The position numbers and the translations under genes were made by a program. This document shows positions 1 to 64,000 of a stretch of 64,000 nucleotides of DNA, one piece after another (positions within the stretch are counted from its first letter, which is position 1; the number at the start of each line of letters is the position of its first letter). Under the pieces are notes generated by a model, which was not told the DNA's origin, did no database searches, and worked only from the letters and a program-made list of their open reading frames with translations. The stretch is from Stegostoma tigrinum (Eukaryota). The stretch spans positions 25,709,978-25,773,977 of the forward strand of contig NC_081374.1 of the NCBI RefSeq assembly GCF_030684315.1. Reading direction: 5' to 3'.

Positions 1-714
1 GGCAATTCAAGCCTCCTCCATATTGCACTTCAGTACCTCTGATCTCCAGTACTCGGCAGTGATTCCAATGAAACATCAAGAAATGAAAATCCATGCACTA
101 CAGCGGGAGGAAGATTAAATTGGAGTTGGAATCAAAAGTACGTTGATCACACATTCCAAAGCCGCTGTTACCCCCATCAGGGGTTCCACAGTTCACAGGG
201 TAACACGAATTCTCAAATTGTCTGTCGGAGTGCACAACTGTTTGGTGCTGAGCATAGATTTGGCGACGTGTCTGAATAAAAGCCAGGCAGAAAAGAACAT
301 TGTGAAAACTCATCCATGTAATCTGATGGTCACCATCTTCCGTAAATTCTTCCCACATTTTATTGGTGTCAGGAAAGAAAGAGACTAGTGACGCCAAACT
401 GACAGGCTGGTGTAGAAGAGCGATCCGACGGGTGGGGGAAGGAAAAAGATAACGCACGAACATTGGTAGTAAATCCGAAGAATGACCACAGCGAAGTATG
501 GAAGAAAGTAGAGATAGATTATCATTGGGTAGTTATGATATAGCTTAAGGCAGGCTCGCAAGAGGAAACTATAAGTCAGATGTTGTGTCTTTAGATTGAT
601 TTTATTGACTCTAGAAACATGCAATTTGTTTCGTATACGACAGTGGAATGGAGCACTAAAAACTCGCGTAAAAACATCAGGCGTCAATTGGTTGTACATA
701 TCCCTTTTGCGGAA

Positions 715-1220
715 TCTAGAATAGGCAAAATCATTTCAAAAAACGTGTTCTCCCAAATAGAAGGGAGATAGCCATTGTTTTTTTCTCTCCTTTCAGAGGA
801 TCGTGAGCCTCGTCCCAGAGAACGCGGATGTTTGTTTTTAAGACAGAGGTAGATAGATTATTGATGAACAAGGGGCACAAAGGTTATAGAAAAAGGCTGG
901 GCTGGGGGACAGGGAACTGGAGTTAACAGGTGTGGAGCTGGAGGAACACAGCAGGCCAGGCAGCATCACAGGAGCAGGAAAGCGGACGGTTTCGGATCTG
1001 AATATTTTACACTTCTTCTGAAGAATGGTCCAGACCAGAAACCGTCAGCTTTCCTGCTCCTGTGATGCTGTCTGGCCTGCTGTGTTCCTCCAGCTCCACA
1101 ACTTGTTATCTCAGACTCCAGCTTCGGCAGTTCCTACTACCTCTGAGGGAATTGGAGTTGATGCCTCATTCAAATCAGTGGGATTTTGCTGAATGGTCGA
1201 ACAGGCAGGCAGGCCTGAAC
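715..1220 (+). mobile_element. Old CR1-type LINE 3' fragment, interrupted by the PLE palindrome at 925-1145
   Basis: gaggtagatagattattgat...aaggttat and ttgctgaatgg...gcctgaacagcctact resemble the CR1 3' end at 37088-37455. Confidence 0.5.
925..1145. mobile_element. Palindromic PLE-tail mini-insertion with hammerhead-like core
   Basis: Inverted arms ~925-1000 and ~1017-1145; core CTGAAGA..GAAACCGTC; TSD AGGGAA(C/T)TGGAGTT at 911-924 and 1146-1159. Confidence 0.85.
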
Positions 1221-1929
1221 AGCCTACTTCTATTTCTAATTCATAACACGAGACACCAAAAAATGACTATCACGGTCCAGGTAGTTTCATTAAGCACAGG
1301 GTTTTGTTTTGAGAATGTCAAAACCTCTGACCGTGTAATGCAGATCATTTAGGGCGAGCTCTACATTCCAAAAGGAAATGGCAAATTGCGATTCCAACCA
1401 TAAAACATAACTGAATTACGTTTTATTTTAAATGACCAAACTGGTATATTGTTAGAAAATTTGATTCACCCACGCACCAAATTAAAACTGCAAATTAGAC
1501 CAAATTTAAGCCCATGGTCAGGTTAAAGCTCCAGTCATGCAGCGACTGTGTCCCTGTCACTGGACTTATATCGCGGATTCAATTCCCTAACATTTCTGAA
1601 CAGGTTGATTAGAAAATACCTAAGACTTACACTATAGCCGACATCACAAGCATTCCGTTTTATTACCTCCGCTGGCGCCTCCAGTGTTCAGGCATAGTCA
1701 TGACACTTTAGCATTCCCTCGATGTAAAAGAAGTCCATTGAGGCGCGCCAGTTCATTCTGCACTGATCTTCTACTTGATGGGCCGAATGAGCCGGACTCA
1801 TGACGTTCGTGACTAATTTTAACGTTCATTTGGCATGCCAAAGTGTTGTCAGAGAAATGTGAATCACCAAACATATACTGTATGCCAGAATCACAGTCAA
1901 TAAATATCACCTAATCATTGAGTCATAAT

Positions 1930-2345
1930 TTCATAGGAAGACTTTTAGTCATTTGAGTCCATGTCAGCTCTCTGGAGGACAATCTTACCAGTTCCATTCT
2001 CTCACTCTATCTCTGTAGACTTGTTTGTTTTTTTTTGTTGAAGGGCCATCGAACTTCCTTTCGAAATCATGCACCAGCTCCATTTCCAACCCGTCACAGC
2101 AGTAAGTACCAGGCAATTATCGTTTACTGTATCCCTTATCCGTGAAACCATTCTAGTAGCTCCCCTGTGCAACGTCTCAAGGGTATTCACATCCTTCCTA
2201 ACGTCTGGTGACCAGAATTAAATGCAATCCTCTAGTTGTGGCCTAAGCAAAACTATGCGCAAGTTTGGTGTGACGTCCCAACTTTTCTGCTTAGGAGACG
2301 CGCGGTTTCTGTTTTTTTGTTAACTGCTCCCTCAAAACGACCTGC
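1930..2345 (-). mobile_element. Old CR1-type LINE 3' fragment
   Basis: ttcacatccttcctaacgtctggtgaccagaattaaatgcaatcctctagttgtggcctaag matches the CR1 RT-end pattern; ORF fragment TLETLHRGATRMVSRI. Confidence 0.55.
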
Positions 2346-3565
2346 CACATCCAAAGATTATGAACTTGATAAAACGAAGTATTTTCACGTATGTCCCACC
2401 TCCCTGTTTCTCCTTCTCTAGTCACAGCACCTCACATTAATACGCAGAAGTACCTCCTTGGCAAATCTCTGCAACAGTCCAAAACGTTGGACTTATGAGT
2501 GTTTATTCAAAGCGGTCAGTGTCTTTTGTACTGTGGAGATATTTAAAACAATAGTAGATATAAGGAGCTCCCTGGATGTCATATCTAATCAATTTTGGCA
2601 TATCGCTCTCTATACTCTTCAGCGTTTTGCTTCCGATTTAGCTCTGAAAATAATCTCAAATATAGCGTGGATGTCAACGTATCGCAGAGACAGTGTAGTA
2701 TCCATACGTGTGTGGCACCTGGCTATCTAATTCACATTTAGGAGCGATCTCGTTACAGCCGATGAACGCGCAATGCTTTATGTCATATTATTACTTTGTA
2801 AATGTTGACATGGGCACCCATAACATCTGGATAGAGCCTTGGCGTCATTATCTCTTAACTCGGGTTTCATGTTTCTTGCTTTCCCCATCCTACAAAGCAA
2901 TTGCACCGGAGACATGAGCCGATCATGGCCGCAGGCCGACCAAGTGGCGACAGCTGAAGACAAATAGCATTCTTCGCAGTGCTGAGATAACTGCACCCGG
3001 AATAACAGGGTCTAATGAGGTCAACATTTACAGGCTTGTAGTTAGCACTGCACTAGGCAGGCATGGCTATTCACTTAGATTTATATAGAACATGACTGTA
3101 CATACAAAATGGTTCCTAGACATAAAATGCATTGGCCATTCTCCTGACAGTGCAACGCATTTAAGTATCATTTCACAGACATAAAGTTCACTAAATTGTG
3201 CATCTCAGTTTTGAAAACAAAGAGCTGGCCTATGTTTATTCAACAAGTTGCAATGAATAACCATCTAGGAAGAACGCATTCGGAAAGTTTATATTGAAAC
3301 TTTTAAAAAAAGTTTGGTGGTGGAACTTGAACGTTAATGGGACATTTTTCTGTTTCCATGTTGCAATCTCACCACTTCAATACCACAGACCTTACAAGCG
3401 TGTTGTGAGGCAGCGTTCATGAAAGAATTGTTGATCACACATCCCGTACGGCAACTAGCACTAAGGGCTCGCTCCCATCACTCAAGCTTTATCGATGCCC
3501 TTTATTTTGCAAAAAAAAACTGGCCAGAGAGGTGAAATCAACTGCTTTTAAATTGAAAAATACTG

Positions 3566-3579
3566 CCGCCACCTTGCGG
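3566..3579 (-). promoter_or_regulatory. CTCF-like motif
   Basis: Reverse complement CCGCAAGGTGGCGG matches CCRSYAGRKGGCRS at 13 of 14 positions; lies in the CpG-retaining domain. Confidence 0.45.
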
Positions 3580-5703
3580 CCTACAGGCAGCCCGCTAACT
3601 GAATACAGAGAGCTGTGCGGTCTCGAACCCATTTCAAATAGGGAGTGAAGGGCTCCTGGGCTTCAGCCTCGATCCATCAATTCCCAGCACGCGATGACGG
3701 GAGCCATTTCGGTGCCTAATAATAGAAAGATCGCACACCGCGATTACATTGAAACGGCTTACATTCCTTTCACATCCTTAACGCAGTAAAACATCCCAAG
3801 GCGATCCAGTGAAGAACAATGAAGAACGATTTCATAACGCGGAATGCCGTGTTCTCTACATTTTTGCACTACCGGTCCGCTTAGACGGACGCCAAGCTGT
3901 AGCATTAATGACAACCTGATGTCCGGCTAACTTTCAGATTAACGCTTTGCAAATTGATGGAACAGTTTTAGCATTACTACAGTACCACTAATGTTAGTGC
4001 AGTGACTAGCAGGAGTTTGTGCTATCTTATTTCCGACAATTTGTACATTTGAGCGAAATATTGATTTATATCCTGATTAATTATTGCAGCTGTTGCTATG
4101 AAAGTGTTTAAATACACGGGACATTTCATAAACACCCTCATGGTGGTTTAGACACAACACCAAGTCAAGGTTTTTTTGCGTACTTTAACCATATTTTGAT
4201 AGGTATTTACGTTTTAGATGCTGTAAACTGGAAGTCACCTGCTCCTTCTGAAATGAGAGACCTCGCATCGCGATTAATTGCTGGCTTTTTCTTAAGACGT
4301 TGCATAGCGAATTTAAGAAATCGAAACCATTTTCTAATAGATGTAGGCGGCTGCTCGCCCTATGTTGCTGTTGATTTCCGTGCGTTTCAATAAATGTACT
4401 GTTACTTGCAACGTACGTCTAGTGAAAGGCACTTAGAACCAAACGGGCTGATAATTACAGTGGGTCGATACAGCCTTCCTACTGGAGAAATGTCTCGACT
4501 ACACAAAAGCCGAACCTGAGTGGTGCTTTTAGATGGTTGATGGTGCTAATGAATCGATTCATTGTCAGTCTTTTAATTAAAAAAAACATGAAATATATTC
4601 AACTAGACCGTGTCACTGAGTGTTGGACTCCGTAAGGGAAATGTTTCTGCGCCGTTTACTAGCGGGTAGCGCTAACAATATTGTGTGCAACGCACAAAAG
4701 GTATTTGATACACTTCAGCAGACGGTCCCCTGCACACGCAGACAGCCAGCAAATGAAATAAATTCAGTTCTTCGGCCCTCGGATATGTTGATATCACTGT
4801 CATCTTTAATCAAATTGTCTCATAATAAGTATATATTTTTCAAATAATTTGGGAAGTATATTAATTTTAATATCATTGTTTTATCTTGTAGTGTAATATC
4901 TAATTGTGCCCTTAAACTAAACACAAAAACCCTTAATTACAAGCCTATAGCTTTAATTGCGTGGATGATTGACAGTGACCATTGGAAAGAACTGTCAACA
5001 TCTCAATACGGGTTAGTCCTTTTAAAAATGGATTGGCCTCTGATGGGTTGGGGGGAGTGTTTGTGGTTGATGATTACAGACAGAGAAGGGCTGTTGAGTG
5101 TTAATAAAATACAGTTCCAGCGCAGGATAAATATGCATTTTTTAAAAACTTGTGCTTCGCTAAAGGTTCACAAAATAAAAATGGGCAAGATCAGCCGCAC
5201 CATTCTGAATGATTGGGAACTTATTCAGTCTGGCTTCAAATGAGCTTTCTGGCACGCTTATAAAACAAACTTAACAAGTCAACCGAGAAGGAATTGCATT
5301 TCTCAAGCTGGAAGTTATAAAAATGATTCATGGTGGTTAGCGAGTGGGAGTACTTTATTTGCCACATCGTTGGCTGGGCTACCTTTAAAAAAAAACAATC
5401 TGCAGCAGGAACGTATTGTCCATCACGTCTTGCTCAAACTTTCTTCTCGCAGCCTCACCAGCATGAATATTTCAGTGGCACAACACTCAGTAAATTAAAT
5501 ACCCTTGACTTATTTATGGGCGATCGCAGCACTGGCAGGGTTAATTACGCGCTGTTGCATATCTGGATAATTACAACAGGCGATCAATAGACGCTGCCAA
5601 GCAATGACTAGCTGCAGTTGGCGACCTCATTGCTGCAGGGATCAAACAGTATGTTGTTCTTATAGCGTGGAAGAGGATGATAAAGGGCAGCGATCGGGGC
5701 TTT

Positions 5704-5708
5704 TATAA
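5704..5708 (+). promoter_or_regulatory. TATA-like box of the host gene
   Basis: ggggcttTATAActcag followed by CpG-rich cccgccgcg, about 270 bp upstream of the candidate ATG. Confidence 0.45.
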
Positions 5709-5973
5709 CTCAGACGCACATCCCGCCGCGTGGATCTCGGGCTCTATGTGAAGTGGATTCGCGCGATCGCTGGCACCCCAGGCTGGAGATTTACACAAGT
5801 GCCTTGTGTTTGGATAGTGTCTCTTTTTTTCATGTATACATCCCTTTGGAAATCGCTAGCTGACTTCTGGGGCTTGAATGTGGAGACAGAGAGATCGAGA
5901 TCTGCATGTGTGGTCCTGGTGCGGCTGAGACGCACAGAAGCTGAGCTCTGAAGCCGGGGGCAGGGATTCGAAC

Positions 5974-6067
5974 ATGCTGCCCGGCTGGAGAGGGCTTTGC
6001 ACTGGGGCAGGGGCAACACTTTGCTGCCTTCTCGTCTGGATCATCTACTCGCACTTAGTCAAAGAAG
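5974..6067 (+). CDS. Candidate first coding exon: signal peptide of a secreted or type I membrane protein (MLPGWRGLCTGAGATLCCLLVWIIYSHLVKE + 1 nt)
   Basis: ATG in AACATGC (A at -3); basic n-region then hydrophobic LCCLLVWIIY; 94 nt ending at a strong donor AAG|GTAAAT (phase 1); within the CpG domain; too short for the ORF track. Confidence 0.65.
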
Positions 6068-6505
6068 GTAAATGGTCGCCTAACGTGATAAATGGTACTG
6101 CAATATTCTGTCACTAGCTTTCCTTAAAGGCAGCCCTATAAAGTTCAAGTGCTTAAATGCCGCAGGGGGTTTTTTACAACCAACGGCACTCCGCTTTTCG
6201 TTGTGTTTCCTCCAAAGTCTCCTAATTGCAATATCTTTACTCCAAATACTAGTTTCGCCCAGTTCTGCTGGGCTCGAAGCTGATAGCAAGGAGCACCATA
6301 CGTGGCGCCTGTGCCCACTCAGATGAATGCATATCTGCCTTAGAAGCTTCAAGTCCTATACACGCCTGCGTAATCACAGTGAATATGTACGCATTCTCCC
6401 TGCGTATATGAGTATGACTGCATGTGTGTATGGTCCTTACATTATTGTATGTATATAACTAAACGCACTTGTATCCCAGCAAATTTAACCCCAGAATTGA
6501 ATGGT

Positions 6506-6527
6506 TGTGTGTGTGTGTGTGTGTGTG
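6506..6527 (+). repeat. (TG)11 microsatellite
   Basis: Direct reading. Confidence 0.95.
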
Positions 6528-7194
6528 GTCCGGCTGCAGCCCTTGCGAATTTATTTTCTTCTCCTGGCTTCTGTTGATCAAAGCGAGAGAAAAATAACTA
6601 GACATTTATTCTGTGCATGCCTGAACTCTTGTCTATTTTCCCTTGATAGAGGACCAGCTGAGTTTCAAAAGCAAGCTGTAGCGTTGAGTCCTGTGCATCG
6701 AGCACCGCAAATCACTTTACCCCGTCCTCCTAGCTGCTCACTGGTGGCCTAGCACCGGAAAATAACTGGTACAATTTTTGTTTTAAAAAGTAATCAGATG
6801 TTAGTTTCCCTAAGATAGTTGGGAGGAAATAGCACTGAATCGGGCTCCTGCGGAGACAAGCAGTTCCAAAGAGAACAAACTAAACCTTTACACTCGTGAC
6901 CAGCATACGGGCGACAAAGTTATCGCGGAACCATCATTTGCTGTGAATCATCTTCCCCTCTGTCACTATTTGGATATATAACTGCTGATTGAAGGTGTCT
7001 TGGCCGCGCTCCGGGCTCTCAACGGCCAACTTCACATTGAGCAGCGAATATTGGAGCAGCCATTCGAAACTGATAAAGATGCAAATTATTCACGCCTCGT
7101 GAACGAGCACGTGGAAATCATGTATGAGACGGAAAATGCTGGTAACAGTAAACGTTTAAAAGAATATGTTTTGCTCTGACCACAGGCTAGGAGA

Positions 7195-7312
7195 GTGAAA
7201 CGTTAACCCTATCTCCCAGGGTCCTGAAGAAGGGTAATACCCGAAACGCTGACTTCTCCTTTTCCTCCCGATGCTGTTTGGCTTGCTGTCTTCTTCCAGC
7301 CTTCTGTTTGTC
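7195..7312 (+). mobile_element. PLE 3'-tail fragment with degenerate hammerhead-like core
   Basis: CTGAAGA AGGGTAATACCC GAAAC GCT at 7224-7250, followed by a gatgctgtttggcttgctg...ccagc tail. Confidence 0.65.
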
Positions 7313-8179
7313 AACGCTACCTCCTTCTCTCTCTTTCCTCATAGCTGCCGTCTGATCCAATATGTATTTCGATCCTTCCTGGTTTTCTAATCTAATTTGG
7401 TCTTTATGAAGGACCTGCCACATTGCAGCTCTTGATTCCAATTTCCGAAATTCCGAAACCCTCGACAGTGTATAGTTTGGAATAAACTGTTACGTTCAAA
7501 AGTTTCAAGCGCATGAAATGATGCTGTAGGAATTTTGGTTTTTCACAGTCCCGGTTCCTCTTTCAATCGTATTACACAGACTTATCTCAATCAGATTGAA
7601 GTACGTTTTCCCTGCAAGGTGTACTGTATTGACGTGAAAGGCGTGAAGGCAAGGGAAAATGCATTTTATTGTGCCAGTGCATGAAAACAGCTTCCCTTTT
7701 ACAATTTAACTTCAGAGGCAAACCTTCAGACTTTGGATTAATTGGATAAGGAATCGATGGAAAAAGTTTGTCCTAAATTTTAACTAAATGTACAACCAAT
7801 ATAAATATATGTTAGATTTAGTTGTACATGTTTAGAAGGAATGAAATTAGTTGATATATCTCCATGAGAAAAGTACCTGTCACACAATCTTATTACTGTC
7901 TCATTATGTCTATGTTGTGTAAACGATTGAACACATTTTAGACATTACTGCAGATGTTTTGGATGCAAACAGCAATAGATGGAAAATGCAAACAATACAA
8001 CAGTATCTCCCCACGTTCCCCATGTCATGCATCTTTTCTTCATGGTGAGTGCCTCCAGCAGCCTGTTTAGGCTTTCTGCAATGTTGTGCTGAGCCTGTCA
8101 GTAGAGGGTGCACAAAAGCAGTGAGAGCTGACTGTCTAATTTTATCTTCCCAAACCAAGTTAACCAGTGTACCTTAGGA

Positions 8180-8261
8180 AGTCAAAGAACTGCAAAATGT
8201 CAACTTTCCTGCTCCTCTGATGCTGCCTGGCCCACTGTGCTCCTCCAGCTCCAGACTGTGT
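8180..8261. mobile_element. Short PLE-tail insertion with a very short inverted arm
   Basis: aaagaactgca (inverted tail end) joined to aaatgtcaactttcctgctcctctgatgctgcc...; TSD TACCTTAGGA at 8170-8179 and 8262-8271. Confidence 0.75.
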
Positions 8262-9876
8262 TACCTTAGGATGTGCTGCCTTGGATAAAGTCCAATGAAA
8301 TCAGGAATCCACCAAGTGTCAACTTGGATGGGATTGGAACATACATAGCCAAAAGTGCAATCCAAGGTTTCATTTGTGGAGTGCATGTCAATTCAATATG
8401 TGCCCTGCTCAGAGAGACTAAATGTTCACTCAAATTGTATGAATTCCATTCTTATACAATGTTTGTGAAGTTTGATTAGAAATCCACTTTGTTGCGCAAA
8501 CAACTGTGACAGCACTTCCCAAGCTACAGAAGACATTTTCAAGGACGGTTGAAATTATTCCTAGGATCTGAAGCTTAACCAGTATTTTAGCTTCATGTTG
8601 TTGTTGTTGACTTCTGCTGTACTTCTGGTGAATAAAGTTTGATGGTTTTGATTTGCAATGAGTTGACAGAACACTATAAAATGCACACAAAACAATTAGT
8701 AGCTTGAGCAATGGAGAGTTGAGTCCAGATTGCAGCTTTGACTAGTTGTTGTGCCTCAGGCAAATTTTGTCTGTTCCCAGATAGAACCATAGATGCAGCC
8801 TACCATAACAGCACAGCACTTCTATCAGGAATGATGCTGAGTAGACTCCTCTTATATTGCTGTGTAGGATGAGGAAATTAACTTGTTTTTCATAGTGCTG
8901 AAGTTGAACAGGGTGAAGGAGAATGATTTTGGTTAGGGCCAGCAGGAGAGAAGTGTTGTCTCATTCTATTAAAGATGTTTCTTTTGTGGTTGTGAGTATG
9001 AATTAGAATTAATGCTATCACAGAAGTAGGCGAGGGTGATTATGCCCTTCTTGATGAAATTTTAAAAAAGGGTGGAAAATAAACAAGGAGATGCTTTTAA
9101 AATGGAAAAAACACAATCTGCAAATGAGCTGCTTTACAATGGGATTGAAAACTAAAGAAAAATGAAAACATTAAATGACTCATACACAGGACGTATTCCG
9201 TTCTTAGGTTACCTAAGGATATTACTATTACTTACTGCAACCATCTTCCCAAAGCACTGTACTGAATGAATAGAAAAAAATATCTGTAATTCACCATAAT
9301 GGGTCTGTTCATAATCTATGATTTTCTACTCACTCTAAAGGGTGAAATTTAAACTTAATTAAAAATATGTGATATGGTGTAGGCAATGAAGTGGTAATTT
9401 TGAAGTTCACTGGCAAGTTGTTACTTGTCAGGAGTAAATTGCACTTGTAGGGAAAATACCAGAGAATAAAAGCTTTAGTATTCTGCAGAACATTTCACTT
9501 TGAAAATGTAAAGCAATTTGCAAGCAAAGTGAATACAAATATTTTGGCATGAGAAACTTTAAATCCTTAAAGAAGCTCAGTGAAATTTTCACATTTGGAA
9601 GAAATAGTTACAAATTAATGTAGCAAAGTGATGTGACTTGAATTTCTTTAATCAATATTTTCATTGCACCTACAACAGTTCTAAAGCAAAAAGGTTTACA
9701 ATGAGGAAGGAATGAATATAGAATGCTCCATATGCAGATTTCTCACTGAAGAAAATATCTGGCTCCGAAAGAGCTTCTGAGAAAACTCAGTTGAAATCTC
9801 ATTTTGATTTCACTCCATTAATTGTTGTTGTAAATTATAATTATTGCTGATATCAACATAGTGAGCCAATAAAAAT

Positions 9877-10130
9877 GGCAGCACGGTGGCTCAGTGGTTA
9901 GCACTGCTGCCTCACAGCAACAGGCGCCCATGTTCAGTTCCACTCATGCTAAATTGTCCAAAGTGTTCAGGGATGTGTAGAATAAGTGAGGTTATTAGTG
10001 GCATTGGAGGGGGGTGGGGGGGGGAGGGGCGCGGTGGTGGCGGTGGGTTGGGCCTGGATGGGATGCTCTGAGGGTCAGTGTGGGCTTGTTGGGTCAAATG
10101 GCCTGTTTCCGTACTGTAGGGATTTTATGA
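9877..10130 (+). mobile_element. HE1-type tRNA-derived SINE, internally deleted
   Basis: Head GGCAGCACGGTGGCTCAGTGGTTAGCACTGCTGCCTCACAGC and tail ggcctgtttcc..ctgtagggatt; homologous to 27097-27409. Confidence 0.8.
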
Positions 10131-11252
10131 AGAATGCATGATTTGTACAACTGTTGATGTTCCAATTTTTCTCAACAACTTTAAATTCACCAAATATAAG
10201 TCATCACTGAGAGACCCATATTTAACATCCACTGTCACATCTGCTGAGGAACATTATGGAGGCATTTTTCAGTCCTCTTAGCCATAGTTGTTCTGTGAGC
10301 TACAGAGGCTAAAATGTATGTGGGAAGAAATATAGTTATCACCTGAAGAAGAAATCTGACAAATGCTGGACTTTGCCCTGAATCAGATGATTTCTAAATG
10401 ATTGAGCTTATCTGAAAGTAAGGAATAGAAATAAGCTATACACTTCTGTTGTCCATGTTTTGGGTATTTTCCATCAATTTATACATTAGAAACGCTTCAC
10501 TCGGGCACTCTTTTCTGTTAGGCGGACAAAGGGGCACAGAATTCAGTTTGCAGTTCAAATCAATATTATTAACGATATATTCCTTATTAAAAACCATATT
10601 TGAGCATTTCCCAAATGGCTACTGTATTTATTATTTACTGAGCTCTATCTGTCTGAGGAAGAATATTACCCACAATGATCCATGTGTTTGAACTAGTCAG
10701 TCAGAATGTCCTCCCTGCCTGAAGGATTGCCTCTCTTCTGAGAAAGTAGGTCTTGCAGATCAGAGTGGACCTTCTCCTGGGTCGTCTTGAATTGTGGTCT
10801 TGCACCACAAGCCTTGTTGCAAGTTTTCGTGGAGGGGATGTCTTTCAGTTGTACTTTATTCTCTTCTCGCTTACTGCCCCACACCCCCCACCCAAAAAAA
10901 AATTGTGGATCTTGCAAAATGTTTTATGGCTTTGGCCAATGTGGTCATGAGCAGGGTTCAAAGCATCCAATGGGTGATCTCAAAACCCTTCACTTGACTT
11001 GCCAGGGTGGTGTAAAGTGCACATCCTCAGGCATTGGCTGGAAATCAAGGTGTCAGTCAGTCTGATACTTCTGCCTTGTGCTGGTTGTAACTGATTCATC
11101 CTAATCGTTTGTGATCTCCTTGATCTTGGTTTGGACTGTTCTCTGTAGCCAATAGCTGCAGTGTTATTTATTTTTGCCAATTTTCTATCTGCACTGGTTT
11201 TTTTTTGGCTGTGGATCAATTTGGAATGTCCAATTTTGGGCCAGTCGTCACT

Positions 11253-11908
11253 TAGAGTCGTAGAGTTACACAGCACAGAAACAGACCCCACGGTCAAACT
11301 CATCTGCATTGACAATTCTAATTATACTGATCTAGTCCCATTTGCTAGCATTTGGCCCATATCCCTCTAAATCTGAACAAACCTTGTATCCATCCAGATA
11401 CCTTCTCAATGTTGTAATTGTACTCGTTGCCTCCTCCTCGACTTCTGGCAGCTGGTACCATACACACACCGTCCTCTGCATGGAAAAAATTGCCCCTCAG
11501 ATCCCTTTGTTAAAATCTTTCCCCCTCACCTTAACTGTACACCCTTTAGTTTTCAACTCCCCTACCCTAGAAAAAAGACCCTGCCCCCCATGATTTTATA
11601 AACCTCTTTTAGGTCACCCCTCAGCCTCTGATGGTCCAGGGCAAAATAACCCCAGCCTATTCAGCCCCTGCCTATCTCCCAACCCTCTTACCCTGGCAAC
11701 ATCCTTGTAAATCCTTTTTGAGCCCTTTCAAGTTTAACAACATCCTTCCTACAACAGGAAAGCCAGAATTGAATGCAGTATTCTAAAATTGGTTTTACCA
11801 GTATCTTGTACAACTGTAACATGATGGTCCAACCCAACTCCTATACTCCGTGCACCGACCAATAAAGGTAAGCATGCCAAACACCTTATTTACTACCCCG
11901 CCTACCTG
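11253..11908 (-). mobile_element. CR1/HER1-type LINE 3' fragment
   Basis: catttggcccatatccctctaaa...aggtcacccctcagcctc...cctggcaacatccttgtaaatc pattern. Confidence 0.8.
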
Positions 11909-11934
11909 ATTCTAGGTATTGTAAATGAATCTTT

Positions 11935-12545
11935 TCCCATTTTCCAGTATTGGCCCATATCCTGCTAAATCCTTCCAGTTCATGTACCCGTCCAGATGTC
12001 TTTTAAATGTTGTAATTGTATCTGCCTCCATCACTTTCCATACATGCACCACCTCCAGTGTCAAAACATTGCCTTTCAAGTCCCTTTTATATCTTTCCCA
12101 TCTCACCTTAAACCTATGCAGTCTGGTTTTGGACTCCCCTACTCTGGGGAAAAGTTCTTGGCTGTTCACCCTATCCATGCCCCTCGTGATTTTATAAACT
12201 TCTAAAAGGTCACCACTTAGCCTCCGGTGCTCCAGGTTTAAAAATGCCCCAACCTATTCAGCCTCTCCCTTCAGCTCAAACCCTCTATTTCTGGCAGACT
12301 TAATTTTTTTTCGAACCCTTTCAAGCTTCACAAAATCTCTCCTAAAACTGGGAGATAAGAACTGAATGTAATATTCCAAAATTTGCCTCTCCAATGTCCT
12401 GTAAAGTTGCAACATCACCTCCCAACTCCTATACTCAAAGCAATGACCAATAGAGGCGATTATATTCTGTCTGCCTGCGACTCCACTTACAAGGAGCTAT
12501 GAACTTTCACTCAAAGATCCTTTCGTTCAGCAACACTCTCCAGGA
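11935..12545 (-). mobile_element. CR1/HER1-type LINE 3' fragment (second adjacent copy)
   Basis: Minus-strand ORF MDRVNSQELFPRVGESKTRLHRFKVRWERYKRDLKGN...FKRHLDGYM is a CR1 ORF2 C-terminus. Confidence 0.85.
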
Positions 12546-13742
12546 ATTTGCTTATGATTTTTGTTCCATTGAAAATTTACTTTTTAGCCTGCCTTAGAAA
12601 CATTCAGTAAAACAAAAGGCCTTTCAGAACATTTTTAATTGTTGCTGTTATACAGAAGAATGAAATCAGTTGAATGAAATAAGATTTGGATCTGCACATT
12701 TCTTTGACAAGTACATTAGTTATGCCAGAAGCAAAACTATCAAGTTGCACTTAGCTATATGCAATATCAAATGAAAATTCCCAATATCTGTTTAAAGCTT
12801 TTAATACAGTGATGTGAGGCATTCCTCTTACTGAAGTGTAGTTTCACAATATAGTCAGGTTAATCCAAACCAGGGTAATTTTATCATATCACTTAAAACT
12901 AAGTCAGAAGACTACCCAAGGATGAACTAATTCATATTCCAACTTTGAGGGAAATACCTGAGAAACATCCATTTCAGGACTGTTGTTAAAATCCTTTCAC
13001 TCTTGCATTTTCTGTGCTGTTTTTGATTTTGTGCCAGCAGTTGACATTTTAAGCCAGTTCAGGTCAATATGTTCAAACCAATAAATAACACATTTGCTTA
13101 TGTTAAGCCTACTGTTGGCACAATTATAATTTGATTAAATATACCAATTGCATCACAATATTTTAAAGGCAGTTGCAAAGAATGCACAACATAAAACTAC
13201 CATGTAAAGAAATAACTTGTGAAATTTCTTACGCTGTAATTTGATGAATCATTAAGAAAATAATAGGTTAGAAATGTCGAACAGACTTTAACCCAAGATT
13301 TCCAAGAATTTTGGGATCAAGGTAAAGATGTGATTTCTATTTTCTAAACTAGATGGACATCAGGGTGAGTCCCACTTTTGCCTGTGATTGAGTCCACTTT
13401 CCATTTAAAATTATTTTTAATTAGTTTTCAAATGTATATGACACTCCTCCGGATGGTGGGAATTGAACCCGAACCTTCTGGCCCAAAGGTACGGACTGTG
13501 GTGCAAGACACATTTCCACTTTTTACGTAAATAAATCTTTTTGAGCTGTCAATAGAGAGCCAATTAGATCCTCCAAGCATAGCCTTTATTAGTCACTCAT
13601 AGAATCGGACAACAGGTGAGAAGCCATTGCTGAGCTTGACAATTTCTGTTAGATTACACTCCTTTACACGGCAAATAGCTCTGTTGTGGAAATCATAGAA
13701 ATTAAAAAAGCAAAAACAACAAAAGCAAACTGTTTTCATTTG

Positions 13743-13974
13743 GAACAAAAATGGAAGTTGCTGGAGAAGCCCAGCAGATCTGGCAGCATTTGTGAAGAAA
13801 AAATCAGTAATGTTTCAAGTTTGGTGACCCTTCCTAAGGGCCTGAAGGTCTGAGGAAGGGCCACTGGACCCGAAACATTAACTCTGATTTTTCTTCATAG
13901 ATGCTGCCAGTTTTTCCAGCAACTTCTATTTTTGTTCCTGATTTACTGCATCCGCCGTTCTCTTGGTTTTTATT
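13743..13974. mobile_element. Palindromic PLE-tail mini-insertion (older subfamily)
   Basis: Inverted arms meet at cccttcct...CTGAGGAAGGGCCACTGGACCCGAAACATT; flanking direct repeat TTTCATTTG at 13734-13742 and 13979-13987. Confidence 0.8.
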
Positions 13975-14811
13975 CTACTTTCATTTGCACCTGGTTCTCA
14001 CTTTACATTAACAAATATTAACATGTACTTAATGTCATATTTGAAGCAGTCTTCTATTTATGTGTATAACATGCAGCTCTCATCTATAACTTGGAGTTCA
14101 TAACAGATCTATAATTTTCAGTGTAGGTCAAACATATGCATTTCCATTTTGAACAATCAAGAAATCAGGCCCAAAATGGTCCCAAACTCACACTGGTCAA
14201 ATCACTGTTAAAAATAATTTGCATGATCACAGATATAAAACATCAAGCAATTACAATTGGGCAGCATGATATATTGTAAATGTTTATTTTCTTCCCAATC
14301 AAAGATATTGCTTAATGTACTTAATGGTGCCTTTTCATTTCTGATAAAAAGATGGGTTTAATACCAAAATAAATTCTTTCATCCACCTGTGAACAGCCTG
14401 ACTTAAAATAACTGTAAATGTTTAAAAATATTACAAAACTTCTTAACTGCTTTTTTGGTGTACATTAGTCAGTTCTTCGTGAATGATTTTTTTGTTTTAA
14501 TATGCAAAAGATTTAAATGTGCCAACTGATTTCTGTCCACCTAACGCATCCAATTTGTAAAGCCTTCCCAAGCCAGTGAAATCTTGCAGTACTACCAGAA
14601 GAATATGGCCACATTTGTGGACAGAGACTGATCCCAGCTAATTGAATCTCCAACAGTGCAAAAGATTGTTGTAAACAAAGTAAATAAGCGGTTGTATGTG
14701 TAACTCACCTGTTTCACATTCACCAACCTTTTTGATAGCTTGGCTGATTTTTCCTCACTGCTGTAAACCAGTGGAAACACAAGTATATTCTATTCAGCAT
14801 ACTCAAATAAA

Positions 14812-15005
14812 AGCAAAATACTGCATATACTGGAAATCTGAAACAAATGAAGAAAACTCGTATCATATGTGGAGAGAGAAGTAGATAAACATTTCAAATT
14901 CAGTTTGACTTCAGAACTGAAATATCAGCTATAGAGAAGAGTCATATTGAATTCAATGTTAATTCGGATTTCTCTCCACAGATGCTGCCAGTTTAGTTGA
15001 TTATT
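14812..15005. mobile_element. Degenerate palindromic PLE-tail insertion
   Basis: aaaagcaaaatactgc...tgtggagagagaa versus ttctctccacagatgctgccag; arms meet near gacttcag/gaagagtc. Confidence 0.55.
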
Positions 15006-15154
15006 TATTTTAGCAACTAAATGTGTAAATTTTAAAATAATTTTGGCCTTGGAACAAGTATGTATCTTAGACTCTCCAATCTTATTGTTTTGGCAACTGT
15101 TATCTTTTTCTATGGATTTATTTGCTGAATGAAAATCTGTGGTATAATGATTTG

Positions 15155-15325
15155 TCATAGTCATACAGCATGTAAACCCTTCAGTCCAATCTGTCCATGC
15201 TGACCGTAATCCCAAACTAAACTAATCCCAACTGCCTGCATTTGGCCCATATTCCTCCAAATCTTCCCGATTCATATACTTATCCAAATGTCTTAAACAT
15301 TGTCACTGTATCTGCATTTTGCACT
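15155..15325 (-). mobile_element. CR1 3'-terminal fragment
   Basis: acccttcagtccaa..gtccatgctgacc...cctgcatttggcccatattcctccaaa. Confidence 0.7.
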
Positions 15326-16408
15326 TTGACTATTTTTATTTGAACTTTAAGAATTATGAGCCAGAATAACTAAATGAAATCAATTATTCCTGCATAATGA
15401 GGGCTAATGCCTTAACTTTTTTAGAGGCCAATTCCAGTTGGGATCCTGCCCGCACAATGTGTATGAAGGAAATTCGATATGTATTCTCTTGCACATGATC
15501 GCTACCTAATCTGTTCTCAGTTTATTCTTTGTCTTCAACTTTATGTCAGCACTTCGCTGCTCTCACCCATACTTTTAAGATTCTTGATATATACAAATGA
15601 ATTTCTTAACTGTAAGCCTTTTCAGAGTTCTATTAAACACAGCATTCATCTGGTCCAAGTAAAGTTTAAGATGATGAGAAAATGTGTCCCAGGTTCTGTG
15701 CTTCATGCATTTTTTTTTTTTTCTGTTGCTTTTTCTTCTGTTGTTTGAATTCTTCCATTCCTTGCTCATCCTTCTATTTCTAGCAAAAGTTTCAACTGTG
15801 CAATCAGGTACTTTCTCCTCAACACTAATCAAATAGTTAGCACTTGAACAGCTTTAGAAGCAAGGTGGGCACATCTCTTAAACATTCCTAGTCCGAACGA
15901 AAACTTCTTCAATGTGAAATATTAATCTCTTTCTCTCTTGTTCTTTCACTCTCTGTCACCCTCTCCACTGCTGCCAAACCTGCTGACTATTTTGAAGTCT
16001 TGTGCTTTGATTTCATATTTCCTACTCTAACACTTTCTTCTCTTAATTAGTAATACCTGCAGAATTGTGATGTTCATCGTGGCCACTTGGATCATTATAT
16101 GCCCTATTGAAAATTCACAGCAGCATTTTTGGATGCCGGTATAGGCAGTTTCAGTTTGCCACATCTCTGCACTAAATCCATAATGAATGGAGAAGCTTTC
16201 CTGAACGTGTAGGTAATGTGCCAGTCTGCACTAAATCATGCAATTGAGTGTCAGATTTCCTGGCAGCTCTCATGATTCATGTATTTTAAGGTAATGTACC
16301 GTGCTGGTTTTACTAATGCAGATGGAACAGTTGGCTGCTAAGTGACTATAGGTATCTCTTTGGTCCTAGTACATGATCTGATTGATACAGCGCATGCAGC
16401 TATGAACA

Positions 16409-16564
16409 CAAAAGCTGACGTTTCGGGCCTAGACCCTTCATGAAGGGTCTAGGCCCGAAACGTCAGCTTTTGTGCTCCTGAGATGCTGCTTGGCCTGCTG
16501 TGTTCATCCAGCCTCACATTTTATTATCTTGGAATTCTCCAGCATCTGCAGTTCCCATTATCTC
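16409..16564. mobile_element. Young palindromic PLE-tail mini-insertion
   Basis: Perfect 68-bp palindrome at 16407-16474 centred in the hammerhead core (CCCTTCA|TGAAGGG); tail essentially identical to 26728-26851; TSD TGCAGCTATGAACA at 16395-16408 and 16565-16578. Confidence 0.95.
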
Positions 16565-19297
16565 TGCAGCTATGAACATATCTGAATGCACAATTGGCAT
16601 TCTGAAACACATTTATAGAAAGCAACAGAATTCTAATGTAGTAACAACAAAAGTTAGAAATGGGCTACCATATTGCACATTTATTTTGTCATTAAATAAA
16701 CTTTTTTTTTATATGGACAGTAATAGCCAACAGTGGAACTAATGAGAGAATAATGTTGGCTAATTTGTACTGTAATCTCTAATGGATGACCCATTCAAAT
16801 AAATTGGTGTTCCACCAAGCAGTGCTGGCTCTGCATGCACAATGAAATGACCCACTATGAAAATTCCAATACAGGCCTGTCCTGTAACTGAGATGTCTTG
16901 ACTACTCATCCTTTTTAGCTGTTCTAATCTTTATTTAATAGACTCTAATTTGTGCCTTCTGTCTTACTGCTCCACCTGAGTATTTCCTCTGTGAAGTGGC
17001 TGGTTGTTGGGTGTCAACACACTCTTCTGATAGCATACCACTATATCTCTAAGATGTATTTTCAATTTGCTCATGGGATATGGGCATCACTAGCTAGGCC
17101 AGCACTTATCGACCATCCCTAATTGCAATTTTCATAGGTGTTTCAAAAGTATGTAACAAGTGCTAAAAGTTGTGTACATGACAGTTGCGGTCAGAATTGA
17201 ATGGATTCAGCCCTATGCAGCCATAATTTACTAATGATCCATTTCACAATGGTTATTATATTCTCCACTAAAGGCATTGCAACTTGCCGGAGCAACACCC
17301 AAACAGCACCCCGCGCCCCCACAAACACCAGCCAACCTTGGCTAATTCTTCATGGTCTAGAGAACCAACTCTAGAGTTGAAGAAATGACATACTGTATTT
17401 TGGTGATGTCACACTAATGATTGAATAACTGGTAAAATACTCAGTGTGTGAAATATGTATAAGGCTTGCAACAGTGCTATGCTTCTCGGGGTGAGATAAT
17501 GCATATTGATGTCAGGTATGAGTCCAGATTGTTAGAGGTTGTTAGTGAACAATGGAGTTATAGTAAACCTCGCACTGTATAGCCAGTGACCTAAAAAGTA
17601 GGCTATGGCAATTGAAGGTGGCATTTGTTGACCTTGGTCACTTATGAATCATTAAGTTTCTTGCAGCATTGTGTCTATGTCCTTTTGTCTAAACTGTAGG
17701 TCTTTACCAAGGTGGGAATCAGTTCTCACTTCTTGCCATGTAACCTTATCAGTGACCTGCTCCCCTGTGGGTTCAGAACATCTCTTCACTTTTCCACTGC
17801 CCCTAGCAAGACTTTGTAGTACACAATACTTTAATTATCTGCTCTCTCCCATGAACAGCCATTCTTTACTCATTTTTTTGTCTTGTCAAATACTGCTCCA
17901 GAGCTGGATTTTCTAGTGATCACTCTGTTCCAGTTACAATTCACCTCCTCTTTAAACAGTGTAGGCTAGCTTTTAGCAATGCAAGTTACTAATGACTGTG
18001 GGCTTCCTGGTGCTGTGTACAGTTAGTGAACAGCATGGCTGGTGTTGACAGCACACATTATTGTAATGAGGAGGCAACATAGAATTGATGTACTGCCTGC
18101 ATTATGCTGAATGGTTAGTGGTTAACTGCATATTCTGACTTCCCAATACTTATTTTTAGGGGTTATCTAATTCAAAAATGCCGTCTACTTACTCCATGTT
18201 TGACGGTGAGTAGTTGCATAGAACTATTTGGATACCAAATGTGGATCAAATCTGAGATTGACGGCTGAGGAAAGACAATGAGCTGGTGCTCAACCTTTCG
18301 ATTACTGATCGTTCATTGCCATTTTGAGTAGACTTCTCTTGTATTTTGTCATTTTAAGGGGTCACCATTATGTGAATTACTGCCTAAATCCTTTGGGCTA
18401 AATATAAATATACTGATGACTGTGAGAGGTTTGACGAGTGGAACAAGATGTTGTCAGATCCTGGCCTTTATTGTATCTTTTGACGTTTTTTTAAAGACTA
18501 CATATAGAAGCAGAACAGCGTAGACCAACATTAAACTTCTACATCTGAAAAGACTTTTTGTAGCCATGGTAGTGGTGTTAATTGGCACAAAGTAGCAGTT
18601 TGTTTGAGTGAAGAGCGAGAACATATAATTTGGAAAAGAATGATTTAAAAAGCATGAGTGATCACTAGAAAATCATGCTCATTGTAGCAACCTTGATGAT
18701 TGATTGAATTAACAGTATTGCAAAGATATAGTCAGTCATATTAATTCAGAAACCAGAGATACAGTTCTGTGCTCCCTACTTCCCAAGCCTGTTCTAGTCA
18801 ACCAACTATTCAATAGCTACTCAACTTGAATTTATCTAACACAACCACAAGGCTATCTGTTTATCACACACTGATATTGCTTCCTTCTTTTACCTCAGAA
18901 TATCTACTCGCATGTTCCTGCTCTTAGAACTAAAACAGACATGAGCAACAGTGTTATCCTATCATCTCTCAAACTCGGGACACGATTTGGTTCTAATGAG
19001 GGTGACCATATCTATCCATTTATAGCCATGTTGTTCTGGCTGGCCACAGAATCTATGTTGCATGATGTGACCTTCTATAGCCAGTTGTAGAAGACTGTGG
19101 CAACTTAGCACTTACAGAATTCAGCTAATAAAACACAATGGTAGCAGTTTTCTTTAAAAAAAAACACTTGTATTCCTGAGCAAAGCAACATTCTGTAGAT
19201 TGATGTCACTTTTGAAGTAAATTATAAATACAATTTTGGGCATGCAGCAATGAAAGATACACTTGCACAGAGCTCCAGCTTTACGAACTGGCCTCCA

Positions 19298-19500
19298 ATC
19301 ATAGAATCATAGAGTCCCTGCAGTGTGGAAGCAGGCCATTGGGCCCATCGAGTCTACACCAACTCTCTGAAGAGCATCCTGCCAACACCCGGCCCCCTAC
19401 CCTATCCCTATAACCTGCATTTCCCACGGCTAATCCACCTAGCCTGCACATCCTTAGACAATTTTTAGAATGGCCAATCTACCTAACTTGTACATCTTTA
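19298..19500 (-). mobile_element. HE1-like SINE 3' fragment
   Basis: atcatagaatcatagagtccctgcagtgtggaagcaggcc...ggctaatccacctagcctgcacatc. Confidence 0.7.
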
Positions 19501-19939
19501 CATAATTTGACTGAGTATTTAGCAATATGTGACCTTTTCCAGGAGACATAATGAACTTAGTGTACAGGCAAATCTGGGTAAAGCCAGGTTTTAGAAGCAC
19601 TGAAATTCCCAGTCGTCTCCTGCTGTTTTCCAAAAGTTGGTAGTTCATTTTACTGTTTGGAAGATATTATTGTCAGCATTCTTTGAACACGTGAAAACAG
19701 TAAGAGAATACACGTCTGATCACTTGCAAAAATGCATGCAGAGACCTATGCCCTGTTAGACAGAGTATAGACACAACATTGGTGTTCCCATTATACTTCT
19801 CATCAATGCTGCTAATCTCTGACTAGTTTTGTGGACTAGCTGTACCCTTATACCCTAAACATCATAAATGACAGCAGCCCAGTTTCCAGGTAGTAATGAC
19901 ATTCAGAGCTTTATTATGCATATAAAAGGATGCATAATT

Positions 19940-20122
19940 CACAGACATAAGGAGAGACAACTTCTTATTTATAGCTTGAGGGTAACCCCTCAATAAATGT
20001 GGGCAGGGTGAGGATGTATTACTTCATGAACTATTGCAGCTAGTATGGGGATTGAACCCATATTGCAGGCTTTTTTTCTACTTCACACTCTTGTCACTTA
20101 GTGAACTGAGTTAACCAACACC
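19940..20122 (-). mobile_element. Old tRNA-derived SINE (family also at 52930, 53280 and 60410)
   Basis: B-box ggattgaaccc and head ctgagttaaccaacacc on the minus strand; body tgagggtaacccctca. Confidence 0.5.
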
Positions 20123-20852
20123 ACCCTTTCACCTCTAATTCTTTTTATATGGCTAAGTCAGAAAGCAAAGTTCATCTTGTCTGGTACAATATGCTGATCC
20201 AGGTTAGTATAATTATAATATATTGTTTTTATGTTAGATGGCTGATGTGTCTAATTGCTAAAAATGTTGTAGTTGCAACCTCTAGATTTTCTTTTGCTGC
20301 AACTTTCAAGATTGCCTCAGTACCTATGTAACCTGAGGTTTCTAATATTTTCATAATCAGTAAGTGGAAAAAATGAATGTCATTTTAAAACATGGTGCAT
20401 CCCTAATATATTTTCGAATTATCAGCATTAAATTGTTGTAGACAATTGTGCCAATCATTAAATTTATTTTTAAAACTGATTATTATTTTAATATGATGGA
20501 AAATGGTTGATAATAATGCTGCTTCATGTCTTATCATGTCTAAATGCATTAACAAGACTGTTTAAAGAGTCAGGGCCATTTTTCAGGATCTGGTTTGAAA
20601 AATGAAACATAGAATTGGCCAAGTGCAATGAAGGGAAACAAAAGTACTCCTTAAATTCAAATTATATTGTTGAGGATTATTTGCTCTAAAGAATGAATGC
20701 ATCAGCCCATGTCAGCAGCTTATAATTCAATGGGCATGAAAGGAGAAGGCAGCCAATAGCTCTGAAAACATAGAAGATGTGCTGTTTATATCGATTTTAT
20801 AGCACACAGGCCACTCAAACTAACCGGTCAATGCTGGTGTTTATACTTTAAA

Positions 20853-21200
20853 GATTTATCTGGATGGTGCCAGGATTGGAGGGCTTGAGTTATAAGGAGA
20901 GGTTGGATAAGCTAAGGTGTTTTTCACTGGAGTGTGGGAGGTTGAGGGGTGACTTTTTATAGAGGTTTATATAATTGAGGGGCATAGAAAAGGTGACTGG
21001 TAGGTGTCCTTTTCTTAGGGTGGGGGTTTTCAAGACTAGTGATAATTTTAATGTGAGTAGAGAAATACTTTAAAGGTAGAAGGGCAATTATTTTTACAGA
21101 GTAGAATTGTGTGTGATATGAACTTCCAGGAAAGGATGCAGGCACAGCTATAATGTTTAAACGACATTTGGATAAGTACATGATTAAGAAATGTTTGCCA
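20853..21200 (+). mobile_element. CR1 3' fragment
   Basis: gagttataaggagaggttggataagcta...gaggggtgac..atagaggtttat...tttaaacgacatttggataagtacatg. Confidence 0.8.
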
Positions 21201-21914
21201 GGTGCCCCTCACTTCATTACCTGCAGCAGCATTATCTTCAGTGCCTTTCTTCCTTAATTTCACTTGTGATATTCACCTTAATTATCTGATTGCTATCCTG
21301 CAAGCAAAGACCATTCTTCTTGAATTCTCTATTGAGCATATCAACGACTATTTTATAATTATGATTCTGAATTTTAGGCATCCCAACAATTGGGAAAAAT
21401 TTCTGCATTATCCTCTAAAACCTTTCATGAAAGTAAAGACATTTACAAAACAAATTGTATCAAAAGTGAAGAAACCTGGGGGGAAAGAAAAAAATATCTG
21501 AATGTGGAAGACCGAGAAACCACAAAAATCAAGAGGGTTGTTGTGTGCAGTAGGCATAAAATATAGAATATGCAGAACAATTAAAATAATCAAGAAACAT
21601 GAAAGTCTCTTTAATTGTCCTTTAATGAACCTTTTTGGCCACCACTATTATCTATGCAAAATATCTTCAATATTAATTGCTTTCACTGTTTTAGTTTTAA
21701 GACCTAACCAGAATACGAGTTTGTTTTTCTTTACTTTTGGACAAATAATGCTGAAGAAGGTGACCAATTTATTGAAATAATATAATCGCCTTTTATTAGA
21801 TGATCTTTTTCATCTAAAATGGAAACATGAATACACTTTTCTTTTTGTTCTTATTGAGATGAGTAACTTTTCATCTCTAAATGTCAAATGTTTATGAATG
21901 ACTTATGAAAGTCA

Positions 21915-22320
21915 ATTGTACAGCATGGATACAACCCTTTGGTCCACCTTGCCCATGCTGACCAAATATCCTAAATTTATTCAAGCCCCATTTGCCAGCA
22001 TTTGGCCCACATCCCTCTAAACGCTTCCTTTCATGTAGCCATCCAGATGCCTTTTTAAATGTAACTGTACCAGCCTCCACCACTTCCTCTGGTAGTTCAT
22101 TTCATACATGCACCACTCCTGCATGAATATGTTGCCTCCTAGATCCCTTTTAAACCAATGCCATCGAGCTTTGGACTCCTTGACCCTGGGAAGAAGACCT
22201 TGGCTGTTTATCCTCATGATTTTATAAACAACTATAAGGCCACCACTCAGCCTCGGACGCTGTAGGGAAAATAGCCCCCACCTATTCAGCATCTCCCTAT
22301 AGCTTAAACCCTGCATACCA
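21915..22320 (-). mobile_element. CR1 3' fragment
   Basis: Minus-strand ORF GLSYREMLNRWGLFSLQRPRLSGGLIVVYKIMR. Confidence 0.85.
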
Positions 22321-23424
22321 TGAAAAGTTAAAGAAGGAAACAATTGACAGTTGTGGTAACTTATCCTTAGGCTATCTACTTAAATGTCCATCTTCCCCTT
22401 GCATTCCTTCATTAATTTCAGAACTCCCTACTGCTTGACTCATTTGTACTTAATGGTTTTCAAGATGTCATCTTCGGTCAGTTATGCTGACCTTTTGTGA
22501 TGACATAACTGACTGCTTCCCTGATTCTGCACATTTATGACTGCTTGAGGCAAAATTCTCATGATGCCCTGATTGCTCTACACCCTACAGCATTATGCAT
22601 CTCTGATTACTCCAAATCCCTCCTCTGTGATTCCTTGTATGTATTCTTCAAGTAGGTTATGTCAAACATGACTGCCTGGGACAATTTGTCCTTTCTATTT
22701 TCCACAGCCCAGTGTTTATATATTTGGATTACATTGAAATAAGTAGAATGCTCAATACTTCCCATATGTTACAGCACGCTTTGAAAACTGAGTCCAGCAA
22801 AGTCTACATTTGAATACAGCTTAGATTGCAGCATGAGAATTCTCCACCATGAACAAAACTCTCTTCAAGCAATGCACATGAACAAGGTCCTTTAACTTTC
22901 CGGTCATGAGGTTCACCCAATCATTTCCTGTCCAGCTCATAACCAGCTTGGTATTTGATATTGGTATAAATGATGCCATTTAATGGTTCCTGTACTACTT
23001 TCTCTTAGACATCATGATTCATCCTAACCTGTAAGTAGAACAGAATGAATATTATAGTGTGCATTTTTCCATTTTCTCACTTGCAACAGCATACTCATAT
23101 GTGATTTTCTAATCCATGCTCATGGCAGGCAATGTGACATTTAGAAAGCAGCATCTCAGGAGCACAAAAGCTGACGTTTTGGGCCTAGACCCTTCATCAG
23201 AGAGGGGGATGGGGAGAGGGAACTGGAATAAATAGGGAGAGAGGGGGAGGCAGACCGAAGATGGAGAGTAAAGAAGATAGGTGGAGAGAGTAGAGGTGGG
23301 GAGGTAGGGAGGGGATAGGTCAGTCCAGGGAAGACGGACAGGTCAAGGAGGTGGGATGAGGTTAGTAGGTAGCTGGGGGTGCGGCTTGGGGTGGGAGGAA
23401 GGGATGGGTGAGAGGAAGAACCGG

Positions 23425-24660
23425 TTAGGGAGGCAGAGACAGGTTGGACTGGTTTTGGGATGCAGTGGGTGGGGGGGAAGAGCTGGGCTGGTTGTGTGGT
23501 GCAGTCGGGGGAGGGGACGAACTAGGCTGGTTTAGGGATGCAGTCGGGGAAGGGGAGATTTTGAAACTGGTGAAGTCCACATTGATACCATATGGCTGCA
23601 GGGTTCCCAGGCAGAATATGAGTTGCTGTTCCTGCAACCTTCGGGTGGCATCATTGTGGCAGTGCAGGAGGCCCATGATGGACATGTCATCTAGAGAATG
23701 GGAGGGGGAGTGGAAATGGTTTGCGACTGGGAGGTGCAGTTGTTTGTTGCGAACTGAGCGGAGGTGTTCTGCAAAGCGGTCCCCAAGCCTCCGCTTGGTT
23801 TCCCCAATGTAGAGGAAGCCGCACCGGGTACAGTGGATGCAGTATACCACATTGGCAGATGTGCAGGTGAACCTCTGCTTAATGTGGAATGTCATTTTGG
23901 GGCCTGGGATAGGGGTGAGGGAGGAGGTGTGGGGACAAGTGTAGCATTTCCTACGGTTGCAGGGGAAGGTGCCGGGTGTGGTGGGGTTGGAGGGCAGTGT
24001 GGAGCGAACAAGGGAGTCACGGAGAGAGTGGTCTCTCCGGAAAGCAGACAGGGGAGGGGATGGAAAAATGTCTTGGGTGGTGGGGTCGGATTGTAAATGG
24101 CGGAAGTGTCGCAGGATGATGCGTTGTATCCGGAGGTTGGTAGGGTGGTGTGTGAGAACGAGGGAGATCCTCTTAGGGCGGTTGTGGCGGGGGCGGGGTT
24201 TGAGGGATGTGTTGCGGGAAATACGGGAGACGCGGTCAAGGGCGTTCTCGATCACTGTGGGGGGAAAGTTGCGGCCCTGAAAGAACTTGGACATCTGGGA
24301 TGTGCGGGAGTGGAATGTCTTATCGTGGGAGCAGATGCGGCGGAGGTGGAGGAATTGGGAATAAGGGATGGAATTTTTGCAGGAGGGTGGGTGGGAGGAG
24401 GTGTATTCAAGGTAGCTGTGGGAGTCGGTGGGCTTGAAATGGACATCAGTTACAAGCTGGTTGCCTGAGATGGAGACTGAGAGGTCCAGGAAGGTGAGGG
24501 ATGTGCTGCAGATGGCCCAGGTGAACTGAAGGTTGGGGTGGAAGGTGTTGGTGAAGTGGATGAACTGTTCGAGCTCCTCTGGGGAGCAAGAGGCGGCGCC
24601 GATACAGTCATCAATGTACCGGAGGAAGAGGTGGGGTTTGGGGCCTGTGTAGGTGCGGAA
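23425..24660 (-). pseudogene. 5'-truncated PLE ORF in the left arm: RT C-terminal half, Zn linker and GIY-YIG endonuclease
   Basis: FRTYTGPKPHLFLRYIDD...CNRRKCYTC...NVVYCIHCTRCGFLYIGETKRRLGDRFAEH; frame open but no native start. Confidence 0.92.
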
Positions 24661-26499
24661 CCCTACCGCCTCCTCAATCATGACCCCACACCCGAGCACC
24701 AAACCATCATCTCCAACACCATTCACGACCTCATCACCTCAGGGGACCTCCCACCCACAGCCTCCAACCTCATTGTTCCCCAACCCCGCACGGCCCGTTT
24801 CTATCTCCTTCCCAAAATCCACAAACCTGTCTGCCCTGGTCGACCCATCGTCTCAGCCTGCTCCTGCCCCACCGAACTCATCTCCACCTATCCGGACTCC
24901 ATTTTCTCCCCTTTGGTCCAGGAACTCCCCACCTACGTCCGTGACACTACCCACGCCCTCCACCTCCTCCAGGGCTTCCAATTCCCTGGCCCCCAACACC
25001 TCATATTCACCATGGATGTCCAGTCCCTGTACACCTGCATTCCGCATGGAGATGGCCTCAAGGCCCTCCGCTTCTTCCTGTCCCGCAGGCCCGACCAGTC
25101 CCCCTCCACCGACACTCTCATCCGCCTAGCTGAACTCGTCCTCACACTCAACAACGTCTCTTTTGACTCCTCCCACTTCCTACAGACTAAGGGGGTGGCC
25201 ATGGGCACCCGCATGGGCCCCAGCTATGCCTGCCTCTTTGTAGGTTATGTGGAACAGTCCCTCTTCCGCACCTACACAGGCCCCAAACCCCACCTTTTCC
25301 TCCGGTACATTGATGATTGTATCGGCGCCGCCTCTTGCTCCCCAGAGGAGCTTGAACAGTTCATCCACTTCACCAACACCTTCCACCCCAACCTTCAGTT
25401 CACCTGGGCCATCTGCAGCACATCCGTCACCTTCCTGGACCTCTCAGTCTCCATCTCAGGCAACCAGCTTGTAACTGATGTCCATTTCAAGCCCACCGAC
25501 TCCCACAGCTACCTAGAATACACCTCCTCCCACCCACCCTCCTGCAAAAATTCCATCCGCTATTCCCAATTCCTCCGCCTCCACCGCATCTGCTCCCACG
25601 ATAAGACATTCCACTCCCGCACATCCCAGATGTCCAAGTTCTTTCAGGACCGCAACTTTCCCCCCACAGTGATCGAGAATGCCCTTGACCGCGTCTCCCG
25701 TATTTCCCGCAACACATCCCTCACACCCCGCCTCCGCCACAACCGCCCTAAGAGGATCCCCCTTGTTCTCACACACCACCCTACCAACCTCCGGATACAA
25801 CGCATCATCCTGCGACACTTCCGCCATTTACAATCCGACCCCACCACCCAAGACATTTTTCCATCCCCTCCCCTGTCTGCTTTCCGGAGAGACCACTCTC
25901 TCCGTGACTCCCTTGTTCGCTCCACACTCCCCTCCAACCCCACCACACCCGGCACCTTCCCCTGCAACCGCAGGAAATGCTACACTTGTCCCCACACCTC
26001 CTCCCTCACCCCTATCCCAGGCCCCAAAATGACATTCCACATTAAGCAGAGGTTCACCTGCACATCTGCCAATGTGTTATACTGCATCCACTGTACCCGG
26101 TGCGGCTTCCTCTACATTGGGCAAACCAAGCGGAGGCTTGGGGACCGCTTTGCAGAACACCTCCGCTCAGTTCGCAACAAACAACTGCACCTCCCAGTCG
26201 CAAACCATTTCCACTCCCCCTCCCATTCTCTAGATGACATGTCCATCATGGGCCTCCTGCACTGCCACAATGATGCCACCCGAAGGTTGCAGGAACAGCA
26301 ACCCATATTCCGCCTGGGAACCCTGCAGCCATATGGTATCAATGTGGACTTCACCAGTTTCAAAATCTCCCCTTCCCCTACTGCATCCCTAAACCAGCCT
26401 AGTTCGTCCCCTCCCCCGACTGCACCACACAACCAGCCCAGCTCTTCCCCCCCACCCACTGCATCCCAAAACCAGTCCAACCTGTCTCTGCCTCCCTAA
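24661..26499 (+). CDS. 5'-truncated but uninterrupted PLE polyprotein: reverse transcriptase, Cys-rich linker and GIY-YIG endonuclease (Neptune clade)
   Basis: RT motifs FYLLPKIHK, GRPIVS, FTMDVQSLYT, QTKGVAMGTRMGPSYA, RYIDD; linker CNRRKCYTC; endonuclease VLYCIHCTRCGFLYIGQT..R..EH..VANHF; residues upstream of 24661 are antisense left arm. Confidence 0.93.
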   Translation, partial: PYRLLNHDPTPEHQTIISNTIHDLITSGDLPPTASNLIVPQPRTARFYLLPKIHKPVCPGRPIVSACSCPTELISTYPDSIFSPLVQELPTYVRDTTHALHLLQGFQFPGPQHLIFTMDVQSLYTCIPHGDGLKALRFFLSRRPDQSPSTDTLIRLAELVLTLNNVSFDSSHFLQTKGVAMGTRMGPSYACLFVGYVEQSLFRTYTGPKPHLFLRYIDDCIGAASCSPEELEQFIHFTNTFHPNLQFTWAICSTSVTFLDLSVSISGNQLVTDVHFKPTDSHSYLEYTSSHPPSCKNSIRYSQFLRLHRICSHDKTFHSRTSQMSKFFQDRNFPPTVIENALDRVSRISRNTSLTPRLRHNRPKRIPLVLTHHPTNLRIQRIILRHFRHLQSDPTTQDIFPSPPLSAFRRDHSLRDSLVRSTLPSNPTTPGTFPCNRRKCYTCPHTSSLTPIPGPKMTFHIKQRFTCTSANVLYCIHCTRCGFLYIGQTKRRLGDRFAEHLRSVRNKQLHLPVANHFHSPSHSLDDMSIMGLLHCHNDATRRLQEQQPIFRLGTLQPYGINVDFTSFKISPSPTASLNQPSSSPPPTAPHNQPSSSPPPTASQNQSNLSLPP

Positions 26500-26723
26500 C
26501 CGGTTCTTCCTCTCACCCATCCCTTCCTCCCACCCCAAGCCGCACCCCCAGCTACCTACTAACCTCATCCCACCTCCTTGACCTGTCCGTCTTCCCTGGA
26601 CTGACCTATCCCCTCCCTACCTCCCCACCTACACTCTCTCCACCTATATTCTTTACTCCCCATCTTCGGTCTGCCTCCCCCTCTCTCCCTATTTATTCCA
26701 GTTCCCTCTCCCCATCCCCCTCT

Positions 26724-26751
26724 CTGATGAAGGGTCTAGGCCCGAAACGTC
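26724..26751 (+). ncRNA. Minimal type I hammerhead-like motif in the PLE 3' UTR
   Basis: CTGATGA-A-GGGTCTAGGCCC-GAAAC-GTC: core intact, loop-less ACGT helix III; helix I only about 2 bp by eye. The left-arm copy (23173-23200) has GAAA mutated to AAAA. Confidence 0.65.
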
Positions 26752-27096
26752 AGCTTTTGTGCTCCTGAGATGCTGCTTGGCCTGCTGTGTTCATCCAGCC
26801 TCACATTTTATTATCTTGGAATTCTCCAGCATCTGCAGTTCCCATTATATCTGTGACATTTAGAAATATTATTTTTACTCATAAGTACATTTCTCTGAAT
26901 TTCTTAAAATTTTTTTTTCAATTTTTGTGCAGATGTTGTGCAATATGTGGAGCAAATATACAACTCATGACGAATATTTGCCATGAGACTTTACGTGCAT
27001 TTGCTTCTGTAATTCTCCAAATTCAACAGGGCCTACATTTTTTGAAGAACTTTCTCTTAAATATATGGAAATTGCTTTTAAAAAAAGCCCCTATTA

Positions 27097-27409
27097 TAGA
27101 TTAGATTCCCTACAGTGTGGAAACAGGCCCTTCGGCCCAACAAGTCCACACTGCCACTTGAAGCATCCCACCCAGACCCATCCCCCGATAACCCACACAC
27201 CCCTGAACACTACGGGCAATTTAGCATGGCCAATCCACCTAGCCTGCACATCTTTGGACTGTGGGAGGAAACCGGCGCACCCGGAGGAAACCCACACAGA
27301 CACGGGGAGAATGTGCAAACTCCACACACAGTTACCCGAGGCTGGAATCGAACCCGGGTCCCTGGTGCTGTGAGGCTGCAGTGCTAACCACTGAGCCACC
27401 GTGCCACCC
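27097..27409 (-). mobile_element. Full-length young HE1-type SINE
   Basis: tRNA head with A box (TGGCTCAGTGG) and B box (GGTTCGATTCC), central body, CR1-like tail ending (AATCT)n. Confidence 0.92.
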
Positions 27410-28169
27410 TGTTCCCCATCCACTATATATAACTGTTCCTTTTAGCAATAAATGCAAAATAGTTTACTGTATTGAAATTCAAATATCAGAACATGGTTGC
27501 AAATCCCAACCATTTAGGGTTAAATTTTACTCGGAATGTGGGGTCTGATGTTTGGTGCAAAAGTCGGGGGAGTGCACTTGGCTGACCTGCCAGCAACCGT
27601 ATACCAGACATTGGACCTTAAGGTGAAATTTGGAGATATTTGAATTCCAACCCAAGAAGAAGTCCTCACATCAAACACTGCCAAGCATTCAAATGGCTGA
27701 GAAATACCTTGACCCAGTAATAGCACCAGGAGCCAGGGAATTGTGTAGAAAATTCAGGAGTGGATGGGATATGGGTTGGGGGTGGAACATTCAGGAAGCC
27801 ATGCGAATCGGGAAGAAGAAACACCTGTATGAACACCCGAGAACTGCCCAACAGATTCTCATCACTATACATGCCACAGGCAATTGGTATTGGTCTCCTT
27901 CATCATAAGAAGTCATCGTTGTTGTGAGGAAGCCCTTAAGTATACAGTTAAAGGCCTCAATTGGTCATGGGCAAACAAGCAAATCACCTGATGGCCCCGC
28001 TCACTTCCCTCAGTCAGTTTGTGTAAAGTATGCACAAGTCATGAGAATCCGATGGCTAGATGGACACATGCTGCTACCAAGGGATGCAATTTTTTTACTC
28101 CACCCTCTTCTACCTGTTATCCCATTTCCATAATTTTAGCCAGGTTCTGTACAGTACTCCTCCAAACAC

Positions 28170-28440
28170 TAAACTGAGAGTTAGATTGCCTTTTCAGTTA
28201 AACACTTGGAGAATTTACATTTGTAATGCTGCAGTGGAGTACTCTGTGCCCCGAGCAATATTTATCCTGCAAAAAACTATTCACCAAATCATCTCTCTCA
28301 GTTGCTGTCTGTAAAGAACTTGACTGTTGTACACTTAAATGATTATCTTTGTGCAGCCACAACTGTTTAATTAGCACTGAAGTGCTTTGTGCACATTCTG
28401 AGGATGTGAAAGGTACTGTATAAATACAAGCCCATTCTTC
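28170..28440 (+). mobile_element. Deu-domain SINE remnant (SacSINE1/AmnSINE-like)
   Basis: caatatttatcc...gttgctgtctgt...aagtgctttg...ctgaggatgtgaaaggtactgtataaatacaag resembles the DeuSINE 3' half as I recall it. Confidence 0.6.
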
Positions 28441-28822
28441 AAATCTCCCTTCCCACTGATATTTCACAAGAATATTGCACCTTTTAATTTGATCTATTTT
28501 TCTCTGTGAAATTTATGGACCTCTTTTACTCATCTAGGCTGTATATGATTCTCAGGTCATTTGGTGTTTTATGCATTACCATGTTTTTTTTTCCCCTGTT
28601 TTATGAGATTGGGGATCAGTTTGGTCATCACAATATCAGCCATTATCATCTTGTTTTGATTTATAAATTGGAATTCAGACAAGTTGTAGAGCTGATTATG
28701 ACTAAAACTTGCAATGAGTATTACAGAAAGTTTGTTTGACTGATTTTCCATCAGTTGGCTCACTGAATTCATATTTGATAGGAAAATTGCAGCCAAGCAA
28801 AAATATCAGCTTCACTCATGGT

Positions 28823-28951
28823 AGAGATAACAGAGTGGAGCTGACCCAAATCGTCAGCTTTCCTGCTCCTCTGTTGCTGCCTGATCTGCTGTGTTCCTCC
28901 AGCTCCACACTGTGTTATCTCTGACTCCAGCATCGGCAGTTCTTACTATCT
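28823..28951. mobile_element. PLE-tail mini-insertion with a 20-bp inverted arm
   Basis: agagataacagagtggagctg is inverted relative to cagctccacactgtgttatctct; imperfect TSD CTTC(AC/TT)TCATGGT at 28810-28822 and 28952-28964. Confidence 0.8.
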
Positions 28952-30244
28952 CTTCTTTCATGGTCGTATTGTTCAGAGAGATGGAAAGGAAATATGCAAA
29001 ATGTCCACAGTTCCAAAATGCTTATACTGGTGTGTAAATGTTTAGGAACGTTAAAATGAGAAGAAAATAATTGACATAACCTGTAGATGTTCCTTTTTGT
29101 GAGGAGACACATTTTTTGGTAAGTTACATTTCTGTGTGCACAATACATTGGAATTTGAACATGATAATTCAAATGACATGATGCAATTGCTGCAACTATA
29201 GTTGATGGTCATCAGTAATACAATTAATTCTGGAAATGGAATAAAATGGCTTTTGGATACTCTCCCAGTCTATACAAAGAGAATAATGCCTCAGACATAA
29301 CATTTATCTCAGGTTTTAGATGTTGTTAATACAGCTGTCAGGTATTGCACTCATGGCTTATGACATCAAGTGAACCATATGATATGTTACTACCTTGAAG
29401 CATACTTCAGGGTAAAGTTTACACTGTAGATTGCAGTGAACTAAAATAGTAATAATCTGGTGGTTTTCTACTGCAAAGTCACAAAGCAAATCTGAGTTAC
29501 CTACTCACCATAAATCTCATTTATTGTTGTCAGACACTGTGATGTGGAACAAGGTGTATTGCATAACTGCAGAACAGCTTGTTCCGCATTTCAATAACAA
29601 CATGACTTGAATGATTTAACTGGTGTGATAGTTTGGAAACTTTTTTGTATGAAATCACAATGTATAATGTAGCAAAGTACACAAAAAAAAAAGCAGAAAC
29701 TGTTAGCTGTTGCTAGTGGTAACAGATTAAGTGACTGTATTTGTAATAATTGCTTACCATTGTCACCGTCAGTTACTTTTTAATAAACATGTCAACTATT
29801 AAAGCCGTAATATAGCAGCAATGTACAGTTTCTCTGTGTCAGCATTATATCCCCCACTGGCTCTAACGCTGACTACAGATTTCCTGGATTACATTCCTGT
29901 AGATACGATGCTGAAATTATAACAATTTTTGACTCTGCAGATTTTATTGACGGAAACTCATGCCTACATTTCCTGAGAATTTTTTTTCAGCACGTAGTCT
30001 AAAATTTGATCTAAAATAGAGCAGAAATCAATGTTAACAATAGGGGCCTGAGGATAATTGATAACGGATACCAACATGCATAAAGTCATCGTTTACACGC
30101 TATGAAAATTAGAAGTCATGAAAACATTATGGGTCGAAAGGTAGATTATCTAGTTGATTTAGACCAAACAAAAGCAATTCACCTGAAAACTGACAGATCC
30201 ATGCAAAAAGTAAGTTGGAATTACCTTCCAGCTTAGAAATGTAT

Positions 30245-30935
30245 AAACATAGAAAATGGGAGCAGGATTAAGCTGTTTGGCCCTTTTTTAATTTTTGAGC
30301 CTGCTGTGCCATTCAACACTATTGCAGTTGATCATCAAACTCAGTAACCTGTTCTTGCTCCAGCACAACCCCAAACAACTTTGATTTCCTTTAGCCCTCA
30401 GAACTACATCAAACTCCTTGAAAGCATACAACATTTTGGCCTCAACTGCTTTTTGTGGCAGAGAATTTCACAGGTTGAGTGAAGAGATTTCTTAGTCGTA
30501 AATGGCCGAACTTGTATCCTTAAACTGTGGCCCAAGGCTCTGGGCTCCCCGATCTTGGGGAACATCCTTCCTGTGTTTACCCTGTCTAGTCTTGTTAGAA
30601 TTTTATAGGTCTCTATGAAAACCTTCTGAAAATCAAAGCAAACCACATCCACCAGTTCCTTTTCATCAACTCTACAGTTACATCCAGTAGATTTGTCAAA
30701 CATGATTTCTCTTGTTTAAATCCATGCTGACTAAGCCCATTTGTGTCACTATTTTCCAAACAATCTGCTACTAAATCTCTGATAATGAATGCCATAATTT
30801 TCCACACTACTAATGTCAGGTTAGTGATTCCATAATTTCCTGTTTTCTTTCTACTTGTTTTTATTTTTAAATATTTGGGTTATATTCACTAACTCCCAAT
30901 CCATAAGAACTGATCCAGAGTCAGTAGAATATTAA
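30245..30935 (-). mobile_element. CR1 LINE fragment with internal deletion (RT start joined to 3' end)
   Basis: ORF pieces SQHGFKQEKSCLTNLL, VDEKELVDVVCFDFQKVF and IETYKILTRLDRVNTGRMFP. Confidence 0.85.
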
Positions 30936-33789
30936 CAGAATCTTGAATATTAAGTTGAATGTCTGACTTAAAAATCACATTAAAATTTGGCCTCATCCCT
31001 AAAATTGCCCATGTCCCAGGATGTATTAATCACAATTGGGGTAATTCCATCATTGGTGCTAGTTCGCAAGTCTTAGAGGCTCTAAACTTTTAAGCTGGTT
31101 ATTACAGCTTCAACTAATGGCATCACTTTGAAATGTTCTTTTTTGAAGTTTTAAGTTTGCAAACTTTTTAAGCACTTTTTTTTTCTCTTGCTCCCAGTAA
31201 AGCTAGCTTAATTTTTGGAGCTTACTTAACGGTTTGTAAAAAATGAGCACAATTAGCTGAGCCTCCCAGTGGCAGTAAATTTTTCCTGTAAACTTTGAAT
31301 TTATGTCCTATGTTGAAAGGCCTAGGCCCTGAATATGTCTGGAAAATCAACCCTTGTTTGTACTGTTTTATTTAATGCAATTTAAGCAGAATCATCAAAA
31401 GCTGCGCAAAAAACCCCTCTCTAGGTTCAATGATCTTTAGTTTCGGTTTAAGATACCTTGACCGAGTTCTTTCTGCTGGAAGACAGCCATTGGAGAAATG
31501 TAAACTGAAGTTGCATGTCTGGATCACGCAGAGATTCTGACACCGCTGGCTCCATGGGACCTATTTTGAGAAATCAAAACCTCCTAAAATTTTAAATTTC
31601 TTTTTATTCAATCTGATCTCAGAAACTGGGATTCTAAGCCAGTTTGGACAATCTGGGTAAACGTCTGTAAAATTGACCATGTTTCAAGGCAAAAAAAAAG
31701 ATTCCTGGGCATTCAAAGAAGCTTCCAATATTGTACTTTTTCAGATGCAAGAGCAAAGCAACCTTTTGTAAGATTTTAAAACTTTATGTACCAGTCAAAG
31801 TGTAACTAGTTAAATGGTTTCTGTGTCCTTATTTGCCATTATTTTGAGCCAAATTACTCAGCAGTGGTTTGAATTGACATCACTGCTTTCCATATCCCCT
31901 TAGACCTACACAACTAATCCTGTGAATACTCAACCAATGATGGATAATTTCATGGTCCACCTTAGGTTCCCCATGATCTCATGATTATTATCATTAGACC
32001 TTGTGATCTTAAAATGTAGCCCAATAAGTTACACTTCAATATTAATGATTACAGTCCTTCTCAGACATTTGCCAGACTTGTTCATCTCTAAAGGATTGTT
32101 CAAATTCTGTTATTCATTTCATTCATTGCTATCCTTATCAAATTCTGATACTCATCTTGTTTTTCCTGCTATCCCAATCACAGGAGATACGAAAAGATGC
32201 TAATTCCTCCTCACTGCTATAAAACTCATAATATTAATTCTGATATAGGGTTAGTTATGTATAAAGTTATATGGTTATACTTGATGTTAGGCTTCTTTAA
32301 CCAATGAGTTGTGAGCAGCATCTATCCCACCTGACCTTGGAATGTCAACAAAACACTGCCCCTCTACCTTGTGGCTACAATTATAGCTCTTTTCCTACTC
32401 ACATACTGTGTGCAAAGTGTGCTTTTAAACAGGAGGTTGCTTCTAAGATGAAATTTACTATTCTGACCATAAATATTTTGATGCTATTTTACTGATTAGT
32501 GAAATTTGAAGAGGTTGTCTTATTAAGACTGAATGTCGTCCAGTCTCTCTCGTCAATGGGCTGGGGGCTCCTCTCCACTTTGTTTTCAAAGAATTCAATC
32601 AAATCTCTCAACATTGGTGTTGTTTGCATTTCTTAATTTCTCAATAGTCAATGACCTAAAGAATCTACATTGTTGTGGGATCATAGTTTTTTTAAATTTT
32701 CATCTAACTTTAGACTGTGTGTTTCCAAACATTTTTTTATCAGACTGCCTCTGCTTCTTACAGCTAACTGTTACAGTGAGTTTGTACAGAACTTCCTGTA
32801 TTTCAATTTGGAACATTCTTTGTTCTATCTATTACCTTGAGTTTAACTTATTCTCAATGGTACCATTTTCCTAACTTTTAATCTCACTTCAACTCTGAAT
32901 TCAGCAAATGAATTTGATTACTGCAGCTAAAAATCTTTTACTGCCATATTTATGCCAATAAAAATCCAAGGGCAGCCATATTGCACCCCCTCTGGCTATG
33001 GGCTGCCCAGCAGAGAGAAGCCCATGTTAATAATTGCATCCGCTTATCAATAAATATTTTAAAGCAAAAGTATCGAGATACCTGATAACGGTCAATCATG
33101 TCAGATTTTATTCTAGTGAATGAGTAAATGGGTTTGAATGGAAATGTAATCAAAAATATTGCTTCTGAAAAGTAGCACAATTTTCTGTGCAGTTTATGCT
33201 GTTTCTCTCATTATTATGCAGGTAGTAACATGGGGAAGAGTGAGCTGGAAGAAATGGTCATGTTGTTTTGCCGGAAGAAAAGTGCTCCAGTGATTTGGTA
33301 TTTCAAGTTGTACATTAAAGTGATGTGCTGCACTAAAAATAATTTTGATTCTTCCATAAATTTACTTTCAAGTATGAAAAGAGGTCAACTACTAAATAAC
33401 TGGGAAATAGTATTAACTGCTTATTTAATTTCTCTGATGTTTAAGTAAACTCATTCTTCATATCATATATTACCATTCAAGACCAACTGAGGTTTCATTG
33501 CTAGAACATATGTTAATTGGCGACTAACTGGATAGTTCAATACCGGGCCTCATAAATCCTAACTGTTGCACTTACATTGGCAACATGTTCTTGTCAACAA
33601 ATGGATGTTGGACCATGGCTCAAGGTAGATACCAGAAGAACTGTAGAAGCAGTGGGGAGTGGGGTGGGACAGAGTATTGAACAGAAAGATTGTGGGGTCA
33701 GGGGAGTGGTTCTGCAAACTCTACAGTGACTTCTTTTTAAATGGGTAGTTAACAGCAGCCACTTAACCCAAGCTTCTCTGATATTAAGT

Positions 33790-34420
33790 TCATACAGAGA
33801 TGGCTGGGTGAGGTTGTAGATGTGCTCACCAAGCTGGTGGGTTTGGTTGCAAATGCTTCATCACTCTGCTAGGTAACATCATCAGTGTGCCTCAGGTGAA
33901 GTGTCAGTGTTCTATTCCACTCATTATTTATATGCCTCAATTTTTGCTGAACTGTTTGGCATCACATCCTCTTCTGTTTCTCAGTAGTTTGCACACAGGG
34001 TCTAATTCAGTGTGTTTGCTGATGGAATTCCAGGCCTCCAGGAACTCGCTGGTGTGTCTCTGTTTGGCTTGTGCAATTATGGATTTGTTGTCCCAGTCAA
34101 ATTCGTGTCCCTCGTTGTACATGTGTAGTGAGACAAGTGAGAATTGGTTGCGTCTTTTGGTGGCTAGTTGGTATTCGTGTATCTGCATTGTCAGTTTTAT
34201 TTCAGTTTGGCCTATGTAGCGTTTCCTATCCCTGCATTGTATTTTGTATATAATGTCGATTTTGCTGTTTTGGTTATGGGATCCTTCACGTTCATCGCTT
34301 CGTGTGATATAGCTCATTGCAGTTACTTTGACATTGTTCCAGAGCCTTTGAGGAGGATCAGATGTTGCTCTCACTCCTTTGAAATCCTAAACTGTTTTAC
34401 ACACAAGAAAATACAATCAA
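33790..34420 (-). mobile_element. Degenerate Penelope/Poseidon-type PLE 3' fragment (GIY-YIG and 3' UTR with decayed hammerhead)
   Basis: IIYKIQCRDRKRYIGQT..L...IHEYQLA...SLVSLH....GHEFDWDN..II...EFLEAW; no Cys linker visible; CTGATGA-TGTTACC...GAAG at 33851-33885. Confidence 0.85.
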
Positions 34421-36838
34421 CGTGGGAAATTCTGATGACACCCATCAGTATGGACCCTTCCAGGCCCATATGCCACATTGTCCCCAAATGTTTTCTTCCA
34501 GCAAATGAACTCTGCCCTATCTCATTAACCTCCTGCGGCCTTCCAAAATTTTGAGATTTTGATGTCCCTCCAGAAGGCAACATGGCAGCCTAGCTCAGAA
34601 TTCTAACGGCCCAATATTCAACGATTTTGGTGTATGTCTGCATTACGTAGAAGTAGAGAATATGGTTCCTGCCTTCTTCTTGACCTTCGGACTCCATGGG
34701 CCCTGAATTGATCAAAGATGGACTTCATCTTAAATTTTATTATACATGATTTCTGATATTAATATCAGTGCTGGACTATGACAGCTTGAACATTTTCTTT
34801 TTTTTAAAAAATGTGACATTTTAATTATATTCTGGTGTTATTCATTGCGTTTATGATTGTATTTACCATTTCCTCATCTCAATCTAAGCTTGACTTTCTA
34901 TACATTCAGGTGATTACAGAAATTTAATTATTTTTGCAGAATAAGTTCTCTTCAGATTTGCAAGACTGGTAGCTTGCTGAGTGGAATATTATTAACATTG
35001 TCAGGAATAGAATCAATCTGAAGTCTGTCTGTCTCTTTTAAGCTGGAATACCTTTAACCTCTTAGATTTCCATTGTGGACGATGTCTTTACTGCCGAAAC
35101 CAATGATTTCTTAGGAACAGAAGTAGGCTTTTCAGCCTCAAGTCTGCCTCATCACTCAATATGAACATGCCTAATTGAATGTGTTGTGGGCCAGAACAAA
35201 CCCACACCCCACTCAAAATATATTCAGTTGGCCTAGACACCAACTTTTCTGTATCTCAGGATAGTCTGATAGTCTCTGCCTCTTGCCATGCTGGCCTCCC
35301 CAGAAGGCCTCTGATGGCTCCAAGAGCGAGGGTCTGCAGGTGAACCCATGTTTTTGTGGTTTTTTTGGATAGAAAGTTGCAGAAAACTATCATTCTAAGG
35401 GAGATACACTAAAAAGTTTGAAACATGCGTCAATCATTTAGATGGCATGCTACTGTTAGTTTCTTTGTGTAGCAGGACCTGGTGCCTTTCTCTTGGGGCT
35501 GTCCTTTGTTTACTGGATAAGTTGTTGGGTGTGTCTGTGCAGAATAACTGTTGCCTTTTACAATATGCTGATATGATTAGCACCTGGTTGCTATGATTGC
35601 ACTGTGTTTGGTGTGTGGGTGTTATGATTTCAGAGTTTCACTTGGCCAATGTAACCAGCATGCCTTGCTGTTTGGCCAAGTTGGCAATCTGTGTTTTGGT
35701 AGTCAGGAGGCTTTGCACTACCAATTTTTTGGATAGAAAACTGCTTATGAGATTTAAGTTCAAAATGAATTCTAAAAGTTAGTTATATTTGTGGGCAGAC
35801 GAGCCTACATGTTCGTCTGGAAGACATTGTGCACATTGGTCAAGCTTATCATATTATTTTAGATGTACAAAATAAAAAGAAACTCCTGTCATGATAATCT
35901 ATGCAGGATTGTAATACACAGACAATAATCAGTAATCATAACAAATAGAAGTGACAATAGCGCTAACCCCCGGAGTTCCATCCACCTTAAAGCCCCTGTG
36001 TGTGTGTAAGTATTCATAGTGACCATGCTGATCTCTTGGGATATCGGTCATCTCCAGCATGCAGTCTTAACTGCCAGTCCTGAGTTAGATCAAGGTGACT
36101 GCAATTTGAAAGGAACCAAATTCATTGTTGACAGTGTGTAGCCACAGTAGTGAAGATTTGAACAAACTGATCTTACAAACAATTTCCACAGCATATAAAC
36201 GGGTGTCATGGTAACATTTTTGACTTCAAATGTCCTCAAACCAATTTTGTTGCTAGGTCTAACTGAAATCCTTAGCACCAAGCTCAGCACCTTGCTCAGA
36301 GTGTCCTTACAGTTATCAATATACACACCTTCAAATGCTGCAACTGAAACTGGAGATGTTGGTGTAGGTTCTCTCCTGGCCAGTTTCTGTAGATACCACT
36401 CAGGGTCATTGCTGATTTTTGCCCTGGATGATCTGGTTTATTATTTTGGTGTGACCCTGTAATATGGTCATTAGTGGTGGCTAGCCTGATTCTCCATAGT
36501 TATCCTATCGTCTCTCGCTGTTTGCCTGTATTCAGTCATTCTAGGGCTTGCTTGACTTATTGGGCTAAGATCCTGAGTAAATTTTTCAAATTAGCCAAAT
36601 TAAGGGTATTGACCATTGTCACATCTGCTCTGTATGTGGCTAGATAATTAAAGGGTTCCATTTTTCTTTCATCTATTAACTGGGTACATCATTTTATCTT
36701 GTTGCCATGTTACATTTTTGGATATAGTCATTAGAATAATGCAAAACTGAGAATAAATGCTGTGTAAGGGTTGCATTGTTGTCTTGGAGTAGCTGTTTCG
36801 GTGTACTTTAGGGAAAACACAGGAGTAATTTCTGTAAA

Positions 36839-36944
36839 GGAAATTTTTCCGAAGAAAGGTCTAGGTCTAGAATGTCAGCTTACCTGCTCCTCTGATGCTG
36901 CTTGGCCCCGCTGTGCTCATCCAGCTCTACACCTTGTTATCTCT
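36839..36944 (+). mobile_element. Single PLE-tail insertion starting at a decayed hammerhead core
   Basis: ccgaagaaaggtctaggtctagaatgtcagc...ccagctctacaccttgttatct; possible TSD TAATTTCTGT(A/G)AA at 36826-36838 and 36945-36957. Confidence 0.7.
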
Positions 36945-37087
36945 TAATTTCTGTGAATATCTTTGTATATAATCTGACACAATGTTCTACATAACATCGT
37001 TTAAAATTATCACATTGTCCAATTGTCACACATCCCTGGCCCTGTTTTTCTTTTAAGAAAACAAAATGGGCAACAGAAGAACAGAAG

Positions 37088-37455
37088 ATTGAGATGTATA
37101 AGATTATTAAGGGATTGGACAATCTGGAAGCAGGAAATATGTTCCTGTTGATGGGGGAGCCCAGAACTAAGGGGTAGGCCATTTAGAACAGAGTTGAGGA
37201 GAAACTTCTTCACCCAGATAGTGGTGGATATATGGAATACTCTGCCCCAGAAGGCAGTGGAGGCCAACTCTCTGGATAGTTTCAAGAAAGAGATAGATAG
37301 AGCTCTTAAAGATAGTGGAATCAAGGGTTATAGGGATAAGGCAGGAACAGGATATTGATTGTGGATGGTCAGCCATGATCATAATGAATGGTGGTGCTGG
37401 CTCGAAGGGCCGAATGGCCTACTCCTGCATCTATTGTCTATTGCCTATTGTCTAT
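37088..37455 (+). mobile_element. Young CR1 3' fragment with a (TATTGTC)-like microsatellite tail
   Basis: gagatgtataagattattaagggattggac...gaatggcctactcctgcatctattgtctattgcctattgtctat. Confidence 0.88.
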
Positions 37456-37578
37456 AAGAAGGGTCCCAACCTGAAACGTCAACATTCCTACTCCTCTGAT
37501 GTTGCCTGACTTGCTGTGTTCCTTCAGTTCCACACTGTGTTGACTCTAATTCCAGCATCTGCAGTTCTTGTTATCTTC
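37456..37578 (+). mobile_element. PLE 3' tail beginning within the hammerhead core
   Basis: aagaagggtcccaacctgaaacgtcaac...ccagcatctgcagttcttgttatc. Confidence 0.75.
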
Positions 37579-37815
37579 GGGCAATAGAATAAAAGTGTCC
37601 TGAATGTGGATGGCAGCTTATTCACTCATTGCTGGGGATCTTTTACGGGTTGCCATTGCGGGGTTTCCCCTGCCGTCTTCAATGTATAAACCACAGCTTG
37701 TTTTTGCTCCAGCTGCTGTTGCCAGGATAGTACTCTGGATGTTGGCCCCTTTTTCCAAATGTATTGTTGCCAGGTTGAAATTTTAGATGCCTGGCAGTCT
37801 GGAATGGAATTGTAT

Positions 37816-37935
37816 CAGTGATAATGGGAACTGCAGACGCTGGAGAATCCAAGATAACAAAGTGTGGAGCTGGATGAACACAGCAGGCCATGCTGCTTGG
37901 CCTGCTGTGTTCATCCAGCTCCACACTTTGTTATC
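37816..37935. mobile_element. Palindromic PLE-tail mini-insertion lacking the hammerhead
   Basis: agataacaaagtgtggagctggatgaacacagcaggcca / tggcctgctgtgttcatccagctccacactttgttatct; imperfect flanking repeat TCTGGAATG(G/A)AAT at 37798-37810 and 37934-37946. Confidence 0.88.
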
Positions 37936-38066
37936 TGGAATGAAATGGCCAGTTTGGCCAATGTTATTAAGCGCAGATCGGTTTTGGGGTTCATTTATGG
38001 GAGTTCCCTGCTTCTGGGGGCAGGGGAATTGTGTGGAGGGGGAGTCTGCCTGGGAGTCCTGGGTGT

Positions 38067-38210
38067 CTGAGAATTTGCATAAAAGGCTACGCTGCACTGA
38101 GGAGGTTACCAAGTACGGTAACGAAACGTCTGCGGAACAACAAACCAGCTCAGTAAGCTAACCAATCTCAATACCCCCAACCCGAGATACAGATCTACTC
38201 CAAAACCTTA
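38067..38210 (+). mobile_element. Solo Poseidon-type PLE 3' tail (pLTR fragment)
   Basis: Similar to the 3' UTR of the PLE at 33790-33930 (aaacc..cagct..gt.agc); possible TSD GA(G/C)TCCT(G/A)GGTGT at 38054-38066 and 38211-38223. Confidence 0.7.
38092..38135 (+). ncRNA. Minimal type I hammerhead ribozyme
   Basis: Helix I CTGCA/TGCGG (5 bp with one GU), core CTGAGGA, extra G, helix II GTTACC-AAGTAC-GGTAAC (6 bp), GAAAC, cleavage triplet GTC at 38128-38130; loop-less palindromic helix III. Confidence 0.8.
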
Positions 38211-38489
38211 GACTCCTAGGTGTAGTCCTGTCCCTCCAAGTTGAAGGGGAGGCTATAAGAAGTCTGTATTTCACTTATGCGGACTGACTTTCTGGATAGC
38301 TGGGTCCTCAAGTTTCTATCCTTTACAGCAATTAAATTGCTGAGGACCCAAGCCTCATTACATGGAGGTTTCACAAGGGATGAATCCCAAACATGCATCC
38401 CTCCCCCTTTTCTGAAACATGGGAGACAAGCACAAATGCTTCGGTGCCATTTACCCATCGTATCATCATAACCTTTCTATGCCATCGGT

Positions 38490-38965
38490 AGAAATTGATC
38501 AATCCCTACGTGTAATATACTCTAATACTGAGCTTCCTCAGCCCACTGGTAGGGAATTGCCAAGGTTCACAATCCTCTGAATGGAATAGTTTCTCTTCAT
38601 CTTGGATTCACGTGCCATCTCCCTAATTTTGAAATTGGGGTCTCGCCTTCACAGCCAGGATAAGTTTCTTAATATGCATCTATGCTTTACTTGTTTTGTA
38701 GGTTTCAATGTGATTGTCTTTCATTCTTTCAACTTGTAGAGATTACAGGCCTAATTTGCCCAATCTCTCCTCATAGGACAATCCCACCATCTTGAACAAT
38801 TCTGGTGAACCTTCTGCGCTCTCTAAGTCAATGTTCTCCTGAGACAAGGAGGCCAAATCTATGTACACACAATGCCACGTGCAGTCTAACCAAGGTCAAA
38901 CTCAATTGAAGCAAACCTCACTACACTTGTACGCAAATTCACTGGCAATAAAGGTTAACATTTTC
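38490..38965 (-). mobile_element. Old CR1 3' fragment
   Basis: caatctctcctcataggacaatcccaccatc...ctggtgaacctt...gcagtctaaccaagg...gcaataaaggttaacat. Confidence 0.7.
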
Positions 38966-39760
38966 TTTTAGAATCCTGAATATCTGCAAAAGACCATTTC
39001 TCCCCTACAGTATCTTGGATTGTTGAATATTGCTTGACCTTTCTCAGTAGCAGATTTCATGATCTCTGCACTGCAGCTTCAACTTGTGTCAGCAAATTTT
39101 TATTCTCAATCCACCTGTACACTTACACTGAAACATGTAAACACTTTACTTACATAAATGTATTAGTTAGGACTTTCATATTGACTGCAGAGATTGTATT
39201 ATTGATGAAACTAACATTTCCTTGGCTTTGCTTTTTGATGATTACTTTGGGATTGGCATGATCTTTTGCCGAGGGTTTCTTCTTTGGAAGGTAAAGAAGC
39301 CAAATAAGCTGTTTGGACTTGTCTCTTGAGTCACCTCAACATGTTACATCTGATGTGAATGTGCCATAGCTGTTTATTCACCAAGCTGAGTACTCTGAGT
39401 TACATCAGAAAGAGATTAGTCAATTAGCACAAATGGGGTATGCCGTTCATTGCCTGTTTTCCTTGCAAACCTTTGTTGCAGACTGATCACCTTTTTAGTG
39501 TTCTTGGCAGCCTAAAACAACTCATGCCAATTATAGTTACAGGCTTCCTTCTTATTGACATAATTAAACATGTTTCTTTTTGGCCAACGAGAGCATCTAT
39601 AGATTTGTTTTTACTTGGATACTGCCATGAGTTTTGGGAGCCCTAGGAAATACACTCTCAGCTGGACGTTGACTGTTTTTCCCTTGGCCCGCTGCTCTGT
39701 GACTGATGGTTCCTTGGCTGTCTGCTACTTCATATATCATCCAACTGCTTCCACCATTTA

Positions 39761-40074
39761 AGATTAGATTTCCTACAGTGTGGAAACAGGCCCTTCGGCC
39801 CAACAAGTCCACACTGCCCATTGAAGCATCCCACCCAGACCCATCCCCCTATAACCCTCACACCCCTGAACACTACAGGCAATTTAGCATGGCCAATCCA
39901 CCTAACCTGCACATCTTTGGACTGTGGGAGGAAACCGGAGCACCCGGAGGAAACCCACACAGACACGGGGAGAATGTGCAAACTCCACACAGACAGTTGC
40001 CCGAGGTGGGAATCAAACCCGGGTCCCTGGCGCTGTGAGGCTGCAGTGCTAACCACTGAGCCACCATGCTGCCC
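39761..40074 (-). mobile_element. Full-length young HE1-type SINE
   Basis: Nearly colinear with 27097-27409. Confidence 0.92.
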
Positions 40075-40149
40075 TTAAGAAGATTAAGTTCAAGATTTAT
40101 ATCATCTAAGCTGCAGTGAAAATTCTTAGTTGTGAACTATGTATAGGTT

Positions 40150-42400
40150 TTTACAACTTGATGTCACCCTATATTGGGGAACTGCTGACAGCATGTCTTT
40201 AATCTTAACTCAATGCATGCTGGAAAATATAGTTGCACTACTCTCAGTTGGAGACAGCATTTTCCTATCCGTGGCTCATTATCTGACAATATAATGATGC
40301 CTGTCCTGGTTTCTAATTTCAAATTTGTAATATCAGCTTCTTAAAATGTCTGGTTTGTATCACATTTAACACTTCAGATTTTTCTTTTTTATTGTAGATT
40401 ATCAGAACTCATTAACCTCTTTGTGTGGGTAGCTATTGACTTCTTGCTTTTCTGAAACAGTGTCCTAGCTCTGCACATTTTCTGAAAATGACTTGAATGT
40501 GTGACAGATGAATTCACTTTTAACAAATTGGATCCTGTCTCTTTCTGTGATTCTGACAAGGACTTCAATAACTGGTACCTGTCCCCTTGCTGTATTGGTT
40601 TCTCATATGTTCTTTTTGTGTTTTCGTACCTCTGGAATTGAATGGATTCAGTTGACCTCCTGTGCCAAAGGTGATTTTTCTCCATTTAAGATGGATTGAT
40701 TTTTGCTCGTGGGCCTTTTTCTTTACTGGACCTTTGAGATTCAGATCATTTTTTTACTGATGCAAATCAAACAAGTACTTATTAGTATTTCCAACAACAA
40801 TCTGTTTCTTTTCAATTGTGACATTACCAAAATCGTCTATGAATTCCGCTGAATGCTGAACTCTTCTATTAAATCTCGCTCTTCCAAGAATTTTATTAAC
40901 TCGGAAGTTGAAATAATTGTTACAGGATTTCAGTACCTCTTCAAAAACATCTGCAATTTTTTTGACCTTTTGGTGATCAATAATATCATCAACTATACTC
41001 CCATTGTGTGTTGAAGTGCATGAACTTTTCAGCTTCTGCCCTAGTCTCTAATTTGAAAGTTATTTTATATTTGGAGATTTGTCTTTTCTAAGATTTATAA
41101 TCCTGTGTTTTATTTATTTAACAAAGTAAGTGTTCCTGTTACTAATATTTTTGCTTTTGTGTGTTCCCAATGTGATTATGTATACTTCTTGATCAAAAGA
41201 CTTTTATTTATTTCCCTGTAATATCAGTTTGCACATTCCTTTATGCCAAACTGTGAAACGCTTTCCATGTTTCGTGGCTAAGATGGAGGATGTCTGCTGT
41301 TTTTCTGGGTTCACTGTATGAACCTAACAGTTTCTGGCTTTAGTAAATGATTCCCACTTTATTCAAGGTTATGCTGAAATGCCGAATGATCCCTGTTCTT
41401 TGCGGTTTAAATAAATGGTTCCTGCCTTTTGTCATGTTTCTTATGAAGGATCTCCTATGTCTACCACAGCTGGAATTAATTCTATTAAATTTTCCATTCC
41501 TGTTCATCAGGTCTGGTTCAGCTTTTAACCTACCTAATGTTACAGCTTTAATTACTAGCTTTGTGATGCCTCCAAGTCTGAGTTCTCAAATTGCAGCTTC
41601 TTTCATGGTTCTTCCATTTCTGTAGTGAGTCTTGGTGCCCGCTTGTTGTGGTGGATCCACTTGACGTGATCACAAGTAACCTTTTTAACTTTTTGCTTTT
41701 ACTCATGGGTCACTGTATCATTTAAGCTTTCCCTAGTTTCCAAGAATTTTAAGCTTTCCTTTTATGAAATTGCAAATGTCTCTTCATTGAACTCTGATGA
41801 AATACTTCCAGAGACCATTACCTTGCAATGTAGCATGTATCTGCGTTAGAGTTGCTCATTCTCCTTTTTCCAGGCAGTTGCTACGTGTCCCTCACCAGGT
41901 CTGAAAGATTAGGTCTTTACCATTCACTGGTGTGTATTTCTTTGGGGTTTGCATCAGAATTTCTTCTGTAGGATTTTGACATATTCAGCTGTACAGATGA
42001 TTTATGAGCAGGTAACTTAAAGCTGAGTCTGAAGGACACCCAGTGCTGCTTACCATGTGTTGTATAATCAGTCAAATAATAATCTGTACCACTGTCTATT
42101 ATCATTGTGTGGGCATGCCGTCTCACCATGCTGCATGAGCTGCTCTTCGGTGAAGTTTACTGCGATCGTTCCCTTTAAGTTTTGGAAACTATACGGCCTG
42201 ATTGGTTTAGGGAAAATTACTTCCTGGTGTGGCTGCAAGAAATTGTAGATTACGTTGATATGATGGATATTGTTAGAGATTTTGACAGCCAGGTGTTAGG
42301 TTTCACTTTTTGGAGGTCACAAGCTGTGTTTCCACAAGACATAGGACCATATCATTGTGGATGGTGCTACTGAAGCCTCTCATATTATTTCTTTCAGACT
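40150..42400 (-). mobile_element. Possible very old L1/Tx1-like LINE remnant
   Basis: Long T-rich tract (A-rich on the minus strand) with a QG-D-like RT-motif remnant near 40560-40600; no intact motif. Confidence 0.3.
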
Positions 42401-42539
42401 TCTTTGGTACTAGAAGCACATGGAAAGAAAAATGCCCATGACGAAATCAACCCAACATTACGCTGAACCCCATTTCTTAGGTTTGATGAGGAACAACAAA
42501 ATTCAGTGGAACATGACATCAGAGCAACCCCTGACTGAG

Positions 42540-43792
42540 TGTGGTATCATAGTGTTCTAGCAAAAATGAAGTTGATGTGAAACTAGAATAATGCTCTCTG
42601 CTAGCAGGAGTCCGTACCTGGTGCAAAGGAAGACAGTTTTGTTGGTTGGAGGTCTGTCACCTTAGCTCCAGGACATCAATACAGGAGTTCCTTTGGAAAT
42701 AGCCTCAGATCAAGCACCTTCAGCTGCTTCATCAATGATCTCTCCATTGTAGAGTCAGAAGGGAGGCAGTTCAGTGCTGATTGCATAACATTCAGCACCA
42801 TTCACAACTTTTATACTGAAGCAGTCTAACTACACACAAAATATCCAGGCTTAAATAACAAGTGGTCAGTAACATTCACACCATACAAGTGCCAAGCAAT
42901 GACTATATCCATCAGGAGAGGATCTAACCATTGCCCCTTGACATTTAATGGCTTACTGTTGTTGAATCTCCACTATTAATATGCTGGATTTGCCATTGGC
43001 AGGAAACTGAGCGGGAGTAGCCATATGAATACTGGCTAGAAGAGCAGTTCTAAGGTTAGGAATCCTACAACTCCCCAGCGACTATCAGGAATGTGATGGA
43101 ATTCTCTCCAATTGCCTGAATGATTACAGCTCCACGAAAACTTAATTGTGACATTATCCAGAACAAAACAGCCCACTTGACTGAAACCACATTCACAAAT
43201 GTTCCTTCCCTCCTCTACTGACAGTCAGGAGCACCATTGTGCGCCATCTACAAAATATACTGCAGAAATTCATCAAAGCTTCTTAGGTAGCATTTTCCAA
43301 ACCCAAAACAAAGACAGAAATTGCTGGATAACCTCAACAGGTCTGGTAGTATCTGTGGAAAGAAACAGGGTTGAGTAACCCTTCCTCAGTTCTGAGGAAG
43401 GGTCACTCAACCTGAAATGTTAACTCTGATTTGTCTCCACGGATATTCCCAGACATGTTGCGTGTATTCAGCAACATCTGTTTTTGTTTCTGATTTACAG
43501 CATCCACAGTTATTTTGGTTTTCCAAACCCGTGAATATTGCCATCTAGAAGGACAAAGGTGACAGGTATATGGAAGCACCACTATCTGCAAGTTCCTCTC
43601 CAAGCTCGTCACTGTCCTGACCTGAAAATATAAATGCTGTTCTTCAGTGTTCCTGGGTCAAAGCCTTGGAGCTCCCTTCCTAATAGCATTGTGGCTAAAC
43701 ATACACCGGACAGACTACAGTATAACTATGGCAGCTAGAGATGGGCAATAAATGCTGGCCCAGCCAGTGATGTCCACATTCCTGAATGAAAC
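42540..43792 (+). mobile_element. Old L2/CR1-clade LINE 3' portion, interrupted by the PLE palindrome at 43305-43518
   Basis: RT-like caggagttcct...cagctgcttcatcaatgatctc...gctgattgc; tail gatgggcaataaatgctggcccagccagtgatgtccacattcc; same family as 57810-58580. Confidence 0.7.
43305..43518. mobile_element. Palindromic PLE-tail mini-insertion (older subfamily)
   Basis: Arms meet at CCCTTCCTCAG-TT-CTGAGGAAGGG; exact TSD TTTTCCAAACCC at 43293-43304 and 43519-43530; the host LINE reads through once it is removed. Confidence 0.88.
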
Positions 43793-45894
43793 AAACATGT
43801 ACTGCCTCATCTTTATGTGACTCTCTGAGAGAGAATTACAAGGAAGGAAGGAAGGAAAAGGTTTGCGCCATTTTTCAAACTAGAGCACAAGTGTTATAAA
43901 TGAGCTGTTTTTCATGTTGCTGTAATGCATCTTTTGAAATTGCACTTGAGGAAGATCATACATTGTAAAACAAATTTATTTCAAGAATAAAATTAATATT
44001 TCATCAAGTTCGGTGCTGCAACATGAAAAGGTGATGGATCATACAAGTCCACTGTCTGACTCAGAATTTTCTCTTCTAGCTTGGAGCTTGCTGAATCATT
44101 CATTACCATCAATAAGAGAAAGCCAACATAAACTAAATATTTTCTGGGATTGATCATTAATGCCTATTTGCTAGCCAATTAATCAATGTATAGTTTATGA
44201 TTTAATTATAGTACCCTGCTTTATTTTTTATTTAGACTTAAGATGCTAACTTAGCCATCAATGAATAACTTGATTGATTGATTTATTTCAAAATAAAAAC
44301 ATCCTAGTGATTCAATAATTACATTCTTCGAGAATGTTACAGGCAAACCAATGATTTAAATTGAATAGATGTATATCTGCATGTTATGAATTTTGAACAG
44401 CTACAGATACCACTTAGGCACAGCAGTATTAATCACTCTCATTGTAGTCTTCATGCCTTAATTTTATGAGAATTGACTCACTGGCTCATAACTATCTGTA
44501 TGATTCTGGGCACCAGGAGAATGTAATTTCCTAAATTGAATATCAGTACCTTTTGCCTGGCTGGATATTATATGCTCTTGTCTCCATTTACACCCCACCA
44601 TCACCATCACTTTTTAAAACACACCCAATATGTGTAATAGAAAGGGGGTGCAGCATACATTCGTACACACCCTCATGCCCACCCTCCTAATTTGCAGCAT
44701 GTACTGACACTGAAATTGACAGCCTGCTCATTAAGTGTAAATAGTTAATTGCGCTTATTAAAAGCTGAATTAGTCTCCATAATTCTGTTTCTACCAGAAT
44801 ATGGTTAATGTGAGCAAACAGACAGGAGTGGCCAGCTAGTTTACAAGTGTTTTTTTTAAACTTCGGGAAGCAAGAGTACTTTCATTGCAGGATGCTCTGT
44901 TTACTTTGGAGTTTTTTTGATTTCTCTAAAGGCAGATTTTACTTTATACCAGGGGTGGTGAAGTTTGGTTCAAACCATTTTGGCTGTTTTGTTCCAAATG
45001 AACTAAGAGTGTTGAAGCAACAGGCATGATTAGAGTGATTTAATTCAATAAATTCTGATAGTAAAGAACATCTCGTCAATCCTTCATCAGTGAGTCACCT
45101 TCCTCCCTCCAGTCTGTGAATGCTTTAGCTTTCAATGCAACGTCACTGCCTGATTGATTTTGGGGCTAAATCGTTCCATTGAACGCAAGAATGAGGGATA
45201 AGATTTGCAGTACCCTCGCTGGGCATGAGGAAGCACCTGAAATATTTCACATGCAAAATGTTCCAGGTCTCTAGTTCACTATGTCGCTGTCCAACAACGA
45301 AAAAAGGGTTAAATGTTGAGAAGTACATTACCACTGTCCAGATTGATGATCTTACATGAGTTAAGCAGAGAACAGGTTTGACTCTCGAAGTACTAAGACC
45401 TAACATCAAAGTCTTTTCCATAGCCTCAGTAACAGTGTATATTAATATTCTTGTACCTGGTTGCTATCATGTAATAAACTATATCTTGTTTAAGACAAGA
45501 ATATCTTCTCATTAGAAATTGATCTTCCTCTTCCAGATCAAACCAAATAAGCCCTGTAGATCTCTACTAGAAATGGGGATGGTAGTAAATCTAACAGTTT
45601 GACCTTGTACCCATAACAATCTATAGAGAGGATATATTTTACAACTTTATGGCAAGAAATCTCAACTCCATATAGTTGTCGCGTGTGAAGCAGGCATGTA
45701 GAACTGAAGATTCTTTAAGGAAGCTGTTTTGAGCTGTCAGCAATTGAAAATTTGAGAACCCTAAAGAAGACAAGAGTCTAACAGAAGAAGAACATTAGAA
45801 ATTACTAATGGTATAATTCATGGACTTGAGTGGAGAACAAATTTGGATCTTGAATGAGTGAGAGCTAACTTTGAGGCCTATTTCTGAACTGTGG

Positions 45895-46390
45895 TAACAG
45901 CTCTATCTGGGTGTGTCATAGCTTGGCACAACAACTGCTCTGCCTACAACCATAACCTACAGAGTTGTGAACACAGCCCAGACCATCATGCAAGCCAATC
46001 TCCCCATCCATTGACTCCACCTCCACCTCTCTTGTTGTCATGAACAAAACAGCTAACATTATCAAACATTCCTCTTACTGCAGTAATAATTCTCCCAACC
46101 TCTTCCATCAGGCAGCAGACACAAAAGCTTAAACACACTTTTTTACCATCAGGTTCAAGGACAGCTTCTTCCCCGCTGTTATTAGACAGCCGAATGGACC
46201 TCTCAAATTTCAACATTAATGTTGATCTTGCTATGCACCCCTCTTTTGCAACCGTAACTTTATGCCTCACTCTGTTCATCCACCCTAAGATTCAAATGTC
46301 TGTGTGTGATATAATCTATCTGTACTGCACACAAGACAAAACTTTTCACTGTACTTGGGTACGTTGGAAAACAATAAATCAAACAAAATA
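45895..46390 (+). mobile_element. Rex1/Babar-like LINE 3' fragment
   Basis: Degenerate GC.TAW..NCSA....LQRVVNTAQTI and LPSG.R......RFKDSFFPAVIR; tail cttttcactgtac...acaataaatcaa. Confidence 0.65.
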
Positions 46391-46759
46391 ATACTGGGTG
46401 TAACTTGTACCTAGTTGTTATCAAGCAATAAACTAATCTTATTGAAGGCAAGAACTACTTCTTATTAGCCAATCAGATGGATTTCCCTGACCACAGCAAG
46501 CCAACCAGGGATTCTGTCGATTCCCACCAGGGAGGATAATGATGGCAGTAAATCTACCAGATTGAAAATGGTACATGAGCTGTGGTCAGGATTCACCTTA
46601 GAGCAACATATTGCCTCTTAAATCAGAGATACATAAGTTGTCCACTAGGCTGTAGTAGACCATCCTTTGGCCTATTGAGGTCCTAATAGCCTAACTCACT
46701 GCATTAATCCAGCTCCACTGTCATTAGCAGGCAGGCCAAAATGCCTTGGCGGTTTTTTT

Positions 46760-47158
46760 TTGTTCTTGCATGTGATCCAGGTATCACTGACCAGGCCAGC
46801 ATTTGGTGATATCTCTCATTGCTCCTCTGACAGCCACTCAGTGAAAAGGCAATGACGAGTGAGCACCTCTTCTACAGTGGTTCTGGAATCACATGTAGGC
46901 CAGACTAGGTAAGGACAAGTTTCCTTCCCAAAAGGGCAGTAGGGAAACATTTGATTAATTTTACAATAATCTGATTGTGACTTGATTACCACCACTGAGA
47001 TTAATTTTCAATTCCAAATTTATTCTTAAAATTTAAATTCCACAACCTGCTGTGAGTGGAGATAGGTGAGGGGGAGCGTTGGTGAGATTTGAATCCATAT
47101 CCTCAGCATATTTAGCCTGGGTTTCTGGGTTACTAGTCTAGTAATATCAGAATGCCAT
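46760..47158 (-). mobile_element. tRNA-derived SINE sharing its 3' tail with the L2/CR1-clade LINE at 42540
   Basis: Minus-strand head ggcattctgatattactagactagtaacccagaaacccagg..ggattcaaatctc; body ccttacctagtctggcctacatgtgattccag; tail aaatgctggcctggtcagtgat. Confidence 0.65.
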
Positions 47159-49834
47159 TGTTTGAAAAGGCAGGTAGGAAAGGAAGGACTCAAAAATTGA
47201 GCGTGCACTGTGCACATTGAAGGCATCCTCCAACATGTCACTGCACTTTACTCCTTACTGTCTGCCTACAAGCATGACTCAAGATGCTTTGATCCTCTGC
47301 CATCTTAAAGACCCAGAAATTAACTAGTCTCCAATTGTCACGGACTTCTTCTTGAAGACTACATCCTGAGATCTGGTGTTGCCTGCATTGTTACAGATGC
47401 TGGACAGCCACATTGCAGTGGAGCTCCAACATCCTCTCTGTTTAGCCCAGTTGCAGCATGTCACTGCTGTTTAAAATGCTATAAAGTCAAATCATTTGAG
47501 ACTGACTTTCATTTGGAGGGGCCCTCCACCCACTGCCAGCTCAATGAATCCAGCATGGGAAAGCAGGACTGTTTGGGGTGCAGAACCCCTCCCGGAGGAA
47601 ACAGTCAATTCACTTCCTTTAGATGTTCATGGGAGGGGTGCCCCTTGAAAGGGGAAGCTGATCACAGCCAGCAAGTTACAGGGAGCACGCTTCAAAACAG
47701 AAGTCCCCTCTTGCCAACATTTTCACGTCTTTGAATAAAAGAAAGAAAACAGCCACTATATTTTGGATGGGGTTTTGTTGCAGCTGGGTGTGGGGGTGGG
47801 AAGCACCAGTGGGAACTGTGTCGGATTTCCTTTGCATGGCATCCTTTTGACTCTATATCCCCAATGGGAAGACCTGTAAGCTTGCCTGGATCATGTTACC
47901 CCCTCCCCTCCCCGACCCCCCCCAAAAAAAACACCACCACCATCACTGGTCTGCTTTAGATGTCTCCCTTTCTCCTTCTCTCAATTACAGAAACATCCTA
48001 CATCAACCTATACGGAATATATAGCTCCAGAACAACCCACTTGACCAAACCAGCTCCTTTGACATTTTCCATTTAGACCCCATCCCATCCTTTCTCACCC
48101 AGCTCCAGCATTGTGAAAATTTCTGACTCCCTGATGCAGATCTGTTGCCTCCTTAAATATGTCACCCACTTCCTGTGGTACTGGGTTTCATGTTCTGACC
48201 ACTCTCTGGATTAAGAAATTATTGCTTTTGAATTTCGTCTTTGATCTTCTTGATTAACCATGATGATAACCTTGAGTTTTACCCTGTCTTGTGTCCACCC
48301 CTGCCTCCAGCAACCCGCAGAATTCCAATGCAATGATGCAACTTGTTTTTTGGTTCATATAAGAGTACTTAACCAAATATTAATCTTCATGAAAAGCAAC
48401 TTCAGTTTAACCTGCTAGCTAGCGTAGCACCTCCCTTTGAATGTTTGTTCTGCACGGGTCTGTGTTGATGAACGAATCATCTTTTTTAAAAGGAAGTTTT
48501 TGACATGCTCTTTGAAATACACATCTCAACCAGTTATGTAGGAAATCATCAAAGCATTCTGAAACATTACATTTCTTATTGATTTTTTTTATGGATACAG
48601 GAACTCTTAGCTCAGTGATTTTGTTTGAAATCAAATTTTATACTAAGTCTGAATATTCAATTATTAAATGTGTTTGTTCTGCTGACTGCTAAACCTTAAT
48701 TGCTCAACATGTTAAATGCATTTTGCTTAAGTCATTTTTTCAATGACAAACTATGTTGATAAATGTCTAATTTCTTTTTCCCCTAAGGAATGTGAAATTG
48801 GCATGAAATGTCATAATTAAATTGAAAACACGGTAAGCTTAAAGTGATGCAACAGGATAAAGCTGCCAACTAATGTCCTCGTGAAGTGTTTCAATACCTT
48901 CTTCAGTACTTGAGCACCTGAATAATTGAAGTAAATGTCTTCCCTTGAATATGGTTGCAATTAGATAATACCTAAGTAAATCATTTTTAATATAGCAAAT
49001 ATCAAATTGATTTGTTTCATGAAGGGATATGAAGGCATAAATTTTGAATTATTGCCACTCTTTTTAATTAGAATATAGGTGTCCTTTCAACATATATAAA
49101 TTGGATTCAACCTAATACTTTATGACACAATGGAATGGTTTTCTTTCAAAGTGACTGAAATATTCACTGCATAACAGTTGAATATGTACTGTGCAAAGCT
49201 TCAAAGTCCACATAAATTAACATGTCTCCAGCAATTTTAGGACTATCATGCAAATTATACTAAACAATGAAACCATTTTGCGGGCTGTTTGCAATTTCAA
49301 ATATTATTTCCATATTCTAAAATTAGTGAACCACTTGCATGATTACCTCATCAGAACTGTAGTCAATTCTTAATAGATCTTTCTACATGTAAATAACCAT
49401 CGACAATGAGGGAGTTCCGGCTCCAATTAGTTTACTGAGCATTGTACCATCTTCCTCAATTTGAAAGTAATTGGCCAATGGTAATGTGAGCATGAAATGT
49501 GGAATTACACGATGGGAATGCTGATTGATAAACTAGTATTTCACCAAAAATGTAAAACATTGCCCAAAGTATAGTTAACAATTTTAAAATATTCAACCTA
49601 GCATCTGGATACAACAAACTATTGGTTGACCAATGTTCTCCCTTTCTTGCATGAGAGAATAGGGTAAATATTGAAGCCTCCCTGTTTTGGCAAAGAAGAT
49701 AGACAAGTCTGGAAAATGCAAGTTCCACTCCCAAACATGGGATTTCCTACTTTCATGGGAGCAATTCACTTTTCACACATATGGGTTTCACAGCGATAAC
49801 TGGCCTTTTAAATGAGCAGTTGCCTCTATTTAAG

Positions 49835-50025
49835 AGATAGTAGGAACTGCTGATGCTGAAGAATCTGAGATAACAATGTGAACACAGCAGGCCAAGCATT
49901 ATCAGTGGAGAAGGGAAGATGATGTTTCGGGTCTGGTCCCTGAAGAAGGGTCCAGACCCGAAACGTCAGCTTTCCTGCTCCTCTGATGCTGCTTGGCCTG
50001 CTGTGTTTATCCAGCTCTATACCTT
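49835..50025. mobile_element. Palindromic PLE-tail mini-insertion with intact hammerhead-like core
   Basis: CTGAAGA-A-GGGTCCAGACCC-GAAAC-GTC at 49940-49967, at the arm junction; TSD GTTGCC(T/A)CTATTTAAG at 49819-49834 and 50026-50041. Confidence 0.88.
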
Positions 50026-50593
50026 GTTGCCACTATTTAAGTCAGATTTTAGTGGCAAGCAGTGTGAAATATGAGGAGGACAGAATAGACCTGGTAAAAG
50101 CAATTCTGAATTTTGTATATTTCTTCAGACAGCTAGGGTATGCTGTTGGAGAGTTATGCCTTTATGCATGAACCAGCATTGCACGTGCCCTTTGGATTTG
50201 TTTAAAATGTAAGAGTGAATATATGTAGAAAGTGGATAAACCCATTCAGTGTCAAGTCCATTGAGACTGACAGCAGGCAAGTCATGAGGACCAACTAGAT
50301 ATGCCAAAGAAAATTGCAAACAACATCTGTCAGAGGAACTGTCAAGCTGCTAGGACATTGAAAAATCCTGCCCTCCTTTGGAAAAGTGCAGTTTTAGCAA
50401 AATCATTGCTTGCTATTTCACTCAAACTCTTGTCGTAATCCTTAGGGTTCTCAGTACTTATTCAGTACTACATGACTAATTTCTGTCTCATCCATTTTCC
50501 TTGCAAGGTGTTTCCATTTCAGTTTGATTGCTTATTGCCTCCTTTAAAGTGGACCTGTGAATTCATTTGCTTGTATGCATAATACAGTGATAA

Positions 50594-51140
50594 GACCATA
50601 AGAAATAAAAACAGGAGTTGGCTGCTGAGCCCCTTGAGCCTGCTCTGCTATCCAGTCAGATTGTGGCTAATCCAGCACCAGATTCCCCTAATGATCTATC
50701 TCAACCTTAAACATACACAAGAACTCTGCCCTCAAAGCTTTCTGAGGCAATGTGTTCCAAAGACAGTCAACCTTCAGAGAATAACTTTCTCTTCATCTCA
50801 GTCTTACATTATTAGTCCTCTTTTTTAAAAATTCTGAATCCTCCGGTCCTAAAGTCCCATGAGGGGAAACATCCTCTCAGCATTTAAAAACTGAAAGAAC
50901 TGCAGATGGTGTGAATCAGAAACAAAAACAAAAGCTCAGTAGGTCTGGCAACATCTCTGAAGGTAAAAACAGTCAACGTTTTAGGTGCAGTGACCCTCAG
51001 ATCCTCTCAGTATTACGCTGTCATGCCCTTCTAAAATCCAATCTGATTTCAAGAGATCATATCTCATTCATTCCAATGAATGGAGACCCAACCCACTTCA
51101 CCTTTGATCAAAAGACAATCCCTCTGTACAAGGAATCATT
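50594..51140 (-). mobile_element. Old CR1 3' fragment hosting a PLE-tail insertion
   Basis: aagaccataagaaataaaaacaggagttggc..gccccttgagcctgctc...gaggggaaacatcctctcagcat. Confidence 0.65.
50885..51000 (-). mobile_element. Single PLE-tail insertion ending at the hammerhead helix II
   Basis: aaaactgaaagaactgcagatg...caacgttttaggtgcagtgaccctcag; TSD ATCCTCTCAG(C/T)ATT at 50871-50884 and 51001-51014. Confidence 0.8.
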
Positions 51141-51358
51141 GTTATTTTTCAGTCGCTCATAACTAGAATGTAATATACCTTTTATGAGACACATTGATAT
51201 TCGCTAATGTTTCATAGCACGTGACCTGAGGGTATAGATGCCTTAGCCTCCATCTTAACTCGGGCCATCATTAGTATGGCAGGCTGATGGATATGTGGTA
51301 CACGTGAGAGCAGCCCTATAGGCTGGTAACACTAAGGCAAAGTTACCTTTGGTATATC

Positions 51359-51429
51359 GTTTGTGTGGTGTAATGGTTATCACATTCACTTTGTGTGAAA
51401 GGGCCCTTGTTCCTAAACTAGGTAGAAAC
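51359..51429 (+). pseudogene. Degenerate tRNA-Val-derived sequence
   Basis: GTTTGTGTGGTGTAATGGTTATCACATTCACTTTGTGTGAAAGGGCCCTTGTTCCTAAACTAGGTAGAAAC resembles vertebrate tRNA-Val (GTTTCCGTAGTGTAGTGGTTATCACGTTCGCC...GAAAGGTCCCCGGTTCGAAACCGGGCGGAAAC); anticodon arm damaged. Confidence 0.7.
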
Positions 51430-53204
51430 TTCTGTTTAAGCCGCTGGTTTCACAATAAAGAACTGTTCCTTCTTTTCCTCTCCATTCAATAAAACTGGCC
51501 TAGAGGACTCTTGTGGCACAGCAGTAGCATCCCTACCCTTAAAGTTGGGAGGCCTGGGTTCAAATCCCATCTGCTCCAGAGATATATGGTAACATGTCAA
51601 ACTATAAAGCTGACCCAGATTGCCTATAAATGGGCTTTGCTTGTAAATATTTAATTAGCAACATAGGTCATTACTGACTGCGGTTAAAAGCAAAAAAGGA
51701 AAGGTCACAGTGATTTTGATATGGAAAAATCCCACAACTGAGTGGCTATACACTTCTGGGCATAAAAAGAAAGATAAAAACCAAAAAAGAGAGATGGGGG
51801 GGGAGGGGAAGAGTTGACCCAGGAAAGGCCCTTAGAACAGTCTGTCCTGGTTGGGGCTAGCCTATGTACGCCACTAGTAGTGGCTCTATTTTGGTGTTCA
51901 ACAATAAATAATGTGTCTTTCCAGTTGGGTTTCCTGAGATATTACATGCAGTTATTGCTTTTGGTTCATTGTCTAATATTAACAGCATTCAAATCAATCT
52001 TTTTCAAAAATCATTGACCTGCTTCTGGTACTGCTCCCCTGCCTCGTGTTATTGGGTATGTATGGCTGAGTGTGGGTGAGTGAGTGTGAGTGGTTTAATG
52101 ACTAACTGTGAGGTTAAGCCATGTAGCCAGTCAGTCTACAGTTAACAGGTTACTTGTTGTTGGTCAATTACAACTGGTCATATTCAAAGATTGCTGATAT
52201 ATTCAGGTGCTGATATATTACTGGTTAGATTTACTGGCACTTCTGGTTGGTCTTAGCACAAACTAGTAACTCTGGCTAGAGACGGTTCGTAGACACTGTT
52301 TTGTTTGTTTTCTATGATTGTTTTCCTTCTGGGGAACAATGAGTAATAATTCAAAGGATTTATTTCCCTGGATATGGAAAGAGAAAGAAAAGAAGTAGAA
52401 TGTCAATAATTCCTACTAGATAATAGAGCAACCTAAATAAAATCTGAAACAGATTAGACAACACGTCATATTTAAAAGAAAAATCAAATCTGTTTTGTGT
52501 CTGAAAAGGCCTTATGAAACATTATTTGCTAAGCATCTCTTATGTATCAACGTTTGTAAGACAGTGGAAAAGAATGCATTTCTGTTAACTATTACACATC
52601 ATTCAAATATATGGACATTTAGCTTCAAATATTCGTATAAATTCGTGAGCATTTTTCTACCTCTAATCCTTTCCTAATATTTTTGTATCCATTTTTCTTT
52701 AAGCTATTGCTATTCAATTCTTTTTTCAGTTTCTTTGCTGTATCATTTAATATGCAGTGACTTGGTATAAACATAGATTTGCATAGACTAATTAACTGAT
52801 TACAGCTGCCTGAGTGAGGTTGCAAGGAATTGATTACTATTGCTACCCTTGAAAAATATGTTTTATCAATAAGTTGGATACTGCCAATTTCTGTGCATTT
52901 GCTGTTGCAGTGTGTTTAATAAAATGGGAGAGTCACCATTGTTCTGATCTCTCATTAAAGAGCAACAGCTGGCAGGGAGTTTAATCTGAAGGGCACGATG
53001 CTTCAGGCAAGCTGAGAGGTTAAAGAAAGGAAATGTTTCAGTCAATATGGGATTTGGAAAAAAAGAAGTAAAGTATTATTTAATTGGAGAAAAACTGCAG
53101 AAACTTGATTACTTGTGAATGAAACACAAAGTTAGCACGCGGGTGCAGCAAATAATCAGGAGGGCTAATGGAATGTTGGCGCTTATTTCATGGGAGTTGG
53201 AGAG

Positions 53205-53488
53205 TGTTCCTGCTTGGCATTCACACATTAAGCAAATGTGATAACCGTTACACTATACGTAGAGAATGAAACTTTGTGATAGTCTTACCAGCTGAGAGGG
53301 CTGCTCTGTCTAGTAGAATCGGACAATTGGTTGTGGTTTAATCTGAGGTTTACCATGCCTCAGTTAAGAGGACAGGTTGTGAAGGAAAATCCTTGATAGT
53401 AACCTCAGCTGGTACAGGAATCGAACCCACATTGTAGGCATTAGTCCTGTATTATAAACTGCCTTGCCACATAAACTAAACAACCCCA
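53205..53488 (-). mobile_element. tRNA-derived SINE followed by a tRNA-Val-like segment
   Basis: Minus strand: B box GGGTTCGATTCC, body ctgaggcatggtaaacctcagattaaacc..gagcagccct..ctggtaagactat, then gtatagtgtaacggttatcacatttgc. Confidence 0.65.
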
Positions 53489-53489
53489 A

Positions 53490-56400
53490 ATGCCTGGGTC
53501 TGCTTTACCTTTTTATGTGTGTCTTTGTTTTTTTTTCTGTGTATTATCTCTCAAAACTGAGTGACCTCCCCACAATCCTGGGTCTGCTTTATAAAGGACT
53601 CAGGTGATGAATTCGAATTGGGCAACAATTCTATGTTAAGAAGGGAACTATTACTTGATGAACTCCATGGGGAGATTAATTATTGATTTTACCCCTGGGC
53701 CTATACAGGTACTCACATTCTTCACTCCTATTATGATGGGGCTGAATGAGTCGCTTTGCCAATCTTGGTGCTTTTTGGATCTGGTCGGGAGGTTGTGTGA
53801 GGGGTGGCCGGGTTTGGGGAGTGGGGGCAGAAGTGTATAACAAGTAGGCTGACTTCTCTTCTGTGAAGACAGGCACTGAACCACTACAGAGGACTTGACC
53901 TCAGTGACAACGTCTGACTGAGCCTTCACTACCTCCGTCTTCATCCTTTACAGTCAGAATTCTCAGGGCTGACTGCAGATGGAAAACTGGAAGCTTTCAG
54001 TGAGTGGTGTTTCCCATCTGCAGGATGCCGATGGTGATGTTTCTGTTGAAACAATCACTTCTGTGAAGAGTTCCTGCTGACAGAAATTGTCAATGTGCAG
54101 TTTTCTCTGGTCTTCTTCCTGGTTTTAACCATGTATGATACCAGTCGGTATTTTTAATGGTAACTGCCAGAATCCCTGGAGAACCATCTCTAAAGCTCCT
54201 TATGTGGACCATACCTCCTTTTTATTGAAGACCCTGTCTGGCCTATGCCCACTGTGGAACTTTCTCATGCTTCTCATTTTAATTCAACCTTGCTGGCCAA
54301 CTTTTGGAAAGTCAGGCTCAGTGCAGTATGAAAGCATCAGCACATCAATAATTCCACACGGGGCTAACACCATTGTCATATGTGGTGTTGTCCCATATTT
54401 GAAGAGAAAATGTGCAAGTTTCATTTTCAAAGACTCCATCATTTGCTTTTTTGTGCTATTTTTGAACACTTAGACTGCCTCCTCAGCTAGAATGTTTAAG
54501 ATGTGTGGTAGAGCATCATGCAGACGTGCCTTACCTCGTTTGCCTTCATAATGGTCTGAAATATTTCACTGTTAAATGAGGTCCAGTTCTGTTTCAGGGA
54601 CCTCAGGTATAACGTATGCTGAAGGATTGGCAGAGGTTGTGTGTCTGTCTATCTGTCTGTCTGTGGTGTTGTAAGAGATCGTAGCAGACATTCAGTACAT
54701 ACTGATCCATTTTGAATAGGTGTTGATAAGAATTAAGAATGTAGAACACATAAATGGCCCTGCAACAAATGCAAAGTGTATGGCTGTATAACGAGACTGC
54801 TGGTAGGGCCTTCTGTTTTTTCTGACGGGTTTTCAAAATCTATGTCACTGCTAGGCCACCAAGCATAGCTCTATGCTAACATTTTCATTTTAGAAATTCC
54901 CAGGTGGCCATTGTGTAATTCTCAGAGTATTAGTTACTTGCCTGGATGTAAGACAACCACTTGGGGCCCCCACAAGATAATGCCATCTTCTATGTGCAAC
55001 ACCTGATACTTTGGGGATATGGAATTTGAACTCTTCCACCGGACATCCTGGTGATCCATTATTTAGGTTGACATTTCATAGCTACACCACCGTACATTCC
55101 TCTTGGATCCAAGCCTGAATTTACTTGGCAGACACATCCATGGTAGTGCATCCATGACATTCAATTTTTGATGACTTTATCCATCTTCAGAGGTGAAGGT
55201 AGTCAGGCAGCTTCGGGCATTGACATTGGCTGGATGTCTTCCTAGATGGTGTTCCAAGGTATGCTCATAGGCACATAATAGCAATGCCTCATGATGGATC
55301 TGAGCTGACATGATGAGAGGAATTGGTTTGTCTTCCATTAAGAGATCAAGCATAGGTTTGTGATCAGTGAATGTGGTGAAATGCTGTGAAACTTCCTCAC
55401 CATGAATACCTTGGCCAACCATTCCTTCTTGATCAGGGCATACTTCCTTTCTGCCTGTGCCCGGGTTTGTATTGTGTATAATACCAGCTCTATCCCATAA
55501 GGGGAGGCATCGCAGGTTGCAATGAGGAGTCTCAGGGAGTCATGATGGGCTAATATATTTATCCAAAATAGTTATTGTTTTGATGTTGCGAAGCCTTTCT
55601 CTTGTGGTGTTTGTCATGACTGCTTCTGATTTTTATTAGTAGGATAACAGTGCCAGAAGAGCCAAGAAGTTGTATGTGAATATCCCGTAGTAACTTGAGA
55701 CCTAGAAAAGGCTTCAATTCAGTTGCATTCCTGAGGGTCATAACCATTTTACTTATGATCTTCACCTTCTCTTCAACAACTGTGCATCTAAGGTACATTT
55801 CCTCACCTACCTGGAACACACATTATTCCCTTTAAAGCCAGACACCAGTCACCAAGAAATGCCACAAAACCTTCTCTAAACTCTCCATATGTTCCTTTGC
55901 AGTAGCTTTTGGGATTAGAACGTTATCCAGAATGCCATTCTGGGCAGCCCTAGGAGAATGCTCTCCATCACCCTTTGAAAGATGGCACAAGCCAAACATG
56001 CCCCAAAAGGCAAGTGAGTGTACTCATACAGTCCGTTTGAATATTTTAGTGATATCCTTCCTGGATAATATCTCAAGTTCCAATTGGATGTATGCATGGC
56101 TAATATCCAATAGGGAAAATGTGAGCCCCAGCCAGCTTTTCATATGTTATAACATGAGTAGAAGATGTGTATCAGTAATAAGTGGGAAACTTTGACAGTC
56201 AAATGATCTGAGAGAGAGACTGCTTTGTCAGGTTTCCAAAATGGGCTACTGGTATAGCCCATTCAGTAAACTTCTCTGGGCTTATGATACCATGTTCCTC
56301 TAGACAGTCCAATTTGGCTTCTACTGAGACACACAGGGCGTAGAGTCCTGACTGTACCGTGAGTATTTAGGTCACGCCTCTGGGTCTACATAAACCTCGG

Positions 56401-57752
56401 CCCTGGTGCCTTTTATTCTCCTGAGGCCCTCTTGGAACACTTCAGGATACTTCCCAATGACTTCATACATATCTCTGGTATCCATTTAAAAGATCTGTTG
56501 CCAGTCCAGGCGAAGTTTCTGTAACCAATCCCTTCCCAAATGGTTGGGGCCTGGGCCATGTGCCACCAATCAGGGATGTTGGACTTGTCATTTGCCCCTT
56601 GGTAATTCATGGTACAGTGGCCTCAATAATACATGAGGGCTCCTTGTGGTACATGGCTAATCTAGCCTTTGTGTGTTTCAGGCTAATACACAAGGTGCCC
56701 CATCTGAGTTTACTAAAGGTTTTCTCCCCAGCAGCAATACTTGAGTCTTCTTCCATGTCTGGGCTTGGCCATTTACCCAAAGTTTTATCTTAATGTGGTC
56801 ACTTTGGGAGCAGTGATGCAATTTAGCAGTATCATTCCCTCCTCCTCAGACTGATGCATCTTTTATTTGCAAATCGCTGTCTTGGGGTGGCTTTGCCCTT
56901 CTGTCTGGGTGGTATGCATTTTGCATGTTTCGGTAGCCTTGTCTGGGGTGAAGTTTGTTACCACGTGTGGCATGGATGTCCTTGCTCCTCACTATTGTGG
57001 ACAAATCTCCCATCTGGAACCTTACAGCCTCCAACTCCAATCACCCTTCCTTGGCAACCAGTCGGAACCACAGGTTTTATCCGCTGCGGACTTTGTTGCC
57101 GTGTTATGGGGAGGCTCAGCTGAGGTTGCAGAAAAGGGCCAGTTTTTTGGCTTTTTGATGCCCAGATTTGATTCAGTAGTTTCCTTTGGGATGCAACATT
57201 ATTAATTCCACAAACTAGGCAATTGCTTAATATTTTCTAAAGTACTGACCTATACAGTATTCCACCAAATTTCACAGACTCTTAAGAATTCAGTAACTGG
57301 CTCCCCAGAAGGTCTATTTCTAGTGTTAAACCTGTCACACTGCAATATAACAGATGGTTTGGGGTCGTAGTGGTCCTTTTACTGTATGTATCAATTCATC
57401 AAAGGATTTTGTCTCCGGGCTGTGGAGGGAACAGGGAATAGGGAAAGCACGAAGGGGACTAAATCAAAATGGAGATGGAGGTGGGAAATAAAACAGTCTA
57501 TCCCCTGCAGTGCCCAACTCTCTCTAAATGCATCTAGGATATTGATGCTCCGTCTCCAACAACACCTGGGCACAATAAACCATACGTTTATTGTCTTTTT
57601 GTACACGAACAACCACAAATACCCTAGGTCTGCTTTATAAAGAGCTTAGGTGATGAGTTCTAGCTGGGTAGACCATTGCCTGTTATGAAGGGAACTCATA
57701 TTCAATGAGGTCAACAAGTGATTATTAATTATTTCCCATGCATCCTTACAAC
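53490..57752 (-). mobile_element. Old degenerate Gypsy/Ty3 LTR retrotransposon
   Basis: RT YEYTHLPFGA...AIFQRVMESILLGLP; RNase H FTTFTDHKPML...LCAYEHTLEHHLG...NVNA; integrase KLAHFLFKYGTTPH; diverged direct repeats at ~53570-53690 and ~57610-57735; minus-strand TGTAA(A)GGATG starts at ~53952 and ~57750. Confidence 0.85.
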
Positions 57753-57809
57753 AGTTATCACACGGCACCTACTTGCAACTTCAATATTTGAACCTGATTG
57801 ATACAGGCA

Positions 57810-58580
57810 TTTTTGTTTTCACTCTTGAGATGTGGGTCTCACTGCCTGGCCAGAACTTATTGCCTGTCCCTTCTTGCCCTTGAAGGCGGTGGAGAGCTGT
57901 CTCTTCAACTGCTGCATTTCATCTGCTGCAGCTTGATCCACAATGCCATTAGGGAGAGACTTCAAAGAATTTGACTCAGCAATAGTAAAAAATTAGTGAT
58001 ATATTTCCTACACAGCGTGGTGAATGGTTTGGAGGTGAATTTTAAGGTGGTGGTCTCCTGTATGTGCTGCCCTTATCCTTCTTGATATAAGTGGTTGTAG
58101 GTCTGGAAGGTGTTTTTGAAGGATCTTTGGTGAATTTCTGCAGTGTATTGCGTAGGTAGCATCAGTATGTACTACTGAATGTCAGTGGTAGAGCAGACAC
58201 TTGTGGATATGGTGCCAATCAAGCAGACTGCTTTGTATTGGATGGTATAGAGTGACTTGTGTTGTCGGATCTGCACTCATTCAGGCAAGTGGGCAGTATT
58301 CCATCACACACTTTTGTTTTGTAGATCATGGACAGGCTTTGGAGAGAGAGGAGGTGAGTTACTCACCACACTATTCCTAGCTCTTGACCAGCTGTTGTAG
58401 CCATTGTTTGTGGTGAGTGAGGTTGAGTCCTTGGTCGTGGTGATCCCCAGGGTGATTATAGTAAGGCATTCAGTGAGGGAAACACTATTGAATGTCAAGA
58501 AGTGGTGGTTAGATCATCTCCAATAAGAGACAGTCATGGCCCAGCATTTATGATGGGAATGTTACTTGTAACCCCAAGCC
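57810..58580 (-). mobile_element. Old L2/CR1-clade LINE 3' portion
   Basis: Reverse-complement similarity to 42850-43790 (cactcattcaggcaagtgggcagtattccatcacac; gcctggccagaacttattgcctgtccct). Confidence 0.7.
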
Positions 58581-58641
58581 TCTTGAAAGCTTGTTTTTAG
58601 CTGGAACTCTGAACAACTAAAGGCTTCTTTAAAAAATATGG

Positions 58642-58865
58642 GATAATAAAATGTGAGGCTGGATGAACACAGCAGGCCCAGCAGCATCTCAGGAGCACAA
58701 AAGCTGGCATTTCGGGCCTAGACCCTTCACCAGAGCCCTCTGATGAAGGGTTTAGGCCCGAAACGTCAGCTTTTGTCCACCTGAGATGCTGCTGGGCCTG
58801 CTGTGTTCATCCAGCCTCACATTTTATTATCTTGGATTCTCCAGCATCTGCAGTTCCCATTATCA
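58642..58865. mobile_element. Young palindromic PLE-tail mini-insertion with two hammerhead-like cores back to back
   Basis: Arms of about 94 bp meet at ~58735; core CTGATGA..GAAACGTC at 58740-58767; exact TSD CTTTAAAAAATATGG at 58627-58641 and 58866-58880. Confidence 0.95.
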
Positions 58866-59539
58866 CTTTAAAAAATATGGCATGTGATGTCTATCTGACA
58901 GGATAGGCATGCTCAAATGTTATGACACTTAGTACTCTGGAGCGCCCAGTTTTTGTCTGCAACACAGGTATTAGGTAATTTAATTCTGAGGCATACGGTT
59001 TCTTGATACAATAATGAAAATAAAAATACTTTTGAAGATTGCATTTATTTTGAATGAATTTCAGCAATGAAGTTGTGTGAAGTTTCAGAATTGACAATAA
59101 TTAACAAATTCACTTTGCATTTTCCTGGCATATGTAAAGTATACTTAATCATAAAACATTGTGTATTTTGGCCATTCTTCGCAATTTTAAAAGTACAGTT
59201 AATTTAATGGGGTGTAACCTTTTGATAGAATTTGATTTCTGTTAATAAATGGCTGATGTTTTTGAGAATGACTGACAGTAAAAATGCTGCCACTGGAACC
59301 AGTTTTGTTTCTTTTGATGCAAATGGATATGAAACAATTTGCTCTGCAGCGATGTTTTCCCATCAGAGAATGCTTTCCATTTAATATCTAATACAATAAA
59401 AAAAGTCTAGTGTTTTATAATCACTTCAAAATCTTAGCTTTGTAAGTGGCATTCAATTCAGAATTGTCACTACATCTTACATAGTCAACAAACTATATCT
59501 GCAGACTAACATTTCCATGTTGTACCTTCCTTTCACTCC

Positions 59540-59790
59540 TGAACCTGAGCATGTCGCTTTAATATATTACTTGTGAATGCTGCATTGTTAGAGGTGACAG
59601 CTTTCAGACGACATGCTTAAAGCAAAGCTCCATCTCTCTGTCGCACATATTGCTATCACACTATATTGGCCTATGTAAGTTGAGCAAGCCAGTCTCCTGG
59701 TCTCTTGATGAACACTGCTACCCTAAAAATAAATTCAATGTTTTTTCATCTCAGGTGTTCTGGGATTTCGCTGTACACGGAATGGTGCAT
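59540..59790 (+). mobile_element. Deu-domain SINE remnant
   Basis: gctgcattgttagaggtgacagctttcagacga...tctcctggtctc...tgggatttcgctgtacac. Confidence 0.5.
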
Positions 59791-60404
59791 TGGTCCACTC
59801 AAGTGGATCAAAATTCAACTTGGGCTGTAGCTCAAAATGACTCCAATATCTTTTGCATAATAATTCCAGTCCAGTATTCAGTGCCAATGATTTTGTGGGA
59901 GCTACAATTTTTTGGCTGGATTCTTCAATCCGAAAATCAAACGTAAACTGATAAACTCTGATATGGACACATTGCTATCTTGGTGGAAGATAGTTAGGGT
60001 GTTGTGAGGTAAATGTGGAAGAAGCTTGCTTTATTTCAGAGTGAGAAATCTGTTACTCTGTGTGCCAGCATCACCATGTTGTTAACTATGATCTAAGCTT
60101 TCTGAATATGGAATACAGTTTCTACACTCAGTATTATATTTTCAATATAATGCAAAATTAAACGGATATAACTAGCTGAGCCAAGCAATATTTAAACTCA
60201 AATTTGTTAGATTGTTAGACTCTCAATGTAAGAGCTCTCCTATAACAATCCCTGAAAATATGACTTTCTGCCCAAAATCCTCGATCCTAGCCTTTAAAAA
60301 AAACACTTACTCCCATCCTTTTGCACATTACTGAACTGATTTGAGGGACAAAAGACATAAGAAACATACAAATGTGAAATATCAAGCAAGTGCATTTAGC
60401 CCTG

Positions 60405-60585
60405 ATGGCTGGATGACTTTTTTTTGTGAAATCTTTTCAGTGTGAGTTGAATGACTGAGGGTCGCCTTTGAAACTTCTGCCCTTTTCAGCCTAGCCTGAG
60501 ATGTGGTGGTCCTCAGGTTAAACTGACCACCAGCTCTCCCTAATCATGGATTAGTCTATGGTCCTCATGGACTACAGTGACTTGC
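60405..60585 (+). mobile_element. Old tRNA-derived SINE (same family as 53280-53488, without the tRNA-Val segment)
   Basis: gcctgagatgtggtggtcctcaggttaaactgaccaccagc...ctatggtcc...ggactacagtgactt. Confidence 0.55.
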
Positions 60586-61524
60586 ATTGTCACAAGTGAA
60601 AATATCTGGGAAAGGTCAATGGAATGAGAAACAGGTGTGAGAGCATAAGATAAGCACACTGAAAAGGACGGGTCAAAGGGAAGGTAAGAGTAACAAAAAT
60701 GTCAAAGCATCTCAAGGAAGAGTGTCAAATTAGGAAAGATACAGTGATGTTGAAAACATATGATCCATAGAGACAGAGAATAGCTGGCAGAGAGAAAAAG
60801 AAAACTAAAAGCAAAAACTGGGGACAAGCACAGATATAATGACTGTGTAGGAGAAAAAGATATTTTTTTCTTTGCCAAGAAAGATTAAAGAACACTGCAA
60901 CATGTGTTGGAGTTATTACAAAAATTCCCAAACTTTATTTCCAAATTATAATATGTTGAGTATTTGCCAACAGCAACAGTGCTGTGTTAATAATTTGATG
61001 CATACATATTTGTTAGCATTGCTTCAGGAAATTTTTTTTTTCCTTTAAAACTTAATGCAGTAATGGCTGTTAAGTTATTAACTTTGTTTATGTGCATTAG
61101 GAAATAGATTTAGAGGTTATACATTTTTCTTAAAATATATATTCTGTGAAGTCTTCACTAACTGTACCCACTGTCACAAAACATCCAGCTTCAGCAACAA
61201 ATCATTTCAGATTCTTCATGGCATTCATTTGATTTTTTTGTAATGTTTTCAATTTTCTTACATGAAGATAAGACAGTCGTTTATTTATTTTGTCTGTCTC
61301 TCTATGTGCCTGAGGACAATGTGAACGTATCTGGCAATGAAGAAAGTTTGTTTTTTCTAACATTTTGTAAGCAGAAAAACAATATCATATAACATATCTG
61401 AATTCAGCCATCACATTTTGTGAGTGATTGTTATATGTTAACACTAGCACATAATTCTAAGGAGTAACGTTTACTGAATTAAGTAATTTGAAGCATTTAC
61501 ATTTAAATATGTGAGCTTACCATT

Positions 61525-62102
61525 TAGGAGCAGGAGGAGGCCACTCTGATTATTGAACCTGCTCTTCCTTTCTGTGAGATCATATATCTTACCTCCACAT
61601 TCCTGCCTATTGCCAATAGCTTTTCACCCCTTGTTTATCTATCTGACTTTGCCTTAAGAAGAGCCATAGACTATGCTACCATTTCCTTTATAAGGCAGAA
61701 ACTTCCAAAGATTCCCGATCCTCTGAATAAAGAATTCTCCTGATCTCTCTCTTAAATGGACTTTTGCTTATTTTTAAACTGTAATCCCTAGCTCTAGAAA
61801 CCCTCTCAAAAGGAAACCACATTTCCACAAGCACTCTGTCAAGATCCCTCAAAATCTTCTTTGATCCTCACCTCTTACACTTCAAAATTCCAACATAAAC
61901 AAACCTAGTCTTTCCAAGCTCTCCTCATATGACAACCTGCCCATTCCAGCCATTTTAGTCTAGAAAAAATCTTATCTGAGCTGCTTCCAAGTTATTTACA
62001 TGCTTCCTTAAAGAAAGAGAGCAATAACATATACTGCACCAATGCCTCACATAGCTGAACCATAACCATCTTGCATCTGCATGCAATCCCCTTTGCAATA
62101 AA
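61525..62102 (-). mobile_element. Old CR1 3' fragment
   Basis: taggagcaggaggaggccact...ctctcctcatatgacaacctgcccattccag...cccctttgcaataaa. Confidence 0.7.
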
Positions 62103-62134
62103 CATTGAGTCTGTGTTATTCATTTTCACAACTT

Positions 62135-63215
62135 CAAAGTGTTGCAGAAATTCAGCAGGTCTGGCAGCATCTGTAGGGAGAAAACAACTAATGCTTTGGG
62201 TTCAGTGATCCTTTGTCAGAAATGAAAATAACTAGGTGACAGGATTTTAGTGGGGGAAGTCAATGAAGTATGCAGAGATGGTGTCCAGATTGAGAGAAAG
62301 AGAGTGAGAAAATGTTAACTAGAAGCGTAAATTGTTGAAAATGGGTTGACTGTGTTCAGATTAACCCATTCACAACAGCAGTTGGTGATAGAACCATAGA
62401 ATCAGACAGAGGCCATTTGACTATTGAGCCTGCATTAATCCTCTAAAGAGCATCCACCCATATCAGTATGGAGGGTGGCAGGGTGGAAAGAGAAGACTGG
62501 GGACCCTATTGTTGTGGGAGGTAAGGGAAGGGGTGATAGCAGAATTGCAGGTAATACGTTGAAAACAGCTAAGGGCCCTGTCAACCGCAGTGGGAAGCAA
62601 ATCCTTGTTTCAGGAAGAGATGGACATTTGTGGCACCTCCTACAAAAGGTGGGATTATTTGTACAGATGCAACAGAGACTAAGAAACTGGGAGAATGCAA
62701 TTGGAAAACTTCTAGTTACAGGAAGTAGGGTATGAGGATTTATTGCACAAGTAACTGTGGGATTTGGTGAGTTTATAATTGGTGTCAGTGGCTAGTGTAT
62801 CCCCTACAATGGAATCATAAATATTGAGGAAGTGAAGGGAGGAATCAGATGGACTAGGTGAAGGTTGGAAATTGAAAGCAAAATAAATATATTTTTCCAA
62901 TTCCAGATGAGAGAGGTAAGTAGCACTGATGATGTAATCAATATATCAGGGAAAGCATTGAATGGAAGTACCTGAGTAAGACTGGAAAGAAGAATGTTCC
63001 ACATGCCCCACAAACAGGCATAAGTTGGGCCCATTCAGTGTCCTATGACTACACCTTTGACTTTAAAATAGTGAGAGGAGTTAAAGGCAAAGATTGGACA
63101 AGGGTGAGAAAATCAAGTTAACATGGGAAGAAATAAGTTCCATGAGGCTGAAGCAACCATCTGCCTGCATGGTTTTGTTTACAGATTTTGGGAAGAAGGT
63201 AGAAGTGGGCAGAAG
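62135..63215 (-). mobile_element. Old degenerate Neptune-type PLE (RT remnant plus 3' tail), with a SINE fragment at ~62390-62460
   Basis: Minus-strand MGPTYACL.G..E, YIDY and YK.T.SHSYL remnants; tail cagcaggtctggcagcatctgt...ggttcagtgatcctttgtcag of the 13743/43305 subfamily. Confidence 0.75.
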
Positions 63216-63239
63216 TCACAATGTTAGTTCTAATAAATT

Positions 63240-64000
63240 TTCCTCATTACTTGCTGTGTTTGCATATTAACATTTTGTAATGAGTGCTTTAAGATACCTA
63301 GACCCCTCTTCACCTTGGACCTCTAGAACTTCTTACCATATAGGTAATTTTTTTTTAATCTTTCTAGCCAAATAGGACAGTCTTACATTTTTCCACATTT
63401 TTTGCTTGTCACTTAACATAGCTATATACCTTTGTAATCTGCTTTTGTCCTCTTCATAATTTACTTTCCTACCTATCTTTGTGTTGCCAGTAAATACAGC
63501 AACCATCTATCCCTTCATCCAAATCATATAAATTCCAAAAATCTGAGGCCCCAACATTGACCCATGTGGCACAGCACTCATTACAACTTGTCAACCAGAA
63601 AATTACCCACTCTCTGTTTCCTGTTAGTTAGCAAATCTTTTATTAATGCCAAGATGTTAGCCCCTTACTGCATAAGCTCTTACTTTCTGCACATTTTCCT
63701 TTAATTAATCCACATCCTTCCTCTAGTGTGGTACCCAGAACTGAACAAATTTTACATCTAATAATGTATATAAGTTCATAACTTCCTTGCTTCTTGTACT
63801 GTCCCCGTTTATGAAGCCTAAAACTCTGCATGCTTTATTAACAGCTTAGTATCCCTGTCCTGCATCTTTAAAGACTTATAAATATATTCACCAAGGTCTC
63901 TCTGCTCCCATACACCCTTTTCAGAATGGTACTTTTTAAAATATATTGTCACTGCATGTTCTTCGTACCAAAGTGCATAGCCTTTCACTTCTCCAAATTG
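63240..64000 (-). mobile_element. Old CR1 LINE RT fragments
   Basis: gaggccccaacattgacccatgtggcacagcact (RT GVP.GS.LGP region) and acatccttcctctagtgtggtacccagaactgaaca. Confidence 0.65.

Follow-up and report, generated by a model that had tools for sequence, protein, structure and literature searches.

In EN+ Penelope-like elements (PLEs), the sections of PMC8557442 (Fig. 2), PMC3846280, and PMC2377424 that treat insertions describe an inverted, 5'-truncated copy, a 30- to 40-bp tail at one end, and one target site duplication (TSD), of 8 to 10 bp in the rotifer examples, and two of them propose self-priming or nuclease resolution (PMC8557442, PMC3846280). For the minimal type I hammerheads of metazoan PLEs, opposite-strand pairs 100 to 700 bp apart have already been noted in a passage of PMC4209133. 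With the anole Poseidon element PAc, both strands were nicked and extended in vitro, two internal reverse transcription (RT) starts bounded the tail, and the enzyme was predicted to be a dimer; RNA reads had no ends at the hammerhead cut, uncut RNA was the main in vitro substrate, and ribozyme mutants inserted normally in vitro (PMC11167929). For L1, twin priming, a proposed dual priming on two RNAs, and junction duplications are reported in parts of PMC2837659 and PMC12350158. Both the route of the inverted, one-tailed PLE insertion and the in vivo role of the hammerhead are stated as open in passages of PMC8557442, PMC4209133, and PMC11167929.

The window, i.e., the whole 64,000-nucleotide stretch of Stegostoma tigrinum contig NC_081374.1, contains PLE copies in which all positions can be given relative to the hammerhead core (0; CUGAUGA core at 26724 in the copy at 23148-26851), with minus values lying upstream. 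The following features identify the element:

24661..26499, plus strand: 5'-truncated PLE reading frame with RT (YIDD), a CX4CX2C linker, and a GIY-YIG nuclease with CCHH-type residues
26722..26753, plus strand: minimal type I hammerhead (CUGAUGA core at 26724, stem II, GAAA, palindromic ACGU)
between 26751 and 26752 (+27/+28), plus strand: predicted hammerhead cut GUC/AG, from comparison with published features

One ORF combines RT with a C-terminal GIY-YIG nuclease bearing CCHH, which, together with partial tandems, an inverted shortened copy, a one-sided tail, and one TSD of variable length, is shared with the EN+ PLEs treated in parts of PMC8557442, PMC3846280, and PMC2377424. The nuclease motif reads VVYCIHCTRC-YIG with two downstream His, and a DKG motif is present in locus L093, which was rejected as a full-length copy, being an old twin beside a separate shortened copy. 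Pfam RVT_1 matched the ORF (E=7.6e-5, below the curated cut-off), and a Pfam profile search of the ORF gave no nuclease match. The linker between RT and nuclease (CNRRKCYTC) conforms to the CX2-5CxxC motif of the Neptune and Nematis clades, and a natural partial tandem with a unit of 3,584 bp (L051) has the pseudo-LTR arrangement. As in anole PAc (PMC11167929), the hammerhead lies in the pseudo-LTR; differences are the ORF start at +167, downstream of the tail, the CX4CX2C linker, and the arm ends at the cut. The ribozyme has CUGANGA, GAAA, and NUH and shares with the metazoan hammerheads in the relevant part of PMC4209133 the core boxes, the unpaired base before stem II with G10.1-C11.1, and the palindromic, loop-less helix III. 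An Rfam search gave no hammerhead match, and its miRNA matches were below gathering scores and reflect the palindromes.

The initial annotation had described insertions at which two PLE 3' ends point outward within a single TSD, and sequence inspection of the window bore this out for all 11 loci, with TSDs of 12 to 16 bp at 10 of them and a weak, gapped repeat at the eleventh (14812). The proposed size span of about 80 bp to 3.7 kb corresponds to measured inserts of 79 to 3,704 bp, and the six short twins said to join near the core (925, 13743, 16409, 43305, 49835, and 58642) have their junctions at about -10 to +13. The two arms are unequal, the last ~35 nt usually being present in one arm only. 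Five solo tails occur in the window as well (7221, 36848, 37454, 50886, and 62135). The twins are as follows:

925..1146, left arm minus and untailed, right arm plus and tailed: short twin, older subfamily; TSD 912-924/1147-1159, 13 bp, 1 mismatch
8183..8261: 79-bp twin of a 12-nt tail-end arm (minus, weak evidence) and an untailed arm beginning ~7 nt upstream of the cut site; TSD 8170-8182/8262-8274, 13 bp, 1 mismatch
13743..13974: short twin, old subfamily; TSD 13730-13742/13975-13987, 13 bp, 2 mismatches
14809..15010: twin of the old subfamily, decayed, with a gapped and doubtful TSD
16409..16564: young twin, both arms starting at +3, the left one running to ~+40 and the right one to the tail; TSD 16395-16408/16565-16578, 14 bp, 0 mismatches
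23148-24660, minus strand: left arm of the 3.7-kb twin, -1460 to about +52
24661-26851, plus strand: right arm of the 3.7-kb twin, -2063 to tail; TSD of the twin 23133-23147/26852-26866, 15 bp, 0 mismatches
28823..28951: twin in which the left arm is very short (~21 nt) and untailed and the right arm carries the tail; TSD 28810-28822/28952-28964, 13 bp, 2 mismatches
37813..37933: twin with tailed left arm; its arms meet downstream of the ribozyme, at ~+47 to +52; TSD 37798-37812/37934-37948, 15 bp, 2 mismatches
43305..43518: old-subfamily twin; TSD 43293-43304/43519-43530, 12 bp, 0 mismatches
49835..50025: twin with tailed left arm; TSD 49819-49834/50026-50041, 16 bp, 1 mismatch
58642..58865: young short twin; TSD 58627-58641/58866-58880, 15 bp, 0 mismatches

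The arms of the 3.7-kb twin (23148..26851) are 98% alike, and the twin at 43305..43518 sits in a host repeat of which eight paralogous copies have the 12-bp site once (empty sites).

Beyond the window, 22,917 short head-to-head twins were counted genome-wide, most of them 100 to 240 bp long. The main sample consisted of 98 young tail-anchored loci, i.e., the first matches on one contig, selected for having a tail (71 twins, 17 solos, 9 complex, and 1 cut off); 20 regions were added from the genome-wide short-twin list. In 264 kb around the window with 97 tails, 20 adjacent tail pairs were found (17 head-to-head, none tail-to-tail, and 3 direct; about 2 expected), and a held-out 100 kb gave 8 head-to-head, 1 tail-to-tail, and 1 direct pair; a held-out stretch on C5 had no tails and consisted of CA-rich satellite. 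TSDs of at least 11 bp flanked 56 of 65 twins and 3 of 410 mismatched-flank controls, with a range of 11 to 19 bp and mostly 13 to 16 bp; for the held-out twins on C10, the value was only 2 of 8 with a crude TSD finder. The paralogous empty-site test covered 66 twins, of which 59 had no paralog, 1 lay in a tandem array, and 6, in dispersed host repeats, were informative: in all 33 paralogous matches, the two flanks adjoin each other, offset by one TSD length. As the initial annotation had held, these are single insertion events. Compared with the EN+ PLEs in the sections cited above (PMC8557442, PMC3846280, PMC2377424), the mirror-image pair is here the main mode among young sampled insertions (about three quarters of tail-anchored loci), twins are mostly 100 to 240 bp with TSDs mostly of 13 to 16 bp, and end classes were counted. 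A MITE or DNA transposon was rejected, since the ends are unequal, the centres variable, and the TSDs 11 to 19 bp, and the arms run into the RT frame.

Four sequencing runs were searched for the unoccupied target in a relative or in further individuals, and the joint table was swamped by repeat copies. A contig of organism B departs from the window just before the TSD of the 16409 twin and continues for 537 further letters, which is a hint only. The depth of the young-subfamily bin was about 10-fold greater in organism A than in organism B.

The outer ends of the arms are sharply defined, one arm starting near +128 (tailed) and its partner near +92 (untailed):

26810..26851, plus strand: region of two predicted RT starts, where untailed arms end near +92 (26816) and tailed arms near +128

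A TTATCT-like word precedes both positions, folding of the natural tandem copy links them by a weak stem-loop, and the folding z-scores of the tail are unremarkable. Unpaired copies (n=48) comprised 18 tailed and 25 untailed ones, and the overlap of the second arm with the target is mostly 0 to 2 nt. By position, the +92 and +128 starts match the two published in vitro RT start sites of anole PAc, where both strands are nicked and extended and two starts bound the tail; no connection between extension of both strands and inverted insertions is drawn in that paper, in which the word "inverted" is used once, in another sense (PMC11167929). With L1, priming at both nicks, inverted arms within one TSD, and microhomology or end joining are held in common, whereas the second priming site of L1 is variable and internal and its arms are mostly non-overlapping in the parts of PMC2837659 and PMC12350158 concerned. 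Here the second site is mostly fixed, ~35 nt away from its counterpart, overlap between the arms is nearly complete, poly(A) is absent, and the twin is the main mode: 61 of 69 partners of tailed arms end at +81 to +105, overlapping the first arm, and arms both starting from the same RNA 3' site are rare (both tailed in 1 of 69 and, in the regional set, 1 of 17). The initial contrast with L1 was overstated, given the proposed dual priming and the junction duplications of L1. The initial suggestion that two nicks ~14 bp apart each prime RT is likely correct.

The inner (5') ends fall into three classes, i.e., long, about -4, and +28 and beyond. They concentrate in two intervals, -13 to +20 and +28 to +50, separated by an empty stretch from +21 to +27, and the main pile breaks off abruptly on its upstream side (of 159 ends, 4 lie at -100 to -14 versus 75 at -13 to +15). 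Two further positions are relevant here:

26720, plus strand: predicted capped transcription start (-4), from arm-end counts and the preceding G
26690..26696, plus strand: TATTTAT at -34, in most long copies listed, a possible TATA-like box

A clustering of junctions at the hammerhead was confirmed, but not as a property of twins, since 9 of 17 solos and 33 of 71 twins pile up near the core (p=0.79). G precedes 12 of 12 arms ending at -4 versus 12 of 49 at -6 to 0 (p=1.6e-6). For 7 of these arms, the G might instead stem from the last base of the partner, an explanation that does not hold for the other 5 and for one solo (L037). Position -4 is thus likely the capped start and the extra G the copied cap. 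Genome-wide, starts numbered 949 at +27, 3,622 at +28, 729 at +29, and 614 at +30, i.e., +28 exceeds its neighbours 4- to 6-fold. Microhomology inflates this peak, because the site opens with the palindrome AGCT (of 100 matches listed, 44, counted by eye, each form one half of a perfect palindrome) and, in 50 twins listed, palindromes centred on GGCC occur about as often (2 against 3). When 24 true +28 starts were examined individually, 11 had no AGC or AGCT overlap with the partner, including 2 solos and direct re-starts. In the old subfamily, 155 starts lay at -1, 91 at the cut, and 32 at +1 relative to it, counts that are swamped by double substitutions. The +28 ends likely mark the predicted self-cut of the template RNA; the part of PMC4209133 concerned with hammerheads gives no in vivo evidence, whereas here insertion ends pile up at the predicted cut. 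R2 reportedly has its 5' end set by an HDV-like ribozyme, and in both cases a ribozyme cut would define the template 5' end; ribozyme and enzyme differ, and only a minority of ends lie at the cut here. A splice acceptor at about -25 was rejected (no spliced junction among 71 upstream sequences), as was a G-quadruplex stall, which would be expected to fall beyond about -27.

Partner arms resemble each other in both end class and haplotype. Classes were short/short in 50 twins, long/long in 19, and mixed in 2 (p=5e-15); L038 combines an arm at -174 with a partner at +28. Among short twins, both arms lay at +26 or beyond in 14, both before in 31, and on either side in 5 (p=4e-8). In the 19 long twins, arm lengths were not significantly correlated (rho 0.25, p=0.29). 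Diagnostic sites differed between partners at 38 of 256 versus 45% on permutation, and 26 of 36 young twins had identical arm haplotypes (8.9 expected); random pairing of templates is rejected. Arms differing at two or more diagnostic sites were found in 11 of 55 twins and, in a separate count, in 6 of 36 young ones, three of these 6 with perfect TSDs. In L032, L099, and L104, which are long twins of greater age, one arm matches a different locus more closely than it does its own partner. Such mismatched twins need two templates or later conversion, and a 3' patch fits the mismatch in L075.

On balance, and with slightly more than even confidence, we propose that each head-to-head insertion with its one TSD arises when both staggered nicks prime RT on probably the same RNA, which is copied twice by two enzyme subunits. 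An enzyme dimer would bind the 3'-terminal stem-loop of the pseudo-LTR; of its subunits, one would start at +128 from one nick and the second at +92 from the other, and the trailing enzyme would displace the first cDNA. Both would run off the RNA 5' end, either at the capped start near -4, where copying of the cap would add a G, or at the hammerhead cut at +28; long twins would stem from RNAs extending upstream, with breaks or stops at variable places. The two cDNA ends may then be joined via 0 to 5 nt of microhomology, end joining, or a template jump, and the ribozyme would set one RNA end without being required for twin formation. More tentatively, and short of even confidence, overlapping twin priming may be the main route, i.e., a protein dimer copying one RNA twice from two fixed starts 35 nt apart, one per nick, with >20,000 palindromes recording RNA 5' ends at base resolution, thousands of them at the hammerhead cut.

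The initial annotation had suggested that two PLE 3' ends are held together, possibly through the ACGU helix. A related but unlikely alternative is dual priming with two RNA templates, for the most part sisters from a single locus, held together by an ACGU double hammerhead or a protein dimer. Minimal hammerheads cleave weakly, and in vitro only as dimers, and coupled cutting could explain the matched +28 ends; dual priming has been proposed for L1, and two-RNA events are possible for the about 15-20% of twins with arms of different haplotype. A symmetric pair alone does not, however, explain the combination of a tailed and an untailed arm, and haplotype matching rejects random pairing. A need for ACGU is not supported, given the 14 of 50 short twins with both arms starting downstream of it: the cut 3' products lack ACGU, yet these 14 stand beside 4 such solos, a ratio like that of the rest. 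Only 34 palindromes genome-wide centre on ACGU, PLE clades without a canonical hammerhead have the same layout, and the anole ribozyme mutants insert normally in vitro. The ACGU dimer thus gains no support from these data; a two-RNA dimer as such is possible. The stalling of cDNA at the ribozyme, also part of the initial annotation, accounts for the ends less well than do RNA 5' ends; that RT pauses at RNA structure or bound protein, which is compatible with either priming model, appears unlikely. The RNA monomer is predicted to fold as a hairpin from 0 to +29, which would place a stop at its base near +28 to +30, and a pyrimidine tract starts at -1, but the peak is exactly at +28, above +29 and +30, the main pile lies past the hairpin with its sharp upstream edge, and a G before -4 is not predicted.

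Shared haplotypes and shared end classes would also follow, without a second priming, if one cDNA folded back or self-primed, was copied toward the tail, and was resolved by a nuclease at +92, with later central deletions making the arms unequal. Long palindromes do lose their centres. Self-priming or nuclease resolution is suggested in parts of PMC3846280 and PMC8557442, but we consider fold-back quite improbable. Among 71 twins, the untailed arm reaches further 5' by >10 nt in 23, the tailed arm in 20, and 28 are within 10 nt, so that the longer arm may be of either kind, a pattern that speaks for both nicks serving as primers rather than for fold-back. The 23 untailed arms, short twins with mirror-image junctions included, hold 5' sequence missing from the tailed arm (>50 nt in 11, maximum 1.96 kb); furthermore, the +92 end occurs in unpaired copies and matches the in vitro RT start site, and zero-loop palindromes fit the annealing of two ends. 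The notion that a small number of palindromic masters gave rise to all twins by copying, or that one place was hit by two insertions in succession, might draw on recurring junction types and on arms differing in haplotype, but it is very improbable indeed: one TSD surrounds both arms, paralogous sites are empty, and the outer ends are sharp, unlike scattered 5' truncations. Junctions are moreover highly diverse, both orientations of mirror-image junctions were found, and the types that recur do so in mirror form and on several haplotypes.

The layout that the initial annotation took to be new had already been reported in passages of PMC8557442, PMC3846280, and PMC4209133; new here is how the arms end, likely at the RNA start and self-cut. 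Tens of thousands of young events tie this layout to two start sites measured in vitro, and both the insertion route and the role of the hammerhead become simple tests. One retrotransposon seeds >20,000 hairpins of 100 to 240 bp, which score microRNA-like in Rfam and might be misread as miRNA precursors or MITEs. If our reading is true, the thousands of ends at the cut would be genomic evidence of a minimal PLE hammerhead cleaving in the germline.

Positions within the element are counted from the C of the CTGATGA core (position 0, window 26724), and the predicted hammerhead cut, between GUC and AG, lies between +27 and +28. Outward-facing 3' ends of Penelope-like elements (PLEs) were present at all 11 places named in the window by the initial annotation, and target duplications (TSDs) of 12 to 16 bp with 0 to 2 mismatches were found at 10 of the 11, the candidate at window 14812 being gapped only. 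One arm is very short at two of these loci, and the window also contains five solo tails, i.e., unpaired copies. The six short twins said to join near the core indeed do so, with junctions between about -10 and +13. A census by profile search, covering the window and 100 kb to either side of it (264 kb in all), located 97 PLE tails, and the reversed sequence yielded none. Neighboring tails were paired head-to-head in 17 cases, tail-to-tail in 0, and directly in 3 (pairs expected, ~2). The corresponding numbers in a held-out 100 kb of a different contig were 8, 1, and 1. The 100 kb at C5:60.0-60.1 Mb (L179-L188) contained no PLE tail; this region is apparently satellite DNA, CA-rich and degenerate, with ~1% T on the plus strand in the three stretches inspected.

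The young sample consisted of 98 of the first 100 tail matches listed on contig 1, with a flank of only 1.5 kb at 30 loci and with 13 loci corrected by hand before classification, and comprised 71 twins, 17 solos, 9 complex loci, and 1 that was cut off. TSDs of at least 11 bp accompanied 56 of 65 testable twins (mode 14 to 15) and 8 of 17 solos; among controls, the number was 3 of 410. Comparison of the flanks of 66 twins with all DNA retrieved for the analysis placed six of them, window 43305 among them, within dispersed host repeats, and in 33 of 33 paralogous matches of these six, the flanks were joined at an offset of exactly one TSD length. Twins are therefore single insertion events, as had been proposed.

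Of 69 twins with a tailed arm (one that reaches near +128 and carries the last ~35 nt), 61 had a partner arm stopping near +92 (+81 to +105) and 7 had one stopping between +15 and +60; in 1, the partner was itself tailed. Among the 17 head-to-head pairs of the 264-kb census, which is unbiased, 14 combined a tailed arm with an untailed arm, 1 had two tails, and 2 had none, and the unpaired copies were mixed (18 tailed, 25 untailed). The two arms of a twin therefore use fixed, differing start sites. Overlap with the target at either outer end is mostly 0 to 2 nt. In a minority of twins, the second arm stops at +38 to +60 instead of +92 (sampled loci L031, L065, L067, L080, and L104; window 16409 and 23148), which is perhaps a third priming zone.

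The twin layout is already known: an inverted truncated copy, a tail on one side, and a TSD are standard PLE features according to three reports (PMC8557442, PMC3846280, and PMC2377424), and opposite-strand hammerhead pairs were noted in 2014 (PMC4209133). For an anole PLE, PMC11167929 describes nicking and extension of both strands, reverse transcription beginning at two sites, one on each side of the tail, a predicted dimer of the PLE protein, and equally good insertion with a dead ribozyme. The postulated priming at both nicks stands. The suggestion that an ACGU hammerhead dimer helix holds two PLE 3' ends together is not supported. The rule set of fixed +128 and +92 roles, a common 5'-end class, a cap-like G, and a cut-site peak was not found in the literature searched, which covered few subscription papers.

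A common source of the partner arms is indicated by diagnostic sites, 38 of 256 of which differed between partners (63 of the 71 twins) versus 45% on permutation, and by identical four-site haplotypes in 26 of 36 young twins versus 8.9 expected. Differences at two or more sites in 6 of the 36 young twins count against a shared source, as do three older long twins in which one arm resembles a different locus more closely than it does its partner. At the DNA level, copying one RNA twice looks the same as copying two sister RNAs; a dimer of two RNAs as the template source seems unlikely to us.

Among 159 arm ends, 75 were located at -13 to +15, 2 at +16 to +20, 0 at +21 to +27, 7 at +28, 27 at +29 to +50, and 4 further in; another 4 lay between -100 and -14, and 40 were upstream of -100. 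The reported clustering near the hammerhead is thus present, but the near-core pile is as frequent in solos (9/17) as in twins (33/71). The longer arm varied among the 71 twins (23 versus 20, level in 28), and the fact that either arm can be the longer argues against a simple fold-back. Partner arms share their end class: both were short in 50 twins and long in 19, with 2 mixed; in the 50 short twins, both arms ended at +26 or beyond in 14 and before it in 31, with 5 mixed. At the junctions, the arms share up to 10 nt or are separated by up to 16 added nt, mostly within 5.

The end at -4 was analyzed in 61 arms with an intact core and no upstream extension. The preceding base was G in 12 of 12 arms stopping at -4 and in 12 of 49 stopping elsewhere; the partner could supply this G in 7 of the 12, and five arms and one solo are not so explained. 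A TATTTAT motif is located ~30 nt upstream. In young copies, -4 matches a TCT-type initiator; in older copies, the match is to YYANWYY. A cap can be copied as G by reverse transcription. We read -4 as a putative capped transcription start, in which case the short insertions would be run-off copies. The initially envisaged stalling of cDNAs at the ribozyme finds no support.

Genome-wide start positions, counted on copies with both preceding bases mismatched, numbered 949, 3,622, 729, and 614 at +27, +28, +29, and +30, respectively. AGCT-centered perfect palindromes made up 44 of 100 matches listed at +28 (~800 loci if scaled), and ACGT-centered palindromes, 5 nt from AGCT, numbered 34 genome-wide. 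Palindromic overlap adds to the +28 peak, because GGCC-centered palindromes are also common (2/50 versus 3 for AGCT among the twins listed). The 30 rows inspected at +28 represent 26 places, including 2 that were not true starts, 9 AGCT-type palindromes, and 4 with an AGC overlap; the remaining 11, with neither feature, include 2 solos and direct +28 restarts. The peak had no clean replicate in the old subfamily. The +28 position is rather probably a genuine ribozyme end. Some copies in head-to-tail arrangement restart at +28, either immediately after a tail or after the initial ~100 to 140 nt past the tail (L138:1500-1740, L143, L145, and L146), as expected if the template was a circular RNA or if template jumps took place at a cut RNA end.

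The 3.7-kb insertion (window 23148-26851) codes for the end of a reverse transcriptase and for a GIY-YIG nuclease, the CX4CX2C linker of which matches the motif that marks the Neptune and Nematis clades. A natural partial tandem at L051 gives a unit of 3,584 bp with an ORF start at +167. A ~7-kb insertion (L052:9225-10000 and L051:1-7115) with an inverted arm, a partial tandem, and two untailed outer ends is nested in another PLE copy. Tandem arrays with a period of ~50 bp at L033 (contig 1, near 1,104,600-1,106,000) and L099 are built from the PLE tail (+45 to +92) and represent a satellite born of PLE. Other repeats of the window include inverted repeats of 25 bp (92%) that are 730 bp apart and unrelated to PLE (17901-18680) and decayed ~90-bp inverted repeats separated by 1.8 kb (51307-53307), each possibly an old DNA transposon, and further very high-copy repeats at 9877-10130 and 11330-12280 whose read depth resembles that of a SINE or LINE.

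A 31-nt tail end recurs without mismatch 44,328 times genome-wide, and short head-to-head twins number 22,917 (exact 14-nt anchors, gap of up to 90 nt). For the bin of the young subfamily at window 16336-16999, the depth in organism A is ~10x that in organism B, which suggests a burst of this subfamily after the split of the two organisms.

Follow-up and report, generated by a model that had tools for sequence, protein, structure and literature searches.

Junctions of two-armed copies of an endonuclease-bearing Penelope-like element suggest target-primed reverse transcription from both ends

Two-armed copies in the window and the element they belong to

The window, that is the whole 64-kb stretch of DNA analysed here, contains insertions in which an inverted and a direct arm of one element lie within a single target-site duplication (TSD). 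Element positions are numbered from the G at window position 16566, which is position 0. In the copy at 16395–16578 an exact 14-bp TSD (left copy at 16395–16408, plus strand, TGCAGCTATGAACA; right copy at 16565–16578, plus strand, TGCAGCTATGAACA) encloses a tail-less inverted arm (16407–16441, minus strand, element −126 to −92) and a tailed direct arm (16440–16566, plus strand, element −126 to 0). The end of the inverted arm lies at −92 (16407), its final 2 nt (CA) falling within the TSD; this is an early-stopping short arm of a minority class. The tailed end is at 0, where the first 2 nt of the right TSD (TG) are common to the element and give an overlap of 2 nt. In the direct arm the tail occupies about 16529–16566 and a hammerhead-like motif lies at 16440–16464, its first three core bases being absent.

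The 3.7-kb copy at 23133–26866 has exact 15-bp TSDs (23133–23147 and 26852–26866, plus strand) around a tail-less inverted arm at 23146–24660 (minus strand, element −1588 to −75) and a tailed direct arm at 24662–26853 (plus strand, element −2190 to 0). The direct arm carries a 5'-truncated ORF with RT plus, at its C terminus, a GIY-YIG domain (to 26499), followed by the 3' region, a hammerhead-like motif and the tail. The TSD overlaps the tailed end by 2 nt (TG, 26852) and the short end, which lies at −75, also by 2 nt (AA, 23146). The two-armed copy at 58627–58880 (plus strand) is flanked by exact 15-bp TSDs at 58627–58641 and 58866–58880; its inverted arm (58642–58735) stops at the modal short site, −38, and its tailed direct arm occupies 58738–58867. 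This copy has an overlap of 2 nt at its tailed end (CT, provided that position −3 carries A, a common variant) and none at the short end.

An older two-armed copy at 49819–50041 lies on the minus strand, with the tailed arm on its left side, and is flanked by a 16-bp repeat with one mismatch (49819–49834 and 50026–50041). Its short arm (..CCTTGTT) stops at about −41 at 50028, where it is overlapped by GTT, the first 3 nt of the repeat; this copy was too diverged for the junction statistics and was left out of them. Another older two-armed copy, of a sister subfamily, is found at 911–1159 (plus strand, 14-bp TSD with one mismatch), and a palindromic insertion of an older, different family at 43293–43530 (plus strand, 12-bp TSD TTTTCCAAACCC) has arms that are about 70% alike. 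We also observed a small two-armed copy at 37798–37942, the arms of which join at about −81, downstream of the hammerhead, and which has an exact repeat of only 9 bp (13 with one mismatch). The junctions named in the sequence-only reading were all present in the sequence, including a real 12-bp TSD at 43293–43530, and the tailed-end overlaps it gave (TG at 16565, TG at 26852 and CT at 58866) were confirmed. The 2–3-nt overlap that it gave for several ends of the other arm holds at 16407 (2), 23146 (2) and 50028 (3); at 58642 the overlap is 0.

The window also holds repeats of other kinds. A short frame with RYIGQT at 33812–34386 (minus strand) is likely a decayed GIY-YIG endonuclease from another PLE family, and an older family of hammerhead-like repeats, separate from the young one, is represented at 13846–13910, 14927–14991 and 43388–43452. 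A repeat of about 320 bp with a tRNA-like end, 90–95% alike between copies, occurs at 27088–27410, 39751–40075 and 9872–9942, and we take it to resemble the shark HE1 SINEs. Diverged repeat pieces at 11326–12456, 15216–15294 and 21981–22279 are probably LINE-like 3' fragments.

The two-armed copies are those of an abundant endonuclease-bearing (EN+) Penelope-like element (PLE), a new family member with an architecture that has already been published. The frame of the 3.7-kb copy matched RVT_1 (E 9e-5) and then GIY-YIG (E 0.002), both below the Pfam curated cut-offs. By eye, the window ORF contains VLYCIHCTRCGFLYIG, followed by AEH and NHF, which make up the CCHH motif, its cysteines lying between the two halves GIY and YIG, and the DKG motif appears as KPADKGG in locus L114; both motifs are defined for EN+ PLEs in PMC8557442. 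Also by eye, a linker zinc finger, CNRRKCYTC (CX4CxxC, the defined form being CX2-5CxxC), lies upstream of the GIY-YIG core. In the accessible text of PMC8557442 a CX2-5CxxC linker between RT and EN characterizes Neptune/Nematis-type PLEs and is missing from Penelope/Poseidon, and this zinc finger points to a Neptune or Nematis type for the present family. The EN+ PLE hallmarks of pLTR-forming tandems (such as the partial tandem in locus L111, with a unit of 3605 bp), an inverted 5'-truncated copy and a one-sided tail of 30–40 bp are present. Exact tail words gave 18,771 matches for one word and 12,539 for its variant, which puts the family at tens of thousands of young copies.

The hammerhead-like motif spans −129 to −102 and consists of CTGATGA, a 4-bp stem and GAAACGTC, parts such as those of the minimal hammerhead type in PMC4209133. 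An Rfam scan of window positions 16000–28000 returned four chance-level matches, none of them a hammerhead, and the computed fold of the motif differs from the active one (z 0.31). The RNA of the start-site region described below folded no better than shuffles (z 0.31), and this folding therefore provided no structural basis for the two sites.

Positions of the arm ends

All source loci lie within the initial 75 Mb of a single contig and were chosen by exact young-family words. Insertions were called from 210 loci and the window with a variant-aware end-caller that recognizes subfamily variants, for example at −54 and −4; 25 read-through loci (L091–L115), 25 element chains at locus edges and pieces of less than 88% identity were left out of calling. 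This yielded 285 insertions, namely 165 two-armed, 119 one-armed and one that was neither. The statistics set of 154 copies comprises 131 two-armed copies with an exact TSD of at least 12 bp and 23 from a centre-picked sample of 50 copies, which had been selected by their centre, blind to the outer ends. Excluded for want of an exact 12-bp TSD were 34 of the 165 two-armed copies; 26 excluded copies had a TSD of 8–11 bp, and 21 of these 26 reach 12–16 bp across one mismatch. Inner junctions were counted in 119 simple two-piece copies, the 12 complex copies among the 131 being omitted.

The arms end at two preferred internal sites of the element about 37 nt apart, giving a bimodal distribution. 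Long-arm ends lay at −12 or beyond in 153 of the 154 copies, with the first templated base between −8 and +5 in 150, while the short arm ended between −46 and −28 in 133 copies, further upstream in 20 and at the long site in one. The first templated base of the short arm had a median of −39 (quartiles −42 and −38) and fell within −45 to −35 in 130 of 154 copies; the tail was 30–45 nt long in 128 of 154, with a median of 38. The sequence-only reading had placed the end of this arm at a variable internal point, and the larger sample does not agree: most short arms stop at another preferred site, near 38 nt upstream of the tailed end. About one short arm in eight begins further upstream, and two of the four junctions cited in that reading (16407 and 23146) are of this early-stopping minority.

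The 50 centre-picked copies gave 35 with a modal short and a long arm, seven with an early short and a long arm and none with two long arms. Eight were without a long arm (five early/short, one short/short, one early/early and one early/mid). A TSD of at least 8 bp was missing from 11 of the 50, and consequently some arm ends in this sample may be miscalled. Rare insertions tailed on both sides, L033:6622-7985 and L068:6075-7964 (the latter with a 14-bp TSD), are exceptions to the long-plus-short rule. Within a copy, the positions of the two ends were uncorrelated, as were the two overlaps with the TSD. In a separate observation on the 119 simple copies, the 5' ends of both arms cluster at about −135 to −118, just upstream of the hammerhead core, and a smaller cluster at −101 to −84 adjoins the predicted cut after −102.

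The tailed end had been read as the family terminus and as the RNA's 3' end. This is not supported by the sequence around position 0: 754 exact copies extend beyond it by 11 nt or more, and five of the 20 read-through loci fetched go on for 1.4 kb into the RT region, several others continuing for 114–170 nt. In the L111 tandem the first ATG of the ORF follows position 0 by 38 nt, and none of the 92 tailed ends listed showed an A-rich or poly(A) tail or other end mark beyond that position. Since element sequence continues past position 0 into the ORF, position 0 is not established as an RNA 3' end.

Target nicks and junction overlaps

TSD length varied little, with 13–16 bp in 136 of the 154 copies (mean 14.65, SD 1.3). 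Outside both TSD edges, at −8 to −2, there is a weak A-A-(A/C)-(C/A)-(A/C)-A-(A/G) bias in mirror image, with A at −7 in 89 of 154 and 102 of 154 copies at the two edges. The narrow TSD length and the mirror-image motif favour nicks that are coupled, at a constrained spacing, over the two independent nicks previously proposed, and we infer two equivalent endonuclease sites that cut at a constrained distance. GIY-YIG homing endonucleases typically leave a 2-nt overhang. By a simple geometric argument, the putative 3' stagger of about 14 nt would correspond roughly to a cut across the minor groove plus one helical turn. For GIY-YIG homing endonucleases, nicking is described as staggered and sequential (PMC3161791).

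Overlap between the arms and the TSD was compared with three controls, junctions with unmatched bases being scored as zero in the means. The mean overlap (n = 154) was 1.71 nt for tailed ends and 1.49 nt for short ends. Permuted real targets gave 0.94 and 0.84, respectively, the observed values being reached in 0 of 1000 permutations; random sites, for the first 131 copies, gave 0.80 and 0.76 (reached in 0 of 2000), and 659 synthetic unrelated insertions passed through the same caller gave 0.76 and 0.83. Microhomology is thus above chance at both ends, although weaker in the 23 new copies alone (38 of 1000 and 17 of 1000 permutations). Overlaps of at least 2 nt were present at 74 of 154 tailed and 68 of 154 short junctions, compared with about 20% in the synthetic set, and the two ends did not differ (paired Wilcoxon p = 0.14). 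The overlap at the short arm, where the sequence-only reading had placed a second priming by base pairing, is above chance (1.49 versus 0.84), but such overlap is not confined to that end, given the 1.71 nt at the tailed one.

Zero overlap was found at 25 of 154 junctions at each end, and unmatched bases lay between arm and TSD at 18 long and 24 short junctions of 154, compared with 4% in the synthetic set. These junctions argue against a strict requirement for pairing. For overlaps of 2–3 nt, a flank profile trained on the 50 zero-overlap junctions scored highest when the nick lay on the outer TSD edge or close to it, suggesting that the shared bases are mostly on the primer side; for overlaps of 4–5 nt its peak lay 0–2 nt inside the TSD edge. 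Information at the TSD edges was 1.36 bits (outer) versus 0.86 bits (inner) overall, and 1.09 versus 1.26 bits for overlaps of at least 2 nt. Neither this comparison nor the slope of TSD length on total overlap (0.17 ± 0.06 in the real and 0.26 in the synthetic copies) discriminates where the shared bases belong. The short-end overlap could stem from end joining instead of priming.

Models of integration and known systems

From these junctions, it is probable that the two-armed copies arise by two-ended target-primed reverse transcription, with both nicked target strands priming on element RNA, at two internal sites. A pair of RT-endonuclease molecules would nick opposite strands about 14 bp apart and leave two 3' overhangs, one of which would prime near −2 and the other near −39. 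Measured from the predicted hammerhead cut, the two sites lie 64 and 100 nt downstream. The exact register at each end may be set by 1–4 terminal bases pairing with the RNA. Both cDNAs would then extend toward the RNA 5' end, halt at unrelated points and be joined head to head, often via a few shared bases, and fill-in of the overhangs would produce the TSD. With 119 of the 285 insertions one-armed, a second priming seems either not to be required or to be lost in many cases.

That both target strands appear to prime cDNA agrees with the sequence-only reading, the model of which corresponds to the L1 type of twin priming: the first strand would start at the RNA 3' end, and an independent second nick would anneal at a variable internal site. 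The two primings and the above-chance overlap of the short arm are supported, the 20 of 154 short ends that lie dispersed above the mode, on its upstream side, would suit it, and the RNA might be processed or end at position 0. However, the short end keeps largely to one site (133 of 154), the element continues through position 0 into the ORF, the tailed end lies inside the tandem unit, and the 92 listed tailed ends have no poly(A) or end mark after that position. The arms also overlap in the template, whereas L1 pieces are separated by a deletion (PMC2837659), the TSD length is narrow with symmetric flanks, and the early short ends show no more overlap (1.47, n = 17) than the modal ones (1.52, n = 113). 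We consider this explanation very improbable. Only slightly less so, and still improbable, is a fold-back or self-priming origin, in which one cDNA (or antisense RNA) folds and copies itself into an inverted arm; the tail would come from resolution of the intermediate by the endonuclease, and microhomology would serve to join the short end. Fold-back has been proposed for PLE inverted repeats (PMC3846280), and endonuclease resolution has been put forward for the tail (PMC8557442). A fold-back origin would fit the 56 of 119 copies in which the arm 5' ends are within 10 nt of each other, the 1–5 nt often shared at inner junctions, and the sharing of subfamily alleles between arms, which were discordant at 55 of 588 diagnostic non-CpG sites (9.4%), far below the 37% of random pairs. 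Against it, in 23 of the 119 copies the tail-less arm extends beyond the tailed one on the 5' side by more than 20 nt, with 20 to about 1700 nt of extra sequence while the tailed arm keeps its tail, and in 27 the tailed arm is the one that extends further. A sense-templated cDNA folding on itself cannot yield such reciprocal extra sequence, and where each arm has sequence absent from the other, a single cDNA of this kind is not the source. Discordance at diagnostic sites is also above that at invariant sites (389 of 21,122, 1.8%).

A variant of the two-ended reading, rather than an alternative to it, is that the two sites are primed on two RNA molecules, or on two units of a tandem RNA, one per subunit. 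The arms overlap in the template, the diagnostic discordance is about five times the background, and 13 of 33 long-overlap copies are discordant at two or more sites. On the other hand, the discordance is far under that of random pairing (37%, minimum 24.6%), nine of the 33 long-overlap copies have no discordant site, and the polymorphic sites could reflect hot spots of mutation or slips in the alignment. Two RNAs are possible but somewhat doubtful.

Returning to two-ended priming in general, we give an even chance to its being the routine mode of PLE integration, with a symmetric RT-endonuclease dimer that nicks both strands at a distance of about 14 bp, each subunit starting cDNA at one of two set RNA sites 37 nt apart with 1–4 nt of primer pairing. 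If true, this dimer two-site model would derive the tail, the inverted pLTR and the long TSD from a single step, in place of the self-priming and endonuclease-resolution accounts. The junction counts predict a nick spacing of 13–16 bp with 3' overhangs and a mirror-image flank motif, and, for each event, one long and one short start with brief primer pairing at both ends.

The architecture is a published one and not a new system; what is contributed here is a set of junction numbers bearing on the mechanism of PLE integration. No junction statistics for PLEs were found in the literature searched, although subscription papers and supplements may hold some, and no work on the PLE mechanism that joins Penelope with twin priming was found; the accessible part of 10.64898/2026.07.22.740005 added nothing on junctions. 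The closest published descriptions are of Pen2a_Av from Adineta vaga, an inverted copy with a one-sided 30–40-bp tail for which self-priming was favoured (PMC3846280), and of the general scheme in the legend of Fig. 2 of PMC8557442, where the PLE tail is ascribed to endonuclease resolution. As in these, an inverted 5'-truncated copy lies beside a direct copy with a 30–40-bp tail at one end, partial tandems form a pLTR, the TSD surrounds the whole unit and a hammerhead motif (here hammerhead-like) lies in the pLTR. Unlike in Adineta, the TSD is 13–16 bp rather than 8–10 bp (PMC3846280), and the readings set out in those two papers contrast with two primings, which the present junction counts favour.

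The twin and dual priming of L1, as defined in PMC2837659, resemble the present case in that both target 3' ends prime, inverted pieces lie in one TSD and the target junctions show microhomology. In L1, however, priming occurs first at the poly(A) end and then at an internal site that varies, a deletion lies between the pieces and the outcome is a minority one, whereas in the present family both start sites are internal and preferred, the arms overlap and two-armed copies make up 165 of 285 insertions. For Poseidon PAc of Anolis carolinensis, the protein cleaves and extends both strands in vitro and reverse transcription starts at two adjacent internal RNA sites bounding the tail; the same work states that later PLE integration steps were not validated (PMC11167929). 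Both elements have two adjacent start sites within the RNA, putative in the present family, that lie downstream of the hammerhead and bound the tail, and the cutting and extension of both target strands there, where a dimer is predicted, matches what the junctions suggest here. PAc differs in belonging to the Penelope/Poseidon clade, whereas the linker zinc finger here points to Neptune/Nematis, in having its start sites within the ORF while both lie upstream of the first ATG here, and in its 5'-ATT-3' preference. The 1–4-nt overlap here is above chance, whereas in the accessible text of PMC11167929 no homology to the cut DNA is reported.

Some shorter forms were also observed. Loci L099, L100, L102 and L104 hold internally deleted derivatives in which the leader, up to +114 to +170, is fused to the 3' region. 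At G000:C1:165409492-165411422, seven matches at a spacing of 313 bp form a short hammerhead-bearing tandem unit of a retrozyme-like kind.

Follow-up and report, generated by a model that had tools for sequence, protein, structure and literature searches.

Results

Two head-to-head copies within one TSD

All coordinates refer to positions in the analysed window, a stretch of 64,000 nt from Stegostoma tigrinum (NC_081374.1). The 3.7-kb locus within this window is a real insertion and consists of two head-to-head, 5'-truncated Penelope-like element (PLE) copies inside one TSD (Table 1). A sequence-only reading had described its arms as mirror images over 1,513 bp, and the two indeed align without gaps and with 27 differences. 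Self-BLAST paired 23146-24660 with 26778-25264 (1,515 bp, 98.2%, ungapped), that is, the 1,513 bp plus a 2-nt AA common to TSD and element. The proposed single 15-bp TSD was found as well, with TGTGACATTTAGAAA on either side of the arms. The right arm exceeds the inverted part on both sides, by about 600 unique bases towards the centre and by the tail at the outer end; on a natural copy of 3,711 nt, the arms start at positions 1523 and 2125. The left arm ends about 37 nt deeper inside the element than the usual short end of the family, an atypical position seen in 1 of 41 short ends with TSD. Since the left arm starts deeper, the tail comprises 73 nt and not 30-40.

Table 1. Features of the inverted pair in the S. 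tigrinum window
Feature	Position	Strand	Remarks
Left TSD copy, 15 bp	23133..23147	+	final AA also matches element (2-nt microhomology)
Left (short-ended) arm, 5'-truncated PLE copy	23148..24660	-	reverse complement of 25264-26776
Putative minimal hammerhead, left arm	23173..23200	-	by eye; core GAAA changed to AAAA
Left-arm open frame, 411 element-coded aa	23425..24660	-	RT from just before YIDD, thumb, Cys linker, GIY-YIG
Central head-to-head junction	24661..24661	.	single untemplated C, microhomology absent
Right-arm open frame, 612 aa	24661..26499	+	RT, YIDD, Cys linker, GIY-YIG
Right (tailed) arm	24662..26851	+	3' 2.19 kb of 3.71-kb element, cut just downstream of DKG motif
Right-arm segment without left-arm mirror	24662..25263	+	RT fingers and palm
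YIDD of right arm	25306..25317	+	
C-x4-C-x2-C linker CNRRKCYTC	25963..25989	+	Neptune/Nematis type as defined in PMC8557442 (excerpt)
GIY-YIG endonuclease	26071..26340	+	C-x2-C and two His
Putative minimal hammerhead, right arm	26724..26751	+	by eye: CUGAUGA, short stem II, GAAAC, GUC
3' tail, right arm only	26779..26851	+	73 nt; about 35 nt in most family pairs
Right TSD copy, 15 bp	26852..26866	+	initial TG also matches element read-through sequence

Coding content and clade

Both arms contain open reading frames, as had been read from the sequence. The left-arm frame comprises neither a start nor most of the RT. Pfam RVT_1 matched the right-arm RT (E 7.6e-5, below the curated cut-off), the only Pfam match among the window proteins. 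As in EN+ PLEs, the RT is followed by a C-terminal GIY-YIG within a single ORF; the YIDD and VxY...YIG motifs were aligned with eight homologues, two of which gave a match to Pfam PF01541. The CCHH motif of the endonuclease is also there: CTRC, RFAEH and ANHF occur in both arms and are kept in those homologues that extend to this region. The right-arm GIY-YIG carries a YIGE>YIGQ change. A DKG motif lies upstream in longer family copies and is missing from both arms. The tandem or inverted pLTRs, one-ended tail and TSD of EN+ PLEs were likewise detected, with partial tandems at L044, L047, L064 and L124. The CX2-5CxxC Zn-finger-like linker between RT and EN that characterizes Neptune is present, but it is common to Nematis. 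By its motifs the element would fit the Neptune label, with the same linker found in Nematis. Neither arm has the full set of an autonomous PLE, namely a full ORF with start, N-terminal domain and upstream pLTR.

The GAAA to AAAA change noticed earlier in the left hammerhead-like motif is a CpG G>A change at 23180 (mirror of 26744). An Rfam search returned zero hammerhead matches; the hammerheads of PLEs are mostly minimal and without helix III (PMC6155905). The predicted fold of the element 3' end was not significant (z-score 0.61).

Origin of the two arms

The locus likely represents one insertion with one source locus for both arms. A single event had been proposed before, and it is supported by the one TSD together with shared subfamily alleles and rare variants. 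When the arms were checked at diagnostic sites, both belonged to the same subfamily, and ten non-majority alleles are common to both. We conclude on one source because, besides the subfamily alleles, these ten include three rare variants found together in no other examined copy (25415G in 0 of 111 other copies, 26028A in 0 of 132, 25812G in 1 of 129). Shared alleles run along the whole arm, from 25415 to 26672. The combination of 25812G and 26028A occurs at four genomic places, of which two are these arms; neither of the other loci is a close sibling. A search for a sibling or donor, comparing exact matches to 25415G (60 places) with those to 26028A (100 of 115 places listed), revealed no other listed locus with both, and the 28 loci examined from the 25415G list all lacked 25812G and 26028A. 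The shared rare alleles could originate from donor mutations, RT errors or conversion.

The 27 differences between the arms are almost all rare with respect to the family majority (15 in the right arm, 12 in the left). The arms had been read as carrying CpG-type changes. This holds for FLHLRR versus FLRLHR, explained by one CpG transition in each arm (25577 in the left, 25583 in the right), but a count of all differences gave only 7 of the CpG type and 20 others. Across 56 pairs of the family, the two arms of a pair disagreed at 64 of 675 polymorphic site-pairs, compared with 37% for pairs taken at random, and private variants common to both arms reached 1.07 per kb versus 0.009.

Several observations argue against a single source. 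With the left arm as query, two other genomic copies outscored the right arm; the arms carry different bases at 26632, a common non-CpG site; two left-arm alleles are present in five and six other copies; and for 7 of 26 long pairs the two copies closest to each arm do not include its partner. As an alternative to a common source, the shared rare variants could stem from later arm-to-arm conversion.

Family-level pattern of inverted pairs

The 3.7-kb pair had been regarded as a long version of mini-palindromes, and the minis at 16404 and 58642 of the window (TSDs of 14 and 15 bp) share its layout. In a positional sample of the genome, which holds more than 80,000 3' ends of the family, 15 of 20 scorable insertions had head-to-head arms, only one of them tailed, inside a single TSD. 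Since 13 other sampled pairs have both arms of at least 1.5 kb, the length of this pair is not unusual. The locus is an ordinary example of an already published PLE architecture; a literature search for Penelope and Stegostoma returned no papers.

The TSD was 15 bp long in 18 of the 43 pairs with TSD and 13-16 bp in 39. Arm ends of the 56 pairs fell into the classes long+short (46), long+other (6), long+long (2) and short+short (2). The short-ended arm extended further 5' in 20 of 45 pairs, an outcome that copying of the first cDNA cannot yield. Outer junctions overlapped by at least 2 nt at 17 of 41 long ends and 20 of 41 short ends, with 18% expected by chance. Among 55 centres, 28 had inserted bases, 10 were blunt, 10 overlapped by 1 nt and 7 by at least 2 nt. 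Because long+short ends dominate, either arm can be the longer one and the centres are end-joined, the family pattern is better explained by one source RNA primed from both target strands than by fold-back.

Priming on one RNA also predicts tail-only stubs on solo short-ended copies. These were mostly absent and unsupported beyond L037: an inverted stub of at least 8 nt was detected in 3 of 19 unpaired short-ended copies with TSD (in a further 43, no TSD was found). Counts leave out L050 and L051 (duplicates of L037), L146 and L147 (same places as L127 and L134), L163 and L190 (overlapping partner loci), and L001-L030 and L068-L097 (superseded by 10-kb fetches). The identity floor for copies was 92-93%, and 85% in the arm-end and nearest-copy analyses.

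Age and activity

The insertion had been considered recent, which our results do not support. The arms diverge by 1.78% (rank 31 of 40 pairs, median 1.2%), and an empty allele, sought as a sign of recency, was not seen in two samples. In run X1, from another organism, the flanks of the insertion were without read cover. Open frames are no sign of youth because they are common among other copies: over roughly matching spans, 73 of 107 and 32 of 62 are open. This copy has two 5'-truncated, non-autonomous arms and is probably old and no longer mobile. Judged from its copies, the family may plausibly still be active, with one full-length open ORF (L124) and identical arms in three pairs.

Discussion

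With a probability of roughly three in four, we read the locus as an old non-autonomous head-to-head insertion of a carpet-shark PLE for which the enzyme cut both target strands and each primed RT on RNA of one source locus. A staggered 15-nt cut would have produced the observed TSD. Priming by one target 3' end would have begun at the end of the tail (26851), and by the other further inside the element (26776-26778, usually about 26811-26819), with a pairing of 2 nt at each; these are the ends that the arms display. Both cDNAs would have stopped independently, after 2.19 and 1.51 kb, and have been end-joined with one added base, the C found at the junction. The arms diverged afterwards. In vitro, a Poseidon PLE cuts and extends both target strands, and two RT start sites bound its tail (PMC11167929, cited here, like PMC8557442 and PMC3846280, from excerpts); that study concerns a different clade and reports that cut site and RT start share no homology.

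The same single event could involve a self-primed hairpin, in which either an antisense RNA or the initial cDNA would fold back on itself at the point of 5' truncation and then be copied. The excerpt of PMC3846280 proposes that the endonuclease resolves such a hairpin into the target and leaves the tail at one end. Fold-back directly accounts for same-source arms with shared rare variants, its geometry is possible at this locus, and the tailed arm being the longer one here is compatible with it. Microhomology of at least 2 nt occurs in 7 of 27 insertion-free centres versus about 12% by chance, and the density of shared private variants is slightly higher close to the centre (1.7 versus 0.95 per kb). 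However, this centre shows one added base and no pairing, and most centres (38 of 55) are either blunt or contain inserted bases. The pairs with a longer short-ended arm cannot arise by the cDNA version, whereas the antisense-RNA version can yield them. Together with the in vitro target-primed starts at both tail boundaries (PMC11167929), this makes fold-back an unlikely explanation.

We consider it improbable that two RNAs of different source loci entered one cut, or that successive insertions hit the same site, with partial gene conversion afterwards. The predominance of non-CpG differences is in line with two sources, as are the arms of L108, which differ in haplotype over the outer 1.2 kb within one 14-bp TSD, and the disagreement of pair arms at 9.5% of polymorphic sites versus a background of about 1.2%. 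Yet the arm differences are rare variants found on both sides, the shared alleles are not confined to one tract, and a second TSD is absent. An assembly artefact in the form of a fold-back chimera, or an inverted DNA duplication that took place later, would fit the finding that no contig or read spanned the central junction among the matches listed, the raw reads examined there being bisulfite reads from 1% of a run. Against it, the 27 differences between the arms run in both directions, both arms lie within an exact TSD, the two outer junctions lie in unbranched short-read contigs with zero differences (three runs, two samples), and 55 other pairs have the same layout; we hold such an origin for highly improbable.

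Twin target priming may apply beyond this locus. That two RT active sites sit on one and the same RNA at a distance of about 35 nt, as the strict one-long-one-short coupling suggests, has about even odds. Somewhat more tentative is the extension to the whole family, by which each inverted insertion would arise from two RT active sites on opposite target strands, starting at two fixed sites separated by about 35 nt on RNA from a single source, and from end-joining of the two cDNAs. A minority of insertions, for example L108, may involve a template switch or two RNAs. Our literature search found no quantified statement of twin target priming for PLE inverted insertions. In L1 twin priming, RT is primed from both target strands, which leads to an inversion within one TSD, and the inverted part is a different RNA segment. 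Unlike in L1, both shark arms copy the same 3' region.

In the canonical EN+ PLE insertion, an inverted 5'-truncated copy adjoins the 5' end, giving flanking inverted repeats (PMC8557442). These EN+ PLEs share with the shark element the one-ended tail, the C-terminal GIY-YIG and the CX2-5CxxC linker of Neptune/Nematis; their tails measure 30-40 nt versus 73 nt here, and the present insert comprises no tandem pLTR or full-length unit. Pen2a/Pen2 of Adineta vaga also display head-to-head inverted pLTRs, one TSD and a tail on one arm (PMC3846280). Their TSDs are 9-10 bp long, compared with 13-16 bp in the shark family, whose arms reach kilobases, and the junction studied here lacks a palindrome. 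The excerpt of PMC3846280 prefers antisense self-priming, which the shark junction counts do not favour. PAc, a Poseidon PLE of Anolis carolinensis (PMC11167929), has a minimal hammerhead near its 3' end, putative in our case, and we liken its two RT starts bounding the tail, its cutting and extension of both target strands and its predicted dimer to what we read here from genome sequence. PAc belongs to a clade without the Cys linker that the shark element carries. Its hammerhead overlaps the ORF start, whereas the first Met of the shark element is found about 40 nt past the start of the next unit; the excerpt reports no target homology for PAc, in contrast to the weak microhomology of the shark family.

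The locus itself is of little weight: it is a dead copy, one of many built in a way already published. What makes it useful is the access it gives to the family. How head-to-head PLE copies with a one-sided tail arise is still open in the literature excerpts cited here. With its many element ends, clean TSDs and long comparable arms, the family makes template number, priming sites and centre joining countable at scale, and such counts can be compared with in vitro results. If our reading is true, genome data alone would settle the origin of the inverted pLTR and tail of PLEs as twin target priming and not antisense self-priming, and the shark family would be a natural record of PLE integration comprising tens of thousands of events.

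Two arms of a probable single insertion

The 3.7-kb head-to-head pair of Penelope-like elements (PLEs) at 23133-26866 is likely a real, single and old insertion of an already known architecture. Self-BLAST of the window returned one long inverted match (23146-24660 versus 26778-25264; 1515 bp, 98.2% identity, ungapped). Together with an exact target-site duplication (TSD), this bears out the inverted twin described in the sequence-only reading, and both reading frames are open, as stated there. The arms differ at 27 sites. The changes named in that reading (FLHLRR/FLRLHR and GAAA/AAAA) are indeed among the 7 CpG transitions, but the other 20 differences are non-CpG.

Features of the head-to-head locus and of related repeats (window positions)
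Feature	Position	Strand	Remark
TSD	23133-23147 and 26852-26866		15 bp, exact direct repeat
Left arm (short-ended)	23148-24660	-	
Right arm (tailed)	24662-26851	+	exceeds mirrored part
Head-to-head mini copies of the element 3' end	16404-16564, 58642-58864, 37820-37941, 931-1143, 49834-50015		five
Interspersed repeats	27098-27410 and 39761-40075		313 bp, 94% identical (window self-BLAST)

Polarised against 70 copies, the differences are derived on the right arm in 15 cases and on the left arm in 12. In a larger copy set, both arms have 10 non-majority alleles in common, three of them rare among other copies (0/111, 1/129 and 0/132). Two common sites separate the arms: a CpG, and a position that adjoins another change. 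The arms therefore do not belong to different subfamilies, and the shared alleles, with one TSD around both arms, uphold the proposed single insertion. The best other match of the right arm was the left arm (40 candidates scored); with the left arm as query, two other loci scored slightly above the right arm and the partner ranked 4/109.

Family-wide, 64/675 polymorphic site-pairs were discordant between paired arms, versus 37% at random. Paired arms had 56 private variants in common over 52 kb; the control, defined in a closely similar way, had 0.009 per kb. In 7/26 long pairs the partner was missing from the two nearest copies for both arms. At the sampled genome locus L108 (660-4533), the inner 0.7 kb of the arms are nearest partners, while the outer 1.2 kb belong to different haplotypes (30 differences; among 122 ranked copies the partner stands far down) within one 14-bp TSD; this pattern may stem from switching of template, from two templates or from conversion over a long stretch. 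Conversion or template switching thus appears confined to a minority of pairs.

Both outer junctions lie inside unbranched short-read contigs with zero differences (three runs, two samples), which argues against an empty allele in these samples, one of which may be the assembly source. Among the short-read pieces listed, none spanned the central junction. Since the arms diverge and yet an exact TSD encloses them, a fold-back artefact is argued against.

Element identity

In the 612-aa right-arm product, the reverse transcriptase (RT) contains YIDD and the GIY-YIG domain the CCHH residues, with a C-x4-C-x2-C linker between them. Among named proteins, those of zebra shark (93%), whale shark (87%) and bamboo shark (65-76%) come nearest, which makes a carpet shark the likely host. 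Such linkers mark Neptune/Nematis (PMC8557442), the putative clade of the element. The full-length natural unit in L047 measures 3711 nt. Because the window arms start at its positions 1523 and 2125, neither includes the start or the DKG motif, which rules out autonomy. A full-length copy in L124 (+; unit from near 5837) has an unbroken frame of 1060 aa from stop to stop and a partial tandem before it. Related literature includes a retrozyme preprint (10.64898/2026.07.22.740005), PMC12602865 and PMC6155905.

Frequency of the head-to-head shape

The 87 loci studied, including the window, were picked by similarity to this locus and are biased to long, conserved copies; among their 208 copies we found 56 head-to-head pairs. 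A TSD of at least 11 bp enclosed 43/56 (mode 15 bp), and besides the window pair 13 had both arms of at least 1.5 kb. The family 3' end contains a 35-nt stretch with 80,910 exact genome matches, the first 30 of which gave 23 distinct insertions, scored by eye: 15 inverted, 5 with no adjacent partner and 3 cut by the locus edge. This inverted share is inflated, because each pair can match twice. Earlier papers describe a 5'-truncated inverted copy adjoining the 5' end with a one-ended 30-40-bp tail (PMC8557442), and inverted head-to-head PLE terminal repeats within a single TSD (PMC3846280). The shape of the window pair is not unusual.

Window minis 16404 and 58642 retain TSDs of 14 and 15 bp, and the other three are older (71-91% identity). 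Mini-copy 5' ends bunch where the hammerhead-like core begins (window equivalent 26718-26729) in many loci, for example L217, L225, L233 and L244, with varied junctions. A strong RT stop at this point, or the 5' end of an RNA, may underlie the clustering, which does not match the expected cleavage site, 26751. The interspersed repeats may represent shark HE1 SINEs, which they resemble.

Proposed priming and joining

In 46/56 pairs one arm ends at the tail tip and the other about 35 nt inside it (short end); 6 had a deeper inner end, and like was paired with like in 2 and 2. The end of the left window arm lies some 37 nt farther in than short ends usually do (1/41 short ends), and deeper ends with intact TSDs also occur at window 16404 and in L056. 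Outer junctions overlapped the target by at least 2 nt at 37/82 ends, versus 18% by chance. For an Anolis Poseidon protein, PMC11167929 reports that both target strands are cut and extended, with two RT start sites bounding the tail. We infer that the two target strands would each prime a cDNA, both templated by RNA of a single source, and that these cDNAs are then end-joined; a single RNA or two RNAs of that locus may have served. Tail-only stubs, predicted by the one-RNA version, were mostly unseen. Among 29 isolated copies (L031-L134), TSDs flanked 8/17 short-ended and 2/12 tail-ended ones, so either start site alone can give an insertion.

Which arm reached farther 5' varied: the short-ended one in 20 pairs and the tailed one in 16, with 9 pairs equal. 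Simple copying of the first cDNA cannot yield the former 20. The antisense-hairpin model of PMC3846280 can give rise to these 20, but the central pairing that it predicts is mostly absent: of 55 centres, 28 carried insertions, 10 were blunt, 10 overlapped by 1 nt and 7 by at least 2 nt. At the centre of the window pair, other family copies run on upstream of 24662 with unlike sequence, so 24661 is one added base and there is no microhomology.

In L037 (948-3181; a region with near-identical segmental duplicates at L050 and L051), the tailed arm consists of the last 30 nt only, with a 15-bp TSD around the pair. L046, L122, L153, L160 and L121 repeat short element segments 2-3x at the 5' or central junction, resembling RT stutter or templated end-joining.

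Age and activity

The pair had been taken as recent, but its divergence between arms ranks 31/40 among pairs (median 1.2%; three identical), and open frames are frequent in other copies (73/107 and 32/62). The 27/1515 differences amount to 0.89% per arm. Taking the rate of the epaulette shark, 7e-10 per base and generation (95% CI 1.4-14.1e-10; PMC10587355), this corresponds to about 13 million generations (6-64 million). The rate is borrowed from another species, and the age would come out shorter with RT errors or conversion.

The youngest-looking insertions are L064, L118, L119 and L047, which have either identical arms (0/1214, 0/438 and 0/354 differences) or tandem units 99.9% identical; L064 and L047 have one sub-haplotype in common. 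Given the younger members and the one full-length open frame (L124), present activity of the family is possible, judged from sequence. What is worth pursuing is the family-level statistics rather than the window locus.
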